A DNA stretch of 63,012 bases, counting the filler, from Candidatus Nanoarchaeia archaeon (GTDB lineage Archaea; Nanobdellota; Nanobdellia; Woesearchaeales; DATDTY01), in assembly GCA_035290625.1 (NCBI GenBank). It is 6 parts of 6 records of this genome, joined end to end, with 100 filler letters (N's around TTAATTAATTAA, not from the genome) between each part and the next. Parts side by side here need not be neighbours in the genome. Positions count along the whole stretch, not along the records: positions 1 to 15,737 come from DATDTY010000002.1; positions 15,838 to 18,048 come from DATDTY010000003.1; positions 18,149 to 22,493 come from DATDTY010000004.1; positions 22,594 to 32,340 come from DATDTY010000005.1; positions 32,441 to 57,253 come from DATDTY010000006.1; positions 57,354 to 63,012 come from DATDTY010000007.1. The stretch is one strand, 5' to 3'. Under the pieces are notes generated by a model. That model did not search any database and had not been told where the DNA came from. It saw only the letters and a program-made list of their open reading frames with translations. Of the stretch, positions 1-63,012 are shown piece by piece. The translations under genes and the position numbers were made by a program. Each line of letters begins with the position of its first letter. Position 1 is the stretch's first letter.

Positions 1-122
1 TTAAGGCAAGACAGATTAAGGAAGAAAGAGTTTCTCCAAAGGCCAAGAAGCGCCTCCAGAGGGAATTCAAAGGAAAGATACGCAGCTGGCTCAGCAACCT
101 TAAGCAGATGGTTGTGTTCTGA
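1..122 (+). CDS. 3' end of a hypothetical protein (partial)
   Basis: Open frame from base 3 (KARQIKEER...KQMVVF) ending TGA at 120-122. Confidence 0.5.
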   Translation, partial: KARQIKEERVSPKAKKRLQREFKGKIRSWLSNLKQMVVF

Positions 123-173
123 GCGGTTACCTATTTCTTCACATTTCTGGCAGTGGGAAGGTGAAACCTAATC

Positions 174-370
174 GGCTTCCCTGAAAATGTAGTTGCCGTC
201 ACTTCGTGAGGCTCTTAAACTACAGGCGTGAGACTGACAAGGGGGATGTCCCTTACGGGGAATGTCAGTCCTCCACTCCTCTTTCACAGCCGAGCCGACG
301 TGCTCCGAAGGAGCGCCCGGAAATGCTTGGCATTTCCGATGGCAACCTCAAAGAGGGTTTCAGGGACGCC
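174..370 (+). mobile_element. Structured hairpin MITE-like element, copy E1
   Basis: Ends GGCTTCCCTGAAA/TTTCAGGGACGCC; inner stem GTTGCCGTC/GATGGCAAC; core GACAAGGGGGATGTCCCTTACGGGGAATGTC; no clear TSD. Confidence 0.8.
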
Positions 371-470
371 GCAAAACAGGCCAGGATTGAGGAACGTCGT
401 ACCAGTAATTATCCATCATAAAGTAATAACAATAGGAAGGTTTAAAAATGAAGAATTGCCACCCTCTCTT

Positions 471-1205
471 ATGCAAGCAGCTATGATGGCCCATGAATTA
501 GTAGTGCCCTCCAATCTCATACACCTAAAAAGGTACATCATACATCTAAAAAAGCACAGAGTTACCTATTGTTATAAAGCAACGCGGTTAGATGTTCAGG
601 AAACGGGTTTTGCGGCTTGCGGCCTTGAAATGATTTCACCGGCGCAGCTTGGTTTTCTTCGGGCAAAACGATTGGAAGCATTTGAACATTATAGCAAGAC
701 GAATGCAGATGTTTTTTATGAGGATAGGGGAAATTCACAAGTTATTATCGTTCCGAGCGGGATACTAAGCAAGCGCATGGGGTTAAGTGATTTGGCCGCA
801 GCCTATAGCCGAGGTCAAGAGTATTTTATCCCTCCTTCTCAAAGAGATTGGGTTTATGCCGTGGTTGATGAAATGCTAAGCAAAGGAACGGCATTCACTG
901 CCAGGCATGGAAAAATAAATATCCCAATTTCTGAATTTGGGCAGATTGAATTAACCTCTAAGTTGTTTTCTGATGAAATCTTAGGAATCGAAGCCCAGGA
1001 GTATGGCGATTTCCTGGATACCCAATGTGAAAAAGTCCAATCACTCTTCTTTGATCCTAAGGATTATGCTAAATCGCAAAAAGGCCCCTATCTGAATAGG
1101 TTGCGTATCTACGGCCCTGGCGGCGGCTTCGATGTCCTTGGCGACGGCGGACTCCTGAAAGACAGTTGCGGCGCTTTCGCGGTGCGTTTTGACAGAGCCG
1201 CCTAA
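471..1205 (+). CDS. Hypothetical protein with DGR variable-repeat-like C-terminus (putative DGR target)
   Basis: TTTAAAAA at 441 suits ATG 471 (the ORF-track extension to 228 runs through E1); GC-rich NNC/NNT-codon tail ending ...GAFAVRF; GC hairpin over the stop. Confidence 0.65.
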   Translation: MQAAMMAHELVVPSNLIHLKRYIIHLKKHRVTYCYKATRLDVQETGFAACGLEMISPAQLGFLRAKRLEAFEHYSKTNADVFYEDRGNSQVIIVPSGILSKRMGLSDLAAAYSRGQEYFIPPSQRDWVYAVVDEMLSKGTAFTARHGKINIPISEFGQIELTSKLFSDEILGIEAQEYGDFLDTQCEKVQSLFFDPKDYAKSQKGPYLNRLRIYGPGGGFDVLGDGGLLKDSCGAFAVRFDRAA

Positions 1206-1307
1206 GGCCGGCAGAAAAAGTAGAAAGCATTCTCACCGTATTTCTTAAGCTTCTTATGCTCTTTGTATCCCTACCCTTTTATAAATCGGTGCATCTCCTT
1301 TTCTGCT

Positions 1308-3884
1308 ATGATCACTCTCAAGAAAGAGCCTGGAACCTCTGCTGAGCTTGAAACAATCCTGCGCCCTCTTATCAAGCAGTGGTTTTTCAAGAAATTCCCC
1401 TCCTTCAGCCTGCCCCAGCTCTATGCTGTAACTGAGATCCACTCGAGAAAGAACATCCTGGTATCAGCTCCTACAGGCGCTACCAAGACCTTGACAGGAT
1501 TCCTGAGCATCCTGAACGAGCTTGTCGATGCCTCTCAGAAAGGGATCCTGGAGGATCGCATCTACTGCGTCTACATCTCTCCTCTGAAAGCGTTGAATAA
1601 CGACATTCACAAGAACCTCATTGAGCCGCTTGTTGATATGGAAGCCTTGAACGGAAAAGCCTTAGGAATACGAGTTGCTGTCAGGACAGGAGACACAACA
1701 GCTTCTGAAAAATCCGCCATGCTGAAAAAGCCCCCTCATATCCTGATCACAACCCCCGAGAGCCTTGCAATCATCCTCTCCTCGATAAAATTTAAGAATT
1801 TCCTGAACGGTGTTGAATGGTGCATCGTTGATGAAGTGCATGCGCTCGCTGAGAACAAGAGGGGCGTTCATTTAAGCCTGAGCCTGGAGCGTCTTGGCAA
1901 GATGAGTTCCCATATGACAAGGATAGGCCTGAGCGCGACCATCTCTCCTCTGGAAGAGGTTGCCAAGTTCCTTGTTGGCTATGAGAACGGAAAAGAACGC
2001 GATTGTTTGATTGTGGATGTGCAGTTCATCAAGGAATTGGACCTCAAGGTGATGTGCCCTGTTCCTGATCTCATCAACGTTGAGGCTGAAGAAAGGCACC
2101 AGAAGATGTACGAGCTCATTGACGAGCTTGTCCAGAGCCATACCTCAACTCTTATCTTCACAAACACGAGAAGCGCAACTGAGAGGGTTGTTGATTATCT
2201 GAAAGAGAAGTTCCCAAAGAATTACACTGAGAACATCGGAGCACACCATGGAAGCCTTTCAAAGGAGCACCGCTTTGCCATAGAGAATAAGCTGCGGCAG
2301 GGAAAACTCAAGGTTGTTGTCTCTTCAACATCCCTTGAGCTGGGGATTGACATAGGCTATATAGACCTCGTTATCCTCCTTGGAAGCCCCAAGTCTGTCG
2401 CACGATGCCTCCAAAGAATCGGAAGGTCTGGCCACAGGCTGCATGAAAAGGCAAAGGGAAGGATCATAGTGATGGACAGGGATGACCTGGTTGAGTGCAG
2501 CGTCCTCCTCAAGGCAGCCATGGAGAAGAAGATTGACAGGATCCATATTCCAACAAACTGCCTTGATGTGCTGAGCCAGCAGATTATAGGGATAGCTGTT
2601 GACTCAAGAACCAGGATTGAGGATCTCTACAGCCTTGTTACTTCTTCCTACTGCTACCACGGCCTTAAGAAAAAGGAGTTTCACGAAGTCCTCGATTATC
2701 TTGCCGGAAAGTACGTTGACCTTGAAGACAGGAATATCTATGCCAAGATCTGGGTTGATGAAGAGGCAGGGGAGATAGGAAAGCGCGGAAAGCTCGGCAG
2801 GGTCATCTATATGACCAATATCGGCACAATCCCTGACGAGACCTTCATCACTGTAAAGATCGGCGAGCAGAGCATCGGCAGGCTTGATGAGGGATTCCTT
2901 GAGAAGCTGAAGAGGGGAGACGTCTTTGTCCTTGGAGGAAACACCTATGAGTTCCTTTTCAGCAGGGGCATGGTGGCTCAGGTAAAGGCAAGCGCAAACA
3001 GGCCTCCCACAGTGCCTTCCTGGTTCAGTGAGATGCTGCCCTTGAGTTTTGACCTGAGCATTGAGATCGGAAAGTTCAGGAGGTATATGGATGATCTGTT
3101 TACAAAGAAGAAGTCAAAGGAAGAGATTCTGACCTTTATCAACACCTATCTCTATGTTGATGCGAACGCTGCTGAGGCATTGTACTGCTATTTTGAGGAG
3201 CAGTTCCGCTACTGCCAGATCCCCTCAGACAAGAAGATCCTGGTTGAATCCTATTCCACAGGCAAGCAGACAATGGTCATCTTCCATACACTCTTTGGAA
3301 GAAGGGTGAATGATGTCTTAAGCAGATGTGTTGCGTTTGCAATCTCGCGGACTGAGCATAAGGATGTCGAGATTGGCATAAATGACAATGGCTTTTATAT
3401 CACTTCTGGCAGGAAGATTAATCCTGTCCGGGCATTCGGGATGCTGAAGAGCAAGGACTTGAGGAAGATCGCCGAGCTTGCCATTGATAAGACAGAGGTG
3501 ATGAAGCGGAGATTCCGCCACTGCGCAACAAGAGCATTGATGATACTCAGGAACTACAAAGGAAGAACGAAGCGTGTTGGCAGGCAGCAGGTCAGCTCCA
3601 TGATCCTGATGACTGCGCTCAGGAGAATCTCTGAGGACTTCTCGATTCTGAAGGAGGCGCGGCGTGAAGTGCTTGAAGATCTGATGGACATCGGGCATGC
3701 AGAGGAAGTGATGAGGCGTATTGAGGAAAAGAAGATTTCGCTGAAAGAGGTCACCACCCAGAGCCCATCCCCCTTCTCTTTTAACCTTGTTGCACAGGGC
3801 TACCTTGATATCCTGAAGATGGAGGACAGGATAGCATTTTTGAAGAGGATGCATGAAGTGGTGATGCAGAAGATACAGAAATAG
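1308..3884 (+). CDS. lhr: Lhr-family ATP-dependent SF2 helicase
   Basis: APTGATKT (Walker A variant), ISPLKALNNDI, RTGDT, TTPESL, DEVH, LSAT, HHGSLS, SLELGIDIG, QRIGRSGH. Confidence 0.95.
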   Translation: MITLKKEPGTSAELETILRPLIKQWFFKKFPSFSLPQLYAVTEIHSRKNILVSAPTGATKTLTGFLSILNELVDASQKGILEDRIYCVYISPLKALNNDIHKNLIEPLVDMEALNGKALGIRVAVRTGDTTASEKSAMLKKPPHILITTPESLAIILSSIKFKNFLNGVEWCIVDEVHALAENKRGVHLSLSLERLGKMSSHMTRIGLSATISPLEEVAKFLVGYENGKERDCLIVDVQFIKELDLKVMCPVPDLINVEAEERHQKMYELIDELVQSHTSTLIFTNTRSATERVVDYLKEKFPKNYTENIGAHHGSLSKEHRFAIENKLRQGKLKVVVSSTSLELGIDIGYIDLVILLGSPKSVARCLQRIGRSGHRLHEKAKGRIIVMDRDDLVECSVLLKAAMEKKIDRIHIPTNCLDVLSQQIIGIAVDSRTRIEDLYSLVTSSYCYHGLKKKEFHEVLDYLAGKYVDLEDRNIYAKIWVDEEAGEIGKRGKLGRVIYMTNIGTIPDETFITVKIGEQSIGRLDEGFLEKLKRGDVFVLGGNTYEFLFSRGMVAQVKASANRPPTVPSWFSEMLPLSFDLSIEIGKFRRYMDDLFTKKKSKEEILTFINTYLYVDANAAEALYCYFEEQFRYCQIPSDKKILVESYSTGKQTMVIFHTLFGRRVNDVLSRCVAFAISRTEHKDVEIGINDNGFYITSGRKINPVRAFGMLKSKDLRKIAELAIDKTEVMKRRFRHCATRALMILRNYKGRTKRVGRQQVSSMILMTALRRISEDFSILKEARREVLEDLMDIGHAEEVMRRIEEKKISLKEVTTQSPSPFSFNLVAQGYLDILKMEDRIAFLKRMHEVVMQKIQK

Positions 3885-3974
3885 TTTCTTACGGCTGCCA
3901 AAACACACATCTTCTATCAGGATACAAAAATGCCTATCGCAACATTAATATAGCCCTTAGTGCTCCATCACATC

Positions 3975-4049
3975 ATGAAGCAGGAAACAGTTACAATAAG
4001 CAAAAAAGAATACGAAGAGCTTTTGGAAGAGGTAGGAATTCTCCGCTAG
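3975..4049 (+). pseudogene. Short ORF resembling the N-terminus of an archaeal antitoxin, truncated
   Basis: MKQETVTISKKEYEELLEEVGILR*, TATA-like TTAATATA upstream, stop overlaps the stop of the convergent radical SAM gene. Confidence 0.4.
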
Positions 4050-5053
4050 TCTTTGACTATGGGCACGTGGGCCAAATTCTGCAAATATTCTTGAAATGAA
4101 GGCATCCTCACCAAACACGGAGCAGTTCCGTGCTTTTTATAGTGCTCTTGTTCTCTGGCGTTTTTGTATTCGAAAGCTTTCTTTAATGGTGTTTCCTTTA
4201 TGTTGCCCAGTAAATCATTGGTAAGTTGAGTATAGGCGCAGGTCATGTAGTGGCCATACGGCCCTATTGCAACGCCATTGGACGAATACCCACACAAACC
4301 GGCGGAATCTAAAGTTAGCGGCCCCCCTGACTCGGACACGCTTCGTATTAATGGAGCATAATCTTCAATCCTGCTCATTGGATTGACAAGGCCTTCCCAA
4401 TTATCCACAGCATTTCCCAGCCGTGCAAGCGGATTGCAGATAAAGTAGATATCTTCTGCGCAAAACTCCTTTATTGCATGCACTTCATCGTTGTTTACAC
4501 TGGAGACTGTTGTGTTAATGGCTGTGCTAAGCACAGTGAGGTCATCTAGCGTTTCAATTCTTCCACGGTAAATCTCTCTAAGAATCTGGATGTTGGCGAG
4601 CACCTGCTGGAGCTGATTCTTCGTTCCTGTTAGATAGTCATATCGCTTATTTTGCAGCGAATCAAGTGAAAGGACAAGCACAGAATTATTCTTGGCGTAG
4701 AATTCTATAACCTCCCTGTGGAGTGCTCGCCCGTTGCTATACACAACAGGGATCATGCTGCTGGAATTAATCTCCGTAACCAGTGTTCGGATATCCTTAT
4801 GAATTGTCGGCTCGCCCTCGCCCGCAATAACAACTACTTTTCCACCTAGCTCCTGAGCTTGGCCAATCAAGTCCAGCCTGTCTTGCAATGTCAGCATCTG
4901 TTCAGGGGGGTATTTTTGTTTGGCAGCCCCCATATTAAAACACTTAGGGCACTTATAGTTGCAGGTAAATTCCAGATTAAGCATTAAATAGGTAAATCCG
5001 TGCAGTTGCCCTGCCTTAGAGAGATGTTTGGGCGTCCCCTTTACTGCCCTCAT
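4046..5053 (-). CDS. Radical SAM protein (MoaA/PqqE-like, possible C-terminal Cys-rich domain)
   Basis: CNYKCPKC motif, GEGEPT, SLDS, C-terminal Cys residues. Confidence 0.9.
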   Translation of the reverse strand: MRAVKGTPKHLSKAGQLHGFTYLMLNLEFTCNYKCPKCFNMGAAKQKYPPEQMLTLQDRLDLIGQAQELGGKVVVIAGEGEPTIHKDIRTLVTEINSSSMIPVVYSNGRALHREVIEFYAKNNSVLVLSLDSLQNKRYDYLTGTKNQLQQVLANIQILREIYRGRIETLDDLTVLSTAINTTVSSVNNDEVHAIKEFCAEDIYFICNPLARLGNAVDNWEGLVNPMSRIEDYAPLIRSVSESGGPLTLDSAGLCGYSSNGVAIGPYGHYMTCAYTQLTNDLLGNIKETPLKKAFEYKNAREQEHYKKHGTAPCLVRMPSFQEYLQNLAHVPIVKD

Positions 5054-6042
5054 CTCCTCCCCTCAGGGATTACCGTGATGATAACCCCGCTTTTGATTTT
5101 CTTTCGCAGTTTTTGACTCGCAACAAAATTTGCGGTGGCGGAGTCTCCAAATCCTGTGCATAGAGGATGTTCATTTCTATATCCCTCTATTTCTGCCCTA
5201 TCGATGGAGAATATGTCATCTATAGTTGAAACGTTATCTTCATACACTCGGGGATTGCTTGTACTATCCAGGTGCCGAACTCCGCGTATTGAATGAGCTT
5301 CTGCTGACTCAACACCTATCACCTTCGCCCCTAACTCTTCTTTTAAGCGTTTCCCAACTCCGATGACAGTACCACCGCTGCCAACCCCGGCAACAAAATA
5401 TGCCTGCTTGCCTTTACTGTCCGGTAGCTGGTCAAGGATTTCTTCAGCTGTAAACTCATAGTGGACCCTCCAATTTAATGGATTGCTGTACTGATCAAGA
5501 TAAAGATATTTTGGATGCTCTCCTGCCCACTTCTTGCATTGTTCCCGAGCTGCGTCGGAATTAGGGATTCCAGCCCAAAAAACATTACCAGTAAAGCAAT
5601 GATATATTGGCGTCTGCTCCACACGCCGCAAAAATGTGGGATGAAAGGATTCTGGTATAAAGAGGGTAACCTCCATATCTAATTTATTTGCGAAATAGAC
5701 TAATGATAAGGCATAATTACCTGAACTTGCATCGGCGACTCTATCTCTCCCCGCCAAAAAGGCATTAGCCAGAAGATAAAGTGCTGGCCGGTCTTTTATT
5801 GAGCGAGTTGGTGCATGCGACTCGTCCTTGGCAAAAAGCTGGACATCTGAGCCTGAAAACAATTCGGAATAGTCTATGAGGGGACTATTCCAATATCCGA
5901 GCATCGTACACTTCCACAGGTTATACTGCTTCGCTAGCTGTACATATAATGAATTAAGCGTGTCTATTTGCGGCTCCTGAACTACCTGCTTATGCAGTCT
6001 ACTCACGTTTTCCATCCTTACTCCCACGAAAAGATCTTGCAT
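5050..6042 (-). CDS. PLP-dependent cysteine synthase-family (fold type II) enzyme
   Basis: SIKDRPA (PLP lysine), ASSGNYA, DQYSNPLN, GVGSGGT; 4-bp overlap with the radical SAM gene. Confidence 0.88.
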   Translation of the reverse strand: MQDLFVGVRMENVSRLHKQVVQEPQIDTLNSLYVQLAKQYNLWKCTMLGYWNSPLIDYSELFSGSDVQLFAKDESHAPTRSIKDRPALYLLANAFLAGRDRVADASSGNYALSLVYFANKLDMEVTLFIPESFHPTFLRRVEQTPIYHCFTGNVFWAGIPNSDAAREQCKKWAGEHPKYLYLDQYSNPLNWRVHYEFTAEEILDQLPDSKGKQAYFVAGVGSGGTVIGVGKRLKEELGAKVIGVESAEAHSIRGVRHLDSTSNPRVYEDNVSTIDDIFSIDRAEIEGYRNEHPLCTGFGDSATANFVASQKLRKKIKSGVIITVIPEGRR

Positions 6043-6137
6043 TGCTTCTTTACTAGTGAATACAAGGAGTATTATGAATATTTGTAGTATCCTATCACTA
6101 CCACAATCTTTATATACCCAACAGCCCTTCTCATGGT

Positions 6138-6869
6138 ATGAACACCACCCTCCTCAAAGACATCGGATTGACAGATACCGAGATCAAGATCTACCTCGCC
6201 CTGCTCAGCTTGGGAGCAACGCCTGCTGGCAGGATTGTCGAGCAGACAGGAGTCTACAGGAAAAACCTTTACGACGCCTTAAACAAGCTTGTTGAAAAAG
6301 GCCTTGTGAGTTATGTTATTGAACATAAGAAGAAATTCTTCCAGGCAAAAAACCCGGAGAATCTGGAAAAATATCTTGATGAAAAAAAAGCCAGAATCGA
6401 GGAGCAAAAGCAGGAAATCCAAACCACGATTTCTGAGATGAAAGCGCTTTTTGGCCAAGCTCCTGCCGAAATAGAATCAGAAATCTACCGCGGAACAGAA
6501 GGGATCAAGACAATCCTGAAGGAATGCCTCAACTGCAAAGAAGTCCTCTTCATCGGAGCAACAGGGGATGTTGAGAGCAGGCTTCCCTATTTCTGGCCTC
6601 ACTATAATAAAAAGAGGGAGAAGCTGAAATGCAAATGGAGATTGCTTCTTGTATACGAATCGAGAAACAGGCCAATAACAAAATCCAGATATTATGAATA
6701 CAAGATTTTGCCAAAAATACTAAGCGGCCTGAATGTTATCTATATTTACGGAGACTCTGTTGCAAACGTGCTCTGGCTTGAAAAGCCAGTCGCTTTTGTC
6801 ATAAAGCATAAATCATTATCGCAGAACTACAAAAAATATTTCGAGTATTTGTGGAAGAGCGTCCACTAA
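6138..6869 (+). CDS. TrmB-family transcriptional regulator
   Basis: GLTDTEIKIYLALL...YDALNKLVEKGLV winged HTH; divergent from the PLP/rSAM operon. Confidence 0.9.
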   Translation: MNTTLLKDIGLTDTEIKIYLALLSLGATPAGRIVEQTGVYRKNLYDALNKLVEKGLVSYVIEHKKKFFQAKNPENLEKYLDEKKARIEEQKQEIQTTISEMKALFGQAPAEIESEIYRGTEGIKTILKECLNCKEVLFIGATGDVESRLPYFWPHYNKKREKLKCKWRLLLVYESRNRPITKSRYYEYKILPKILSGLNVIYIYGDSVANVLWLEKPVAFVIKHKSLSQNYKKYFEYLWKSVH

Positions 6870-6913
6870 TAAAGAAGTCTTATGCCAGAACAACCACCAC
6901 TCCATGTAAAGAA

Positions 6914-7204
6914 TCAGCCCTGCGCTCCTAAAGCTTCCTTAACCCGAGCGACATCCTCATCACTCATCGGCTTCGGGGAAAGGTGCGTCTTGTCCTTGTA
7001 TGCCTCCGGCACTCCAGCATCAAGTATGTAGGGTTCCTTGAAGAGCACAGCTGATCTCTCCATCTCTGCAACGAGGGTATCTGCGTCGTTTGCAGTAAAG
7101 GTGAGGCTTCCAGCACCATTTTTCCCTTTCCTATCCCATTCCCTGTAAAAGCTAGGGCAGTCCTTTGCGTCATGCAATACGGTATACAGTAATGTATTTC
7201 CCAT
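6914..7204 (-). CDS. Hypothetical protein
   Basis: ORF; likely start MGNTLLY at 7204 with TATA-like site at about 7230; the longer ORF-track start lies inside E2. Confidence 0.55.
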   Translation of the reverse strand: MGNTLLYTVLHDAKDCPSFYREWDRKGKNGAGSLTFTANDADTLVAEMERSAVLFKEPYILDAGVPEAYKDKTHLSPKPMSDEDVARVKEALGAQG

Positions 7205-7252
7205 CAACTGCCTGAGAAACCGGATAAGAATATAAGCATTTCTCTTTTTTGG

Positions 7253-7416
7253 TGCTCCATCCAAAAAACCTCCTTTCAGTCGGGTTGCCATCAGCTCGCC
7301 TGCTTGTTGTAGGGTAAAGGTTGACATCCCCGTAGGGACATCCCCCTGTCAACAGCATTCGTTTACCAGCAGAGGCTCGCAAAATAGATGGCAACCTTCA
7401 TTTTTTGGATGGAGCT
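7253..7416 (-). mobile_element. Structured hairpin MITE-like element, copy E2
   Basis: 15-bp IR GCTCCATCCAAAAAA/TTTTTTGGATGGAGC; GGTTGCCATC/GATGGCAACC; core on + strand TTGACATCCCCGTAGGGACATCCCCCTGTCAA; only a degenerate T-rich TSD. Confidence 0.8.
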
Positions 7417-7472
7417 TCTTTTTGCGTTTATTTTCCAAAGGATTATTATACAGAAGGCGGCTTCAATGCACC

Positions 7473-8213
7473 ATGCATCTCGCCTCAAACATCTCAGCCC
7501 ATGACCTCATCATTCTCGCAGGCAGCACTCTCATCATTTCAGACATCCATATAGGGTATGAGGAATCATTGAACAGGCAGGGCGTTTTAGTCCCCCGCAT
7601 CTTTTTCAGGGAAACCATGAAGCGCCTGGAAAAAGCCATTGAAACCATTAAAAAAAACAAAAAAATAAAAAAGTTTGATGCAGTGATATTAAACGGAGAC
7701 CTAAAGGACGAATTTGGCAGGATTTCGGAGACAGAATGGAGGCACTGCCTGCGTTTTTTTGATTACCTTGCCTCGCTTTCTAAGAAAATCGTTATTGTGA
7801 AGGGCAATCACGATGCTGCTGTTCAGCCATTGGCAAGGAAGCTGAATGTTGAGCTTCTGGATTCCTTTTCATTCTCCCTTGGGAAGAAACACATCCTGGT
7901 CACTCACGGAGACGCCTTGCCTGGCCTCCCCTGCCTCAAGAAGTGTGATACACTCATCATTGGCCACATCCATCCTGCGGTGAAGATCAGGGATGCAGTG
8001 AGGTCAGAGACCTTCAAGTGCTACCTTGTAGGCAAATTCAGGAGCAAAACCCTTATCGTCCAGCCCTCATCGAACGTCGCCACAGAAGGAAGCAATGTCT
8101 TAAAGGAACACAGCAAGAGCCCTTTTCTTACCGATGCTTTTTTAAGGAGTTGTGACGTCTATGTTGTTGGAGACAAAATCCTTCCTTTTGGAAAGCTGAG
8201 GCGATTGCAATGA
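7473..8213 (+). CDS. Metallophosphoesterase (Lhr/ligase-associated type)
   Basis: SDIHIG, NGDLK, GNHD, THGD, GHIHP motifs. Confidence 0.9.
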   Translation: MHLASNISAHDLIILAGSTLIISDIHIGYEESLNRQGVLVPRIFFRETMKRLEKAIETIKKNKKIKKFDAVILNGDLKDEFGRISETEWRHCLRFFDYLASLSKKIVIVKGNHDAAVQPLARKLNVELLDSFSFSLGKKHILVTHGDALPGLPCLKKCDTLIIGHIHPAVKIRDAVRSETFKCYLVGKFRSKTLIVQPSSNVATEGSNVLKEHSKSPFLTDAFLRSCDVYVVGDKILPFGKLRRLQ

Positions 8214-8671
8214 AGTTTGGCTATGATATGCAAACAAGGGAACCCGGCGAGCTGAATCTGCTCCCTCTTGACTATCTCCTCAGGCAGAGGGACAGGCCAG
8301 TGGAGAAAGATAGTCCTTTCAGGCAAGAGCATTCTGAAGATTCCGGCTATTTTGCCCCTCACCTCGATTACATGGTCCAGAGGCTCTTGCTCATCCAGGA
8401 TCATACCATGAAAGCCTTGCGGAAGAAAAGCAGGTTTGAGCCCCCTTCCCGAACTCCAGGATTCTATGGAAGGACATGGCTTGGCTGGGATGAGATGGAG
8501 ATAAGGACAGGACTCGAGCCTTCCTTCTCCCACGAAGTGCAAACACATGAGAGCATCCACACAACAGATGAACACGAAACACGACAGCTGACTGCGTGGA
8601 TGCTGGAGGTCTCCTTCAAATACGCGTGGGGGAACCGCAACAGGATGATCAATTACGATGAGAGGTATTAG
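8210..8671 (+). CDS. Hypothetical protein
   Basis: 153-aa ORF with ATGA overlap to the upstream stop. Confidence 0.6.
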   Translation: MKFGYDMQTREPGELNLLPLDYLLRQRDRPVEKDSPFRQEHSEDSGYFAPHLDYMVQRLLLIQDHTMKALRKKSRFEPPSRTPGFYGRTWLGWDEMEIRTGLEPSFSHEVQTHESIHTTDEHETRQLTAWMLEVSFKYAWGNRNRMINYDERY

Positions 8672-8689
8672 GATCAGTACTCTCAAACT

Positions 8690-8846
8690 GGCTCATTGAA
8701 AAGCTTCGCTCCGATGGTGGCAGGTTCGCCCAGCGATGTTTTACTGCTAAGCGACATATCCCCGAATGGGACGACCCCCTTGTCGTTGTTGTGTCCTTGG
8801 CTTCAGGGGCTCACAAATGGCCGCCATCGCCATCTTCTACCGAGCT
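8690..8846 (-). mobile_element. Structured hairpin MITE-like element, copy E3
   Basis: Degenerate end IR; CGATGGTGGC/GCCGCCATCG; core GCGACATATCCCCGAATGGGACGACCCCCTTGTCG; flanks TCTCAAACT/TCTCAAAGC. Confidence 0.75.
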
Positions 8847-8891
8847 TCTCAAAGCAAGAATTTAAATAGCAGTACTGGCAAATCTTCGTCC

Positions 8892-9992
8892 ATGGACCAC
8901 ACAGAGGAAGCATATCATCAGGCAGTCGAAGTCCTCCGTCTCTGCGCCACAAAACATGGCTTTTATGCATCTCATCCTGGCTATGATGCAGTGTGGGCAA
9001 GGGACAGCATGATCACCTCGATTGGAGCCAGCCTGGTGGATGATGCCAAACTGAAAAATGCCTTTAAGCAATCGCTCCTCTTGCTTGCTAAGCATCAAAG
9101 CCCAGCTGGAGAAATTCCGAACGCTGTTGACATCTTCAGCAGGCGAAAGCCCCATGTGGACTTTTCCTCGATTGACTCAAGCCTCTGGTACATCATTGGC
9201 CACTTTATCTACCAGCAGCGGTATGGTGACAGCTCACTCATAAAAGCTGAGGCTAACTCCATTGAAAGAGCCCTGAACTGGCTTCGCTGCCAGGAAACAG
9301 GGAAAAACCACATGCTCGGCCAGCTTCCTACAACAGACTGGCAGGATGCGTTTCCGCACCGTTATGGCCATACCATAAATTCCATGGCGCTCTATTACAA
9401 AGTGCTCAACCTTGTGCAGCAGAGGAAGAGCGCCGGAATCCTCCAGCAGTCTTCCAACCACGATCCCGATGCAAGGCTGTGGAACGCCAGCTACTACCTT
9501 GCCTGGAGATGGAAGAACCACGGCTCATACAAGGAGAGAGGAGACTGGTTTGATTCCCTGGGCAATATCCTTGCAGTCCTTTTTGGACTTGCGGCTGAGC
9601 CTATGGCAAAGCGCATCCTCCGCCATATCAGGCAGCAGAGAATCAGCAAGCCCTACCCGATAAAATCCATCTATCCTCCAATCAGGAGAGGAACAAAAGA
9701 CTGGCAGGATTATTTTGATGATTGCGATGCCGGAACTCCCTATCATTACCTCAATGCAGGCATCTGGACATACATCGGCGGGCTGTATGTCACAGCTCTT
9801 GTGAAGATGAATCAGATGAATGAGGCCAGGAAGCAGCTTGCCAGTCTGGCTGAGGCAAATACGATCTCAAACTTCAGCGAATGGCTGGATGGAAATACCG
9901 GGAAGCCGTCGCGGGGAAGAAACCAGGCCTGGAATGCAGGGATGTACATCCTTGCCTATCACTCGGTCAAAGCGGGGAGAAGTCTGATATAA
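8892..9992 (+). CDS. Six-hairpin glycoside hydrolase (GH100 invertase / amylo-alpha-1,6-glucosidase-like)
   Basis: YDAVWARDS, SIDSSLW, YLNAGIW, FSEWLDG, QAWNAG; TATA at 8861. Confidence 0.85.
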   Translation: MDHTEEAYHQAVEVLRLCATKHGFYASHPGYDAVWARDSMITSIGASLVDDAKLKNAFKQSLLLLAKHQSPAGEIPNAVDIFSRRKPHVDFSSIDSSLWYIIGHFIYQQRYGDSSLIKAEANSIERALNWLRCQETGKNHMLGQLPTTDWQDAFPHRYGHTINSMALYYKVLNLVQQRKSAGILQQSSNHDPDARLWNASYYLAWRWKNHGSYKERGDWFDSLGNILAVLFGLAAEPMAKRILRHIRQQRISKPYPIKSIYPPIRRGTKDWQDYFDDCDAGTPYHYLNAGIWTYIGGLYVTALVKMNQMNEARKQLASLAEANTISNFSEWLDGNTGKPSRGRNQAWNAGMYILAYHSVKAGRSLI

Positions 9993-11157
9993 GGGAAATT
10001 TCTTTGGATGCTTGCTTGCCTTTAACCACATTCTCTGTTATCGCATCAACCATCTGCTGGGCAACCGTTCGGTAGTGGAAATTATGGAGGGCATGGTCAG
10101 CAGCAGCCTTGCCCATTGATACTGCTAACGCATCGTCAGAGAGCAGCTTGGCTAAGCATGCCGAAAGCTGGCCAATATCTGCCCGGTATGCAAACGTCTT
10201 CGGAACAGGAAATTCGATCTGCATCTTCTTCTTGAATCCCATATGCTTGTAGACCCATTCCCTGTCGAGCTTCACCTCATGGGCAACGTCAACCAAAAAT
10301 CCTGTCTTCCCATGCACAATCGTGTCCCGTGGGCCGCCGACATTGATCGAGACCACAGGCTTCCCGCATGCCTGCGCCTCAAGCTGGATCATCCCAAACC
10401 CCTCAAGCCGTGAAGGCGCAGCATAGATATCGCACGCATTAAGGAGCTGGCTGATAAATCCAGGAGAAAATTTTCCCTTGAGGTATCTTACCTTCTTTGT
10501 GAGGCCAAGCTTCTTGAGCAGCGCCTTCTCCTCCGCTCCATGATCCCAGGCCGAAAAGCTGTCCCAAACCTTGCACACATACTTCCATTTTGGATGCTCT
10601 TCGTTTATATTGGCTAATGCCTGGAAAATCTCCTGCGCGCCTTTGCTGGTAACATCTCCCCCGATTGTCAGGATCATCTTCTCATCCTTCTTGATGCCCA
10701 GCATCTTCCGCACTTCAAGCCTTCCCGGATCAGACTCTGGCAGAGGCCTGAACACATTCGGATCAAAACCTATAGGCACGACCTTGATGCGGTCGCCGGC
10801 CACGCCATCCCGTATATACGTAGAGCGCACCCAATTGCTTGTCGCAACAATCAGCGGAAGCTGGTTGAGCGTATCCTGGTAATTCGCCACCCACCCGTCT
10901 GCATTAAACCAGGGCACAGGAACAATCTTAGACTTAAGGGGATCCAGGACAACCCTTGGCGTGTCGCCCCAAAACCCTACACCGATGCATACATCAGGCC
11001 TGAAAAACCTGTACGTCCAGCGCTTCTGCATGTTGTCCTGGGGATCGCACTGCATCACCTGATGGCCGAGTTCGCGAAGGCCCTGCACAAGGTAATGGCC
11101 CTGCAGGCTCTGCCCGTCAGGCTCAGGAGGGTAGGGATAGAGAACGAGGATTTTCAT
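9967..11157 (-). CDS. Glycosyltransferase family 4
   Basis: PSRLEGFGMIQLEAQACGKPVV. Confidence 0.92.
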   Translation of the reverse strand: MKILVLYPYPPEPDGQSLQGHYLVQGLRELGHQVMQCDPQDNMQKRWTYRFFRPDVCIGVGFWGDTPRVVLDPLKSKIVPVPWFNADGWVANYQDTLNQLPLIVATSNWVRSTYIRDGVAGDRIKVVPIGFDPNVFRPLPESDPGRLEVRKMLGIKKDEKMILTIGGDVTSKGAQEIFQALANINEEHPKWKYVCKVWDSFSAWDHGAEEKALLKKLGLTKKVRYLKGKFSPGFISQLLNACDIYAAPSRLEGFGMIQLEAQACGKPVVSINVGGPRDTIVHGKTGFLVDVAHEVKLDREWVYKHMGFKKKMQIEFPVPKTFAYRADIGQLSACLAKLLSDDALAVSMGKAAADHALHNFHYRTVAQQMVDAITENVVKGKQASKEISLISDFSPL

Positions 11158-11159
11158 GG

Positions 11160-11747
11160 TCAGCTCACAAACGTCTCCACCCTGCTGCAGCTCATTGCCT
11201 CAAAGCTGCCAGGATCAAATCCATAAATCTCAGTCACAACCTTCACCTTTTCGGAGAACTCGGCCTGGGTAAGCTCTGTCCGAAGCGAGCCTTGGCCTGG
11301 AATAGGCAGATACGAGCCAGGATTCTTGGCAGCTTTCTCCTTGCCAAGAACATAGGAAAAGTAGTATATCTTCGAGCAGGTCAGCAGCTTGTCCTCAACA
11401 AGAGACTTGACTGCGGTATGGGCCTCCCGATGCCTGATGTGGCCGTATTCCCCATTTGCTCCATGCGTGAATATATAATCATACGTTATCTCTTGCAAAG
11501 CTTCTGTTATCGCTGACTTGACATCTTCAATCTTGATCGGATGAAGGGCAGTGTCCTCTAGATCAGAGATAAGTGAATGCGCACGATACCTCTCACACAC
11601 CTTCCTAAATTTAGGAAACCTGTCGGAATCACTCTTCCTGCAGAGAGAAAGGATCGTCCATTCCCATTTCCTATTCCTCAAGATTGTCCCACCCATCCAA
11701 ATCGTCTCGTCATCTGGATGCGCCACAACAACAAGCGCCTTTGTCAT
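11160..11747 (-). CDS. PIG-L/LmbE-family N-acetylglucosaminyl deacetylase
   Basis: AHPDDE and GEYGHIRH motifs. Confidence 0.9.
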   Translation of the reverse strand: MTKALVVVAHPDDETIWMGGTILRNRKWEWTILSLCRKSDSDRFPKFRKVCERYRAHSLISDLEDTALHPIKIEDVKSAITEALQEITYDYIFTHGANGEYGHIRHREAHTAVKSLVEDKLLTCSKIYYFSYVLGKEKAAKNPGSYLPIPGQGSLRTELTQAEFSEKVKVVTEIYGFDPGSFEAMSCSRVETFVS

Positions 11748-11794
11748 ATCACTGCATTTGCTCCAAACATTCTGTTATATAAATGTTGTGCTTG

Positions 11795-11997
11795 GGCGCT
11801 GCTGAAATCTGATGCAGTGCCCATGTGTGAGGTCACTATTCCGGAGAATGAGCATCGACAAGGGGGTCGTCCCATCGGAGGATATGTCGATATATTCTTA
11901 AACGAACTGAGACCGAGCTGCTCCGAAGGAGCGACCAAAAATACAAAGCATTTTTGAGTACCGGCACTGCCGCGAAGCGAAGGATTTCAGCAGAGCC
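11795..11997 (+). mobile_element. Structured hairpin MITE-like element, copy E4
   Basis: GGCGCTGCTGAAATC/GATTTCAGCAGAGCC; GCAGTGCC/GGCACTGC; core ATCGACAAGGGGGTCGTCCCATCGGAGGATATGTCGAT; 5-bp DR GCTTG. Confidence 0.82.
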
Positions 11998-12040
11998 GCT
12001 TGCGAATCCAGAGAAAGACATCCTTCGCCGCAGCCAGCGG

Positions 12041-12694
12041 TCAATCCTTCCCGTCCCATTCGTTGGAGAATCTAGTTAAGAACTGTTCCATGAACTTGTG
12101 TCTCTCTCCCGCAATTCTTTTCGCAGTTTCTGTATTCATCAAATCTCTGAGAAGAAGCAATTTTTCATAGAAATGGTTAATCGTTGGTCCTTTGCTATTC
12201 TTGTATTTTTCAAAAGAATCACGCACTTCAGGTTTAATATGGGGGTTGTAAATTTCTCGTCCCATATGCCCACCATACGCGAAGGTTCTGGCTATCCCAA
12301 TCGCACCAATAGCATCTAATCTATCTGCATCTTGCACAACCATTCCTTCTGTGGTGTGCATTTGTGTTCTAACTCCCGCACCTTTGAAAGACATCCCCTT
12401 TATAATCTCGCAAACATGAGAGATATTCTTTTCTTCAACTTGTAATTTTTGAAGCCATTCCCTTGCTAATCTTGGGCCAACATCATCATTTCCATCATTG
12501 AATTTCCAATCAGAAATGTCATGAAGTAATGCAGCAAGTTGAACTACAAATAAGTCTACTTTCTCATGTTCGCCGATATGAATAGCATTTTTCCAAACAC
12601 GATAAACATGCCACCAGTCATGGCCAGAACCTTCGCCAGATAGCTTATTTTTTATATATTCCTCAGTTTGTTTCAAAATTGCCTCTTTGTCCAT
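12041..12694 (-). CDS. HD-domain phosphohydrolase (YedJ/YpgQ-like)
   Basis: GHDWWHVYRV, ALLHDI, VQDADRLDAIGAIG, HFYEKLL. Confidence 0.92.
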   Translation of the reverse strand: MDKEAILKQTEEYIKNKLSGEGSGHDWWHVYRVWKNAIHIGEHEKVDLFVVQLAALLHDISDWKFNDGNDDVGPRLAREWLQKLQVEEKNISHVCEIIKGMSFKGAGVRTQMHTTEGMVVQDADRLDAIGAIGIARTFAYGGHMGREIYNPHIKPEVRDSFEKYKNSKGPTINHFYEKLLLLRDLMNTETAKRIAGERHKFMEQFLTRFSNEWDGKD

Positions 12695-12740
12695 ACTCAA
12701 GGATTGAACCTTGCAGAATTTAAAAAGATTTCTAAAGGCA

Positions 12741-12905
12741 GGAGGCGTTGAAAAGATATGCAGCGCCTTCCTGTGAGCCATAGTCATCAGGAGAATGCGC
12801 AGCGACAAGGGAGTTGCCCCCTTCGGGGAATGTCGCTTTTCTGACCGAATAGCTCATGGCGAACTTGGCGCTGCCGAGCGGAGCGAGCAACTTTTCAATG
12901 CCACC
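12741..12905 (+). mobile_element. Structured hairpin MITE-like element, copy E5
   Basis: GGAGGCGTTGAAAAG/CTTTTCAATGCCACC; GCAGCGCC/GGCGCTGC; core GCGACAAGGGAGTTGCCCCCTTCGGGGAATGTCGC; TSD TAAAGGCA (12733-12740/12906-12913). Confidence 0.88.
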
Positions 12906-12941
12906 TAAAGGCAGGAGGCGGCATGCGCAAAACAACTTGCC

Positions 12942-13751
12942 CTACTTGGTCACCAGCTGCGCCGCCCCGATGATTGCTGCATGCCTTTTCTTCGATACAG
13001 AAATCCGAAGATGCCTGAATAATCGTGGAGAGATCTGGCGCTTCAGGGACGCCTGCATAGATTTCCTGAAATACTTGTACGAGTTCGCAACCGAGCCGCC
13101 AAGGACGATCGAATCAGGATCAAGGCTGTGCACGATAATGCTCAGCGCTTCGCCCAGATGCTTTCCGTATTCCATGAAGGTTTGCCTCGCAGCCCTCTGG
13201 CCCTTTCCCGCCTTGGCAGCCAGAGACTCGCCATCATCCCCTCTCCTGAGAAAAAATTTGCCAGAACAGTAATCCTCCACAGTTCCCTTGTGCAATGGAA
13301 TCCTGCCGAACTCACCCGCGCCGCAGTGGCTGCCTGAGAGAAGCTTCCCATCAACAACAATCCCTGCGCCAACTCCTGTCCCAAGGATCAAGCCCACCAC
13401 GATGCCTTTCCGTATGCCCTGTCCAAGGGCAAAGCAGTTTGCGTCGTTGTTCAGCGCTACAGGCACCCCATACCTGGCCTTGAGGGTTCTCTCAAGGTCG
13501 ATATTCTGAAAAGCCGGGATGTTCCCCGCATCGAACACAACGCCGTTCTTCACATAGGCAGGAACTCCCATCCCGATCCCAGAGATCGAATGATCAAACA
13601 TTCCGTCAATGGCATCCAGGATTTGCCTAACGATCTTCTGCCTGCCTGCCTTATTGTCGAGAAGATGCGTTTCGGCACGCACAACCCTGCCTTTCCTGAC
13701 AAGCCCGGCACGCACGTGGCCGCCTCCCAAATCGATTCCTAAGATTCCCAT
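12942..13751 (-). CDS. ROK-family sugar kinase
   Basis: GIDLGG, NNDANC, GTGVGAG, AGEFG. Confidence 0.93.
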   Translation of the reverse strand: MGILGIDLGGGHVRAGLVRKGRVVRAETHLLDNKAGRQKIVRQILDAIDGMFDHSISGIGMGVPAYVKNGVVFDAGNIPAFQNIDLERTLKARYGVPVALNNDANCFALGQGIRKGIVVGLILGTGVGAGIVVDGKLLSGSHCGAGEFGRIPLHKGTVEDYCSGKFFLRRGDDGESLAAKAGKGQRAARQTFMEYGKHLGEALSIIVHSLDPDSIVLGGSVANSYKYFRKSMQASLKRQISPRLFRHLRISVSKKRHAAIIGAAQLVTK

Positions 13752-13817
13752 GCTTAGCTCCGGGTCAGCCAGCTATATAAATTATTCGGAGAGCTCAGAG
13801 GAATTCAGGATTCGTGC

Positions 13818-13983
13818 GTGTGCGGTGAAAATCATTGCTGCCGCCCTTTGTGAGCAACAGGGCAAGAACAATAACATCGACCTCGGGGGGAGGTCCCTTA
13901 CGGGGCGAATGTCGATTTGTAGAAGAATTTTTCAGTCATTGCGAACTCGGCGGCAGCTGCGAAGCAAGATTTTCACCGGAGAT
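13818..13983 (+). mobile_element. Structured hairpin MITE-like element, copy E6
   Basis: CGGTGAAAATC/GATTTTCACCG; GCTGCCGCC/GGCGGCAGC; core ATCGAC..GGGGGAGGTCCCTTACGGGG..GTCGAT; TSD GATTCGTGC (13809-13817/13984-13992). Confidence 0.88.
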
Positions 13984-14030
13984 GATTCGTGCGTAATCTA
14001 TTTAAACGCTCTCATCTTGCTCACGGCAGC

Positions 14031-14483
14031 ATGGCCGATTGTATATTTTGTAAAATTATCAAAGGAGAGATCGATTCAGCGAAGATTTGGGAAGATGAAA
14101 ACTTTCTGGCAATCCTCGATATCATGCCCAACACAAAAGGAATGGCATTAGTCTTGACTAAAAAACATTTTGATTCTTACGCTTTTGATATGCCGGAAGA
14201 GGAATATGGAAAATTCATGTCTGCATCAAGGAAAGTTGCTGGAATCCTCGAGAAGGGCTTAGATGTAACGCGGGTTGCCATGGTGATGGAGGGGATGGGG
14301 GTGAACCATGCTCACACGAAGTTATATCCTCTGCACGGAGTTAAAGCAAAGTTTAAGGAAATATGGGCGCAAGATAAGATATTCTTTGATGCATACGAGG
14401 GGTACATCAGCACGCAAACGGGTGAAAAAGCAGACATGAACGAATTGAAAAAATTAGCAGAGGCGATTAAGCAGAATCAATAG
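14031..14483 (+). CDS. HIT-family hydrolase
   Basis: DCIFCKII start; degenerate triad HAHTKLYP. Confidence 0.88.
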   Translation: MADCIFCKIIKGEIDSAKIWEDENFLAILDIMPNTKGMALVLTKKHFDSYAFDMPEEEYGKFMSASRKVAGILEKGLDVTRVAMVMEGMGVNHAHTKLYPLHGVKAKFKEIWAQDKIFFDAYEGYISTQTGEKADMNELKKLAEAIKQNQ

Positions 14484-14540
14484 CCTGAATTGAGCGTGCT
14501 TCTTTGGTATACAGGATCTCAACTCCACCAAAGACAACCA

Positions 14541-15272
14541 TCAACGCAGCAGCCTTGCTGCCTCTTTATCCGCAATCCAGGTGCAGTTTGAATGCTCTCG
14601 AAGAATCGTCGCAGGTATTTTCTCAGAAACTGGGCTGAAGAGGACCTTCCTCAGAATCCCCGCCTTTCTTTTTCCGGAAACAATAACGATAACCTCTCTT
14701 GCAAGCATTCCGGTGCCAAGTCCTGTGGTAACTGCAAAGGCCGGAGTTTCTATTCCTGTAAGCTGTTGATTCACCTCCTTTGTACCTTTATTGATCCTGA
14801 CCAGCCTTGTCCTGCTTCTGAATGAGGAGCCGGGAAAGTTGAATCCAAATGTGTGGCAGTCCTCTCCGATTGCATCAAGGCAGAGGTCTATGCCCCCCTG
14901 CTTCCTGATCAAGGCATCATAAGTTCCAGGATGCCGGATATTCCTCACAGCAGGGAAATAGCTTTTTGCTTTAACTTGCCTGAAGAGCCGATCATGCATA
15001 TAGTTACGGTAGCTTGCGGGATGCTTCCTCGAGATCAGCCTTTTCCCTTTGCAATATTCATCCATATTCCAGAATGTCGCTTGACTGAAGAGATTTCTGT
15101 GTTTTCTCAGGATTGCGTAGACACCCTCAGGAGTTGTTCCTGTAGGAACCAGGATACTGAGCGCCGGATTGCGCTTAACGGCTTTAAGAATCCTTGCAGC
15201 AGCAAGCCTGCTCATCTCATTGTAATCTTTTGCTATCACAATCCTGGCTCCATTGATCATGCGCGCCTGCAT
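14541..15272 (-). CDS. nagB: Glucosamine-6-phosphate deaminase
   Basis: PTGTTP, NMDEY, GGIDL, GFNFPGS, IPATILREH. Confidence 0.88.
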   Translation of the reverse strand: MQARMINGARIVIAKDYNEMSRLAAARILKAVKRNPALSILVPTGTTPEGVYAILRKHRNLFSQATFWNMDEYCKGKRLISRKHPASYRNYMHDRLFRQVKAKSYFPAVRNIRHPGTYDALIRKQGGIDLCLDAIGEDCHTFGFNFPGSSFRSRTRLVRINKGTKEVNQQLTGIETPAFAVTTGLGTGMLAREVIVIVSGKRKAGILRKVLFSPVSEKIPATILREHSNCTWIADKEAARLLR

Positions 15273-15316
15273 ATCTTACCTCTCGTATCGCAGGTTTAAA
15301 AATGTGGCGGTCATAA

Positions 15317-15518
15317 GGCTGCGGTGAAACTCAATGCTGCCGCCTCTTTGCGAGGCTCTTGAGGATTGCCATAGACTGAGTTGAGGGGGTTGGCCCCTTC
15401 GGGGCTTCAACGGTGCCTACAGAAGGACGGCGCAAGCCGAGCCGGGCGGCAGCCGGTGGCTTGTGAGCGAGTGAGAACGAGCTCACTCGCAAGCCACTGC
15501 GATATTTTCACCGCAGCC
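15317..15518 (+). mobile_element. Structured hairpin MITE-like element, copy E7
   Basis: 13-bp IR GGCTGCGGTGAAA/TTTCACCGCAGCC; GCTGCCGCC/GGCGGCAGC; core GTTGAGGGGGTTGGCCCCTTCGGGGCTTCAAC; TSD GGTCATAA (15309-15316/15519-15526). Confidence 0.88.
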
Positions 15519-15599
15519 GGTCATAATCCTTCACACGGTTGGAGCATTTTGGAAAATGGCCGCAGCCTGCCTTGCCTTAGTCCTCCCCGGAATCAAAAC

Positions 15600-15737
15600 T
15601 GTGCTATCCTGAAAGTATTTCCCTTCGATAGCTTAATTCGTTTCATGTTTATTAAGCCTCCTTTTTCATCTTCCTGACAAATGCCTGCTCTGGAGTTTCC
15701 AGAATCTCGAAGCGTAAGCTTCGATGCGGTCTTACCT
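15600..15737 (-). mobile_element. IS481-like insertion sequence, right end with transposase C-terminus (cut by contig end)
   Basis: Starts TGT; minus frame VRPHRSLRFEILETPEQAFVRKMKKEA* (RPHxSL..TP integrase-core tail, stop 15652-15654); identical copy at 57115-57252. Confidence 0.75.
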
Positions 15738-15837
15738 NNNNNNNNNNNNNNNNNNNNNNNNNNNNNNNNNNNNNNNNNNNNTTAATTAATTAANNNNNNN
15801 NNNNNNNNNNNNNNNNNNNNNNNNNNNNNNNNNNNNN
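15738..15837. other. Artificial contig linker
   Basis: N run with TTAATTAATTAA; the same linker occurs at 18049-18148, 22494-22593, 32341-32440 and 57254-57353. Confidence 0.99.
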
Positions 15838-15915
15838 ATCCAAAGTCTGATATGCTCTTTCTTGAAGTCGAACCGGAACAGAGACCAGCATTTGCTCTAA
15901 GACTTGTGTTGACAT
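15838..15915 (-). CDS. N-terminus of a hypothetical protein (partial)
   Basis: MSTQVLEQMLVSVPVRLQEKSISDFG running into the gap; GGAGG upstream. Confidence 0.4.
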
Positions 15916-16247
15916 GTTGGTTTGCCCTCCTTTTGGTTTTAACTTAACCCAATTAACCCCCCTTTAGCAGAGTAAGGGAGCATATAATAAATAATTTATC
16001 CTAATAGTTTATATAGAGTATATAATCATAACCAATCAATTCCTGATCAACGGAGAATCAAGCGAAATTAATAAAGGATTGCTTTTAATGGAATAATGAA
16101 ATCAGAAAATAACTGCGTAAAGGCGTGGTCCATATCTCAGACGCATTCTCAAAAAGATAGATTGACAAGCTAACACTTCTCTGAATCATACGTGAATTTG
16201 AGCAAAAGAGCCCTGAAGTTGGGATAGTGTCCCTAAATGCATTAGCC

Positions 16248-16286
16248 AGGACAAGCAGTGTTGAGGGTTGGGGGATGTATAGGTAG
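16248..16286 (+). repeat. Short remnant of the dockerin-like 3'-end repeat (copy A)
   Basis: AGGACAAGCAGTGTTGAGG..TGGG..TATAGGTAG matches 17223-17261. Confidence 0.75.
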
Positions 16287-16318
16287 ATTTAAATATTTCT
16301 GAAGTTTTTAAGGAGAGT

Positions 16319-16681
16319 ATGAAGGAAGAAATAAAGAGATGGATCGACAGGGCAGAAGCTGATATAAGAACAGCTAACAACAGTTTCAAAAGCGGCGATT
16401 ATTATGCTTCAGCTTTCTGGTGCCAGCAGGTTGCTGAAAAGGCGTTTAAGGCATTGCTTATCAAAAGAACAAAGGAATTTCCTAAAATCCATGATTTGAC
16501 CAGGTTAGCTAAACTAAGCAATGCGCCTGCAAGGATTATAGAAGTATGCGCAAAATTAAATCCATCCTACACCGCTTCCCGCTATCCAGACTCTCCAGAA
16601 AGCTATACACAGAAAGAGGCCGAGCAGATGATAGATTACTGTCAAGAGGTATTAAAGTGGATACAAGAAAATCTAAACTGA
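16319..16681 (+). CDS. HEPN-domain protein (HEPN-MNT TA)
   Basis: FWCQQVAEKAFKA, KIHDLTRL, YTASRYPD. Confidence 0.92.
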   Translation: MKEEIKRWIDRAEADIRTANNSFKSGDYYASAFWCQQVAEKAFKALLIKRTKEFPKIHDLTRLAKLSNAPARIIEVCAKLNPSYTASRYPDSPESYTQKEAEQMIDYCQEVLKWIQENLN

Positions 16682-16965
16682 TAAGGGAGCTTAAAGAATT
16701 CAAGAAAGAGAATAAGATTGAGAAGATGTATCTATTTGGTTCAAGAGCAAAAGGAAAGCCTCATAAATGGAGTGATGTAGATTTGATTGTGGTCTCAAAA
16801 AGATTTAGAAAGAGAGGTATGCTTGAAAGGGCGCCTCCTCTGTATATGAAATGGGATCTTGATTATCCTGTAGATTTTTTGTGCTATACTCCTGAAGAGT
16901 TTAATAAACTTAAGAAACAGATTAGCATAGTAAGAGAGGCTGTAAAGCAGGGAGTTGTAGTGTAG
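16657..16965 (+). CDS. Minimal nucleotidyltransferase (MNT) antitoxin
   Basis: LFGSRAKG..SDVDL; likely GTG start at 16657. Confidence 0.9.
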   Translation: MDTRKSKLIRELKEFKKENKIEKMYLFGSRAKGKPHKWSDVDLIVVSKRFRKRGMLERAPPLYMKWDLDYPVDFLCYTPEEFNKLKKQISIVREAVKQGVVV

Positions 16966-16979
16966 GATATCCCTCTTCC

Positions 16980-17261
16980 CCCTACGACTTCAAAGTCGAC
17001 TGGCTCTTAATCAAAGGCCCTCAAGTAAATCCAGAAGGCTCTGATCGATTAAGCCTCTCTGACCTCAACCTAGATGCAGAAGTGGACAGCATTGATGCTC
17101 ATTTGTTCGCAGACAAGTTTGCTAGAGGAGAGGCCAACCAGAGCGACCTTCTTGTATTTATCGAAGAGTTCCAGAGAAGGAATCCTGAAGACCAAGCAAC
17201 ATTGGCAGTTCTCCAAGCATTGAGGACAAGCAGTGTTGAGGATTGGGAAGGGTATAGGTAG
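16980..17261 (+). repeat. Start-less 93-codon gene 3'-end fragment with dockerin/EF-hand-like motif (copy B)
   Basis: PYDFKVDW...DLNLDAEVDSIDAHLF...WEGYR*; direct repeat of 17852-18048. Confidence 0.85.
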
Positions 17262-17367
17262 CAACGGATAGTTTATCTTCCCAAAGTGATTGAAAACTGC
17301 ATCAATCGTTGAGGAGCTTCTGATAAAAGGAAATGTATTTAAAGATAGGTATACTTGAGATACCCAG

Positions 17368-17640
17368 ATGATTGAGTATTCAAAGCATTTAGAATTGAGG
17401 TTAAAGATAAGGAAGATACCCAAAGATTACCCGAACAAGATTTACAAAAACCCTGACCAACGGTTTTTTGATAATGTGGAAGGAAGGGAGATAGCCATTA
17501 AGAAGCTTTATTACAATAAGAAGGTGAGGAATATGATGATAGCTTACGAGGAACAAGATAATAAGATCATTACAATACATCCCCTAACAGATGAAAAGAT
17601 AATCAATAGGGTGTTGAGTGGGAGGTGGACAAGAAAATGA
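17368..17640 (+). CDS. Putative RelE/DUF4258-like toxin
   Basis: YSKHLELRLKIRKI start, IITIHP tail; overlaps a DUF2283 partner. Confidence 0.7.
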   Translation: MIEYSKHLELRLKIRKIPKDYPNKIYKNPDQRFFDNVEGREIAIKKLYYNKKVRNMMIAYEEQDNKIITIHPLTDEKIINRVLSGRWTRK

Positions 17641-17834
17641 ATAAGAAGTATAATTATGATAAGGAATCTGACTCGCTTTTTATCTACTTAAAAGAAGGAG
17701 AAGAGGAAAGCTTTGAAGAGATTGCTCCCGGCATAAACATAGAGCTAAATAAAAGAGACGAGATCATAGGGATAGAGATACTTGAAGCCTCACGCTTCAT
17801 TCAAAGACTAAAACCAGTTGCAATAAAACAATAG
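17637..17834 (+). CDS. DUF2283-family protein (putative antitoxin)
   Basis: YDKESDSLFIYL...IIGIEILEAS. Confidence 0.85.
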   Translation: MNKKYNYDKESDSLFIYLKEGEEESFEEIAPGINIELNKRDEIIGIEILEASRFIQRLKPVAIKQ

Positions 17835-17851
17835 GATTTTGATAATCGACC

Positions 17852-18048
17852 CCCTACGACTTCAAAGTCGACTGGCTCTTAATCAAAGGCCCTCAGGTCA
17901 ATCCAGAAGGCTCAGACTTGCTAAGCCTCTCTGACCTCAACCTAGATGCAGAGGTGGACAGCATTGATGCTCATCTCTTCGCAGACAAGGTTGCAAGAGG
18001 CGAGGCCAACCAGAGCGACCTTCTTGTTTTCATTGAAGAGTTCCAGAG
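17852..18048 (+). repeat. Dockerin-like 3'-end repeat (copy C, cut by gap)
   Basis: Near-identical to 16980-17176; differences mostly synonymous. Confidence 0.85.
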
Positions 18049-18148
18049 NNNNNNNNNNNNNNNNNNNNNNNNNNNNNNNNNNNNNNNNNNNNTTAATTAA
18101 TTAANNNNNNNNNNNNNNNNNNNNNNNNNNNNNNNNNNNNNNNNNNNN

Positions 18149-18309
18149 TGCGTGAGGCATCTTCCTGGGGAAAGGTGGACACCAGCTACGAGCAGATGGT
18201 CTATGCTGAGGCTACTTCTGTCCTACCTCTCATCATCAGCGCATGTTACCATAAAGGGCTGTGGAAGAAAAGGAAGAGAAGGGAGTGGCTGGGGATTTTT
18301 GGAGCATAG
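18149..18309 (+). CDS. Deoxyhypusine synthase-family protein, C-terminal fragment
   Basis: REASSWGKVD...EQMVYAEATSVLPL (EAxSWGK active-site Lys motif). Confidence 0.8.
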
Positions 18310-18397
18310 GCCAACATTCATAGGTCAACCTTCGGGTTATGAATCCTGTTTGGGTCTGAATAGTGTTTGATTCTGAATAGTGCTGCAGAAGGACGAG

Positions 18398-19672
18398 CTA
18401 CATGATTGCTGTTGCTATGTACTCTGCGCTTTCCGGAAAAAGAGTTACCAAGCCGAGCAGCAATGAAGCGACGATGATGATGCCAATAAATGCCCAGGCG
18501 GCAATGTTCAGCCAGGCTGGATTCACATGCTGGCCCATCAGGCTCCTGTTGTTTACGAGGAGGAGCATCGCAACAAGCACCAGCGGCAGCAGAACGCCAT
18601 TCACAGCCTGAGAGATAACCATGAGTTGTATCAAGTGAATATTAGGGATCAGGACGAATGCTGCTCCAATCAGTATCATTATCGTGAAAAAGCTGTAGAA
18701 GAAAGGGGCATCGCGGATCTTTTTATTGAGCCCGGACTCCCAACCAAATGCCTCGCAGACATAGTAGGTTGTTGAGAGGGGAAGGACGACGGCGGCAAAC
18801 ATTGCTGCATTGAAAAGGCCAAAGGCGAAGAGCCAGGCAGCATACTGGCCTGCAATTGGTGCAAGGCTCAAAGCAACATCAGATGCTGTCTCAACAGGGA
18901 TACCCGCCTTAAATAATGTTGCTGCACACACGACAACAATAAAAAAAGCAGTAATATCTGTGATTATGGAGCCGATGATCACATCCCAGCGGGAATAGCG
19001 GTACTTCCGCATATCAATTCCCTTTTCAACGATGGAGCTTTGCAGGTAGAACTGCATCCATGGAGCTATTGTTGTTCCAACCAGGGCAATGAACATCAGG
19101 AGATAAGGGGCGGTGATAGTGATTTTTGGAACCACTGCGGCCTTTGCGACTTCAGGCCAGATTGGATGGGCGAGAAACGCAGCGAAGTAGTATACGATAT
19201 AAAAGGTGCATGCAACAAGAAACACCTTCTCGACCTTGTTGTAGTTTCCTTTTGTCACAAGCAGCCAGACTGCCAATGCTGCAAGGGGGACTGAGATAAA
19301 CCTGCTGACACCGACAATCTCTGTGGCAGCAGCAATTCCGGCAAACTCAGCAATTGTGTTCGCGATATTTGTGATGACCAGGCCTGCCATGATGAGGAGC
19401 GTTATCCTCACCCCATAGGTTTCGCGGATAAGCTGGGCAAGACCTCTGCCCGTCACTGCGCCCATCCTTGCAGCCATCTCCTGGATAAAGATAAGCGCTA
19501 TGGTCAGCGGGACCAGCAGCCAGAGGAATCCATATCCGAAGCGCGCTCCTGCAAGGGAATACGTTGTAATCCCTGATGCGTCATTTCCGACATTTGCGGT
19601 GATAATGCCAGGGCCAAGGATAGACAAGAACAGCAGGATAGATTTCCAGCTGATCCTAGACCTGCTCGGCAT
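18398..19672 (-). CDS. Nramp-family divalent metal transporter
   Basis: GPGIITANVGNDASGI, QEMAARMGAVTGRG, GTTIAPW. Confidence 0.92.
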   Translation of the reverse strand: MPSRSRISWKSILLFLSILGPGIITANVGNDASGITTYSLAGARFGYGFLWLLVPLTIALIFIQEMAARMGAVTGRGLAQLIRETYGVRITLLIMAGLVITNIANTIAEFAGIAAATEIVGVSRFISVPLAALAVWLLVTKGNYNKVEKVFLVACTFYIVYYFAAFLAHPIWPEVAKAAVVPKITITAPYLLMFIALVGTTIAPWMQFYLQSSIVEKGIDMRKYRYSRWDVIIGSIITDITAFFIVVVCAATLFKAGIPVETASDVALSLAPIAGQYAAWLFAFGLFNAAMFAAVVLPLSTTYYVCEAFGWESGLNKKIRDAPFFYSFFTIMILIGAAFVLIPNIHLIQLMVISQAVNGVLLPLVLVAMLLLVNNRSLMGQHVNPAWLNIAAWAFIGIIIVASLLLGLVTLFPESAEYIATAIM

Positions 19673-20948
19673 CCTGCTTGGCTGGGACATAGACACGCTC
19701 CTTGAGGAGATCTTCAACATTGATAACTCCAATGATGCGGTGCTTCCTGTCAACGACAGGAATAGAGGTGAGATCATACTTTGCCATCATGCTGTACACC
19801 ACGTTCTTGTGGGCTGATTTCCTGACGTAGACCAGCTTCTTTTTGAGGAGTTTCGAAGCAGGATCGCCTGAAGGGCTTATGAGGAGGTTTCTCAGCGAAA
19901 TGGTTCCGACCAGGGTTAAGTCGTGCTTCACCACATAGACTGCATGCAGCACTCGCGGCGGGTCGCTTGCCTGAATCTTCCGGATTATCTCCCGGGCTGA
20001 GTCCTGCGGCAAAACAGTAATAAATTTCCTTGTCATAAAGCGGCCTGCACTCTCCTTATTGCAGGACATCAGCAGCTGGAAGTGCCTTGCCTCTGCAGGG
20101 CCCATCAGGACCAGCAGCTCCCGGCGTTTTGCCTCAGGCAGGCTCAGCAGGATATCAGCAACATTGCCTTCGTACATGAGGGTGAAGATGTGCACCAGCC
20201 GCCTTTGGGGAATCTCCGAAACCAGCGACATCCTCACTTCAGCATCAGCTTCATCAAGGATTCTGGATGCATAGCGGTTACTCAGGTTCCTGAACAGGCT
20301 CAGCCGCTGCTCTCTTGCCAATTTCTCAAGGAGATCTGCAAAATCAGCAGGATGGATATCGCCGAGCCGCGATTCTGATATCTTGAGCTTGATGTCGCGG
20401 AATTTGCCTTCCAGCGGCTCCACGTATGCCCACGGAACAAGATTTTCCTTCATGCTCCAGCCGTCGGTGTTCAGGCCTATCCGCCTGAGCAGACCCTTCA
20501 GCCCAATGCTGATGCTCGCCAGAAAGAGGGTGTTGTGGATCGGAATAAATGCAACATCATTTGCGCGGATAATCTTGATCCCATTCGTATCCACAAGCTG
20601 CTGGTCCAGAATCTTATCGCCAACAAACACGCAGTTCCTTGGCAGTTGGGACAGAGGGAGCGGGGCATGGACAACAAGCCTTTGGGGGAATTCTCCGAGG
20701 TCAAATCCCTCCCACGAGAGCGTCCTCCTCCGCAGAAACCACTTTTTGACAATAACTGCAACAGCTTTTGGAAAGCCGCCAACGGGATCGATGGCAATGT
20801 CCTTTATCCTTCCTAAATGCCTGGCCCGCTCGTCAAAGACCCTGGTTCCCAGAATGCTGCTGAGGTAGAGGACGTGGCTCGCTTTCTCTGTGTCCTCGAT
20901 ATCCTCAAGCATCCTCCTGATCTGCCTGACATGATCTTTTCCTGCCAT
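19656..20948 (-). CDS. MgtE N-terminal/CBS-domain protein with PRC barrels
   Basis: HPADFADLLE, SAGRFMT, tandem CBS motifs; no membrane domain; overlaps the Nramp start. Confidence 0.88.
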   Translation of the reverse strand: MAGKDHVRQIRRMLEDIEDTEKASHVLYLSSILGTRVFDERARHLGRIKDIAIDPVGGFPKAVAVIVKKWFLRRRTLSWEGFDLGEFPQRLVVHAPLPLSQLPRNCVFVGDKILDQQLVDTNGIKIIRANDVAFIPIHNTLFLASISIGLKGLLRRIGLNTDGWSMKENLVPWAYVEPLEGKFRDIKLKISESRLGDIHPADFADLLEKLAREQRLSLFRNLSNRYASRILDEADAEVRMSLVSEIPQRRLVHIFTLMYEGNVADILLSLPEAKRRELLVLMGPAEARHFQLLMSCNKESAGRFMTRKFITVLPQDSAREIIRKIQASDPPRVLHAVYVVKHDLTLVGTISLRNLLISPSGDPASKLLKKKLVYVRKSAHKNVVYSMMAKYDLTSIPVVDRKHRIIGVINVEDLLKERVYVPAKQDAEQV

Positions 20949-20949
20949 G

Positions 20950-21801
20950 CTATCCTACAATTGCATAAAATGCATCAAACAAGGAAGAGTCTGTGGTAAT
21001 AGAATGGAAGCGGTATCCGAGCTTTGTGCATATATCATCAATCATTGCCGTATGGTGATCCATCATCTCCTGGTAATTTGCCTTCAGGCGCTGGCTCACA
21101 AAGGTGACAAGCTGATCATTGGTCTCGCTGTCTCTCAGCCGGAAGTCGCCGCGAAGGTTGAGATTGCGCTCAACCGGATCCAGGACCTGGATTACCCTGA
21201 CTTCATTGTCGCCAAGAAGCCGGATGCCGCTTCTGATCTCCTCAATGCTATAGAGAAAGTCAGATACAAGAATCAGCATGCTCTTGCTTCGGATGACTTT
21301 CCTGTATTTGGTGAGCATATCGAGGAAATTGGATTTTCCCTTCGGCTTGCGTGAATTGAGGTATTCGACCATCGCAGCAAGCTGGCCCATGCCCCTGCGC
21401 GGCTGGTAGATGCTGATGTCGTCAGCAAATGTGGAGAACTGAAATTTCTCATTGTCCTTGAGGGCCAGGTAGGCAAATCCGACTCCCAGCATCGAAGCGT
21501 AATCAAACTTTGACCTTGGCTTGCCGTAATCCATGCTCCCTGAGCCGTCAACAATAATATGGACTGCAAGATTCCTCTCCTCTTCGTAATTTTTCACATA
21601 GAGGTCATCAGTCCTTGCATACACCCTCCAGTCAATGGCGCGGAAATCGTCTCCTGGCGCGTAGATCCTATGGTCCTTGAAGATAATGCCTTTGCCCATC
21701 GCGATGGATTTTCTTGGCCCCGCATACTGGGAAGTGACGCGCTTGCTGACAATGAGATGGAATTTTGTCAGCTGGTCAAGGAACTCTGTCGAGATCATCA
21801 C
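20950..21801 (-). CDS. DUF58 (vWA-like) MoxR-associated protein
   Basis: YAPGDDFRAIDW, DGSGSM, SDFL. Confidence 0.92.
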   Translation of the reverse strand: MMISTEFLDQLTKFHLIVSKRVTSQYAGPRKSIAMGKGIIFKDHRIYAPGDDFRAIDWRVYARTDDLYVKNYEEERNLAVHIIVDGSGSMDYGKPRSKFDYASMLGVGFAYLALKDNEKFQFSTFADDISIYQPRRGMGQLAAMVEYLNSRKPKGKSNFLDMLTKYRKVIRSKSMLILVSDFLYSIEEIRSGIRLLGDNEVRVIQVLDPVERNLNLRGDFRLRDSETNDQLVTFVSQRLKANYQEMMDHHTAMIDDICTKLGYRFHSITTDSSLFDAFYAIVG

Positions 21802-22493
21802 TTCACCTTGCTCGCCAGCTCCTTTATTGCGTCGTCAACTGTGATGCCCTTGCGCTCTGCCTCGAAGTTGAGGATGATGCGATGGCGGAGAACCGGCAGG
21901 GCCATCTCGTTGATATCCTCGTTGCTCACATGGTTCCTCCCCTTGATCAGGGCGCTGGCCTTTGCAGCCAGGATAATGCCGATGGAAGCACGCGGAGAGG
22001 CCCCATACTGGATCAGCTGCTTGTTCTGCCTAGTAGCCAGGATCATCTTGACTGCCCTTCTCTTGATATCACTTGCGATGGGGACCTGCCGCGTCATCTG
22101 CTGCAGGCCGATCAGGTTATTCTTATTGAGGAGGACCCGAAGCTTCCTTTCCCTGAGTTCACCTGCATAGCGGTCAACAATCTGCTCTTCCTGGTCATAG
22201 GTTGGATACTCCACTTTTATTTTGAACAAGAACCGGTCTGCCTGGGCTTCAGGAAGCGGATAGGTTCCTTCCTGCTCAATGGGATTCTGGGTCGCAAGCA
22301 CGAAAAAGGGGAGGTCGAGCTTAAAGGTGGAATTTCCAACAGTAACCTGCTTCTCCTGCATTGCCTCAAGCATGGCTGACTGCGTCTTGGGGGTTGCCCG
22401 ATTGATCTCGTCTGCGAGCACAATATTGGCAAAGATAGGGCCAGGCTGGAACTTGAACTGCCTTTTTCCCCGGTCTTCCTCGATAATATACGT
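21798..22493 (-). CDS. moxR: MoxR-family AAA+ ATPase (5' partial)
   Basis: LADEINRATPKTQSAMLEAMQE, ATQNPIEQEGTYPLPEAQ, GASPRAS. Confidence 0.95.
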   Translation of the reverse strand, partial: TYIIEEDRGKRQFKFQPGPIFANIVLADEINRATPKTQSAMLEAMQEKQVTVGNSTFKLDLPFFVLATQNPIEQEGTYPLPEAQADRFLFKIKVEYPTYDQEEQIVDRYAGELRERKLRVLLNKNNLIGLQQMTRQVPIASDIKRRAVKMILATRQNKQLIQYGASPRASIGIILAAKASALIKGRNHVSNEDINEMALPVLRHRIILNFEAERKGITVDDAIKELASKVK

Positions 22494-22593
22494 NNNNNNN
22501 NNNNNNNNNNNNNNNNNNNNNNNNNNNNNNNNNNNNNTTAATTAATTAANNNNNNNNNNNNNNNNNNNNNNNNNNNNNNNNNNNNNNNNNNNN

Positions 22594-23299
22594 AGAGCAT
22601 GGATTTACCTCGCTTGGAGATCTCTTTTATGTTTCAGCCCAAGGCCTTGCACTGAGCAACCTCTTCTGTTTATCATGCCAGGGCTATGATCCAAGCCCTG
22701 GAACAGCTCCGTATGAAGCAAATACCACTACTCCGGCCTTTAATCTCACTACAGGTATCCCAGCAAGCTGTGCAATTGCAGATGTTAACATCAACTACAC
22801 TGCCATGACAGAGCCAGCCTTCGGCGGGACTGCATTAAGAAACTGCACAGGAAGCACAGACCATACCTGCTCCCTGCTGGCTTCAGATGCCTTGCTTATC
22901 AATGAGACCGATTACCTTTACATATCCTGCCAAGCAGGAAACCAGACAGGCTCTTCAGGAGCGCTCCAGATGAGCCTCAGCTCCTCAAACCTTGATGCCA
23001 TTGGTGATGCTGCAATCCAGGCAGGCATTGATGTAAGTGTGATATCCGGAGCTGCAGTCTATGAATCCCAACAGATATATCTTCTCCGGGCAGACAACAC
23101 TCAAATCCTGGCAACCTGGGACAAGGTGGCTGCTGACGGCAGCCAGAGATGGCTCTTCAATTATCTCAGCTCTGCAGAGTCTTTCATCAGCAACTTGTTT
23201 AACCTTACACCAGCTGTGTATGCAGCTGAGTTCCAAGGACAGACATTTGCTGCTGTGAATACAAGTGTAAAGACAACGATTGACGTAACGAATCAATAA
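22594..23299 (+). CDS. C-terminal part of a secreted/surface hypothetical protein (5' partial)
   Basis: Frame open from the gap; Thr/Ser/Asn-rich with N-x-T/S sites and Cys pairs. Confidence 0.65.
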
Positions 23300-23449
23300 T
23301 CCTTTTTATTTTGAGCATAAATACTTTCTACTGGGCAACGTCTACACTCTTTGACAACCCTATTAGGTAACAGATCCAGAGTACAACATTGACCAATCCT
23401 CCTTCTATTTTCCGTAAGGTTTTATAAACACATCCAGTTTCCACAGCCT

Positions 23450-23905
23450 ATGCCCTTCAAGGTGATTGCAATAACCGGAACTCCAGGGACAGGAAAGACG
23501 ACCCTTGCCAACAAGCTCAAAAGCCAAGGCTACCTCCTGCTCGATGTTCCCTCGCTCATCAAAAACTTCAAGCTTGCGGCAGGCTATGACCGAAAGCGCA
23601 GGTGCTCTATCATTAACATTGAAGGCTTTGTAAAGGCAATCGGCATGAGCATCAGGCAGATCAAGCGTATCAAAAAGGATATAAAAGGAATTGTTATTGA
23701 CTCACATCTCTCCCATCATCTCCCAAAAAAACTTGTCAGCCAGTGCATCGTCATGCGTTGCAGCCTAAAAACGCTGGTGAGAAGGCTTCAAAAAAAGGGA
23801 TATTCCAAAAGAAAAATAAGGGAAAACCTTGAAGCAGAGATCTTTGAGGTATGCCTCCAGGAAGCCCGGGAAAGAGGGCACGCCATAAAGGTGATCACTT
23901 CATGA
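23450..23905 (+). CDS. Adenylate kinase AK6/Fap7 family
   Basis: ITGTPGTGKTT, IDSHLSH, GYSKRKIRENLEAEI. Confidence 0.9.
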   Translation: MPFKVIAITGTPGTGKTTLANKLKSQGYLLLDVPSLIKNFKLAAGYDRKRRCSIINIEGFVKAIGMSIRQIKRIKKDIKGIVIDSHLSHHLPKKLVSQCIVMRCSLKTLVRRLQKKGYSKRKIRENLEAEIFEVCLQEARERGHAIKVITS

Positions 23906-24603
23906 AAGCTGTGATCTTAGCAGCCGGAAGGGGAACCCGCATGAGGGGAGTTTTTGGAGACCTTCCAAAGGCGCTCATCCCGCTTAACAATGTGCCGTTT
24001 CTCAAATACCTCTTCAATAACCTCCATGCAGCAGGCATCACTGATATCGGTATTATCGTAAACTACCAAAAAGAAAAGATTGCAGAATTCCTGGCCTCAG
24101 CCAAAATACCGGCTACCCTCATTCGTCAGCCGGGCACTAAGGGCACAGGAGCGGCAGTTGCCTCAGCAGAGGAATTTGTTGGCCGCAGGCCATTCCTGGT
24201 TGTGAGCGGAGACAATCTGTATTCCGGAAGAGACCTAAAAAGAATCTCATCATTCCGCAATGCAGTTGGCGTTGTGCAGCATGAGGAGCCGCAGCACTTC
24301 GGCGTCATCAAAGAGCAAAGGGGAACTCTTAAGGAAATCGTTGAAAAGCCTCAGAAATTTATCGGAAATAAGATCAACACAGGATTATATTCCATGACAG
24401 AAAAAATATTTCCTTATCTCAAAAGGCTCGCTCCATCGCCAAGAGGCGAAATTGAGCTGACAGACGCAATCAACCAGCTCGCGAAGAAAACTGAGGTCGC
24501 AGTGGTTGAGCTCAAGGATTACTTCATTGATATCGGGAATCCTGAGCAGGTAAAATTCGCAGAAGCCTTCATCCGAAGGCTGCAGGAAGAAAAATGCTTG
24601 TAG
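23902..24603 (+). CDS. Sugar-phosphate nucleotidyltransferase (GlmU/RmlA-like)
   Basis: LAAGRGTRM..LPKAL, EKP, SPRGEIELTDAI. Confidence 0.92.
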   Translation: MKAVILAAGRGTRMRGVFGDLPKALIPLNNVPFLKYLFNNLHAAGITDIGIIVNYQKEKIAEFLASAKIPATLIRQPGTKGTGAAVASAEEFVGRRPFLVVSGDNLYSGRDLKRISSFRNAVGVVQHEEPQHFGVIKEQRGTLKEIVEKPQKFIGNKINTGLYSMTEKIFPYLKRLAPSPRGEIELTDAINQLAKKTEVAVVELKDYFIDIGNPEQVKFAEAFIRRLQEEKCL

Positions 24604-26039
24604 AATCTTTTTCCGGAGTGCGCGGGCTGTACAAGGAAGATCTCTCCAAAGAGGTCATCCGAAGCTATGCATCTGCATATGCCAGATTCTTGGCTAGACA
24701 CCGCAAATCACCGCAGGTTGTCATAGGGATGGATACACGCCCCTCCTCTGGCGCCATCCACAGCCAGATGAAATCTGCCCTTCTGGCATCAGGCATTGGC
24801 GTCATCGATGCAGGTTTCAATACAACTCCGGCGATCCAGCATGGCGTGAGAATCTGTAAAGCAGACGGAGGCATCATTATAAGCGCCTCCCACAATGAGC
24901 CGGAATGGAATGGATGGAAACTCCTTTCGCCGACAGGCGCAATCCTTCCCAAAAAAGATATGGATCAGATTATCCGGATGCGGCGCAATCCTCTCCAGGG
25001 CAGTGCAGAGGCAAAGCAAGGCTCAAGTGTTGATAAGTCCAAGGAGCTGCGTGACGACTACATAACCTTTCTGCTCAATACGATTGGCCAGGACGCAGTC
25101 GATAGGATCAGAAAAGCAGGCTCAAAACTGGTCCTTGACCCGAACGGCGGCGCAGCAACCGTCCTTTTGCGCGACCTCTTTTCCAAAATCGGCATCCAAC
25201 CCGTGTACAAGAATATGGATTTAGGCGTCTTCAATCGGCTCATCGAGCCCAACGCGCTCTCCCTCGCCTATCTTACCTTTTATGTCGAAGATCTCAATGC
25301 AGACCTTGGCGCAGGATGGGACTGTGACGGAGACCGGGTAGAGATCGTTCTGCCGAACAGCTCAGCATTCACGCAGCAGCACGGAAAGATCATCTCAGGC
25401 CAATACATCCTTGCCATTATTGTCGATGATTTCCTTTCAGATTACAAGGGATCCCGTAAGATTGTCGTAGTCAATGATGCTACCTCCGGCCTGATTGCGG
25501 AGATCGCTGAAAAGTATGGGGCCACGATTGTTGAGACAGAAGTTGGAGAAACAAATATTGTGGAAAAGATGGATGAACTGGGCGCCCCTCTAGGGGGGGA
25601 AGGCTCCAGCTCAGGACCTATTGTCCCTCCGTCCCGCTGCAGAGACGGCCTCCTCGCTCTCCTCTTAATATTGAAAATCATAGCCAAAAGGAAGAAGCCT
25701 CTCGGTGAAATCCTGGGGGAGCTTCCCTCATATACAACCTCAAGGCTCAACATTGCCTGCGCTGCCGATCCCGTAAAGCTGCGAAAAAAGCTGGAGGGGT
25801 ATTGGAAGGCCCAGGAGCACATCCAGGAAATCCGAAAGACCGGAGACGAAACAGGGGGCTTGAAGATTATCCGCAAGCCCACCAAGGAGGGCCCGGGCTG
25901 GATCTGGTACAGGCAATCGAAGACTGAAGGGAATGTTTTCAGGATTATCACCGATGCAAAATCAAAGCTCTATGCTGACAAGCTCCTCGCAATGGGGGAG
26001 AAGGCATTTAACGATTGTTTGGCAGAGATGAAGAAATAA
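24594..26039 (+). CDS. Phosphomannomutase/phosphoglucosamine mutase
   Basis: SASHN, DCDGDR, GGEGS. Confidence 0.92.
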   Translation: MLVESFSGVRGLYKEDLSKEVIRSYASAYARFLARHRKSPQVVIGMDTRPSSGAIHSQMKSALLASGIGVIDAGFNTTPAIQHGVRICKADGGIIISASHNEPEWNGWKLLSPTGAILPKKDMDQIIRMRRNPLQGSAEAKQGSSVDKSKELRDDYITFLLNTIGQDAVDRIRKAGSKLVLDPNGGAATVLLRDLFSKIGIQPVYKNMDLGVFNRLIEPNALSLAYLTFYVEDLNADLGAGWDCDGDRVEIVLPNSSAFTQQHGKIISGQYILAIIVDDFLSDYKGSRKIVVVNDATSGLIAEIAEKYGATIVETEVGETNIVEKMDELGAPLGGEGSSSGPIVPPSRCRDGLLALLLILKIIAKRKKPLGEILGELPSYTTSRLNIACAADPVKLRKKLEGYWKAQEHIQEIRKTGDETGGLKIIRKPTKEGPGWIWYRQSKTEGNVFRIITDAKSKLYADKLLAMGEKAFNDCLAEMKK

Positions 26040-26265
26040 TTTTAAAGCTTCCTTGCTTTGTGTTTAGTTCTATTAACCATCCATTCAGATTCAGCTGGAA
26101 TAATCCAGATTTCAAATATAGTGGGCTGACCAAAATATCTGAGCATAATCTGCCAGCCGCTATAGCAATATAGTCTATGCCTTTTAAGGTTTATCCGAAC
26201 GCAATGCAGCATCCAAAACCATAAGCTTTATATACAACTTAAGTTGTACATATATACAACTAAAT

Positions 26266-26763
26266 ATGTTACCTAAAAACAGTATAGCTCTGGAAAAAGA
26301 ATACAAAAGATGCCAAAAGAGTTTTATTACTATAGGTAAAGAATCTTATAAAGACTATCTTGAAGAGGCGTATTCTGATCTGGATTCAGCAGATAAGGAA
26401 GAGAACGATAAATGGGCAATAGCCAAAGCTTACCAGGCATTATTCCTATATTGCAACGGCTTATTGGTAAGAAAGGCTGGTTTTTATTCAAAAGACCATG
26501 GGTGCGTAATCATTGGTCTGCTCAAAAACAATATAGTGCCGAAAGAAACACGGGAAAAGATCCATAACCTGCTTGAGGAGAAAAAGAAAGCCCTTACTGA
26601 AATAGAATTAAAAGACGGCTTCTTTGAAGAAATGAGTAAAATAAGGATTACAAGAAATAGATACCTCTATTTGCCAAAGACGCAAAGGAAATTAAAAGAA
26701 TCTCCGAAAGAAAGGGTGAAAGAAGTCAAGGAAATTATGAGGATTCTGGGTGAGATAGAATGA
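26266..26763 (+). CDS. HEPN-domain protein
   Basis: KAYQALF, YSKDHGC, RNRYLY; AT-rich; paired with MNT. Confidence 0.75.
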   Translation: MLPKNSIALEKEYKRCQKSFITIGKESYKDYLEEAYSDLDSADKEENDKWAIAKAYQALFLYCNGLLVRKAGFYSKDHGCVIIGLLKNNIVPKETREKIHNLLEEKKKALTEIELKDGFFEEMSKIRITRNRYLYLPKTQRKLKESPKERVKEVKEIMRILGEIE

Positions 26764-27365
26764 TAAGAAAGCTTTTGCCTTTGACAGAGAACAAATTAAG
26801 AATCTTGCTGTATATTTATGAAAAAAAGGAAACCCATCTGCAGGAAATATCCAAAAATCTTAAGATACACCCATATTCATTGCAGAAAACAATTAAATCA
26901 CTTAAACTTGTCTTAGAAGAAAGGAAAGCAGGTAAAACCATACTTTTAAGCTTAGACAAGAAACAACCTGATTATCCTGATCTATTATCGACAATAGAAG
27001 ACTATAAACTAAAGACAAAAGATAAGATTTTAAACCTGTTGCTCAGGAATTTGCAGGAACTTTTTTCTAAAGATAAAAATGTATTAAGCTGCTTAGTATT
27101 TGGCAGCTATGCAAGAGAAGCAGTTAAAGAAAGCTCTGATATTGATCTGCTGTTTGTTGTAAAGAGAAAAGATAAAGGATTATTAAAGAAATGTTCCCAC
27201 TTATCCACTTTATTGGGCAAGGAGATAAACCCCCTAGTATTCAATGAAAAGCAGTTTAAAGAGGTTTTAAGAATCAAAGAACCCGCTATAACCTCCCTCT
27301 TAGAGCCCTCTCAAAGACTGATTATACTGGGCAGGGAATATTTTTTAAAGCTTGAAAATATTTGA
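26760..27365 (+). CDS. HTH-MNT nucleotidyltransferase antitoxin
   Basis: N-terminal wHTH; VFGSYARE..SDIDLL. Confidence 0.88.
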   Translation: MIRKLLPLTENKLRILLYIYEKKETHLQEISKNLKIHPYSLQKTIKSLKLVLEERKAGKTILLSLDKKQPDYPDLLSTIEDYKLKTKDKILNLLLRNLQELFSKDKNVLSCLVFGSYAREAVKESSDIDLLFVVKRKDKGLLKKCSHLSTLLGKEINPLVFNEKQFKEVLRIKEPAITSLLEPSQRLIILGREYFLKLENI

Positions 27366-27573
27366 CTAATCAAAAGAGGCAGGGATGAAGTAATGCTCTG
27401 CAGGTTACCTTTCTAAAGTCGTAATAAAAGATTATATACTCCTGTGCTCTTAAGCATGGTTTGGGGGTTAAATTGCTAGAAAAGAGGGGTAGTTGGGCAT
27501 TTCGTGGTTATTATCTATCTCTCGTTCCTTGATCCATAAGTGCATTAAATAGAAAGATACTAGGCAAACTTAT

Positions 27574-30500
27574 ATGAAAAAAAACATACTGCTATTCATC
27601 TTCGGATTAATTTTTTTGATTAGTTCTCAATATACTGCTGCAAGTTGTTACCCTCGGTGTGGAGGAGAAATCTCTTTCAATTGTTGGAATGAATCTCTGA
27701 TGGTGTATGCAAGATACAACATGACCCACCATAGCATGGAGGATACTATAATCTGTCAGAATTTCTCAGAATATTCAGGGAACAGTCCAGCAAGTATACC
27801 TTCAAAACGGGGTTTGTTTGATAGCAACGCAACAAATCCACAGGGATATAGCACTAAATATCATATGAACATCTCTGACTCTTCAAACATTAAAACCATG
27901 ACTGATTTTTCCGTACTCGTTTTAGCTAATGTTACAGCAACTCCAACCCTCACAGATCTATCTATTCTTGCATCAAGCTCGTGTGACTCTAATAGGGGGG
28001 GATGTACTGGAGATAATCTCGGGTGGTATGTTGGGGTTTATTCTAGGGAGGATACAACCAACATGGGGGTTGATTTTCTTTATAATGGAGATACAGTAAC
28101 TCATTACCAAAATGACACAACCACAACTACCACCATAAACAGTTGGAATCTCTGGACATTTATCCATGATAACCTAAACTCAAAGAATTCTATCTACATT
28201 AATAGGACAAAGGAATATGAATTTTCTTCAGTGGGAGATCCTGTGATAAATGACATTCCCTTCGAGATAGGAAACACCAATCAATTTAAAGGAGAGGTAG
28301 CCCCTGGGGGAGATTACACTTTTGATGGACTTATATCTTATGTGATTGTATGGAATGGAACAATCCCTCAAAGTGTTATAAACAGGTTGGTTAACAATAC
28401 TGATTTTACTAATCCTGCAGAATTATTTCTTGTTAGGGAATCCACTGTGCAATCGCCCCATGCCGCGTTCTCTTCCTTCACAAACAACGCATCAACAGTA
28501 TCTCATAATGGTGATTCGGTAGAGTTTACAATAGATATTCAAAATGCAACAGGCTATATACTCAGTTGGAACGATACTGGAGTTTTTGAGAATGATAGTT
28601 TTGTTCCTTTAAACTCCAATGGAACAGTTACAGTCACAAAAAGCATTACAGCAACTAAGGGAGCAGAAATCTATGCGCTCTTCTATGCCAATAATTCTGA
28701 TGGAGTTACAAACCAGTCGGGATTCTCGCAGTTTACTGTTGCAAACGCCCCTCCCCCGCAGGTTACAGGGTGGGTTTTCCCTGAAACTGATTTTGACCAT
28801 GATAATTATAACATCACCTTCAACTGGTCAGATGTTACTGATATAGATGGAGACTCTGTAACTTACCAATTCTATATCAACCTTTCAACATCAGGGCCGG
28901 AGATTGTTTCTGATTCAGTAGACTCAAACTGGACTGCAAACTTCGCAAATGATACTGATTATAAATATATAGCAGGAACATTTGACGGAGAAGGGTATGG
29001 CCTAAACTCAACCCCTAGAATATTTACATTAGATACTACGAACCCCATCATACATTGGAATTATCCGTCAGCAGATAACACAACCATTTCCAACAAAAAC
29101 CTATCCTTGGATATTGAATGCTCTGACGTGAATTTATTTGAGATGGCCGTAGATGTAACGAACAGTTCAGATGATTCAATCTTCTCAACATTCTTGAACA
29201 CAACAACAGAAACAATATTAACAGTAACTGACACAGTCACCTTAACAATTGAAGATACATACAGGGTAAATGTAACTTGTTCTGACCAGCATACAGCCAA
29301 GATTATTCCTGATTATAACACTGAGAAGGATATTGCGAACGATAAATTAAGCTACGATACAGGAGATAATCTTATTAGCATCTCTTTGAAGACATCTGCT
29401 GTCGGCATAGATGATTTCAGTACGACAAAGTTAACAGACAGGTACACATTCAGTTATGATTTCTCATCAACTCTGGAAGATGCAACAAAGAGAACCTTTG
29501 TCTTTGTCTTAGCAGCGCAGCATCCTTTGATCTACCTTCCAAATTCCCAGTATAATTCCCACTTTATATCAAACAGAAACTGGATTGACTTTGATCTCAA
29601 TGATGGAGATGCCATCTATGATATTACAAAGATTAATGACAACCTCTATGAAATAGCCATTACAACCTCAAAAACCAAGCTTGACTTTAATTCAATAGGT
29701 GGGTTGAATATCAAAGAAGAACATGCAAATTATACCTTTGAAACAACACCCCCAGGCTACGTAAATAATGCGGCAAACGGAACAGATCTGACAAAGACAG
29801 GAGAAGATGTGCATTTTAATGTAACGTGGTCTGATTCAAATCCTGGAGAGGTTATCTTCTGCTTTGGTGATGGTGTGGCGTGTACTAACGAATCCCTTGG
29901 AAATTATACTTCCGGACAGAATTTCACGGTTAGCAAGACTATAACTGCCGCCCATAATCAAGTAGTGAGCTGGCAGTTCTTTGCAAATGACACAGCAGGC
30001 AATGTGAATAATACCCCATTAGCTACTTTTACTGTCGCAAATACCATTCCCTCCGCTCCAACCCTGGTAGAATATGTATCTCCTGTGACTGCATTTTCTG
30101 ATTCATTGTTAGTCTGTAATGCTTCTGGCTCAACAGATGCAGACAACGAAACCATCACCTTCAATTATGAATTTAGGGATACTGGCGACTCCGCAATATT
30201 GCAAAATTTCTCAAATCTAAGCACATTTGATTGCGCAACTCCAGGATGCGATAAAGGAGATACAATATCCTGTCATGCAAAAGCTTCTGATGGTTTTGAT
30301 TTTAGTGCAGAAGGCCCTGTTGCAAATATCACAATACAGAATGCAATACCTAACCAAACCTTTCCACTCTTAAATTCCTCATCTGGAACAAACTTCACGA
30401 ATGAGAATCTGACCTGCCATAATCAATCAACATTTGATGCAGATAATGATAATGTGGCAAATATCTATGCATGGTATAAGAATAATCTTCCTTTGAATGA

Positions 30501-32340
30501 TCTCTATTTGCCATTTGAGATAAACATAAACGATTTCTCAGGCAATGCAAATAACGGAGTGCAAAGCGGAGGGGAGTTTGTAAATGGAGTTCTTGGAAAA
30601 GGATTACAATTCAATGGAGCCAATGAATTCATCAATATCTCGGATGATGCTTCATTAGACTTTACAAACAAGAAATCATGGGAGATCTGGTTTAAGAGAG
30701 ACGCCCTGGGTGAAGAGACTGTTTTTGATAAAACAAACTCCAATGATAATCTAACAAACTATAAGCTTTATCTTGATAGCAGCAATAACCTTATATTTAC
30801 ATATTCCATCTCAGGCGTTGCAGCAGGGAATGCTATTTTTGAAACCCTCGCAAAAACAGGCTTTGATGAAGGAACATATGATGATACTGAATTTAACACA
30901 ACAAGCAATGCTGTGCAATTATCCTTCTCAAAATCAACAGGAAATTACTCATCTAATATAGCTGATGCAGGCGCAGTATCTGCGTGGAATAATATTTCAT
31001 GGACAGAAGAATTGCCGTATGGAGAAGAGCTGCCTGATGATAAAGGCACGGATGAAGGAGAGTATATGAATAAGACAAGCATGTCAGGAAATGTTCTTTT
31101 GATGCATATGAATGAAGCATCTGGAACAACTATTGTTGATTCCTCTGGAAGTGGAAATAATGGAACCTATAATGGGGCATTATTGAGTCAAAACGGAAAA
31201 CTCAGCACTTCTATTGGTTTTGATGGAGCAGACGATTCCATCCAGATACCTTCCAGCTCAGGAGATGAGCTGGATATAACCTCTGATTTGACTGTTTCAG
31301 CATGGCTCAAGTGGAAAGGTCCTTCTGATCCGCCTGATATTTATTATCCTAGAATACTTGAAAAATCATACCAAACATCTTATATGTTTTCATTAAGGCC
31401 AGATGATGCAACAAGGCTGTCAGTATGGATTGAGAATGGAGAGAGAGCATCAACTCCTTCAGGCTCATTGTCTTTGAATGAATGGCATCATGCAGCCTTT
31501 ACATTTGATGATGCTGCCAATACTGTCAAGATTTATATAGATGGGATACAGCAAGGCTCTGGCTCATATACTGGCTCGATTACAGGAAGCTCTAATGACG
31601 TGTATATTGGAAGGTATCCTCAGAGCGCAGTAGCGTTCTGGAACGGCACGATGGATGAGGTGGCGGTATGGAACAGAAGTTTAACTGCAGGCGAAATCCT
31701 GGATATTTATAAGAGAGGAGCTTTAAGGTTGAATCTAAGCGTGAGGAGCTGTGATGATTCCAGTTGCGATACAGAACAGTTTGCTGATATTACAGATATT
31801 TCCCCACAGGATTTGGCAATAACTGACAATCAGTATTTCCAATATAAATTCGCTTTTGAGACAGACAACGCTACCTATACCCCAAAGCTGTTTAATACGA
31901 CAGTTGGCTACACAGTAACAGAAGGCGTTGCAGAGACGAGTTTAAGCTCAGCAGCGCCAATAACAGACAATAACTTCCATTATGTTGCTGTTACGTTTGA
32001 TAATGATACTGCTGCTAATAACTTCAATATGTACATTGACGGAGTCTTAAATAACTCAAAGACAGATCATAATACCTCAGGATTCATAGATAATGATTTA
32101 TATGTAGGAAGGAATTACCAAGGCACAACATACTTCGATGGAACTTTGGACGAATTCAGGATTTATAATTATTCCTTAACCCCAGAACAGATCAACAACA
32201 ATTATTTATTAAATTATAATACAATAATCTCAAACGAAACAACAAGAACAGAAAGCTATATCTGCTCCATAACCCCAAACGACGGAGAAGAAGATGGAAC
32301 AACCTTAAATTCAACGTCATTAATAATAAGAAATCAGCCG
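27574..32340 (+). CDS. Very large secreted LamG/Ig-like domain surface protein (3' partial)
   Basis: Signal peptide; several LamG-like repeats (WHHAAFTFD..KIYIDG..GTMDEVAVWNRSL); many N-x-T/S sites. Confidence 0.88.
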
Positions 32341-32440
32341 NNNNNNNNNNNNNNNNNNNNNNNNNNNNNNNNNNNNNNNNNNNNTTAATTAATTAANNNN
32401 NNNNNNNNNNNNNNNNNNNNNNNNNNNNNNNNNNNNNNNN

Positions 32441-32533
32441 CTTTAGTTTTGACTCGTGGCCGAGAATATCCTGCTTGATGGCCTGGAATGATCTCCTCAA
32501 ACTCTCCTGAATCTGTGATAAATCTTCCCCCAT
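32441..32533 (-). CDS. N-terminus of a hypothetical protein (partial)
   Basis: MGEDLSQIQESLRRSFQAIKQDILGHESKLK into the gap; TATA upstream. Confidence 0.5.
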
Positions 32534-32598
32534 GAGAACAAGGCAAGTGAGAAGAGTATAAATACTTTTATATAGCTCGGAGGGTATGTTTCAGGACT

Positions 32599-32952
32599 AT
32601 GATCGTGGTTAATACGTCTAAAAAAAGAGTATTGGCACAGGATGCCGAAGAGAGGGATACATTCCTAGGCAATGGGCTCGGCCTGATGTTTCGGAAGCGC
32701 CAAAGCATGATATTGAGTTTCCCTAGTGAAGGCATCCGTGCTCTCCATATGTGGTTTGTTTTCTTTCCTATTGATGTTCTTTTTCTTGATAAGTCACAGA
32801 AAGTTGTTGAGATAAAGGAAAACTTTGTTCCGTGGTCTGTTTACTTCCCGAGGAAGAAGGCAAGATATGTTGTTGAGATCCCGAAAGGATGGACAAAGAA
32901 AAGTAAAACCGATATTGGGGATAGGATTGTTTTTAGACAAGGTAATATTTAA
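32599..32952 (+). CDS. DUF192-family protein
   Basis: GLMFR, HMWFVFFPIDVLFLD, YVVEIPKG. Confidence 0.9.
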   Translation: MIVVNTSKKRVLAQDAEERDTFLGNGLGLMFRKRQSMILSFPSEGIRALHMWFVFFPIDVLFLDKSQKVVEIKENFVPWSVYFPRKKARYVVEIPKGWTKKSKTDIGDRIVFRQGNI

Positions 32953-32976
32953 AAGCACAGCTTTGTTCTTTTCCAT

Positions 32977-35343
32977 ATGGAGACGAAAACATATCTTTGG
33001 CTTCTGGGAGCTGCTGTGCTTGTATTCTTCTGGCCCGCGGTGCTCCACCCAACCGCAGTGCTCAGCGCGGGGGATTTAACTCAGGTTTATTCCTATTATT
33101 ATTGGATTATGAGAGAAGAATGGGATTCAGATGTGTTTTCTCTCTGGGATCCCTATAACTATGGAGGCATGCCTCATAAGCTACCTACCGCTTCATTTTA
33201 CCCGGTTTCGCTGCTGTTCTTGTTCTCATTCAGGGCGTGGTATCTTAATTATTATATCATATTTCATATCCTGATTGCAGGATTAGGGATGTATGGATTT
33301 CTCAGGGCTTTGGATTTCGAGAAGCAGAGCGGTTTTATCGGCGCATTGATTTTTATGCTGAGCGGGAATCTTGTGAGCAGGATTGCGGGGCATATACCAC
33401 AGATGACGGTCTATAGCCTTCTCCCTTTAGGTTTCTTGTTTTTGGAACTGGTTATCCAGAAGAAAAGATGGCTGTTTGGAATTCCTTTGGCATTTGTGCT
33501 TGCTTTACAGATCCTCACTGAGCATTTCCAGTATGTGTTTTATTCATTCTTTGCGTTATTGATTTATGGAATATACAGGATTCTTCAGGAAAAGAGGCCT
33601 CTTTTGAGCCTTGGATTGGTTGCTCTAGCAGGGATTGTTGCAGTTAGCCTAAGCTTGCCTGCATTTGTTCCTACACTCAATTTTCTTCCTTTGTTGAGTA
33701 GGATTGATGGGAATATAGGGGGAGGTGACTTTGCGTATGCGTCCTCCTTGTCCTTGCCACCTTATCATATGGTAGGTCTAGCTCTGCCTTGGTTTTTTGG
33801 ACGCGGAGATCTCTATTGGGGTGCTCCAAACTTCACAGAATTGTATATGTATATGGGAGTGTTGGGATTGGTATTAGCTGTGGTTTCTTTTTGGAATAAG
33901 ATGTTCAGGCATCGGTGGTTTTTTTGGGGGATGCTGGGGGTCTCATTGATCATTATGTTTGGAAGCTTTACGCCCTTGTTTTATCTCATTTTTAAACTGA
34001 TTCCTGCGTTTGCCTATCTCAGGACACCAAGCAGGTTCCTTATGATATTCAGTTTCTGCTTTGCTGTTTTGACTGCTTCAGGTATGAGTTTAGTGTTGTC
34101 GAGGAGCTTGAAGGAAAACTTATGGGGATGGACGCTTGGGATTGGAGCAGTGTTTTCAGGGATTTCATTGATCGGAGGATGGTTTTTAAAGGATTGGATT
34201 ATTTCGTTAGGTAAACTTATCCTAGAAAAACTTTATTTCGGCGTTTATCAAAAAACAATATTTGTGCAACAGCATAGCTTTGAGTCCCTTGTTGCGAGGA
34301 TTCCGGAGGTTTATTCTACGATTATGCAATCGCTTCTTTTCTTTACGTTATTTTTTGTTGCGTCAATTATCCTTCTTATCTTGTATTCAACTAAGCGTAT
34401 ATCAAATAAGGCTTTTTTCTTTAGCGCTTCTGCTGTGCTGATTCTTGATCTTGCAGTTTTCGGGAATGTGTTTATTCAGCCGATATATAGCGAGGAATTG
34501 TATAGGTCCACCCCAGTGGTGGATTTCTTGAGGCAGTCTGAGGGAAGATTTTTGAGCAGGCATCCTGATTTAGTTCCGGCACATCTTGTCGGAAAATATC
34601 ATCTTCAGAACCTTCTCGGATATGGTTCCAGCAGGATTATTTTCTTTGACAGGTTTTTGGATGAGGGTCTTGGAATTATTGATGACGTGCATAAAAAGGT
34701 TAAGTGGGGTCAGCTTATTGTTCCGGTTGGGAGTCTTGAGACCGATTATATCGCTAAGCTGCTGGGGATGGCCGGAGTGAGGTTTATTGTTTCGGACGAA
34801 CTGGTGAAGAATATTGATTTTGTTTTTGTGGATACTATTGATGGAGCGTTTGTATATGAGAATGTGCGGGCACTGCCGAAGGCATATATTGTGTATAGAG
34901 CCGTCAGATCCGATGATGCTTTTTCATTGGTGAGGAAGGATTCATTTGATCCAAACATGACGGTGATTTTGGAGCGGGGGGTGATTGGGGGTATGCCGAA
35001 AGGTGCCTATCGTGTTGAGGTTGTAGAGGGTTCTCCGGAGAGGATGAGGATTGAGGCGATGCTGGATAAGCCGGGGTATCTTGTACTGACCGAAAGCTAT
35101 TTCCCTGGCTGGAAAGCATTTGATAATGGAAGGGAGATAGAGATCCTCCTTGCAAACGGATTCCAGAGGGCTGTCTGGCTGGATGCAGGAGAACATGAGG
35201 TTATTTTTAAGTATTCCCCCAAATACTTCACGGCGAGTATTATTGTAAGTGGTATTGCCTTGCTTCTTTTCTTGATAAGTTCGTTGGTTTATGCGTGGAC
35301 AATTATAAAATGCAACAATAACGAAACCCGCACTAATCCCTGA
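32977..35343 (+). CDS. YfhO-like GT-C membrane glycosyltransferase
   Basis: LWDPYNYGGMP, many TM segments, ESYFPGWKA..G.HEVIFKYSP. Confidence 0.88.
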   Translation: METKTYLWLLGAAVLVFFWPAVLHPTAVLSAGDLTQVYSYYYWIMREEWDSDVFSLWDPYNYGGMPHKLPTASFYPVSLLFLFSFRAWYLNYYIIFHILIAGLGMYGFLRALDFEKQSGFIGALIFMLSGNLVSRIAGHIPQMTVYSLLPLGFLFLELVIQKKRWLFGIPLAFVLALQILTEHFQYVFYSFFALLIYGIYRILQEKRPLLSLGLVALAGIVAVSLSLPAFVPTLNFLPLLSRIDGNIGGGDFAYASSLSLPPYHMVGLALPWFFGRGDLYWGAPNFTELYMYMGVLGLVLAVVSFWNKMFRHRWFFWGMLGVSLIIMFGSFTPLFYLIFKLIPAFAYLRTPSRFLMIFSFCFAVLTASGMSLVLSRSLKENLWGWTLGIGAVFSGISLIGGWFLKDWIISLGKLILEKLYFGVYQKTIFVQQHSFESLVARIPEVYSTIMQSLLFFTLFFVASIILLILYSTKRISNKAFFFSASAVLILDLAVFGNVFIQPIYSEELYRSTPVVDFLRQSEGRFLSRHPDLVPAHLVGKYHLQNLLGYGSSRIIFFDRFLDEGLGIIDDVHKKVKWGQLIVPVGSLETDYIAKLLGMAGVRFIVSDELVKNIDFVFVDTIDGAFVYENVRALPKAYIVYRAVRSDDAFSLVRKDSFDPNMTVILERGVIGGMPKGAYRVEVVEGSPERMRIEAMLDKPGYLVLTESYFPGWKAFDNGREIEILLANGFQRAVWLDAGEHEVIFKYSPKYFTASIIVSGIALLLFLISSLVYAWTIIKCNNNETRTNP

Positions 35344-35465
35344 ACCTAAAGGTCCTGGTTTTTGGTCATGCAATTTTCTACCCAGGGGAATTTTCAATAA
35401 ATATTTATGTTCTTAACTATAAGATATAGTCGGTTTTTTATATGAGGAATTGTTTTCTTAATGGG

Positions 35466-36389
35466 ATGAGGAGGGAATGGCTGTATTTCATCGGGATTGT
35501 TCTTTTTGGATTTATTCTTAGCAGGATAGATTTCCTTAGACTTGTTACAATTTTGCTCGAGGCTGATATCAGAATAGTTTTTCTTGGGCTGTTATTGCAT
35601 ATTGTGATTGTTGTAATTCGGGCGTATAAATGGCAGTACATTATGAAAAAACAGGAGCTTTCGTATGCATTATGGGATTGCTGCGTCATGTATGCTTCAG
35701 GCATGTATCTGGGGTTGATTACTCCCGGGAGGATCGGAGAGTTTGGAAGGGTATGGTATCTCAAAGAGGGGCATTCATTCGGAACGAGCATGTGGTCTGT
35801 TTTTCTCGACAGGATTACGGACTTTATGATGCTTGCTTTGATCGCTTCCCTTGGTGTGTGGTATTTCATTGGAGAGGTATGGGTGTTGGCGGTGTTTATG
35901 TTTTTGATTGTATTGGGATTTGTGTTTATCCAAATGAGAAGCTGGGAAGGTTTCACAAGAAGCTTTTTGGGTTTCATGCTTCCCAAAAGGTATAAGAAGA
36001 TGGTTATTGAGAATCTGTCTGATTTTTTTGCGGGGTTGAACGGCCTGAGCGTTTTGGATGGATCGTGGATTGTTTCTTTGACTGTAGTGGTTTGGGTGAT
36101 GTACCTCTTTCAGGTTTACCTTATGAGCCTGAGCCTTCAGCTGCCGTTGTCTTTTGCTTTTGTTGGGTTTAGTGTAGGTATTTCGGGATTGGTGTCACTA
36201 CTTCCGATAACCGTGTTTGGGGTCGGAACAAGAGACGCTACGTTTATATTCCTGTTTGGATTGAGGGGGCTGGGAAAAGAGTCTGCTGTTGCGCTCTCGA
36301 CATTGACGCTGGCTATTTTCATTTTTTCTGCAGCAATTGGACTGATGGCATGGGTATGGAAGCCTATTAGCATTAGATTTAAAAGCTGA
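35466..36389 (+). CDS. Lysylphosphatidylglycerol synthase TM / flippase-like protein (UPF0104)
   Basis: RAYKW, TPGRIGEFGR, DRITD, LPITVFGVGTRD. Confidence 0.88.
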   Translation: MRREWLYFIGIVLFGFILSRIDFLRLVTILLEADIRIVFLGLLLHIVIVVIRAYKWQYIMKKQELSYALWDCCVMYASGMYLGLITPGRIGEFGRVWYLKEGHSFGTSMWSVFLDRITDFMMLALIASLGVWYFIGEVWVLAVFMFLIVLGFVFIQMRSWEGFTRSFLGFMLPKRYKKMVIENLSDFFAGLNGLSVLDGSWIVSLTVVVWVMYLFQVYLMSLSLQLPLSFAFVGFSVGISGLVSLLPITVFGVGTRDATFIFLFGLRGLGKESAVALSTLTLAIFIFSAAIGLMAWVWKPISIRFKS

Positions 36390-36407
36390 TTCGGATTTGC
36401 TGACCCT

Positions 36408-37370
36408 ATGAAGTATGTTTTGGTTACCGGTGCAAATGGCTATGTAGGGCAACATGTTGTGGATGAGTTGCATCAACGCGGGCACCATGTTGTTGGATTT
36501 ATCCATAAAGGCACTGCATATTCGGCGATCGCAAAAAAGCTTCATCGCACTGTTATTGGTGATATTTTAGACAGAAAGTCTCTTGATTCTGCCGTTAGGA
36601 ATGCTGATTCCGTGATCCATTTAGCTGCTGCAATGCGAAAAATACCTTGGAAAGAGAACTATGACGTGAATGTAGTAGGAACGCAAAATCTTATTGAGAG
36701 TTGCAAAGCCCATGGGGTGAAACGGGTCATCTTCACAAGTTCTGTAGGGGTTCTTAAGAGAAAATTGGGTCCGTATGGAAAAACCAAGCTCATGGCAGAG
36801 AGATTATTTGAGAATTCTGGTTTAGAGTATACAATTTTTCGTCCAGAAATGATCTACGGCATAGGGGGGGTTGGGATTCATAATGTGATACAATTTACAC
36901 TTGGATTTCCCTGGATCATTCCTCTTGTGGGATATGGGGGACAGACTCGCCAGCCAATTCGAGTTGAAGATGTTGCAACGGTGCTTGTTGGTGCCCTTGA
37001 TAATACGAAAACAATTGGGAAGACGTATCCCCTTTGCGGAAAACAGAAGCTGAAATTTCGTGAGTTGGTTGATTTAGTCGCAAAGGCTGCAGGAGTGAGG
37101 AAATTAAAGGTTCCTGTTCCTGTCTTTTTGTGCTATGCTGCTGCTAAACTACTTGAAAAGACACTCTCAAAGCCTCCTTTCACATCTGAGAATGTCAGAA
37201 ATCTAAGCCAGACCACAGTAATGGACCCTGCCGAGTTAGAGAAAGATATGAAATTTAATACCGAAGATGTTGAAACTGGGATTAATAATCTCATTCAGGA
37301 GATGAAAAAACGAGGAGTTATTTTCCAGGGGAGGTTTAGACCGGAGGCTTCTTTAACAAGATTTAAATAA
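36408..37370 (+). CDS. NAD-dependent epimerase/dehydratase
   Basis: VTGANGYVG, HLAA, YGKTK. Confidence 0.92.
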   Translation: MKYVLVTGANGYVGQHVVDELHQRGHHVVGFIHKGTAYSAIAKKLHRTVIGDILDRKSLDSAVRNADSVIHLAAAMRKIPWKENYDVNVVGTQNLIESCKAHGVKRVIFTSSVGVLKRKLGPYGKTKLMAERLFENSGLEYTIFRPEMIYGIGGVGIHNVIQFTLGFPWIIPLVGYGGQTRQPIRVEDVATVLVGALDNTKTIGKTYPLCGKQKLKFRELVDLVAKAAGVRKLKVPVPVFLCYAAAKLLEKTLSKPPFTSENVRNLSQTTVMDPAELEKDMKFNTEDVETGINNLIQEMKKRGVIFQGRFRPEASLTRFK

Positions 37371-37393
37371 CATCTTTTACCTCTTGAAAGTAT

Positions 37394-37510
37394 GGGGCTG
37401 TAGTATAACTTGGCTAGAACAGCTGGCTCCAGTCAATGGAGCAATGAGCACATGGTGCGATGACCTTTGGGATAGACCAGCGGATCTGGGTTCGAATCCC
37501 AGCAGCCCCA
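37394..37510 (+). tRNA. trnW: tRNA-Trp(CCA) with an intron of about 43 nt (about 37433-37475)
   Basis: Acceptor GGGGCTG/CAGCCCC-A; anticodon stem GCTGG/CCAGC with CT-CCA-G; T arm CTGGG-TTCGAAT-CCCAG. Confidence 0.92.
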
Positions 37511-37550
37511 TTTTGTATGGTGGCTTGTTGAACAAATCCCGGGTGTTTTG

Positions 37551-38279
37551 ATGGCGCAATTTTATCCAATGCAATGGTACATCTTAAAGTGCTTTGATCA
37601 GCTGATTAATAAGTATGGTCTCAAAGGGCCGTTTCTCGATGCTGGGGGTGGTTTGGGAGAGGTAAGCCAGTTCTTAGCTAAGAGAGGGTGGAATGGTAAA
37701 CTTGTAGACTCCTCGGAGCGAGCAGTCCAGAAGGCAATGTCGAGGCTGAGGGAGTACGATGTCTTGGTAGTAAAGCGTCGTATAGAAGAAGAAACCGGCG
37801 TGTACAATACCGTCGTTCTTTTTGATGTATTGGAGCATATCAAAGACGATGAAATGGCGGTAAAAAAGATTCGAGCAAATCTAAGAAGAGGGGGGCACCT
37901 TGCAGTCACTATCCCCCTCAAGCAAAAAGAATGGAGGTGGGATGACGAATTGAATGGCCATTATAGAAGATACGAATTGGGGGAATTCCTGAGACTCATG
38001 CAAAAATATGGATTCCGGCCATTAGAAGTTGCGGATTATACCTTCCCTTTTTTCTGGCTGGCTAGACGCTTGCTCACTTTCGCATGGCCTGCTCCTTTGG
38101 AGATTGAAGGGCGCACTAAAGAAGAGTTAACGGAGTTACGAAAAAAGTCGTTTGAGACCGTAATGTTTATAAAGATGATTGAATGGAGGTTCCTTTGGTT
38201 TCCTGTATATTTTGTTCAGGATTGTTTCAAATGGGGGCATTATGGGTTTGAAGGATTGATTATATTTAGACGTGAGTAA
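37551..38279 (+). CDS. Class I SAM-dependent methyltransferase
   Basis: LDAGGGLG, DVLEHI, HYRRY. Confidence 0.9.
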   Translation: MAQFYPMQWYILKCFDQLINKYGLKGPFLDAGGGLGEVSQFLAKRGWNGKLVDSSERAVQKAMSRLREYDVLVVKRRIEEETGVYNTVVLFDVLEHIKDDEMAVKKIRANLRRGGHLAVTIPLKQKEWRWDDELNGHYRRYELGEFLRLMQKYGFRPLEVADYTFPFFWLARRLLTFAWPAPLEIEGRTKEELTELRKKSFETVMFIKMIEWRFLWFPVYFVQDCFKWGHYGFEGLIIFRRE

Positions 38280-38580
38280 TATGAAAGTTGAAGTACTAAA
38301 ATCGTCGGACGATCGTGTTAAGCAGGCCAGGTTTCCGGAACTTTTTGCGCTCTGTGTGGACAAAGAATTGCTCGTGAAGCGGTTCGGGCAGCCGACACGA
38401 GAGAATGAATGGTTCCTCCGGCTTGAATTTGAGCAGATTGGAAGTGTTGAGTCAAGGAATCCGGAAGAAGGGTTGATGTTTTCGGTTAAAGAATCTGAAC
38501 CAATGGAGTGGTCTGTGTGCTCAAATGTGAAGAATAAAAACATGGTTTTCCAATACTTGAGACAAAGAAAAATCTGCTAG
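38272..38580 (+). CDS. Hypothetical protein
   Basis: ORF fills the gap between co-oriented genes. Confidence 0.5.
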   Translation: MSNMKVEVLKSSDDRVKQARFPELFALCVDKELLVKRFGQPTRENEWFLRLEFEQIGSVESRNPEEGLMFSVKESEPMEWSVCSNVKNKNMVFQYLRQRKIC

Positions 38581-38590
38581 GTGATCACAA

Positions 38591-40006
38591 ATGCAACGCA
38601 TTTTATTTATCCAACCGCCTCCGCTACAGCAGCAGGACTTGATGGAGAATATTCGATACCCTCCTCTTGGTATCACATCGATAGCAGGATTTATGCGGGA
38701 TAAAGGATACATTGTTGGATTGTATGACGGATGCGCCGTCAAGGCTTCTGCGGATACTGTGCTTCAAGAAGTTAGGAGGTTTAAACCAGATGTCGTTGCC
38801 TTAACCGCAACATCTGCTATAATTCATTATGCCTTTGCAGTGGCTGAGAAAGTTAAAGAGTTGGACCCCTCAATAAAGGTGGTGATAGGGGGGCCTCATG
38901 CTACTGAACTCCCCCATCATGCTCTATCTAATGCAAATGTTGATGTTCTCCTAAGGGGGGAAGGCGAATTGAGTTTGCTGGAGCTTATGAAGGCGTTGGA
39001 AGGAGGAGGAGACCTTCGCTCTATCAAAGGGATTGGATTTATGGAGAACGGCAGAATGATTCTAACGCCACCTATGCCGCTTATCACAAATATTGATGAG
39101 TTGCCTTTTCCGGCATATGATCTCCTTCCCATTAATAATTATACAAGCCCATACTCACGTCGTAAGCCATTCATGGCCATGGTAAGAACACGAGGATGCC
39201 CTTATGATTGTTCGTATTGTGAGATTCCTAACGTGTATGATCGACGGTTCCGGGTCCAGTCTCCTGAGCGGTCAATTAAAGAAGTGGACTACCTGGTGCA
39301 GACTTTAGGTGTGAAGGAGATTAGTTTTAAGGATCCGATATTTACTCTTCTACCAAAGAATGTTATGGAATTTTGCGATTTGCTTATAGAAAGAGATTAT
39401 GATCTTAGTTGGTGTGGAAATGCGCGTGTTGATAATTTTAGCCTTGACTTGGCAAAGAAAATGAAAAAAGCTGGATGTTTTAGTGTTACGTTTGGCTTGG
39501 AGTCTGGGGATCAGAGGATCCTTGATAATCTAAGAAAGCGAGCAACTGCGGAACAGGGAAAGGAAGCTGTCAAGATTGCTAAGATGGCTAGATTAGACGT
39601 CGTAGCTAATTTTATGGTCGGAAACCCTGGAGAGACAAAGGAATCCATAGAGAGAACGATACAATATATGAAAGAGATAGACCCGGCGTATGTCTACATG
39701 GGGTTTTGCACAGCATTTCCAGGAACTGCGCTGCAGCGGCAGGCGGAACAGAATGATTGGATTCTTCAGAAGGATCCGACTGCAGTGCGATATGAGGATC
39801 TTCAGATGAATGCCACAAATTTGAGCAATGAGGAGCTCAAGCAGGCACTCAATAGAATGTATCGCGCATTTTATTTTCGGCCGAAGTATATCGCACGACG
39901 GATGCTCAAATTAAAGCCAGCTGATGTGCGGAATAATTGGAATGGGTTTTGGTCTATAGTGCGGAATACTTTAAGGGTCAAAAGAGGAGAAGAGTTAAAG
40001 ACTTGA
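38591..40006 (+). CDS. B12-binding radical SAM protein
   Basis: PPLG, GGPHAT, GEGE, RGCPYDCSYC, GLESG. Confidence 0.93.
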   Translation: MQRILFIQPPPLQQQDLMENIRYPPLGITSIAGFMRDKGYIVGLYDGCAVKASADTVLQEVRRFKPDVVALTATSAIIHYAFAVAEKVKELDPSIKVVIGGPHATELPHHALSNANVDVLLRGEGELSLLELMKALEGGGDLRSIKGIGFMENGRMILTPPMPLITNIDELPFPAYDLLPINNYTSPYSRRKPFMAMVRTRGCPYDCSYCEIPNVYDRRFRVQSPERSIKEVDYLVQTLGVKEISFKDPIFTLLPKNVMEFCDLLIERDYDLSWCGNARVDNFSLDLAKKMKKAGCFSVTFGLESGDQRILDNLRKRATAEQGKEAVKIAKMARLDVVANFMVGNPGETKESIERTIQYMKEIDPAYVYMGFCTAFPGTALQRQAEQNDWILQKDPTAVRYEDLQMNATNLSNEELKQALNRMYRAFYFRPKYIARRMLKLKPADVRNNWNGFWSIVRNTLRVKRGEELKT

Positions 40007-40047
40007 AGGCAATAGTATATAAAGGATAAATGTTGTTGTTCTTTCTG

Positions 40048-41202
40048 ATGTTTAGCAAAGCGCTTATTGGGTCAACTGCAACGCTTGTTGGGTACATCAT
40101 AGGAGCAGGTATCCTTGCCCTGCCGTTTGCATTCGGCCAGGTGGGGTATCTTACCGGGGCAGCTCTTGTTGTTTTTCTCGGATTTGGGCTGATGATCCTG
40201 TACCTTTATCTCGGAGAGGTCGTATTGCGGACCAAAGGCAATCACCAGATTCCCGGGCTTGCAGAACGCTATCTTGGAGCAGGAGGGAAATGGGTGATGT
40301 ATCTGGCGATGATCTTGGGAGGCTATGGGAGCCTGACTGCCTATATGATCAAGGAGGGAGACTTTCTGCAGCTGCTCCTTTTTCCGTTGTTTGGAGGAAA
40401 TTCGCTTCTTTATTCTTACGCATTCTTCCTTATTGGAGCATTGCTGCTCTACATCGGATTGCGGCTTGTGGAGAAGGTTGAAGTGCTGCTTGTAGCCCTT
40501 ATCATCCTTGTCGTCGGATTCGTGTTTGCCTTTACATTGCCGCTGATTCAGCCAGAGGCTGTTTGGCAGTTTGATATCAGCAAGGTGTTTGTTCCTTATG
40601 GAGTGATCTTTTTTGCTTTTATGGGCATCGGAGCAATCCCTGAGATGCATGCAGAGCTCATTGGCAGATATCGTATTCTCAAGCATGCCATTATACTTGG
40701 GACCCTGATTCCCATGATTGTTTACCTGCTGTTTCCGTTTTCGATAGTAGGCAGTGCCGGGCCAGAGGGAGTAAGCGAAGGCACAATTGAGGGTTTGCAG
40801 AGAGCAGTTGGCAGGCCTTTCTTTATGGTGGCCCTGTTTTTTGGGATGCTAACCATGGCAACGTCATTCCTTGCAGTTGGATTGGCAGTCAAGGAGGTAT
40901 TCCGCTTTGACAGCAGGATTTCTGAGACCCGTTCCTGGGTTTACACAATCATTGGACCGCTCGCCTTGTTTCACCTGATGCGATTCTCAGGGGTGGAACA
41001 TGCGTTCTTTAAGATTATTGATATTACCGGGGCTGTATCCGGAAGCATTATCGGGATTGTTGTGGTGTTGATGTTCTGGAGAGCGAAGCAAAAAGGGAAT
41101 CGGGAGCCTGAGTTCGAGGTTTCTGGCAACAGGACAATTGGATGGCTGCTTATAGGGCTGTTTGTCGTTGGGATGGTTCTGGATCTCTTACGGCTTTGGT
41201 GA
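40048..41202 (+). CDS. Aromatic amino acid permease-family transporter
   Basis: IIGAGILALPF, PYGVIFFAF; multiple TM segments. Confidence 0.9.
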   Translation: MFSKALIGSTATLVGYIIGAGILALPFAFGQVGYLTGAALVVFLGFGLMILYLYLGEVVLRTKGNHQIPGLAERYLGAGGKWVMYLAMILGGYGSLTAYMIKEGDFLQLLLFPLFGGNSLLYSYAFFLIGALLLYIGLRLVEKVEVLLVALIILVVGFVFAFTLPLIQPEAVWQFDISKVFVPYGVIFFAFMGIGAIPEMHAELIGRYRILKHAIILGTLIPMIVYLLFPFSIVGSAGPEGVSEGTIEGLQRAVGRPFFMVALFFGMLTMATSFLAVGLAVKEVFRFDSRISETRSWVYTIIGPLALFHLMRFSGVEHAFFKIIDITGAVSGSIIGIVVVLMFWRAKQKGNREPEFEVSGNRTIGWLLIGLFVVGMVLDLLRLW

Positions 41203-41209
41203 GGGCAGC

Positions 41210-41354
41210 TGCTCAGTAGAAAGTCATACGGCATCGAGCTCGCTTGCGCTTCCTTCACTGTTTGCTGACACCCCCGAAGGGGCCTACCCTCTGTCAGCAG
41301 TGTCGTTAAAGCTGAAGAAGCTCGCAAAAATGATGCCGGACTTTCTACTGAGCT
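41210..41354 (-). mobile_element. Structured hairpin MITE-like element, copy E8 (minimal form)
   Basis: 15-bp IR GCTCAGTAGAAAGTC/GACTTTCTACTGAGC; CGGCATC/GATGCCG; core GCTGACACCCCCGAAGGGGCCTACCCTCTGTCAGC; TSD GAGGGCAGC within a 14-bp DR TGAGGGCAGCTGCT; lies between convergent genes. Confidence 0.9.
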
Positions 41355-41365
41355 GAGGGCAGCTG

Positions 41366-44300
41366 CTACTTATTTAGGCGCCGCTCCTTTTTGCGCTTAT
41401 CCTTGCCATTATTGCCTTCATTATTGCTTCCCCCATTATTGCCATCTTCTAGAAATTTCGTCACCAGCTGCTTAAATCTATGGCCTACAATGATAAGGAG
41501 AAGGATGACGACTCCTGCAATAATATAAGCAAGGTATTGCTGTATGGACTTGCTAATGGAGGCAGCAAGAGTTTTGAAATAATTGGCTGATGAGGGAACT
41601 TGGTCAACCATCAGCCTAAAAGGGTTGCTTTCGATAACTCCCCCTTTTGCGTCAGAGGCAGTGATGATAATTGTCTCGTTTCCATACCAGCCTCTTGCTG
41701 GTGTGAATTTAGCAACAGAGCCATCAATCTCCACTTCCATATGCACGAGTGGGAAGTATGTGAACTCAAGGATGTCGCCGTCTGGATCAATAAAATATGT
41801 GCTGAGATCGAGGTAATGAACGCTGTCCTGATTCCAATGCTGGTTAGGGATTCCGACAGGCTCTTCCACTTGTTGCTCGGAAACTTCCATTTGGTTTTCG
41901 ACAGGGAGTATATCTTCCTCGTTTCCATAAGGAGTTTGCTCAGGGATGGCTTGCCAATATTTGAATGCAACGAACAAAATACCCAAAACAAGAAGAACAA
42001 CGAAAAGTGTAAGGATGATGGGCAATAGGGATTGCCGCTCTGTCCGCTTTGCCAGATTTGATTGCTGCCTTTGGAGTAATTCCCGCTCCCGTTTGACCTG
42101 CTTCAGTTCTTTGGAGAGCTGTTTGCGCTCCTGAATTACTTCTCTTTTCAGCTGAATCTGCTCTTCTCTTTCCCGGATCCTTGCTTCCTGTCTCTCCTTT
42201 TTAATCCGCTGGCGCTCTTCAGCAGCCCTTTGCATTTCTTCGCGTTTTCTTTGCCGTTGCTCCTCTCTTTCTTTTTTCAGGAGTTCCCTTTGCTCTTCCC
42301 GCGCTTTTCTTGCTGTCTCAGCCTGTTCCTCTCTTTCTTTCCTTGCCTGCTCTGCTTCCAGCATGGCTCGCTCTGCTTCCTTTTCTTTCTGCTCTTTTAG
42401 CCTGTGCTTGGCTTCGGCAGCTTCCCTCAAACCACCTTCTTTATAGATATCGGGTCCTTTAGTGCCTGTAAATTTAGAGTAGAGGATAATGGCAATGAGG
42501 ATTATAAGGCCTGCAAGAATGTACCATTGGTAGAGAAGCAGCATGCCATAGATGCCTGGACTCAGCTCCTGAAGTTTTCCAGAAAGCGTCCTTGCAAGCA
42601 GAACGAAGGTATTTTCTGTTTTGTTTGCTTCGATTGGTGTTTCTGCTGGCAGCGGCTCGGCTTCAGGCAGTTCGGAAAGATTTAAGGTGGCATCGGTGGT
42701 TCTGTTAAGAAAGGAAAAAGAAAGATAGGGGTATACCACGTAAGCGACCAGACCAATGATAACCAGGCTGATGAGTATAATAGCTATCGTTATGAATGTG
42801 TCAGTTCTGTCCTGCGCTTCAATCTCTGGTTTCTTTTCTTCATGGAGTTTCTCGGCCTTTACGAGTTTTTCTTTACCAATTATTTCTGAAGCCGATTGCT
42901 TTTCTTTCTTTGCCTTCTCACGCTCGAGCCTGGCACGCTCCCGCTCTGCCTGCCTTTCTTCTTGTTTTCTGGCTATGCGTGCTGTTCTTTCCTGTCTCAG
43001 GCGTTTTCTTTGCTCTTCTCCCTCTTTTCTTGCCTGCTCTCGTTTCTCTTTCAGATCTTTTCTTGCCTGCTCTGCTTCCAGCCTAGCTTCCTCTCTCTCT
43101 GCTTCCCTTTCCTTTCTCAGGCGTTCTTTCTCCTCCTTTCTTTGCTTCCTCCGCAGCTCTGCCTCTTCTTGCTTTTGCTCCCTTTCGCGTTCTTCTGCAA
43201 GCCGTTGCTTCAGCTTTTCCCTGGCCTTTACCGCATCAGGATCGATATGTTTACGGTGGTACAGGAAAACAAAAATGATGATCAGGAGCACTATTCCAAA
43301 TATCAAGGGATATCCCACTCCTCCGATCTTGGCACCGAGAGGCTCGATGGCTGTCGTAAGGGTTTGGGGGATCGTGGTTTCGTTCCCTTGAAAGTAATTC
43401 GTGATTCCGTAATACGAGCCGCCCACGATACCTCCAATGATGATAAGAATCAGGACAAGCTTTGCCAAGGAGGGGGGTGTGAGAGTCTCTGGCTCTCTTT
43501 CAGGCTCCATTTTTGGCTCTCGTTTCTGTATTCCGGCAGCCATCACTTCTTCCCTGAACTTTTTTCCAGGTGCGGCTTGCCTTGCCCTCACAACGAGGAG
43601 AAGGATTCCAGTAAGAAGGATTGCGAAGAGTATAAGCGATGCAAGAAGATAGGTGATAAACCTGGATTCTCCACTCGTTTCAAGCAATAGGCGTGTTGCT
43701 ACTGTTTCAGAAGATCCTGATTGGCGGTTTCTCAGGGAGAGGCGGAGCGTATAGACGCCTGGGCTGGCGATGGCCTTATCTGGAAGCGCTTTGAAGACTG
43801 CTGTTTCGTGCTTGCCAGGCTCCAATTCAGAAGCAAATTGCTGGGGCGAGACCCAGGCAGGCTCGAGCACTGAAAGTGTGTAGGAGATTGGGGCCAAACC
43901 AGGATTTTCGATGTCTATTGAAATAGGAGTTTCGTTGTACGCCAAAGGAAGGGCTTGAGGGGCGGTTACTCTGAGTGGAAAACAGCCGCCAAGGCTGAGC
44001 TGAACCAAGGCTGATTTTGACAGGTTTCCTTTCTGTGCTGTTGCAGTTATGCTTAGCGTATAGGATTTAGAGATATTTGAAGGCGCAAGGACGTAGAGGG
44101 GCGCAAGCGCCTGTTGTCCAGAGAGGAGGGTTATAGAGGGCTGCTCAAAAAAGACACGAGAGGAGAGTTCCTGAGGCGAAGCGATGCTGAGGTTAAAGGT
44201 GTTCTCAAATGCTGCCTTATTCTCAATGAGAAATGGTATAACACCTCCTGTTCCTTCACAAAACGAATACGCTTGGTTGTAAGGCTTGAATTCGTAGGTT

Positions 44301-45043
44301 AAGGTTGATTGATTTTTTCTGAAGAGTTGGCGCTCGCCCCTCTGGAGCGAAAAGTTGTAGCAGGGGTTGATGGTATACTCCAGAGGAACCTTCGCGGTCC
44401 AGCCAGAGTTTAAGGCTGAGACAATAAGCGATTGTTCAAGGGTTCCATGGACTCCGCAGGGGCTTCTGAGCGTGATTGTTATCTCTGCTTCACCCCCTCC
44501 TTTTAGGGTAAGCTTTTGCTGTGATACGGACAGGTAGGAGGGGGGCTCTGAAAAAAACTCGTAGGTTTCCTGAAAGCTTCCGCTGTTTCTGATCCTGAGC
44601 CTGGAGGTCTGCTGCGTGCAGGGGCATGCGGCTGCTAGCTTCTGCTGCGCCAAGATCTCGATGTTTGAGCAGGACTGGACAGTTATGATCTGGGGAAGAA
44701 TCTGCCTGCCTCTTCCGGTTAGGACACTAATGTTTGAGGCATAGCTTGCTTCAGGGGTTCCGCATGGAATTCTGAGGGCTTGTGTGACATTAACCTGTTT
44801 GCCTGGCTCTAAGATGAACCCGGATGGAGATAGTTGCGAGAATTGCGCTGCTGCGCCTTGCGCAGCGAGGCTATACGTGATTGGACCAGATCCCCTATTG
44901 ACGAAATGGAGCGTGTTTATAGAAGAAGAGCATGCGCATACGTTTATCCTTGAAAGATCCTGGAATCCAATGAAATCCTGGCTGAGCACGAAGGGGAAGG
45001 CTAATATAAGAAATACTATAGGCAATACGTGCTTCCCCCTCAT
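41366..45043 (-). CDS. Large membrane protein with Ig-like ectodomains and E/R/K-rich coiled coils
   Basis: Signal peptide, Ig-like repeats, several TM helices, DPDGD cadherin-like motif. Confidence 0.8.
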   Translation of the reverse strand: MRGKHVLPIVFLILAFPFVLSQDFIGFQDLSRINVCACSSSINTLHFVNRGSGPITYSLAAQGAAAQFSQLSPSGFILEPGKQVNVTQALRIPCGTPEASYASNISVLTGRGRQILPQIITVQSCSNIEILAQQKLAAACPCTQQTSRLRIRNSGSFQETYEFFSEPPSYLSVSQQKLTLKGGGEAEITITLRSPCGVHGTLEQSLIVSALNSGWTAKVPLEYTINPCYNFSLQRGERQLFRKNQSTLTYEFKPYNQAYSFCEGTGGVIPFLIENKAAFENTFNLSIASPQELSSRVFFEQPSITLLSGQQALAPLYVLAPSNISKSYTLSITATAQKGNLSKSALVQLSLGGCFPLRVTAPQALPLAYNETPISIDIENPGLAPISYTLSVLEPAWVSPQQFASELEPGKHETAVFKALPDKAIASPGVYTLRLSLRNRQSGSSETVATRLLLETSGESRFITYLLASLILFAILLTGILLLVVRARQAAPGKKFREEVMAAGIQKREPKMEPEREPETLTPPSLAKLVLILIIIGGIVGGSYYGITNYFQGNETTIPQTLTTAIEPLGAKIGGVGYPLIFGIVLLIIIFVFLYHRKHIDPDAVKAREKLKQRLAEEREREQKQEEAELRRKQRKEEKERLRKEREAEREEARLEAEQARKDLKEKREQARKEGEEQRKRLRQERTARIARKQEERQAERERARLEREKAKKEKQSASEIIGKEKLVKAEKLHEEKKPEIEAQDRTDTFITIAIILISLVIIGLVAYVVYPYLSFSFLNRTTDATLNLSELPEAEPLPAETPIEANKTENTFVLLARTLSGKLQELSPGIYGMLLLYQWYILAGLIILIAIILYSKFTGTKGPDIYKEGGLREAAEAKHRLKEQKEKEAERAMLEAEQARKEREEQAETARKAREEQRELLKKEREEQRQRKREEMQRAAEERQRIKKERQEARIREREEQIQLKREVIQERKQLSKELKQVKRERELLQRQQSNLAKRTERQSLLPIILTLFVVLLVLGILFVAFKYWQAIPEQTPYGNEEDILPVENQMEVSEQQVEEPVGIPNQHWNQDSVHYLDLSTYFIDPDGDILEFTYFPLVHMEVEIDGSVAKFTPARGWYGNETIIITASDAKGGVIESNPFRLMVDQVPSSANYFKTLAASISKSIQQYLAYIIAGVVILLLIIVGHRFKQLVTKFLEDGNNGGSNNEGNNGKDKRKKERRLNK

Positions 45044-45173
45044 CAGTTCACACTTCTTTTTGTATTTTGATTATCGAAAAGTGCTTATTGACGCTTCTCA
45101 ACAAAGCCTGCTTTTCCCCTCCCCCTTTTCTTGCGATTGAAAAATTGAAATATAAAAAGAAAGAAAAAAGGCT

Positions 45174-46451
45174 TTAGTAGTAGGTCTGAGCTTCTTCAGT
45201 ACCTTCTTCGCCCTTTAATTTGTTGAAGCCGATGATCAAGAAGATGATCACCAGTATCACAACAAGGACGATGAGCCCTACTTCGAGGCCTCTCTTCACA
45301 TTATCCCATTGGGATGATCCAGCGCTTCCAATCACATTTGCCTTCACGGGTATCTGCCTTAGGGTCTGGTCTCCTGATTTCACCGCCAGGCTCAGGATGT
45401 ACTGGCCTTCCTGCGCGTTTGGAGAGGCAGTCACATAGACAAATGCCTGCTCTGTCTGGCCGCTTCCAACCACAAGGGTTGAGGATGGGCTGATTCTGGC
45501 GCTGATTCCCTGGGTTGCTGCGCTTGTCAGGGTGTATACCTTGGATTCAGCTGCATTATTGGTTATTGTTACTGCATACACTGAGCCAGCAGTTCCTTTT
45601 GCAACATCCTGGATTTCTGGACCAACAGTGATTATGGTCTGCGCTGTAGGCAGCGGTGTTGTTGACTCTTCTGCTGATACAATTTCTATTGGGAAGGTCT
45701 TTGATGCCCGCTTATCGCCTTCGTCATAGAAGGCTTCCACATTGACATTATAGGTTCCTGATGCGGCATCCCTTGGAATCACGATGAACATCTCTTCGCT
45801 TGTCAGCTGGTCGTCGTTCTCCCCATCCTTCTCAAGCTGATCGATGAAGTCATTAGCGACTGCAGATCCGCCAAGCTCTGGGATTGAAACTCTGATTCGC
45901 ACTCCTTTTTCATCCACAAGGCCATAGTTCTGAAGCCTGACCAAGGTGATGAGGGTTCTTCCTGCTCTAATCCTGTTTTCCGGTGAGAATACAACATCCT
46001 TGATCTGGACATCTTTTCTCTTGTTTTCAAGCTGAAGCTCGTATGTCTGCTCAATGGTTTGGCTGTCTCTGTCTTCAACCTGGATTCTTAATTTGTACCT
46101 GTCCTGATCAGCCCGTTGCCTTAATGGAATAGTCAATCTCTTGACATAGGTTACGCCTGCTTTCATATCAAAGACATCACTGATGTCTTCCATCAGGTCG
46201 CTATGATCATATCCCCGAAGAGCGCCCTCGATCTGCGCGTTTTCGGTGTCTACGTTTGCAGTGATGCTCACCTTGACATCAACCTCGTCACCGCGCTCCA
46301 CTTGCCTAATAAAATTGGTTGCGCTTGGTGTCAGCGCATCATTGTCTATTGAGACGCTGTTAATCGTCACTGTTGCGCTTGCAAAGGATGCAAGAGCTAC
46401 AACACTCAAAAGAAAGATCATCATTAATCCCATTATTTTTCCACTTCTCAT
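45174..46451 (-). CDS. S-layer/CARDB-like surface protein
   Basis: Signal peptide, Ig-like domains, C-terminal TM anchor ending QTYY. Confidence 0.75.
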   Translation of the reverse strand: MRSGKIMGLMMIFLLSVVALASFASATVTINSVSIDNDALTPSATNFIRQVERGDEVDVKVSITANVDTENAQIEGALRGYDHSDLMEDISDVFDMKAGVTYVKRLTIPLRQRADQDRYKLRIQVEDRDSQTIEQTYELQLENKRKDVQIKDVVFSPENRIRAGRTLITLVRLQNYGLVDEKGVRIRVSIPELGGSAVANDFIDQLEKDGENDDQLTSEEMFIVIPRDAASGTYNVNVEAFYDEGDKRASKTFPIEIVSAEESTTPLPTAQTIITVGPEIQDVAKGTAGSVYAVTITNNAAESKVYTLTSAATQGISARISPSSTLVVGSGQTEQAFVYVTASPNAQEGQYILSLAVKSGDQTLRQIPVKANVIGSAGSSQWDNVKRGLEVGLIVLVVILVIIFLIIGFNKLKGEEGTEEAQTYY

Positions 46452-46659
46452 GCTTTATTACCCCCAACGGTTTTTTATTGGAGCAATGGTAGCCCACTGC
46501 TCTTGGATAAGCCCACAAATCGTGCGGTATATATAAAGGTTTCGATTTATGAGCATATCATAGTAGTTAATTTTATTTACTATTATTGCGTGAGTATATT
46601 TTATTTTGCGTATTTTGCGCAATGACGGTTTGATTAGAGTACATGTTTGTAAACTGATC

Positions 46660-49600
46660 TCATTCTACGATGAGGATCTTGTGCTTTACCCGTCGGGAGT
46701 CGCCATTGCCAAGGCTGATTCGCGCAAGGTATTCTCCTGGAAGAGCGTCGTCGGGAACAGGCACTTCCACCATAGCTGAGACCGTGTCGTCTGAATCCAC
46801 TCGGTCAAATCCTGTTGAGCTGAAGACTCCCAATTCAGGAATCACAACTTTCAGAGAGGGTGACTTAAGGTCAGTCTCTCCATGATTCGTAAGTTTTGAC
46901 CACACCTGCAAACTCTCGCCGGGGCTTGCTATTCCGTCGTTCAGGAGCCTTACGCCTCCCCAATAGATTTGTTTGCGTGGGTTGATTTCCCGGGTTATTG
47001 TGGATGGCGGCTGCGGTGAAGGGACAGGAGCAGCTATTGCGGTTATTGTTATTGATGAGGTTGCGCTGTCAACTGCGCCGTCATTTACCTTTGCCCGAAT
47101 CGTTTTTGGCCCTGCTGTTGTATACTGGGCGGCAATGGTGTTGAAACCGCCAAGGTTTCTGAATCCCTGGCCGTCACCCAAGTCAAAGAAGTATGCAAGG
47201 GCATTCCCGTCTGGATCTGACGCAATTGCTGTAATTGCGTGGACTGTTCCTGTAGGGCCTGACTGCGGGACTGCTGTTAGTGATGTTATGACAGGAGCAC
47301 GATTTTGGCCTTGCCCTGTAACTGTAATTGCAAGTGTTGCCTGCTGGCTATCTACCCTTCCATCATTCACTTTCGCCCTGATGGTGTAGGATCCTGGAAC
47401 TGTAAATTGGGCTGAAATTGAGGAAGACGCTCCGTTGTTCCTGAATCCCTGGCCGTCTGCGAGATCGATAAAGTAGGTTAAAGCATTTGCGTCAGGATCG
47501 CTTGCTGTTATTGTGAATGTGAATGTTGAGCCTGCTGGCGCAGACAGTTGGTTTGCCGTAAAGCCTGTAATTACAGGTGGATTGTTTGGCTGCACAGGAG
47601 GCTGGACTGGAGGTTGGACTGGAGGTTGGACAGGTGGCTGAATGGGCGGTTGGACTGGAGGTTGGACAGGTGGCTGCTGAGGCGGTTGTTGCCCACTTGG
47701 TGCATTAACTCTAATGCGGATAGTATCTGAGGATGTCCTTCCAGACTCTGTCTCTCTGGCAACGACAGTTATAAGATGTTCGCCTTGAGGAAGCTGGACA
47801 GCAATCGCTCTCTCGTTTCGATTGAGATTGATGAGGTTGTCAAACCAGGAGAGTGTGAACTGGACACCTTCAGGATCTGTGACTTGTGATTCGATGGTTA
47901 TCGTGTCTGTCGTGAGGAATGAAGCTCCATCAGGGGGAGAGATTATCCTTACAGTAAGAGCCGAGGTATCTGTACCAGGAGTTCCTGGAAATCCGCCATT
48001 GATCAGGATTGTTACTGAAGCCTGGCCCCTATTGCTATCTCGGTCTGTAACTGTTGCTGTGTAGGTCAATGTAGCCGGGAAGTTCCAGAATTGTTCAAGT
48101 TCAGATCCAATTCCTCTGAATTGATTAGCATGCTGGACCGGGCCTGTTGGCAAAAGGATGTTTCCTGTGCTCGTCCAGGTGATCTGGCTTGAAAGCTCGC
48201 CTTCCTGCGGGTCTGTTGCAGATGCCCTGAAGAGAACTCTTTGCATAGCTGATGCTGCAGAACTGGATCCAAACACCGCAGCATTTGCCGGCGAAAGAAT
48301 AGTTACAACAGGAGTTTGGCTTGGCTCTCGAATGATATGGGTAACAACGGCAGGAGCACTCCAGGTTTCATCAAGGCCTTTCACAGCCATGCGCAGCTCA
48401 TAATAGCCTGGCTGGTTGAATTGTATCACAGGCTCTGCATCAAACCATACTGGACGCAGAACTCCTGCAGTGTTTCTTGCCTGATTGACAAGCGATTGAT
48501 CTTCTCTTGCGTTTGTTACTGAGCCAAGAGGAGCGAAGTCAAAGATAGGATTGCCCTGACTGTCTTCGCCTGTCTTAATGAAGACTGCAACGCGCTTTCC
48601 TGCAATCGGCTGATTATTTGCTTCGAGGAATGTAATTGGAGGAGTTCTGTAGCCAACGGTCTTTCTTATGATATCTCCTGCGTTATGGGAGGTAAGCCGG
48701 ACAGCGAGAGGCTGAGTTCCTGGAATGGGGGTTACTATAACTGTAAAAGAGACGGGAGTTGCCCAGTCTTTGTCGCGGATGCCGATTGGAGTCTCTGTAA
48801 CTGAAAATTCAACCCGGTAAGTTCCTGCAGTAGGGAATTGCAATGAAGGTGTGCGCTCAAAGGATTGCGTGATGAGCTGGCTATCTCTAAAGACTTGGGT
48901 TCTGAAGCCTGTAACATCTCCTGGCCTGCTTCCCTGGCCTGCGACAGTGATAATGCTGTTTTGCTGGATGGTTGTTGTTGATCCCGCTTGAGGCTGCTGT
49001 AATCGGGCTGTGAGCGGCTCGATTGATGGGATGCTGCTTGCTTCTACAAAAACAGTTATTCTTTTGATTGCTGAGCCTCCTCTGCTGTCTGAAGCTCTTA
49101 TCTCGATTCCATCATATCTTCCAGCCTGGTTGTTTGCAGGAGCCCAGTAAAAGACACCAGTTGTTGGGTCAAGCCTTGCACCTGGGAGTCCGGATAGCTC
49201 GTAGGTAATTCTATCATTGTCTGCATCAAAAGCAGTAAGGGTAAATGTCCTTGGCTGGTTTACCCGGAAAAGGAGCGAACTTGGAATTGCCTGCTGTCCG
49301 TTAAATGCATTGGATAAGAACAGAGGAACTGCATTGACATTGACGAAAATACTTGCTGGCTGGCTCCACTCGCCCTGGGCATTCTTCACTGAAAAGCGAA
49401 TTTCATAAGTTCCTGATCTCCTGAATTGGAGGGTTGGAGAGCGGTCAAACCAGATTGGCTGGAGTAGGCCTGCGCTGTTTACTGCCTGGCGGGCAGCAGA
49501 GTTGAAATTTTCAACATCAGCCAAATTTGCCAGGCTTCCAGACCTAAACACAGCCCAGCGGTATCCTTTTGCTGCATCAGCTGGCTCGCTTCTTCCATGG

Positions 49601-49782
49601 AGTGTTATTGAGCCATCAGGGCTTATTTTAACTGTGCCTTGATGAGATGTAATAACTGCCTGGATAGATGTCTGCGCTGCAACAATTGCGCTTGCAGCGA
49701 CAAAAAGGAAAAGAATGGATAGTATGGCGATTATTCCTGAATACGGCCTGAAATTAAATTGGGTATTGGATGTTCTTCTCAT
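46660..49782 (-). CDS. PKD/Ig-domain surface protein with Pro-Gln linker
   Basis: Signal peptide; ASDPDGNAL/ATDPQEG motifs; two similar PKD-like units. Confidence 0.82.
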   Translation of the reverse strand: MRRTSNTQFNFRPYSGIIAILSILFLFVAASAIVAAQTSIQAVITSHQGTVKISPDGSITLHGRSEPADAAKGYRWAVFRSGSLANLADVENFNSAARQAVNSAGLLQPIWFDRSPTLQFRRSGTYEIRFSVKNAQGEWSQPASIFVNVNAVPLFLSNAFNGQQAIPSSLLFRVNQPRTFTLTAFDADNDRITYELSGLPGARLDPTTGVFYWAPANNQAGRYDGIEIRASDSRGGSAIKRITVFVEASSIPSIEPLTARLQQPQAGSTTTIQQNSIITVAGQGSRPGDVTGFRTQVFRDSQLITQSFERTPSLQFPTAGTYRVEFSVTETPIGIRDKDWATPVSFTVIVTPIPGTQPLAVRLTSHNAGDIIRKTVGYRTPPITFLEANNQPIAGKRVAVFIKTGEDSQGNPIFDFAPLGSVTNAREDQSLVNQARNTAGVLRPVWFDAEPVIQFNQPGYYELRMAVKGLDETWSAPAVVTHIIREPSQTPVVTILSPANAAVFGSSSAASAMQRVLFRASATDPQEGELSSQITWTSTGNILLPTGPVQHANQFRGIGSELEQFWNFPATLTYTATVTDRDSNRGQASVTILINGGFPGTPGTDTSALTVRIISPPDGASFLTTDTITIESQVTDPEGVQFTLSWFDNLINLNRNERAIAVQLPQGEHLITVVARETESGRTSSDTIRIRVNAPSGQQPPQQPPVQPPVQPPIQPPVQPPVQPPVQPPVQPNNPPVITGFTANQLSAPAGSTFTFTITASDPDANALTYFIDLADGQGFRNNGASSSISAQFTVPGSYTIRAKVNDGRVDSQQATLAITVTGQGQNRAPVITSLTAVPQSGPTGTVHAITAIASDPDGNALAYFFDLGDGQGFRNLGGFNTIAAQYTTAGPKTIRAKVNDGAVDSATSSITITAIAAPVPSPQPPSTITREINPRKQIYWGGVRLLNDGIASPGESLQVWSKLTNHGETDLKSPSLKVVIPELGVFSSTGFDRVDSDDTVSAMVEVPVPDDALPGEYLARISLGNGDSRRVKHKILIVE
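47588..47693 (-). repeat. 12-bp coding tandem repeat (QPPV)n
   Basis: About 8 units encoding QPPQQPPVQPPVQPPIQPPVQPPVQPPVQPPVQP. Confidence 0.9.
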
Positions 49783-50183
49783 TAATTTTGCACCCCCTCT
49801 CGACCGAGAACACATCATAGTATATAAAGATTTCCAATGTAACTATTTTAGAATGGTTAAATAGATAGAGCGGAGGGTAGTTAAGTGTTGGTTGAAGATT
49901 GACTTGAGAAGAAAGGAATAGAAAGCCGGTCATGCATAGAAAAGGTGTTATGTCTAATTCAGAATTCGGGCTAAAATATAGAAACTGAAAGATTTATTTT
50001 TTGCAGCAGATAAACCAAATATTCTATGGTAGGATATAATGGTAGAATACGAAATTATTCCCACCAAGAGGATAATTACAGTTGATACCTGCTTCAATTT
50101 GGTAGTGTTATATTTCACAAAAAAGAGATTTCAACGCAAACACTGGGCAAACCATTTAAACCATTGCTCGTTTTCTTTTCCTT

Positions 50184-51341
50184 ATGATTTATGTAGTAGG
50201 AGCAGGGCCCGCAGGATCGTACTTTGCAGGGCTGATGGCAGAGAAGGGATATGCTGTTACGGTCTTTGAGGACCATGACATTATAGGGGATCCCTGCCAG
50301 TGCACAGGGATTGTGACGTCTTCAATCCAGGAACTGCTTCCTTTGGATCCATCTGTTGTGATGAACCATATCTCAAAAGTAAAGGTGGTTGCACCTTCTG
50401 GGAATTCGCTGCAGTTCTCAATACGGGATATCATCCTGGACAGGCCAGGATTTGACAGGTATGTTGCAAGAGTAGCCCGTGAGAAAGGGGCTGCTATTTT
50501 TACTGGGCACAGATTTACTGGCATTGAAGGGGATTGCATCATTATTGAAGAAAGCAAGCGAAGGAAGAGGTTCAGATTTACGAATGAGGATATTCTGGTA
50601 GGAGCGGACGGACCGAATTCTTCTGTTGCCAAAGCGGCGGGGATTTTTGGCGAGCGGAAATTTTATTTTTCATCACAGGCAGCTGCAAAGCTTGACATAC
50701 CAAAGGATACCTATGAGGTGTATTTGGGCAATGAGTTCTGCCCTGAGTTTTTTGCGTGGGTTGTTCCTGAATCTGAAGGAGTTGTGCGGATTGGATTAGG
50801 AACCTTGGGGAGAAAAACCTCTGCATATTTTCAAAAGTTTTTGAGGTTTCGCCTGGGAGAAGAATATCGTTCTAAGATTATAAGCTATCAAGGCGGTCCA
50901 ATTCCCTACTATGATACTCGCCTGGAAGTGCAGAAAGGCAACATCTATTTAGTGGGGGATGCTGCATTCCAAGTCAAAGCAACAACAGGAGGGGGGATCA
51001 TCCAGGGCATGATTGCCGGAAGGTGTTTGGCTGAGGCGATTACTGAAAAGAAAGATTACAAAAAGCTTTTGAAGAAGCGTCTGAATAAGGACCTTTGGAT
51101 GAGCCTGCAGATTCGGAAGGTGATGAACAGGTTTAGGGATAAGGATTATAACAGGCTTATTGAGCTCTTTAACCAGGAGAGGGTTAAAAAAGTTGTAGAA
51201 GCCCATGATCGGGATTACCCGTCTAGGTTTGCAGTTGCCCTTTTGCTGAGGGAGCCCCGGTTCCTTTTGTTTGGAAGAAAGATTATTTCATTTGGATCAA
51301 TCTTTATGCTCCGCAATATGAAAAAGCTGTTCAGCCATTGA
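50184..51341 (+). CDS. Geranylgeranyl reductase-family FAD oxidoreductase
   Basis: VGAGPAGS, PCQCTG, GADGPNS, FAWVVP, VGDAA..TGGGI. Confidence 0.9.
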   Translation: MIYVVGAGPAGSYFAGLMAEKGYAVTVFEDHDIIGDPCQCTGIVTSSIQELLPLDPSVVMNHISKVKVVAPSGNSLQFSIRDIILDRPGFDRYVARVAREKGAAIFTGHRFTGIEGDCIIIEESKRRKRFRFTNEDILVGADGPNSSVAKAAGIFGERKFYFSSQAAAKLDIPKDTYEVYLGNEFCPEFFAWVVPESEGVVRIGLGTLGRKTSAYFQKFLRFRLGEEYRSKIISYQGGPIPYYDTRLEVQKGNIYLVGDAAFQVKATTGGGIIQGMIAGRCLAEAITEKKDYKKLLKKRLNKDLWMSLQIRKVMNRFRDKDYNRLIELFNQERVKKVVEAHDRDYPSRFAVALLLREPRFLLFGRKIISFGSIFMLRNMKKLFSH

Positions 51342-51810
51342 TTTGAGTGTTCTTTGTATCGCGATGAAATCCTATAAGCGGGCTGTATCTTCTATACCAC
51401 GGTCCGGCTCCATGGCTCGTGACTAGTCCTAATTGTAGATATGTGCCTTCTTCTGCATAACAAACGAGTCCAGCTTGCAATCCAGGCGTCCTTTCCAGAA
51501 AAAAATTAATTACCCCTACTTGCAATGCGCTTGCATTTCTGGCACCATTATATACGCCTAACTGTATTTTTAATTCATCTCGTGGGAATACACTTCTTGC
51601 CTCATCCGTAAAATTCATTAGACCTAATTGCGCTCCGATTCCTTCGGCGGTATTAATGAGGCCGAGCTGCGCCCCTCTTAACTCATGAGTAGAATTCGCT
51701 GCACCTAACTGTATCCCGTATGCTTGATTAGCATCGTTCTCGAAACCAATCTGTACTCCAGTTACAGTTTCTCTTGAGTTATCGAATCCTAACACAACTT
51801 CAAGCGGCAT
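51331..51810 (-). CDS. GxQxG beta-helix repeat protein (LA_2272-like)
   Basis: Repeats GVQIG, GIQLG, GAQLGLIN, GAQLGLMN. Confidence 0.7.
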   Translation of the reverse strand: MPLEVVLGFDNSRETVTGVQIGFENDANQAYGIQLGAANSTHELRGAQLGLINTAEGIGAQLGLMNFTDEARSVFPRDELKIQLGVYNGARNASALQVGVINFFLERTPGLQAGLVCYAEEGTYLQLGLVTSHGAGPWYRRYSPLIGFHRDTKNTQING

Positions 51811-51929
51811 TTATACCTCCAATCAGTCTCCTTTAGCGGAAAGAAACGGTTAGCAGATTATAAAGTTTTCGACTTTTTACTCCCTGGCAGTTAAAGATGA
51901 GACATGCTCGAACACAAAAACAGAGTTTC

Positions 51930-52916
51930 CTAAGAAATAATCCCCTTCTCCTCATCAATCAGGCTCTGAAGGACCTCATCATGGCTGCAGGTGGCAACGC
52001 CTACCTTCTTTACAACGATGCCTGCTGCATGATTGGCGATAATCGCAGCCTCTTCCAAACCTGCTCCAGAGCAGAGAGAAAGCGCTAACGCAGCAACAAC
52101 AGTATCTCCTGCGCCGCACACATCAAACACTTCAGTAGCCCTGCTTGGAATATCTTTGATCCCTTCAGGAGAGAAAAGAGACATTCCCTTTTCTCCTCTC
52201 GTAACAATGAGCGGCGCTCCAAGATACTCTGAAAGTCTTCTGCCTGCAACATGGATATCTTCCTCTCCCTGGAGCATATCAAATACCTCCTTGGCGTTAG
52301 GAGTAACCAGGGTCGCTCCCCTGTAGGCTTCCTTATTCCTTGGTTTTGGGTCAACAACAAGAGGGATGTTCTTTTCTTCGCTTAGAGAGCGGAGGTACTC
52401 CATCAGTTCAGCGCTCACAACACCCTTTGCGTAATCACTTACAACAATGCAGTCAATCTCATCCCTGATATCATCTATCCTATTCCTAACCTTTTCAAGG
52501 ATTCCTAGAGAGAGGTGTTCCCTCTTTTCATAATCAGCCCGAATCAGCTGCTGGTTGCCCCCCATGACTCGAACCTTCATTGTTGTTGGCCTTGCGGGGT
52601 CAGCAATTAAGCTGTCGGGCGAAATCCCCTTTTCAATGAGGAGTTCGATGAGGCAATCACGGCCCTCATCGTTGCCGGTTACTCCAACCAAATGGACAAC
52701 GCCTCCTAAACTCGTTACATTATTCGCAACATTGGAGGCGCCTCCAGGAACAAAGCTTTCGCGTGAGACATCAACGATCTGGACTGGGGCTTCAGGAGAG
52801 ATCCTGCTCACATTGCCCCAAACATACTTGTCGAGCATCACATCTCCAATAACCAAAATATGCTTGTCTTTAAATTGATCAAGCATTCTCAGCATCTTCT
52901 CATATTCAGGATACAT
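51930..52916 (-). CDS. rfaE1: D-glycero-beta-D-manno-heptose-7-phosphate kinase (RfaE/HldE domain I)
   Basis: GDVMLDKY..RISPEAPV, SDYAKG, DVCGAGDTV. Confidence 0.93.
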   Translation of the reverse strand: MYPEYEKMLRMLDQFKDKHILVIGDVMLDKYVWGNVSRISPEAPVQIVDVSRESFVPGGASNVANNVTSLGGVVHLVGVTGNDEGRDCLIELLIEKGISPDSLIADPARPTTMKVRVMGGNQQLIRADYEKREHLSLGILEKVRNRIDDIRDEIDCIVVSDYAKGVVSAELMEYLRSLSEEKNIPLVVDPKPRNKEAYRGATLVTPNAKEVFDMLQGEEDIHVAGRRLSEYLGAPLIVTRGEKGMSLFSPEGIKDIPSRATEVFDVCGAGDTVVAALALSLCSGAGLEEAAIIANHAAGIVVKKVGVATCSHDEVLQSLIDEEKGIIS

Positions 52917-53495
52917 TTACACACCCCAGATCTCCTTGTCAACTGCCTCTAAAATAGAATGGATGCAGAGGATATGCATTTCCTGGATCCTCGCAGTTGT
53001 CTTGGAAGGAACTATGATATCAACATCAGCAATACTCTTCATTTTGCCGCCATCTTTTCCTAAAAACGAGATCGTTTTCATTCTCTTCCTTTTTGCTTCG
53101 TGCAGAGCCAACAGCACATTCTCAGAATTCCCGCCTGTGGATATCCCTACAAACACATCCCCTTCTTTTCCATATGCCTCAACCTGCCTCCTGAAAACAT
53201 CAGCATAGGATTCATCATTCGACCAGCACGTCATAATCGAGCTGTCCATTAAGTGATGAGCAGGCATCGCTCCTCTCCGGTTCTTGTATTGCCCAACAAA
53301 CTCTTCAACAAAGTGCATTGCATCACAGGTAGAGCCACCATTGCCGCAGGCATACAAATGGTTTCCTTTCCGGAACGCCTCAATAATCAGCTCAGCAGCC
53401 TTGGCAACTTTATCTGGAAGGCTCATGCTGTTTTGAATTGTCTGCTTATGCTCCTCAAATTGCCTGGTGATCAATTCTTGTATAGGATTCTGCAT
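52917..53495 (-). CDS. gmhA: Phosphoheptose isomerase
   Basis: CGNGGS, ISTGGNSENV, TARIQEMH. Confidence 0.93.
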   Translation of the reverse strand: MQNPIQELITRQFEEHKQTIQNSMSLPDKVAKAAELIIEAFRKGNHLYACGNGGSTCDAMHFVEEFVGQYKNRRGAMPAHHLMDSSIMTCWSNDESYADVFRRQVEAYGKEGDVFVGISTGGNSENVLLALHEAKRKRMKTISFLGKDGGKMKSIADVDIIVPSKTTARIQEMHILCIHSILEAVDKEIWGV

Positions 53496-53567
53496 GCTGA
53501 TCCCTTTATCGAGAGGTATTCCTGAGCGTTAATAAACATTGCGATTCGGGATTGATTGTCTGATTGA

Positions 53568-54248
53568 TCACACTCTCGATTGATTAGATTTTGGAGGAGT
53601 TTCTAACTTTTTGATCATATCTTCTGTGAGTTTATTATTCTCTGATGGATAATATTTTATTCTTAAACCAGCACGGTTTGATTCTATAAAGAGTATTCCT
53701 GAGATTAGAGCGTATCTTGGAATTTTTTCTATAACCCCATAATTTTCATTCAACATTAGCTGATCTTTTATATTCTGAGGATATTTTCTGTAATCATTCA
53801 AAAAACAATCAATTTCTACCTCATCTATACAAGAGCTATGTTGATTGTTAAAAATAACAAATATTATTGGTAAGTGAAATTTGTCAACATTCTTAAAATT
53901 GCCTTTACTTATCTTAGTATAGACCCTAGCACTAATTTTACCAGCAATCCCTCCAGAGATTACTTTAGTTATCCCGGGATGAAAGGCATCAATAGCATTA
54001 GGATCGTCTAAATCGTGTGCTGTTGTTACTTCCGCAACTATTCTTTGATTATCTAAGGTTAAAAGAAAGTCGGGGAATCCACAATTATCTGGTAAATTCT
54101 TTTTATCACATTCAACCAACTCATTTGTTTTAATCGCAAACTCAAATTCTCTCTTCGATATATAAGTGCTATATAGATTTTCAAATAGTCTTTCTGAATT
54201 TTTATCTTTACTTTGTTTCTTTTTTTCGATTAGACTAGTATCGTCCAT
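53568..54248 (-). CDS. AT-rich hypothetical protein with PD-(D/E)xK-like motif
   Basis: PDFLLTLDNQRIVAEVT; much more AT-rich than neighbours. Confidence 0.6.
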   Translation of the reverse strand: MDDTSLIEKKKQSKDKNSERLFENLYSTYISKREFEFAIKTNELVECDKKNLPDNCGFPDFLLTLDNQRIVAEVTTAHDLDDPNAIDAFHPGITKVISGGIAGKISARVYTKISKGNFKNVDKFHLPIIFVIFNNQHSSCIDEVEIDCFLNDYRKYPQNIKDQLMLNENYGVIEKIPRYALISGILFIESNRAGLRIKYYPSENNKLTEDMIKKLETPPKSNQSRV

Positions 54249-54459
54249 TAATTCAGGTAATTGAATTTATTATTAAAAATTTACCTCTTTTAGTTTCAAA
54301 ATGCCCGTGGACTGGCTGTACTTAAATAGTAGTAACTATAGTCCTGCCATTGCTTCTTTTACTTAATTGCTCTTCGAGCGTTGTACGCATACGACCAATG
54401 ATACGCACAATCATCCAAAAACAGAAACCTTTATTAAAAACAGAGGCAAGAAGCAGAAT

Positions 54460-55260
54460 ATGGTCTTCGAGCAGTTCTTTAAGACAGAATGGCTTCAGCG
54501 CCGGCCCTTGGACGCTTTTTTGCTTGGAGCCCTCTATTCCCTTATGGGCATCATCAGCGCCAAGCTGATCTTTGGAAGAAATCCGAGCTTGATGACAGTC
54601 GCATTTACATCAATTCTCCTTATCCCGTCATTAAACAGCCTGATGCGCCAGGAAGCAAGAACCATTATCAGGGAAAACATTTCCTGGACAGCACTGTTCC
54701 GGAACCATAAAACAACCTTTATCACCTATATCTTTCTTTTTTTAGGAATCTTCACGACCTTCGCTGCAATTTCGATAAGCCTCCCGAGCAATTCAGTGCT
54801 TGCTCTTTTCTCCACCCAGCTTGAGGCGGCAAACATTGCTGGAAAGGCAGCTGATCCGAGCTGCAATTATCTGGGAATCGACTTCGGCAACCGCTTTCTC
54901 TGCATTGTCTTCAACAATATCATCATCTTCTTTATCTGCTTTCTTTTGTCTCTCGTTTATGGAGCTGGGGCTGTCCTTTTCATCACGTGGAATGCTTCTG
55001 TATGGGGGGTGGCATTCGGCTTTGCGGCGAGAACCCTCATCATACCTGCCTTTCCGCACATGATTACAGAAGCAGCATCCTACCTCTCAGCTGCGATAGC
55101 AGGAGGAGTTCTTTCAAAAGCGGTTATCCATGAAAAGCTTGGGTCAAAGAATTTCTACAGGATTCTGGGGGACTCACTGATACTATTTGCGATTGGATTT
55201 TTTCTCGTCATCATTGCCGGGTATCTTGAGGTGTATGTGTTTCCGTTCATACGGGGGTAA
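54460..55260 (+). CDS. Stage II sporulation protein M-like (DUF95) membrane protein
   Basis: IVFNN, WNASVWG, PHMITEAASY..AAIAGG. Confidence 0.82.
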   Translation: MVFEQFFKTEWLQRRPLDAFLLGALYSLMGIISAKLIFGRNPSLMTVAFTSILLIPSLNSLMRQEARTIIRENISWTALFRNHKTTFITYIFLFLGIFTTFAAISISLPSNSVLALFSTQLEAANIAGKAADPSCNYLGIDFGNRFLCIVFNNIIIFFICFLLSLVYGAGAVLFITWNASVWGVAFGFAARTLIIPAFPHMITEAASYLSAAIAGGVLSKAVIHEKLGSKNFYRILGDSLILFAIGFFLVIIAGYLEVYVFPFIRG

Positions 55261-55332
55261 GCGAGTTTTTCGTAAGATGATTAAGGATTCGGTTACACAA
55301 GTAATTATACGGGTTAGTTTTAATTATAAATG

Positions 55333-56445
55333 TTAGTTCTTGCCAAGGAATTTTCCAACAGCCCCCATCACATCATCAACACTAATGTCTTTCATGCAGT
55401 CAATGCCTGGATAGGGCCGTTTATAGGATCCTTCATAAATCTTGATGAATGGGTATCCTGGAGCTGGCTTGAACAAAGAGATGCTCCTTGGCCCATAGGG
55501 GCCAAAAATGACCGGGCTCTCTGGGCCGTAAAGACCTATTGTGGGGATGGCCTGCGATGCTCCTAGATGAACAGGTCCAGTGTCATTTGAGATGATAAGG
55601 GAGCACTGGTCAACAAAGGCTATTGTCTGGCCAAGCTTAAACCCGCAGGTATGCCAGGTTGTATGAGGAATCGTCTTCTGGATAGACTCAATCAGTGCTT
55701 GCTCCTCCTTTACTCCAATAAAAACAATATCCATGTTGGAATGCTCAATAAGAGTCTTTGCAATTTCAGCGAATCTCTCAGCTTTCCATCTCCTTTCAGG
55801 GACAGCAGGCCCAGAGCCAGGGCAGATGCCAACAATCTTCTTGGTTATGCGGTTCCTTGCTATGAATGCTTTGACAAATGAGACAGATTCTTCCGAAGTT
55901 GCGATCCTCACGAGGCTGTCATCAACATCTCCATTTCCCAACGGCTTGACAAACTCCAGATTATTCAGCAATGCGTGTTTCTCTGGGTCAAATATGACAC
56001 TTTGTGAATAAAGCCTGGCCCTCCTCTTCAGATTCCCAAAGCCGATCCGGAAGGGAGCGGCGACATATGAAAATATGCATGAGATCATCAGCCAGTGCTC
56101 GAAATCAAGGCAGAGGTCAAATTTGCCCACTATTGCCCGAAAGCATCTGAAAAGGCTCTTCATGTCCAGATCAACAAAAATGAGATTATCAATATCGGGG
56201 TTTGAATAGAACAAGTCCTTATTCTTCTCTGGAGCCAATACCGTTATCCTGCTTCCCGGGATTCTTTTTTTTATCTCACGAATGCATGGCAGGACATAGA
56301 TGTTTGATCCAATGCCCCAGAACATAATCACCAGGATACGAGGATATTCAGGTATCTTGGCTTTCCTTCTTGGGATCTTTGCAAGAATGGAAGTAAGGAA
56401 GCTCCCCACATACCTGTCTATACGTTTAATCATATCATAGCGCAT
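55333..56445 (-). CDS. Glycosyltransferase family 9 (heptosyltransferase-like)
   Basis: ICPGS..ERRW, ISNDTGPVHLG, GLYGP. Confidence 0.92.
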   Translation of the reverse strand: MRYDMIKRIDRYVGSFLTSILAKIPRRKAKIPEYPRILVIMFWGIGSNIYVLPCIREIKKRIPGSRITVLAPEKNKDLFYSNPDIDNLIFVDLDMKSLFRCFRAIVGKFDLCLDFEHWLMISCIFSYVAAPFRIGFGNLKRRARLYSQSVIFDPEKHALLNNLEFVKPLGNGDVDDSLVRIATSEESVSFVKAFIARNRITKKIVGICPGSGPAVPERRWKAERFAEIAKTLIEHSNMDIVFIGVKEEQALIESIQKTIPHTTWHTCGFKLGQTIAFVDQCSLIISNDTGPVHLGASQAIPTIGLYGPESPVIFGPYGPRSISLFKPAPGYPFIKIYEGSYKRPYPGIDCMKDISVDDVMGAVGKFLGKN

Positions 56446-56490
56446 TTGCCTGCAGAACTAGCCTGGTCTTTTAAATCTTATTTCTTTTGA

Positions 56491-56731
56491 GGTTCAGTAG
56501 CAAGTCAATCGGCAGTGGCTTGCAAGCGAGCAAGGCGAGCTTGCTCGCTAGCCACCGGCTCGCTTGTGCCTGCAGCTGCGATTGCTGACATCCCCGAAGG
56601 TGCTAAAAAGAGCCATGCTCTTTTGGCACACCAAAACGCCCGATGGCGTTTTGATTGAGGCAACCCTCTGTCAGCCCAGCTTATGATTGTGAGGAAGCTC
56701 GCTGAAAGGGTGCCAGACTTGCTACTGAGCC
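56491..56731 (-). mobile_element. Structured hairpin MITE-like element, copy E9 (241 bp, two extra modules)
   Basis: GGTTCAGTAGCAAGTC/GACTTGCTACTGAGCC; TSD TTCTTTTGA/TTCTTTTGG; colinear with E11. Confidence 0.9.
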
Positions 56732-57063
56732 TTCTTTTGGACGCTTTCAAATGCAGTTTTTCTTACAATCTCCTCAAGCTTCCTCTGGTTTTGGCGAACC
56801 AAGGCATAGGTATAAAACAGGGATCCTATGAGGAACATGAAGCCTGCAATGATATAAAAATCAAGCGGCCGCTGGAGCGCAATGATGTCTACAACAAAGC
56901 CGCTGAGGGCTGTTGGGAAGAGTGTGATAAGAATAAAAAATATCCATAAGAACATCCAGGCAAGGTACTCTTTATTGGTAAAATGGCTGCGCTTTTTGTT
57001 AAGAAATGCCAAGTACATCATGAACATTGCGAACAACACGCCAAGTATCTGGACTCCGAGCAT
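56722..57063 (-). CDS. DUF2304-family membrane protein
   Basis: Three TM helices, FP..RPLD, KLEEIVRK; stop codon lies inside E9. Confidence 0.85.
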   Translation of the reverse strand: MLGVQILGVLFAMFMMYLAFLNKKRSHFTNKEYLAWMFLWIFFILITLFPTALSGFVVDIIALQRPLDFYIIAGFMFLIGSLFYTYALVRQNQRKLEEIVRKTAFESVQKKAQ

Positions 57064-57114
57064 AGCCTTCAGGCTTTTGTGGAATTTTTTAAATGTATCG
57101 GTTAGAACAACTAC

Positions 57115-57253
57115 TGTGCTATCCTGAAAGTATTTCCCTTCGATAGCTTAATTCGTTTCATGTTTATTAAGCCTCCTTTTTCATCTTCCTGACAAATGCC
57201 TGCTCTGGAGTTTCCAGAATCTCGAAGCGTAAGCTTCGATGCGGTCTTACCTC
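57115..57253 (-). mobile_element. IS481-like right end, second copy (cut by contig end)
   Basis: Identical to 15600-15737; transposase stop at 57167-57169. Confidence 0.75.
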
Positions 57254-57353
57254 NNNNNNNNNNNNNNNNNNNNNNNNNNNNNNNNNNNNNNNNNNNNTTA
57301 ATTAATTAANNNNNNNNNNNNNNNNNNNNNNNNNNNNNNNNNNNNNNNNNNNN

Positions 57354-57495
57354 ATCCTGCCAAGTCAGCGATTTCCTGTTGTGTTTTCCCTTGGTTTGCC
57401 CACTTAAGGACAAGTTCGCGTGTTTGAAGGTTTAACATGCAAACAAGAAAACACAGATACTATATAAACTATGCGTTATTTTTGTCTTATACTAG
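57354..57495 (-). mobile_element. Probable IS left end with HTH transposase N-terminus (IS630-like)
   Basis: Minus ORF from 57438 MLNLQTRELVLKWANQGKTQQEIADLAG into the gap; candidate terminus ...GTCTTATACTAG. Confidence 0.45.
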
Positions 57496-57548
57496 TTGGG
57501 CGGCAAAAACCATAACACTAATAAATCCCCCTAAAAAACACTCCCGTT

Positions 57549-58619
57549 ATGATTGATGAGCGGGAGAAGAAGCTGGCTCACATCTTTGTGAACCATTCTC
57601 TCACAGTTAAGAAAGGAGATATCATCAAGATAACATGCGGGATCGAGGCGAAGAGCCTTGTTTTGGAGACCTGCAGGCTGATTCTGGAGAAGGGAGCAAT
57701 ACCGAGAGTGGATGTTGATCTCCCGGGATTTGCGTATACATTTTTCAAGCATGCTCCTCCTGAAGTCCTAACCACCTACCCGAAAATCGCTGATTACGAA
57801 GCAAGGAATGTTGACGGGATGATCCGGATCAGCTGCGACCGGAATACCCGGGAGATGAGCTCGATTAATCCAAAGAAGCAGGCTGAACGCAGGCTTGTGA
57901 CAAAGGAGATTTCTGAGATTACCCTCAAGAAAGACAATTGGGTCATCTTTGACTATCCTACAGAAGCCCTTGCCCAGGATGCTGAGATGAGCCTAGAGGA
58001 ATTTGAGGATTTTGTATACGGAGCCTGTCTTGTTGATTATGACGAGATGTCAAGGAAAGAGGATATCCTCAAGGAGGTTCTTGACAAGGGGAATGATGTC
58101 CATATTGTTGGAAAGAACACTGACCTGAGGTTTTCCATCAAGGGAAGGGAAGGAATCAAATGCTGCGGGAACAGGAATATTCCGGATGGCGAGTGCTTTA
58201 TTGCGCCAGTTGAGACTTCCACGGAAGGGCATATCGAATACGATTTCCCTGCCATTTATGGGGGAAGAGAAGTGGATGGCGTCAGGCTGGAGTTCAAGGA
58301 GGGGAAGGTTGTAAAGGCAACAGCAAAGAAGAATGAAGCATACCTCAATGAAATGCTGAACATCGACAAGGGAGCGAGATATCTAGGAGAATTCGGCTGG
58401 GGGATCAATTACGGCATCAAGAAGTTTGTCAAGCAGATCCTGTTTGATGAGAAGATTGGAGGCACGATCCATCTTGCCTTAGGAATGGCGTATAAGCAAG
58501 GAGGAGGGGTCAATGATTCGGCGCTCCACTGGGATATGATCAAGGACCTGAGAAAAGAAGGGGCAGTGTATGTTGATGGGAAGTGCATTATGAAGGAAGG
58601 GAAGTTTACGATATTCTGA
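57549..58619 (+). CDS. Aminopeptidase, M29 (AmpS/PepS) family
   Basis: NIPDGECF, LGEFGWG, LFDEKIGGTIHLALG, SALHWDMI. Confidence 0.95.
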   Translation: MIDEREKKLAHIFVNHSLTVKKGDIIKITCGIEAKSLVLETCRLILEKGAIPRVDVDLPGFAYTFFKHAPPEVLTTYPKIADYEARNVDGMIRISCDRNTREMSSINPKKQAERRLVTKEISEITLKKDNWVIFDYPTEALAQDAEMSLEEFEDFVYGACLVDYDEMSRKEDILKEVLDKGNDVHIVGKNTDLRFSIKGREGIKCCGNRNIPDGECFIAPVETSTEGHIEYDFPAIYGGREVDGVRLEFKEGKVVKATAKKNEAYLNEMLNIDKGARYLGEFGWGINYGIKKFVKQILFDEKIGGTIHLALGMAYKQGGGVNDSALHWDMIKDLRKEGAVYVDGKCIMKEGKFTIF

Positions 58620-58663
58620 ATTCTTGTAAGACACTTTTTCCGCTTTGAGCCCGATTGATGGCC

Positions 58664-60880
58664 TTACGCGTGCCTCATCTTTCCTTCAAGGGCAAGCCTC
58701 GCAAGAAGGTAAGAAATCGTCGACTCTGCCCCTTGGTTGAGATTGATCGAGGATTCTCCGACTCCGTCCTGGCATCCGCCTGTGGACTCATCATACACCA
58801 TCTGCCTGAGCGAGTTCTTTCCGAGGAACCATTGGAATGCGATGCTTGCCTTGTCAAGATAGTCCTTATCCTGGGTGATTGCGTAGGCTGCAACCAAGGT
58901 CTGGACCATGGAAGAGGCGTCAACTGGCTGCTGGTCGAAGTGAGCCCTTTGACCGTTGCGGAAATACCAGCCGTTCTGGCCTACAGGCACAAATGTCCCT
59001 TTTTCAAAGGTAATGGAGATGAGGAAGTCCAATGCCCTTTTTCCAACCCTGAGGTATTCCTGATTCTTTGTCGCGTCATATGCAAACAGCAGGGCTTCAG
59101 GAAGCTTGCTGTTGGAGTAGGTCAAATTGCTTTCAAACCATTCCCAGTCTTCCTGGCTATTTGACTTAAACAAGCTGACAAGCAGGTCTGCATACGATTG
59201 GATAGCATTTCGGATCTGCCGGGCTGGCCTGACGGCATTGCAGAGATACAGCCCAAGGATCATGAAGGCGGCTGGCCGCGGCTCTGTCAGTCCATTCGCA
59301 GGAGCCAATGCTTTGCGAAAGGTCTCTTCCGCCTGCTGCTTCAGGTCTTGGGAGATTTCAGGCCGGGAAATCAGGTATCCAAGCGCCCAGACTGCCCTTC
59401 CATGGGCGTCTCTGCTCCAGTGCTGCATGTTAATCTTTCTGTCATGATCAACGTGATTGTAAAGCTTTCCATCCGGAGCCTGGACGTAGCTGATAAAATT
59501 CAGGTATGTCCTGATTAGCCGAAGCATGACCGGGCTTTGCCTGTCCTTGTATCTCCTGCAGCAGACAATTAAGGCTCTGGAATTGTCATCCAAGGTGTAT
59601 CCCGAGGCCTTGTCCGGAGCAGTGTGGTTAGAGAACTGGATCACGCCAAATCTGTCTGTCATCCTCATGAGATGCGTGAGCTTGAGCTTTGGAAGCTTCT
59701 TCTCATCCCTTGCCCCTATATCCTCCTTGAATACATTCATATAGGATAAAGCTATGTTTGGCCAGAGCATCTTGCGCGTTGCTGCATAAGCATTTCTTTC
59801 CATCTCTTTTCTCAGCTGCTCATGGGTGATCAGCTTGGTAATGGCATCAGTGAACTGCTTCGGCTTTCCGAAATCCACAAGAATGCCGCGATCCGGAGTT
59901 ACTGCCTCCTGCGCATGGAGGAAAGGAGTGGAAACCACTGCCCTGCCGCATCCCATGGCATATGCCAATGTTCCGCTTACAATCTGGTTCGGATTCAAAG
60001 ACGAGGAGATGTAGATGTCTGTTGCCTTGAGGTATTGCACAATCTCCTGAAGCCGGAGGTATTTATTGTAGAACTTAACGTTTTTCTCCAATCCGAAGCT
60101 CTTAACCCTCTCGGTAAGCTCGTTCCGGTAGCTCTCTCCCTGCTCCCTCCTCACCACTGGGTGAGTCTGGCCAATGATGAGGTATACCACATTCGGGTGT
60201 TTTTTAACAACTTCTGGAAGGGCCTGGATCACGTGCTCGTAACCTTTGCCAGGGCCCATCATGCCGAAGGAGGTCAGGACAATCTTATCTCCAAATCCCA
60301 ACCGCTCTTTTTCCTTCCTGCTGGAAACAAAAGGACATGCCGGGATGCCGTGAGGGACAACGGTGATCTTTGAGGAGATGCCATAGTCATTCCGGAGAAT
60401 GTCGACAGCAGTTGCAGTAGGCACGATGATGTGGCTTGCCTTTTCTGCAATTCCCTGAACGACTTTCCTCAGCTTGTCTTCGGGCTGGGGCAGGACGGTG
60501 TGGAAGGTCACTACAATCGGCTTCTGCAGAACTTCAAGGAAGGCGATGATGTAGTCGCCGTAGATGCCGCCGAAGATTCCGAATTCGTGCTGGATGTTGA
60601 CGATCTTTATTGCGCCATTCTCGTTGATCTTTCTGGCAGCGTCGACGTATTCCTGGATATCAGTATCGCTCACCTGGTAGATGGCGTCTTCGGGATAATT
60701 GTAGATATTAACATCTTTGTTCAAAGCAAGAATCTTGGATTTCAGCTTTGGATTGAATTTGCGGTCCATCGCTTGCGTCAAATCTTTGGTGAAGGTCGCA
60801 ATTCCGCATTCGCGGGGCGGAAAGGTGCTGACGTAGAGGATGAACGAGGGCTTTTCTCTGCCTTTCATTGTCCAGCTCAT
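58664..60880 (-). CDS. GT4 glycosyltransferase fused to a six-hairpin glycosidase-like domain
   Basis: FPPRECGIATFT, QHEFGIFGG, SGTLAYAMG, GYTLDDNSRAL, FDQQP, NQGAEST. Confidence 0.92.
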   Translation of the reverse strand: MSWTMKGREKPSFILYVSTFPPRECGIATFTKDLTQAMDRKFNPKLKSKILALNKDVNIYNYPEDAIYQVSDTDIQEYVDAARKINENGAIKIVNIQHEFGIFGGIYGDYIIAFLEVLQKPIVVTFHTVLPQPEDKLRKVVQGIAEKASHIIVPTATAVDILRNDYGISSKITVVPHGIPACPFVSSRKEKERLGFGDKIVLTSFGMMGPGKGYEHVIQALPEVVKKHPNVVYLIIGQTHPVVRREQGESYRNELTERVKSFGLEKNVKFYNKYLRLQEIVQYLKATDIYISSSLNPNQIVSGTLAYAMGCGRAVVSTPFLHAQEAVTPDRGILVDFGKPKQFTDAITKLITHEQLRKEMERNAYAATRKMLWPNIALSYMNVFKEDIGARDEKKLPKLKLTHLMRMTDRFGVIQFSNHTAPDKASGYTLDDNSRALIVCCRRYKDRQSPVMLRLIRTYLNFISYVQAPDGKLYNHVDHDRKINMQHWSRDAHGRAVWALGYLISRPEISQDLKQQAEETFRKALAPANGLTEPRPAAFMILGLYLCNAVRPARQIRNAIQSYADLLVSLFKSNSQEDWEWFESNLTYSNSKLPEALLFAYDATKNQEYLRVGKRALDFLISITFEKGTFVPVGQNGWYFRNGQRAHFDQQPVDASSMVQTLVAAYAITQDKDYLDKASIAFQWFLGKNSLRQMVYDESTGGCQDGVGESSINLNQGAESTISYLLARLALEGKMRHA

Positions 60881-60923
60881 TGAGGAAGTTCTTTATAAAA
60901 CCTCTGTTTTGGAACTCTGTTTT

Positions 60924-61086
60924 GGCTCGGGTGAAAATGAAGGCCGCATCATCCGTGAGCCTTCTTTACAAAAAGATACCACAACGACAAGGGGGATGTC
61001 CCTGACGGGGATATGTCGCTCCTTGCTCACATACGCACAAGGCGAACTCGATGCTGCCCGAACGAAGCGAGATTTTCACCAGAGCC
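60924..61086 (+). mobile_element. Structured hairpin MITE-like element, copy E10
   Basis: GGCTCGGGTGAAAAT/ATTTTCACCAGAGCC; GCATC/GATGC; core CGACAAGGGGGATGTCCCTGACGGGGATATGTCG; DR TTTTGGCT overlapping the left end. Confidence 0.85.
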
Positions 61087-61108
61087 TTTTGGCTGTGCAT
61101 CAGACTTT

Positions 61109-62140
61109 TCAGCTCAGGCTGTCTTTCTCATGGATCAGCTCGTGGACCAGCTCGTCAATGTCGCAGGAGACTGCTGCGATGCGCTTGTCTGCTGCGCCAT
61201 AGTAGATGTACAGCCTGCCGTCAAACCTTGCAGTCCCTGTCGGGAACACCACGTTCGGGACATTCCCTTTTTTTTCCCACTCCTTCTCCGGAGAAAATAA
61301 GGGATGCTTGAGATGGCCTATGACCTTTGTTGGGTCTTTCTTGTCAAGCAGGGCTGCCCCCGCCCTGTAGATCCTGCCTTTGTCCATGTCGTCCACACCG
61401 TGGTAAATCAGGAGCCATCCCTTTTCTGTCTCGATAGGCGGGCAGCCTCCTCCGATGTTCCTGACCTCATACCAATACTCTGATTCGAGGACAACATACC
61501 TGCTCAGATTCCTGAGGTAGGCCTTCCAGTAGCTTGGGGTGAGGTCGCTGAATTTCCTAAAATAAATGACCTGGATATCAGGGAGTATTCTGTGAAGAAG
61601 CGCATACCTGCCATTGATCTTTCGCGGGAAGAGGATGCCGTCTTTTTCCCAGAGAAGGACATTCTTCCCGACAATATCCTTGAAATAAGATTCGAAGAGG
61701 AAGTAGCGCTCCTTAAGGCCGTTGCACTGCCTGAAAAGATCCTCTGCCTTATCGTAGGTGAGCTCAGGGGAGAGCACTCCCATCTTTTGCCACGTCATAA
61801 GGTCCTTGCTTGCAGCGCATGCAATCCGGCAATTCTTCTTATCATAGGCAGCATAGGTCATATAATATGTTCCATCGATGTGGACTATCCGGGGGTCTTC
61901 AATGCTATACTCGGACCTTCCTGAAGATGTTAGAACCGGCTTTTTCATCCGCTCAATAACCCTGAGGGGGCCATCGAGCCTGCAGTATCCTATCGTCGAG
62001 CGGTTTTGGGTGTTCCAAGCCCTGTAGAACATATGCAGGTGGTTCCCTTTCTGGGCAACCGCAGGGTTAAAGACTCCCTTGTTCTCAAAGGGGAGGCTTG
62101 TCGGGCTGAGAATAATTCCATGGCGCCGAATATGAACCAT
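61109..62140 (-). CDS. GH130/PH1107-like glycosidase or phosphorylase
   Basis: GVFNPA, EDPRI, KDGILFP..ALLHRI, LIYHGV, NVVFPTG, YYGAAD. Confidence 0.92.
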   Translation of the reverse strand: MVHIRRHGIILSPTSLPFENKGVFNPAVAQKGNHLHMFYRAWNTQNRSTIGYCRLDGPLRVIERMKKPVLTSSGRSEYSIEDPRIVHIDGTYYMTYAAYDKKNCRIACAASKDLMTWQKMGVLSPELTYDKAEDLFRQCNGLKERYFLFESYFKDIVGKNVLLWEKDGILFPRKINGRYALLHRILPDIQVIYFRKFSDLTPSYWKAYLRNLSRYVVLESEYWYEVRNIGGGCPPIETEKGWLLIYHGVDDMDKGRIYRAGAALLDKKDPTKVIGHLKHPLFSPEKEWEKKGNVPNVVFPTGTARFDGRLYIYYGAADKRIAAVSCDIDELVHELIHEKDSLS

Positions 62141-62336
62141 GGCCTGTTTTTGGGTTGTTTGTTTATAAAGGTTTGGATGAAGGCAGCCAAGACCCGATTG
62201 CCGGAGTTCATGGATTGGAACCCTGATTGAAGCTGGCCGAAGGCAGCATTCCTCTCGAAGTATCGTCAAGAGAATACAAAAATATATAAATGACATCTGC
62301 TCAGACACCATTAGTACCTAAAAGGGGGGTAAAACA

Positions 62337-62579
62337 ATGGCAAAAGTTATTGCAAAGACAGGAGTCAAGAGAGTAAAGGGATACCTTTATTTCTTGGATA
62401 AGAAGGGAGATGTCGCTCGGGTCCAGATGGCGCGGGCAGGCAAGAAGACCTCAAAGAAGCAGGAGGTTGTTGCCAAGGCAGGCATCAAGAGGAAGCCGGG
62501 CTGCCTCTACTTTATTGACAAGCGCGGGGATGTCTGCGAAGCCCAGATGGCCCGAGGCGGAAGAAAGAAGAAGAGGTAA
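62337..62579 (+). CDS. Small basic protein with an internal tandem duplication
   Basis: VIAKTGVKRVKGYLYFLDKKGDV..QMAR and VVAKAGIKRKPGCLYFIDKRGDV..QMAR. Confidence 0.85.
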   Translation: MAKVIAKTGVKRVKGYLYFLDKKGDVARVQMARAGKKTSKKQEVVAKAGIKRKPGCLYFIDKRGDVCEAQMARGGRKKKR

Positions 62580-62580
62580 G

Positions 62581-62620
62581 TTTTTCTATTTTTTTTTTCT
62601 TATTTTTTTGCTAAATTTTT
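62581..62620 (+). terminator. Oligo-T archaeal terminator
   Basis: Several long T runs directly after the stop codon. Confidence 0.6.
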
Positions 62621-62635
62621 GCCACACTTGGATTC

Positions 62636-62876
62636 GGCTCAGTAGAAAGTCATACGGCAGTGGCTTGCAAGCGAGCAAGGTGAGCTTGCTCGCTAGCCGC
62701 CGGCTCGCTTGTGAGGGTATATGTGATTGCTGACACCCCCGAAGGTGCTAAAAAGAGCTACGCTCTTTTGGCACACCAAAACGCCAGAGGGCGTTTTGAT
62801 TGGGGCAACCCTCCGTCAGCAGTGCTGATGAAACTGAAGAAGCTCGCAGAAATGATGCCGGACTTTGTACTGAGCC
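62636..62876 (-). mobile_element. Structured hairpin MITE-like element, copy E11 (241 bp)
   Basis: GGCTCAGTAGAAAGTC/GACTTTGTACTGAGCC; perfect 9-bp TSD CTTGGATTC (62627-62635/62877-62885). Confidence 0.92.
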
Positions 62877-62919
62877 CTTGGATTCATAATCTTTATAAAT
62901 CAGCGCAGGGTTTTGTGGC

Positions 62920-63012
62920 TTGGAGGCAGCAGTGGTTACACTTATCTTCAGCCCAAGGTGGTTTTATGGAATCGACTCACTGTTTGATATCGTCTTTGTG
63001 CTGGTGTCAATA
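62920..63012 (+). CDS. N-terminus of a membrane protein (partial)
   Basis: TTG start about 20 nt after TTTATAAA; LEAAVVTLIFSPRWFYGIDSLFDIVFVLVSI. Confidence 0.5.
   Translation, partial: MEAAVVTLIFSPRWFYGIDSLFDIVFVLVSI

Follow-up and report, generated by a model that had tools for sequence, protein, structure and literature searches.

What are the eleven hairpin-like repeats found in a 63,012-nt stretch of the Candidatus Nanoarchaeia archaeon genome (GCA_035290625.1), what moves them, and what is their fold for? This stretch, hereafter the window, is made of six contigs with runs of N between them. The initial annotation had read the repeats as a mobile, MITE-like family with a selected fold, and duplications, ends and covariation support that reading: the repeats are MITEs (non-autonomous DNA transposons) from a single order of archaea. 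A profile built from the 11 copies matched exactly those 11 places within the window, and the positions and orientations first given were all borne out in the sequence (Table 1). The terminal repeats match at 11–13 of 14 positions in 10 of the 11 copies; the two ends of the 8689–8846 copy agree at 6/14 positions only. The flanking duplications claimed earlier were exact in five copies (8 bp for 12741 and 15317, 9 bp for 13818, 41210 and 62636) and carried one mismatch in two (8689 and 56491), but none was convincing in the other four (174, 7253, 11795 and 60924); the 5-bp repeat cited for the 11795 copy is not an 8–9 bp duplication.

Table 1. MITE copies and associated features, in coordinates of the window
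Feature	Position	Strand	Description
MITE copy	174..370	+	End type B; extra double-hairpin module in 3' arm; neither duplication nor promoter motif recognisable
MITE copy	7253..7416	-	End type E; duplication decayed (6/9); TATA motif 18 nt beyond low-coordinate end
Mosaic or decayed copy	8689..8846	-	Unlike ends; 8-bp duplication with 1 mismatch; TATA motif 15–16 nt beyond high-coordinate end
MITE copy	11795..11997	+	End type J; double-hairpin module; without 8–9 bp duplication
TATA box and 6-bp BRE-like segment	12719..12732	-	Abuts outer edge of the 12741 duplication; directed away from the MITE
MITE copy	12741..12905	+	End type C/K; basic 165-bp layout; exact 8-bp duplication 12733–12740 / 12906–12913
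Apex of the 12741 copy	12802..12836	+	Stem P4, purine run R1, pyrimidine run, triloop, purine run R2; predicted stacked purine-purine-pyrimidine triples (from sequence and covariation in relatives)
MITE copy	13818..13983	+	End type D; exact 9-bp duplication 13809–13817 / 13984–13992
6-bp BRE-like segment and TATA box	13993..14006	+	Immediately past the 13818 duplication
MITE copy	15317..15518	+	End type D; 40-nt hairpin module; exact 8-bp duplication; TATA motif 16–17 nt beyond low-coordinate end
MITE copy	41210..41354	-	End type A; shortest layout (145 bp); exact 9-bp duplication
MITE copy	56491..56731	-	End type A; apical and 3' hairpin modules; 9-bp duplication with 1 mismatch; TATA motif 16–17 nt beyond low-coordinate end
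MITE copy	60924..61086	+	End type D; no recognisable duplication; TATA motif shifted to 24–27 nt
MITE copy	62636..62876	-	End type A; apical and 3' hairpin modules; exact 9-bp duplication; TATA motif 17–18 nt beyond high-coordinate end

The host genome (G000) carries about 165–177 copies (177 places at E<=1e-3 in the profile search), or about 120 per Mb, and relatives are present in 46 of 149 other genomes of the same order. Two unpublished genomes (G131 and G315) enter the analysis only through the tallies 46/149 and 33/401. A blast search with one copy gave no match in 40 relatives; the sequence alone is too diverged. The core pattern had no match in viral contigs, and no Rfam family matched the window at gathering score (best E in 12 outside copies, 0.15). 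After 11 copies at contig ends and 30 with weak end calls were dropped, 135 full copies remained, which are non-coding, 136–262 bp long and bounded by 14- to 15-bp terminal inverted repeats. Highly similar copies (up to 98.8% identity) sit at separate loci.

Target-site duplications peak at two lengths only, with an exact 9-bp duplication in 20/135 copies and an exact 8-bp one in 17/135; other lengths were found in 0–2 of the 135 copies (shuffled control, 0.005–0.015). Duplication length tracks end type: type C has an exact 8-bp duplication in 13/16 copies and a 9-bp one in none of the 16, type A has an exact 9-bp duplication in 9/37, and both lengths are seen with type D. An exact duplication is kept in only 37/135 copies. 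The two ends are of the same type in 123/135 copies and unlike in 12, some of which have a perfect duplication all the same (C27:4464, C72:4537). Modules have been shuffled between copies by recombination and interiors exchanged between end types; the unlike ends are consistent with such recombination. The idea that type H is a core captured inside IS6-like ends was not confirmed. As for empty sites, 57 probes yielded one true case, a filled and an empty version on 95–98% identical segments of contigs C81 and C44; two of the three matches were artefacts of stacked copies. Among the joints listed, none skipped a copy in contigs of four DNA runs.

Full-length insertion sequences that share the MITE termini were found for several end types, including one in the host genome, where an IS with type-I termini has its two ends at contig ends and one protein (P0003) matches both. 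In all, 25 full-length IS5-type relatives with clear ends were collected, leaving aside five wrong automatic end calls, 13 partial loci and one unmatched locus; an exact 9-bp duplication flanks 22/25, and at least 8/9 positions agree in 25/25. Their end variants match MITE types I, A-like, F-like and L105, plus a D-type left end only. End types B, C/K, E, G and J had no counterpart on any IS examined, which leaves 5 of the 11 window copies without a matched partner. A second IS5-type transposase clade, 26% identical to the first, gives 8-bp duplications (complete element at C49). The partner elements are 0.9–1 kb long and encode transposases of about 266 and 284 aa. PF01609 (DDE_Tnp_1) is present on 117 of the 120 homologues listed, and NF033579 is the best model for both clades, although its scores (122–127 and 98.9 bits) fall below the curated cut-off of 140. 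Of the DDE families proposed by the initial annotation, the IS903 group stands, in that the mover is IS5-type and IS903-like, but IS1, IS1595 and IS256 do not; searches for IS1595 and IS256 in G000 gave none. The PF13737 domain (IS903 N-terminal) was likewise not found in G000. The classical IS903-type elements of the order (8/301 genomes) have different ends and are not direct partners, and in G000 the IS6-like, IS1634-like, six Y1 and one RT matches differ in their ends and lack the core. A generic scan of G000 for repeats plus duplications turned up no long element bounded by MITE-type ends, since the partner IS is unassembled; a back-translated pattern gave three matches in the genome_contigs set, all unrelated. 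The core is absent from the partner IS sequences, so that the MITE interior is not an IS deletion derivative. The 219-bp MITE of the second-clade IS lacks the core fold, and three near-complete genomes carry such IS yet no core-bearing copy; the fold is therefore not required for transposition.

The copies are inserted at a fixed place relative to promoters. A TATA motif lies 15–19 nt beyond an end in 70/124 copies (3.3 expected at random), whereas adjacent 5-nt windows hold 1–17; outside G000, the same docking was observed for 44/68 copies in 28 other genomes. The promoter-side edge of the duplication is 6 bp upstream of the TATA box, so the BRE-TATA-gene unit is left intact. The docked promoter is directed away from the MITE, which may lie in either orientation (42 versus 35, unbiased). 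An A is found at +4 in 40/40 flanks, the start codon is exactly 36 nt past the duplication in 14/30, and 13/22 insertions of the 8-bp class sit at +8 (background, 8% of intergenic positions). With the strict motif, about 40% of copies have no TATA motif at the fixed place. Autonomous IS have one there in 22/25 cases, and in genome G219, 10 of 11 young identical IS copies are promoter-docked. IS481-like elements obey the rule (7/7 paired insertions), IS6-like elements at 5/9 ends, and IS200 ends in 0/4. That unrelated DDE elements of the host (IS5-, IS6- and IS481-type) share the docking rule points to a host-set site: promoter-bound TBP-TFB, by the edge of its footprint or its DNA bend, would set the position and so provide a safe harbour. 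The fixed promoter position, like the base-triple signal described below, had escaped the initial annotation.

In the window, 10 of the 11 copies fold better than shuffled sequences (top-strand RNA z, -3.2 to -11.1), the 8690–8846 copy reaching only -1.3. The interior keeps four stems, tandem G·A pairs, conserved unpaired bases and two unpaired spacers of fixed length, across the order and across two transposase clades. What had been described as a variable imperfect helix is no helix, as the 18- to 22-nt spacers pair equally well with spacers of other copies (-3.67 versus -3.67 kcal/mol, 68 copies). Double-sided changes occur at 33/36 pairs in an unfitted alignment, and, across 68 outside copies with a mean identity of 53%, at 35/36; stem P2 is 99% paired with several pair types across 28 genomes at this identity. 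At the apex, three-way covariation was seen at two positions (G/G/C 54 versus A/A/T 11, the latter in eight genomes, and G/G/C 61 versus A/A/T 5, in five genomes), together with one purine-purine position; joint changes require 11 and 7 tree steps, versus 9–11 and 6 for single columns. From this pattern we predict that the apex forms a stack of purine-purine-pyrimidine base triples. It would suit a purine-type triple helix, which is built of G·G-C and A·A-T/U triples and whose third strand is antiparallel to the purine strand. A K-turn was ruled out, as two Watson-Crick pairs lie between the bulge and the G·A pairs.

Some features bear on the strand and the nucleic acid that fold. The 3' GNA-triloop hairpin has a Watson-Crick outer pair in 92/105 matches, and GNA triloops are found on the top strand far more often than on the bottom strand (144 versus 19); in the apical loop it is the bottom strand, and not the top one, that reads as a GNA triloop. 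Two-pair GNA-triloop hairpins are much more stable as DNA, according to the part of PMC13037366 available, whereas tandem G·A pairs and purine triples can also form in RNA (PMC13541005, in the sections accessible). As far as sequence goes, GNA triloops and tandem G·A pairs favour folded ssDNA over RNA. Of the 20 runs listed, none was an RNA run with the elements, which carries no information on expression.

Taken together, the MITEs are probably moved in trans by IS5-type (IS903-like) DDE transposases, into a promoter site set by the host, with a fold that may be selected in ssDNA. Ordinary transposases made elsewhere would act on the MITE ends. The element's single strand would adopt its fold at a replication fork or in a transposition intermediate, and the fold would be selected for raising the element's own copying, perhaps by keeping the ends of so short an element together or by protecting the strand; this is the weakest step, about as likely as not. 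A more far-reaching version, possible but doubtful in our judgement, is an order-wide "master" module whose folded ssDNA, with a purine-motif triple helix, is itself the DDE substrate, its ends paired on one strand rather than synapsed on a bent duplex; it would swap termini to ride whichever IS5-type transposase is available, and a host rule that holds for every DDE element of these archaea would deliver it to the TBP-TFB promoter edge. We also think it unlikely that the same MITEs, with the same movers, act through RNA, a read-through transcript forming a rod whose purine triple helix makes the RNA more stable, insulates the neighbouring promoter or binds a host protein, core copies being tolerated. 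RNA can form stems, tandem G·A pairs and purine-type triples alike, unpaired bases are conserved, G·T slightly exceeds A·C on the top strand (a weak bias, in P1 and P3 only) and the top-strand letters of the apical loop resemble UNCG; yet A/T swaps set the apical register as a triloop and not UNCG, the triloop hairpins favour DNA, the docked promoter points away from an element of unbiased orientation, and Rfam gave no match.

Other readings concern the insertion itself or the origin of the fold. Compact genomes purge disruptive insertions, so broad insertion with survival only just outside promoters would also yield a spacing common to unrelated families; we nevertheless regard selection alone as very unlikely, given the near single-base sharpness at +8, the sparse adjacent windows, the docking of young IS copies in G219 and the undocked IS200 ends. 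That the fold is a neutral by-product of a hairpin origin and of recombination between copies is highly improbable: copies do recombine, and both a core-less MITE and core-free IS hosts exist, but P2 keeps its pairing through several pair types, the unpaired spacers keep their length and the three-way swaps recur. To mobilization through structure or reverse transcriptase, which the initial annotation had raised from the covarying termini, we give hardly any credence. One RT gene is present in G000, and perfect duplications occur with unlike ends; however, no copy lies beside RT or HUH transposase genes, same-type ends prevail, unlike ends fit module shuffling, and the end variants are found again on autonomous IS5-type elements that duplicate the same length of target and follow the same rule of placement. 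The radiation of IS5-type elements with matching ends largely explains the varied MITE termini, so that RT- or structure-based integration is not needed. Equally, no core was found near the Y1 genes tested and the duplications are DDE-type, which sets aside REP/REPIN or IS200/605-type HUH elements; fixed 8- or 9-bp duplications tied to end type, and the lack of a core at the RT locus, do so for a retron or SINE-like element.

IS903 has a single DDE transposase, short GG-starting terminal repeats and a 9-bp duplication, and its non-autonomous derivatives share its ends. The partners found here resemble the IS903 group/IS5 (NF033579, PF01609) in their single DDE transposase, GG-starting ends and 9- or 8-bp duplication, but differ in their smaller, below-cut-off proteins without PF13737 in G000. 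In type I MITEs the interior is typically a deletion derivative of the partner IS, unlike the conserved interior of the present family. MITE interiors are usually held to be inert filler; this one carries what appears to be a tertiary-level fold across an order and two transposase clades, which makes it one of few natural candidates for an intramolecular purine triplex with a function in DNA, and it lets one test directly how transposition of very short elements works.

In yeast, TFIIIB (TBP and Brf1) targets Ty3 insertion to a safe harbour. The likeness is a position set by a basal TBP/TFIIB-type complex, the protein link here being conjectural; Ty3, however, is a retrotransposon whose integrase acts at Pol III start sites, whereas these are DNA transposons upstream of the promoter. 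To judge by the common BRE-TATA spacing of IS5-, IS6- and IS481-type elements, archaea may likewise have their insertion sites set by basal transcription factors, as TFIIIB sets those of Ty3. TnGBS/ISLre2 (p-MULT 3) and ISKra4 also show DDE insertion at a fixed distance upstream of promoters, in both orientations if their ends are near-identical, but at bacterial sigma-A promoters, 15–17 bases upstream of -35, and with particular transposase lineages (PMC3942029, in the portion available); here the promoters are archaeal BRE-TATA, and one host has three or more unrelated families that follow the rule. PMC13343696 nowhere mentions promoter or TATA. Docked insertions would mark active promoters in uncultured archaea and hint at tools for non-disruptive insertion.

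Our literature search, to which most subscription papers were external, found neither this MITE family nor its fold described, and no account of insertion at promoter edges in archaea. The ENE triple helices known from transposons of plants and fungi likewise lie inside mobile elements, but are U-rich RNA loops that bind poly(A) (PMC13541005, same sections), whereas purine-type triples are predicted here in a 35-nt apex of a non-coding DNA element. DNA mini-hairpins at phage and plasmid priming sites are GNA-triloop hairpins that act in replication as ssDNA (PMC13037366, same part). A catalogue of prokaryotic MITEs records 105 per Mb in a Woesearchaea genome, close to the density in G000, with no structure, partner or promoter analysis in the text available (PMC11602168); the present elements may be among its sequences. 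In a pattern scan of metagenomes, matches came mostly from the same population.

The window is composed of six contigs (C2–C7) of a 1.37 Mb genome in 84 contigs, with N runs between them. A profile search of it recovered exactly the 11 copies of the folded, MITE-like repeat listed in the initial annotation, all of which were confirmed as described; in the whole genome the search matched 177 places (about 120 per Mb, 2% of the DNA). No Rfam family matched the copies. In folding, 10 of the 11 beat shuffled sequences. The reported flanking duplications were exact, of 8 or 9 bp, in five copies, carried one mismatch in two and were not convincing in four.

We assessed 165 copies of the genome, of which 135 had two recognisable ends. 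About eleven end types were distinguished, and both ends were of the same type in 123 of the 135. Exact duplications were of 9 bp (20 copies) or 8 bp (17 copies), any other length being found 0–2 times, and shuffled flanks gave 0.005–0.015. Duplication length tracks the end type: type C ends had exact 8-bp duplications in 13 of 16 copies and 9-bp ones in none, type A ends had 9 bp in 9 of 37 copies and 8 bp in one, and with type D ends both lengths were present (4 and 2 of 22). The 57 probes for empty sites yielded a single true one, in stretches of contigs C44 and C81 that are 95–98% identical: C81 carries the 9-bp target once, and in C44 the target flanks a copy. No additional empty allele was present among the displayed joints in contigs of four DNA runs. 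The copies are mobile DDE-type elements. At one site (C1:28710-28911; loci L044 and L058), a single insertion has a length of 170 bp or 202 bp depending on the assembly, an internal hairpin having been lost or gained in place.

An orphan end with a type-I repeat at the terminus of C66 opens into a reading frame, and another at C28 closes one; a single database protein matches both frames exactly. This protein, about 266 aa long, is a transposase of IS5 type (NF033579 fits it best, with a score below cut-off), and relatives were found in 33 of the 401 genomes searched, this one counted. Its named homologues are from Woesearchaeota/Nanoarchaeota and the gene content is archaeal, so that a DPANN host of this group is likely. 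Model searches of the genome for other movers (IS1595, IS256, PF13737) gave no match. The 25 full-length IS5-type elements with clear ends measure 885–911 bp, except one of 1019 bp, and their duplications are exact in 22 and at least 8/9 matching in all 25. A second transposase clade, 26% identical to the first, has a complete element of 967 bp at C49 and makes 8-bp duplications. Full-length IS sharing MITE termini, for which the initial annotation proposed to look, exist: the ends of the IS5-type elements show the same kind of variation as those of the MITEs, their variants match types I, A-like, F-like and that of MITE L105, and type D is matched at the left end only, by an element of genome G250. 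Type B, C/K, E, G or J ends were not found among the IS examined. Mobilisation based on structure or on reverse transcription had been proposed because the termini covary; as end variants are shared by IS5-type elements and MITEs, this alternative is unneeded for integration, and covariation of the termini is mostly explained by transposases that have radiated, each with its own end sequences. Good support exists for identifying the family as an IS5-moved MITE. The 5' untranslated regions of partner IS (L164–L208) contain two conserved-looking hairpins, and the second spans the ribosome-binding region ahead of the start of the transposase gene.

Many insertions lie at promoter edges. Of 124 copies, 70 have a TATA motif that begins 15–19 nt beyond one of their ends, against 3.3 at random (at most 8) and 1–17 in adjacent windows; the motif is also present outside an end in 44 of 68 copies from other genomes. 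With the outer edge of the duplication as origin, it begins between +6 and +10 in 18 of 22 cases with 8-bp and 18 of 32 with 9-bp duplications (intergenic background 8%). All 40 of 40 flanks have A at position +4, which was unselected, a BRE-like feature, and in 14 of 30 a start codon is placed precisely 36 nt outward of the duplication edge. The same rule was followed by 22 of the 25 autonomous IS5-type elements, by four of four IS903-type copies in genome G157 (judged by eye), by all seven paired insertions of an IS481-like element with 14–15 bp duplications and at five of nine ends of an IS6-like element; none of four IS200 ends followed it. Since the promoter-side cut is constant whatever the duplication length or the family, we infer that the insertion site is set by the host promoter complex (TBP-TFB) rather than by one transposase. 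Ty3 and TFIIIB offer a precedent for targeting. In bacteria, TnGBS/ISLre2 and ISKra4 are inserted 15–17 bases upstream of sigma-A promoters (PMC3942029). MITEs in general are already known, and a high MITE density is noted for a Woesearchaea genome in an extract of PMC11602168; a description of this family, of its fold or of archaeal promoter-edge insertion was not found in the literature searched, and the consulted extract of a 2026 survey of archaeal IS (PMC13343696) makes no mention of promoters. The IS481-like element is also nested within MITE copies (C52/C32, C53/C24).

The conserved interior, or core, was not present in the examined sequences of either IS clade. A covariance model built from 43 copies of this genome gave matches in 46 of the order's 149 other genomes (45 when one unpublished genome is left out), and the 28 other matching genomes of a phylum-wide sample were all of the same order. 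In an alignment made without fitting to the model, pairing holds in 87% of cells, and both partners vary in 33 of the 36 pairs; for 68 copies from 28 other genomes (mean identity 53%), in an alignment itself fitted to the model, 95% pair, compared with 33–41% in slid controls, and both partners vary in 35 of the 36 pairs. The fold comprises, in order, the end stem, P2, a T-rich bulge, P3 with tandem G·A, spacers, P4 and the apex; the two spacers of 18–22 nt do not pair with each other. Three self-contained hairpin modules, each inserted at one of three fixed junctions, are combined with the end types in many ways, which indicates recombination between copies and also accounts for copies with unlike ends.

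At the apex, the purine run, the pyrimidine run and the second purine run covary in the 68 copies: position 1 is G/G/C in 54 versus A/A/T in 11 (8 genomes), position 2 is G/G/C in 61 versus A/A/T in 5 (5 genomes), and the flanking purines are A/A in 47 versus G/G in 6. A tree computed with the apex left out, itself weak and drawn from recombining copies, requires 11 and 7 steps for the joint triple states, about as many as for single columns (9–11 and 6), so that the apex changes appear coupled and repeated. This register suggests a predicted structure of purine-type triples, in which the third strand runs antiparallel to that of the purines, as such triples are defined in an extract of PMC13541005.

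Whether the interior acts as RNA or as single-stranded DNA was weighed on several features. The loop of the 3' mini-hairpin is a GNA triloop, and its outer pair is Watson-Crick in 92 of 105 matches (233 sequences). Across the 3' parts of 204 copies, 144 hairpins of this kind lie on the top strand versus 19 on the bottom; according to an extract of PMC13037366, GNA-triloop hairpins are far stabler as DNA and are found at phage and plasmid priming sites. Two features speak against single-stranded DNA: the apical loop reads as a GNA triloop when the bottom strand is taken, and the bias of G·T over A·C is weak (55 versus 29 in the end stem, 17 versus 6 in P3, none in P2, P4 and P5). MITE orientation relative to the adjoining promoter, which is directed away from the MITE, is unbiased (42 versus 35). 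The fold is dispensable for transposition: two copies are present of a core-less 219-bp MITE that belongs to the second IS, and genomes G219, G157 and G286 have partner-type IS and no core-bearing copy. The latter also means that the element is not needed as a guide acting in trans. From the DNA-like hairpins, the unbiased orientation and the non-essential fold, we tentatively read the fold as a selfish aid to copying, most likely at the level of single-stranded DNA, with action as RNA as the main rival.

Three longest-ORF calls begin within MITE copies; these are probably false starts, and the MITEs may have added N-termini to the ORFs. Their positions are collected below with those of other features.

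Locations of features in the window and in its genome (C, contig)
Feature	Location	Observation
Longest-ORF calls	window 228-1205, 8766-9992, 12041-12808	begin within MITE copies
Type-H copies	C24:6610-6823, C80, C68, C59, C18, C71	within outer inverted repeat like IS6-like ends; no 8–9 bp duplications at inner ends
Stacked elements	C25:1-294, C67:1-295, C33:72974-73300, C30:15139-15498	at one promoter site; kinds in the genome: IS beside MITE, MITE beside MITE, IS within MITE
Separate 219-bp MITE	C15:2072-2290, C30:15139-15357	ends of the C49 IS, no structured core
IS481-like right ends	window 15598-15737, 57114-57253	contig ends; element unassembled, 14–15 bp duplications
TA-starting element	window 57354-57495 (start of C7); ends of C83, C14, C35	unassembled; resembles IS630 by eye; 2 of 4 ends have a TATA motif about 15 nt outward
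IS6-like remnant	C67:39801-39832	32 bp, two ends alone, beside TATA motif
Reverse-transcriptase gene	C68:37802-38929	the only one; near contig end, DGR-like by eye, unlinked to MITE
tRNA with insert	window 37394-37510	Rfam match, none with ARAGORN
200-bp direct repeat	window 16978-17176, 17850-18048	92%, in C3; further copy at C20

Follow-up and report, generated by a model that had tools for sequence, protein, structure and literature searches.

The closest described systems are bacterial. The TnGBS ICEs, the ISLre2 family and the ISKra4 group carry p-MULT 3/4 Mutator-like transposases and are DDE elements whose insertions lie upstream of a housekeeping promoter element, the sigma-A -35 box, at a fixed distance (15–17 bp); contact with the initiation complex has been proposed for them, and the ISKra4 group, which has symmetric ends, inserts in both orientations (PMC3942029, available part). 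For the archaeal ISH6, the same part of that paper mentions no more than a duplicated AT-rich motif. In yeast, the insertion of Ty3 is base-exact and harmless to the gene, and it is determined by TBP together with a factor of the TFIIB family (TFIIIB: TBP, Brf1; bioRxiv 2021.07.27.453949, available part). The target choice of archaeal ISs is largely open. The words “promoter”, “TATA” and “target” are absent from the main text of a 2026 survey of these elements (PMC13343696), and we found no description of promoter-guided transposon insertion in archaea in the literature. The elements analysed here resemble the bacterial ones in their fixed distance, their use of both orientations and the initiation-complex contact that we propose below; they differ in that the promoter element is BRE-TATA and the enzymes are of the IS5, IS6 and IS481 types.

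Elements and promoters in the window

The window is a 63,012-nucleotide stretch made up of six contigs, with N linkers between them, from a small groundwater archaeon (genome of 1.37 Mb, ~85% coding DNA). A sequence-only reading had listed eleven hairpin elements in it, E1–E11, and all were found at about the positions given there. They are MITEs, with 15-bp TIRs and 8–9-bp target duplications (TSDs), and their type is probably IS5. Promoters were predicted with a BRE-TATA weight matrix, for which 402 promoters of the same genome that stand apart from elements served as the training set, and genes (1364) with a home-made caller. An offset is the distance separating the end of an element from the first base of its best-scoring BRE-TATA site; distances to start codons begin at the box's first base.

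E5 (12741..12905, family C; perfect 8-bp TSD) has a single-rod fold (z -3.68), and its TATA box (12719..12726, minus strand; offset 14, 8+6) stands 32 nt before the ATG at 12694 of an HD-domain protein. The box of E7 (15317..15518, family B; perfect 8-bp TSD) lies at 15295..15302 (minus strand; offset 14, 8+6), 30 nt before the ATG at 15272. E6 (13818..13983, family B) and E11 (62636..62876, family A) have perfect 9-bp TSDs and offsets of 15 (9+6). The box of E6 (13999..14006, plus strand) precedes the ATG of a HIT protein at 14031 by 32 nt, and divergent promoters stand on either side of this element (offsets 15 and 36); the box of E11 (62892..62899, plus strand) scores 15.4, with no ATG in the 90 nt downstream of it. 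E9 (56491..56731, family A; TSD 8/9) likewise has an offset of 15 (9+6), with its box at 56468..56475 (minus strand), 30 nt before the ATG at 56445 of a glycosyltransferase 9. E3 (8690..8846), a degenerate MITE with unlike ends and a 7/9 TSD, has its box at 8861..8868 (plus strand; offset 14), 31 nt before the ATG at 8892 of a glycoside hydrolase.

The outlying offsets fit the same layout if small changes in the TSD copies are allowed for. E4 (11795..11997) has a left TSD copy reduced to 5 of 9 bases, and its box (11776..11783, minus strand; 36 nt before the called start at 11747, PIG-L family) has an offset of 11, to which the four lost bases would add up to 15. E2 (7253..7416, family E) has a T-rich TSD whose left copy is one T longer; the additional T in the T run would account for the offset of 16 to its box (7229..7236, minus strand; score 8.3), 32 nt before the ATG at 7204. 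A local duplication altered the left TSD copy of E10 (60924..61086, family B), whose box (60892..60899, minus strand) is at offset 24 and was presumably at 15 beforehand. The gaps of E3, E4, E5, E7, E9 and E11 are exactly those of the sequence-only reading; it had also recognized the boxes of E2, E6 and E10, although the matrix puts their gaps at 16, 15 and 24 rather than 17, 17 and 23. For E6, the difference is one of register. The placement of the boxes 20–27 nt before the start codons in the sequence-only reading holds as well: for E2, E3, E5, E6, E7, E9 and E10, the codon comes 22–24 nt after the 8-nt box, or 30–32 nt from its first base. Finally, E1 (174..370, family D; right end degenerate, TSD gone) and E8 (41210..41354, family A; perfect 9-bp TSD, flanked by convergent gene ends) had been named as exceptions, and neither has a BRE-TATA site or a promoter at the fixed offset.

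Two IS481-like copies are cut by contig breaks in the window. The right end of one (15600..15737, minus strand) is the side far from the promoter; at its other end, on contig C69, a TATA box stands at 21 (15+6). The right end of the second (57115..57253, minus strand), absent from the earlier list, adjoins a 14-bp target duplication (57101..57114; partner on contig C49) and a TATA box at 57086..57093 (minus strand; offset 21, 14+7), 30 nt before the ATG at 57063 of a DUF2304 gene.

Across the genome, the MITE catalogue holds 115 paired-TIR elements of 136–298 nt, each internally similar to others, multi-copy and free of a transposase gene; E3 and E4 lie outside it. Perfect 8- or 9-bp TSDs occur in 38 of the 115, and many others have one or two changes. 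Entries M041 and M101 have one flank in common. Element orientation, which the sequence-only reading took to be independent of the gene, is mixed (by TIR family: A 10:8, B 8:7, C 9:6, E 2:2, D 4:0). The TIR ends are alike, not equal, to those of the IS5-like element of the same assembly; close matches are found in IS5-like elements of genomes G150, G232, G144, G263 and G219, and relatives in the order combine 9-bp TSDs with ends resembling those of MITE families A, B, F and L.

Three transposases were found in the genome, of the IS5, IS6 and IS481 types. The IS5-like enzyme (284 aa) scores 98.9 bits against NF033579 (E 3.6e-28; family cut-off 140), a profile matched over its cut-off in 22 of 301 genomes of the order. 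Its predicted structure (pLDDT 72.5) has Tn5 as the best fold match (Z 10.1, next 7.4; rmsd 4.4 over 223 aligned residues), and the model is thus of an IS4-superfamily (Tn5-like) DDE fold. The IS6 element (915 bp, GG ends) encodes a 266-aa transposase with an InsA-type zinc ribbon at its N-terminus (NF033587, 126.7 bits vs. a cut-off of 125), and its TSD is 9 bp in three paired copies and at L015, L016 and L054; the usual family value is 8 bp. The IS481-like element has TGT...ACA ends, TSDs of 14–16 bp in seven paired copies and a ~290-aa rve-type enzyme (NF033577, 119.2 bits; cut-off 224, reached in none of the five genomes searched). Of Mutator-like profiles, PF00872 had no match in this genome, nor did PF06782 in a search that ran without a working control.

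The fixed point of insertion

A BRE-TATA promoter starts 14–16 nt from one end in 72 of 114 scored MITEs, as against 1.5% of 170,287 safe intergenic positions. When best sites within offsets 7–24 are considered, 77 of 93 fall at 14–16, and the harmless offsets 7–13 and 17–24 are nearly empty; the counts are 44 at 15, 14 at 16 and 2 at 17. TATA hexamers around 229 element ends start 110 times at offsets 13–19 and twice at 0–12. The pattern also appears without a TATA model: the distance from element end to start codon peaks at 44–47 nt (57/112). Because hexamers genome-wide peak 28–32 nt upstream of 1331 called starts, the predicted boxes stand where this genome's promoters stand. Inward-pointing sites within 30 nt are mostly outward boxes read in reverse (8/10 overlap a strong outward box, score at least 9.8), which places the insertions on the BRE side. 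Promoter-side matches number 82, against 640 predicted promoters, and the targeted promoters do not outscore the remaining run of promoters (p 0.39). Of the 115 MITEs, 41 have no site of score 8 at 13–17, and nine of these are flanked by convergent gene ends.

Distances upstream of TATA are therefore near-fixed, as the sequence-only reading had claimed, but it had measured from the element end, and the true constant is the promoter-side TSD edge, which ends 5–7 bases upstream of the TATA box whatever the TSD length. In the 38 MITEs with perfect TSDs, 8-bp duplications go with offset 14 (13/18) and 9-bp duplications with offset 15 (14/20; Fisher p 1.8e-6). The TSD ends at the BRE upstream edge, and the layout is [element][TSD][5–7 bp with BRE][TATA box][gene ~30 nt on], with the element in either orientation. 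The promoter is required on one side only, for the MITEs and for the IS5-like, IS6 and IS481-like elements of the same genome. In the young IS6 element (ends 100% identical), the hexamer is at 14, 14, 14 and 16 in four of four copies. All seven TSD-paired IS481-like copies comply: six have offsets of 20, 21 (four times) and 22 for TSDs of 14, 15 (four times) and 16 bp, and the seventh has a 14-bp TSD and offset 21, so that the offset is TSD+6 in 6/7 and TSD+7 in one.

Similar spacings recur in other archaeal genomes. IS5-like elements stand at 14–16 in 10/10 copies examined in G219 and at 15 in 4/4 full copies in G157. Of the IS481-like ends in other genomes, 40/127 fall at 20–23, compared to 0.66 in shuffles, three Methanothrix copies among them. 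One group stands 10 bp further out (offsets 31, 31 and 32 with 15-bp TSDs; 290-residue enzyme). The placement is element-specific: of 70 ends at 35 control loci in methanogen genomes (IS630, IS1634, 3-bp-TSD), one reaches the score. In a well-supported clade of ten IS481-like elements, mostly from methanogens, the scored site is absent in eight. The matrix derives from this genome, which makes both misses and controls in methanogens weak.

Explanations of the placement

We consider it probable that the transpososome docks against promoter-bound TFB-TBP. Short IS5-type DDE transposases would act in trans to move the MITEs. Under standard DDE chemistry with 5' staggered attack, the promoter-side edge of the TSD would mark the template-strand cut, just upstream of the BRE, and this cut would be the work of the element end that comes to lie on the side away from the promoter; the second cut of the IS481-like element would float by 1–2 bp. 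The ruler would be the TFB-TBP complex on BRE-TATA, approached on its upstream face, either through a contact to TFB or TBP or through capture of DNA that the complex bends and exposes, with each transposase group keeping its own spacing to it. In Pyrococcus, the BRE starts 6 nt upstream of the TATA box (PMC6640164, available part); the TSD ends coincide with that start, which we count toward docking. Because the TSD is copied, the gene retains its BRE, its TATA box and 8–16 further native bases, and this copying would make the landing site safe in a gene-dense genome. Docking would require the trait in each of three transposase groups, drawn from two DDE superfamilies. This speaks against it, as do the clade in which eight of ten IS481-like elements have no scored site, the 41 MITEs without one, the ordinary scores of the targeted promoters and a Methanoregula group described below; in addition, only insertions that survived are visible.

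The main rival, which we regard as unlikely, is direct read-out: the transposases would recognize the sequence or bendability of BRE-TATA on bare DNA (a flexible TA run together with an A-tract 2–4 bp past the cut), and promoters would just happen to be their most suitable targets. DDE complexes commonly bend their target (PMC10045372, available part), the spacing is similar (5–7 bp) among unrelated enzymes, and stronger promoters are not favoured. In a Methanoregula IS481-like group, moreover, the A-tract at +17 to +19 is symmetric: on either side alike, A/T occurs at +17 in 0.88 and at +18 in 0.97 of the 33 ends. Only 8/33 ends have a promoter-like site at 21–22; this looks like a sequence preference of the enzyme itself, matched by the BRE by chance. 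In our genome, by contrast, the far flank is flat in the MITEs and IS481-like copies. Across 48 MITEs, A occupies positions 2 and 3 beyond the TSD at frequencies of 0.81 and 0.98 on the promoter side vs. 0.27 and 0.23 on the far side, a one-sided preference unlike a symmetric dimer's own. The TSDs show ordinary promoter composition only; where a box is palindromic, insertions lie on its BRE side alone, though selection could mask any use of the other; and the group at 31, 31 and 32 lies far out for a 290-residue enzyme to read.

A passive window is improbable: histones would cover most of the DNA and the pre-initiation complex the core promoter, and insertion would fall at the first free upstream base with no specific contact. 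Several families do share nearly the same edge, and insertions never interrupt a BRE or TATA box. Such a window should nevertheless leave an upstream tail; instead the counts break off at 17, in wide intervals as well. The spacing also varies by family (5, 6–7 and 16), and the control families show no edge in the same methanogen genomes.

Purifying selection acting on random insertions in short intergenic regions, the alternative raised by the sequence-only reading, is most improbable. It accords with the 112 of 114 MITEs that lie outside called genes and core promoters, and one safe interval in four is at most 20 nt long. We reconstructed the empty intergenic space, sparing genes and core promoters, and placed each element at random in its own safe interval. 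This null expects 10.1 matches, and 71/112 were observed; for intervals of at least 40 nt, 2.1 were expected and 31/61 observed. The distances are thus readily distinguished from random placement, and this conditional null refutes the reading unless the gene calls are grossly wrong. Selection cannot produce an offset tied to TSD length, and identical IS copies, which are young, are placed with the same exactness as the old MITEs. Because the observed counts lie so far above the null, promoter-anchored insertion is supported; the earlier suggestion had further named the TBP-TFB complex or bent promoter DNA as the guide, a choice that we infer. Archaeal activators require fixed spacing upstream of the BRE, and positive selection might retain only copies whose ends serve as activator sites at such a spacing, but this is just as improbable, given that the targeted elements comprise no fewer than ten unlike TIR sequences, occur in both orientations and include autonomous elements, and that the TSD, not the TIR, sets the spacing.

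The placement, far more exact than chance plus selection allows, points to promoter-guided insertion. A base-exact rule common to three DDE families would explain more than 115 MITEs in so small and densely coding a genome, would provide a clue to the length variation of IS481-type TSDs (one cut fixed, one floating), and would allow the promoters of uncultured archaea to be mapped from IS and MITE positions. More tentatively, and with the balance somewhat against it, the TFB-TBP complex may be a general landing pad, to which IS5-, IS6- and IS481-type transposases of many archaea each learned to bind, with one strand transfer fixed at the BRE upstream edge, TSDs of 8 to 16 bp and group spacings differing by up to a helical turn (6 vs. 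16 bp). If so, this would be a prokaryotic, possibly older, form of TFIIB-family-guided integration; the scars left by ISs and MITEs would mark promoters of uncultured archaea to the base; and the same habit may persist in the eukaryotic IS481EU elements, whose branch stands next to archaeal IS481.

Comparison with known systems

By their enzymes, the elements resemble described families without matching them fully. The IS5-like transposase falls under the family cut-off, and we found no description of promoter targeting by the IS5 family in the literature. The IS481-like element shares its TGT...ACA ends, ~15-bp variable TSDs and ~290-aa rve-type enzyme with the archaeal ISMac4 and ISA0963-1 and with IS481EU, although its profile score is under the cut-off (119 vs. 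224); the available part of PMC10045372 gives TSDs of 2–15 bp for the family and ~15 bp for archaeal members, and does not mention promoter anchoring. The IS6 element has the GG tips of the archaeal IS6/IS26 clades and an enzyme above the family cut-off, but differs in its 9-bp TSD and zinc ribbon; one archaeal IS6 member with a 9-bp TSD is listed in the available part of PMC6807381. The available parts of PMC7986276 and PMC6807381 deal with hybrid promoters and with IS-targeted cointegration rather than with insertion upstream of TATA boxes, and the word TATA has no occurrence in the latter. A subgroup of the IS1202 family, with IS481-related enzymes, inserts a few bases (5 bp) from protein-bound XerC sites, but at bacterial dif sites, in one orientation and with longer elements (PMC10132070 and bioRxiv 2022.12.17.520857, available parts).

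With the base-exact rule, the evolution of safe-harbour targeting can be compared across these elements, Ty3 and ISLre2. Ty3, however, is an LTR retroelement that uses its integrase CTD and chromodomain as tethers and serves Pol III genes only (bioRxiv 2021.07.27.453949, available part), and it lands in the interval from the TATA box to the start site, whereas the TIR DNA elements here land upstream of the BRE. The system thus works like ISLre2/ISKra4/TnGBS and like yeast Ty3, and is a member of neither.

Placement of the MITEs relative to promoters

The genome comprises 1.37 Mb in 84 contigs (the window being C2–C7, joined by N linkers) and is contained in public DNA runs from groundwater and soil metagenomes; the named nearest relatives of its TFB, which with TBP binds archaeal promoters, are mostly labelled Woesearchaeota or Nanoarchaeia. 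A search for inverted ends on stretches of 90–500 nt with a flanking 8–10-bp direct repeat returned 55 rows. Seeding on the ends of these rows gave 115 non-overlapping elements of 136–298 nt in about eleven terminal-inverted-repeat (TIR) families, a catalogue that is incomplete: it lacks E3, E4, two more families and those copies that a contig end truncates. All 115 have internal similarity to other members, and the catalogued hairpin elements are MITEs (short elements with TIRs and no transposase). Their target-site duplications (TSDs) measure 8 bp in family C and 9 bp in most other families.

An internal hairpin core is common to MITEs whose TIRs differ, and most MITEs form long rod folds; E5 (window 12741–12905) folds as a single rod (z −3.68). 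Their lengths are stepped at about 145, 165, 200 and 240 nt through modular inserts. E11 had no match among 30 genomes of the order, and an Rfam scan of the window yielded one tRNA and nothing else. The window also holds a 199-nt repeat in contig C3 (two copies, 91%; 16978–17176 and 17850–18048) and a 12-nt coding tandem repeat at 47575–47694, proline-rich on the minus strand.

Genes were called with a home-made caller (1364 genes). Genome-wide, the TATA hexamer peaks 28–32 nt upstream of called start codons; boxes at about 30 nt imply mostly leaderless transcripts. A BRE-TATA matrix (score threshold 8) was built from 402 of 1222 upstream regions that lie away from elements. It comprises a TATA box with a purine at −6 upstream and A at both −4 and −3. 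It agrees with the Pyrococcus BRE at −36 to −32 and TATA at −30, as given in the available part of PMC6640164.

When the hexamer was sought outward from 229 element ends, it began at offsets 13–19 in 110 cases and at 0–12 in two. The best matrix sites numbered 19 at offset 14, 44 at 15 and 14 at 16, followed by 2, 3, 1 and 1. A called start lay 29–33 nt beyond the box at 52 of 82 fixed-offset sites, and the element-to-start-codon distance, which makes no use of a TATA model, peaked at 45. The sequence-only reading had proposed a near-fixed distance to the TATA box in the window, with E1 and E8 as exceptions; matrix scoring reproduced its values within 0–2 nt, and neither exception fitted the fixed offset.

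The same reading called for a comparison with random placement in reconstructed empty intergenic space. With elements removed, safe positions were defined as those at which an insertion would leave called genes, tRNAs and core promoters (from BRE to start) intact. A predicted promoter stood at 14–16 for 72 of 114 elements (one of the 115 sits at a contig start), vs. 1.5% of 170,287 safe positions. When each element was compared with the safe interval in which it lies, 71 of 112 hit vs. 10.1 expected (z 21), two further elements having fallen inside called genes. Safe intervals of at least 40 nt gave 31 of 61 hits vs. 2.1 expected, and within offsets 7–24, 77 of 93 sites occupied three of the eighteen offsets. 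Promoter-anchored placement is real and strong, and is a form of promoter-targeted transposition.

What is constant, however, is the TSD edge and not the element end, so that the proposed fixed distance stands with its reference point moved. Among 38 MITEs with perfect TSDs, six of them without a site, the offset was 14 in 13 of 18 with 8 bp and 15 in 14 of 20 with 9 bp (Fisher p 1.8e-6). Since the offset grows with TSD length, the TSD stops 6 bp short of the box, where the BRE has its upstream edge. The signal is also one-sided: in 48 MITEs, A at positions 2/3 beyond the TSD had frequencies of 0.81/0.98 on the promoter side vs. a flat 0.27/0.23 on the far side, and 8 of 10 inward-pointing sites overlapped a strong outward box, read in reverse.

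Autonomous elements and their relatives

Autonomous elements were uncovered through contig ends. The IS481-like element (954 bp) has two ends inside the window, at 15600 and 57115. Seven copies have ends paired by exact 14–16-bp TSDs, and all seven have a predicted promoter, which stands at TSD+6 for six copies and at TSD+7 for the seventh; it faces the right end in four and the left in three. The sole fully assembled copy (L044, C24:15370–16323) carries a frame break near the transposase gene start, where contig-end copies are in frame. The IS6 element (915 bp, ends 100% identical, 9-bp TSD) showed a TATA hexamer at 14, 14, 14 and 16 in four of four copies, most of the 30 loci in this search being without accepted ends. 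A 32-bp element at C67:39801–39832 is nothing more than a pair of IS6 ends; a TATA hexamer stands at its offset 16. The IS5-like element (967 bp, 8-bp TSD) had offset 14 at four of eight ends (one a variant) and 16 at one; two of the three remaining ends are far sides of paired copies. Its three MITE derivatives had less regular offsets.

At C1:28540–28911, C25:1–294, C33:22096–22252, C67:1–295 and C30:15139–15498, elements from different families are nested in or abut one another at a single promoter, which marks these promoters as reused hot spots.

In this order, 103 of the 301 genomes carry IS5-like elements. In a survey accepting 14 of 30 loci (16 lacked accepted ends), 8 of 26 accepted ends had offset 15; a site lay at 14–16 in 10 of 10 copies examined in G219 (11 listed) and at 15 in four of four full copies in G157. 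The ends of several relatives closely resemble those of MITE families A, B, F and L. On the strength of these matching end sequences and the offsets in relatives, IS5-type enzymes are the likely movers of the MITEs. The IS6 element, whose ends some MITE ends resemble, was dropped as the candidate partner because IS5-like elements have matching ends; a PF01609 match on C61 was rejected for its unrelated ends and 7-bp TSD. IS1634-like L001 (C61:203–1840, 7-bp TSD) is unlike the rest of the genome in sequence style, and its contig is possibly foreign. Profile searches of the genome with PF13737 and PF00872 gave no match, nor did PF06782, in a search that lacked a working control; Foldseek gave none at E 0.001.

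IS6 relatives gave six ends at 14, including this genome's own site (L051), and two at 13 among 28 (22 of 38 loci lacked accepted ends). IS481-like relatives were found in DPANN, Thermoplasmata, methanogen and Nitrososphaerota bins; 40 of 127 distinct ends lay at 20–23 vs. 0.66 in shuffles, after removal of two duplicated pairs and this genome's own copy (53 of 110 loci lacked accepted ends). Three Methanothrix copies had offsets of 22–23, and a plasmid search found one haloarchaeal IS481. In a tree of the IS481-like elements built from 48 of the 49 rows (L292 omitted), the 20–24 label is scattered: it changes 12 times vs. 15.2 in shuffles, 27 of 500 of which reached a value that low, and a single origin of the placement thus cannot be claimed. 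The unpublished genomes G120, G131 and G207 underlie none of the conclusions drawn here.

Exceptions and element groups without the offset

No strong site at 13–17 was present in 41 of the 115 MITEs. Several of these have weak sites at 14–15, shifted TSDs or nested insertions, and nine lie between convergent genes: E8 (window 41210–41354) and eight other catalogue entries. Three of this minority class have weak TATA-like runs at 15–16, perhaps antisense promoters. The promoters that are targeted are no stronger than the rest.

A hairpin-ended repeat with eight matches in this genome, which we take to be IS200/IS605, has no promoter site at any. Two presumably IS630-like ends had offsets of 24 and 14. 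The end of a presumably IS630-like element that opens contig C7 (window 57354–57493) is shared with C83, with no common promoter offset. Among control elements in three methanogen genomes, one of 70 ends reached score 8, although negative calls in other genomes are weakened by a matrix derived from this one. These loci comprise 7 copies with 3-bp TSDs and, by what we assume to be their subgroups beyond the Pfam match, 4 IS1634-like, 22 IS630-like and 2 ill-defined.

Ten members of a mostly methanogen IS481-like clade included eight without a site. In Methanoregula (G303, L388–L417), an A-tract occupies +17 to +19 on either side of nearly all 33 IS481-like ends, and only 8 of 33 have a promoter-like site. 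The tract is symmetric, 2–4 bp past the TSD. The element has 54 end matches in the genome; several ends have lost their TSD partners, which suggests rearrangement between copies. A second IS481-like group in G157 (L418–L430, 15-bp TSDs) had three strong sites among 13 ends, at 31, 31 and 32; weaker ones lay at 30, 30 and 31, about one helical turn past the usual 21–22.

Possible mechanisms and known systems

What is observed is a one-sided geometry that depends on TSD length and is limited to some element groups. By the established chemistry of DDE enzymes, we presume that the fixed TSD edge reflects a template-strand cut between −7 and −6. TFB–TBP bound to BRE-TATA probably serves as the ruler for insertion. 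Alternatively, the transposase may read promoter DNA directly, a possibility that we regard as doubtful. When the IS5-like transposase was modelled in complex with the TFB core and TBP of this genome, the prediction scored 0.00 in two runs whose controls were not folded, and it counts neither way. A passive chromatin window at promoters is quite unlikely to have set the position. Selection alone, acting in short intergenic regions, is a highly improbable source of the excess within safe intervals, and equally so the retention of copies as activator sites.

None of the public runs listed with this genome is RNA. In contigs of four of 20 DNA runs, which drop rare alleles, no joint skipping a whole element appeared among the rows shown.

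Our literature search, mostly outside subscription journals, turned up no description of insertion anchored to the BRE/TATA in archaea, and the accessible portions of PMC7986276, PMC6807381, PMC13343696, PMC11602168 and PMC10045372 contain no such rule. Promoter-targeted insertion by TnGBS/ISLre2/ISKra4, as described in the available text of PMC3942029, works alike, but through a Mutator enzyme, for which the PF00872 search of this genome found no counterpart. By the consulted part of bioRxiv 2021.07.27.453949, Ty3 also works alike; unlike Ty3 as portrayed there, the elements of this genome land upstream of the BRE.
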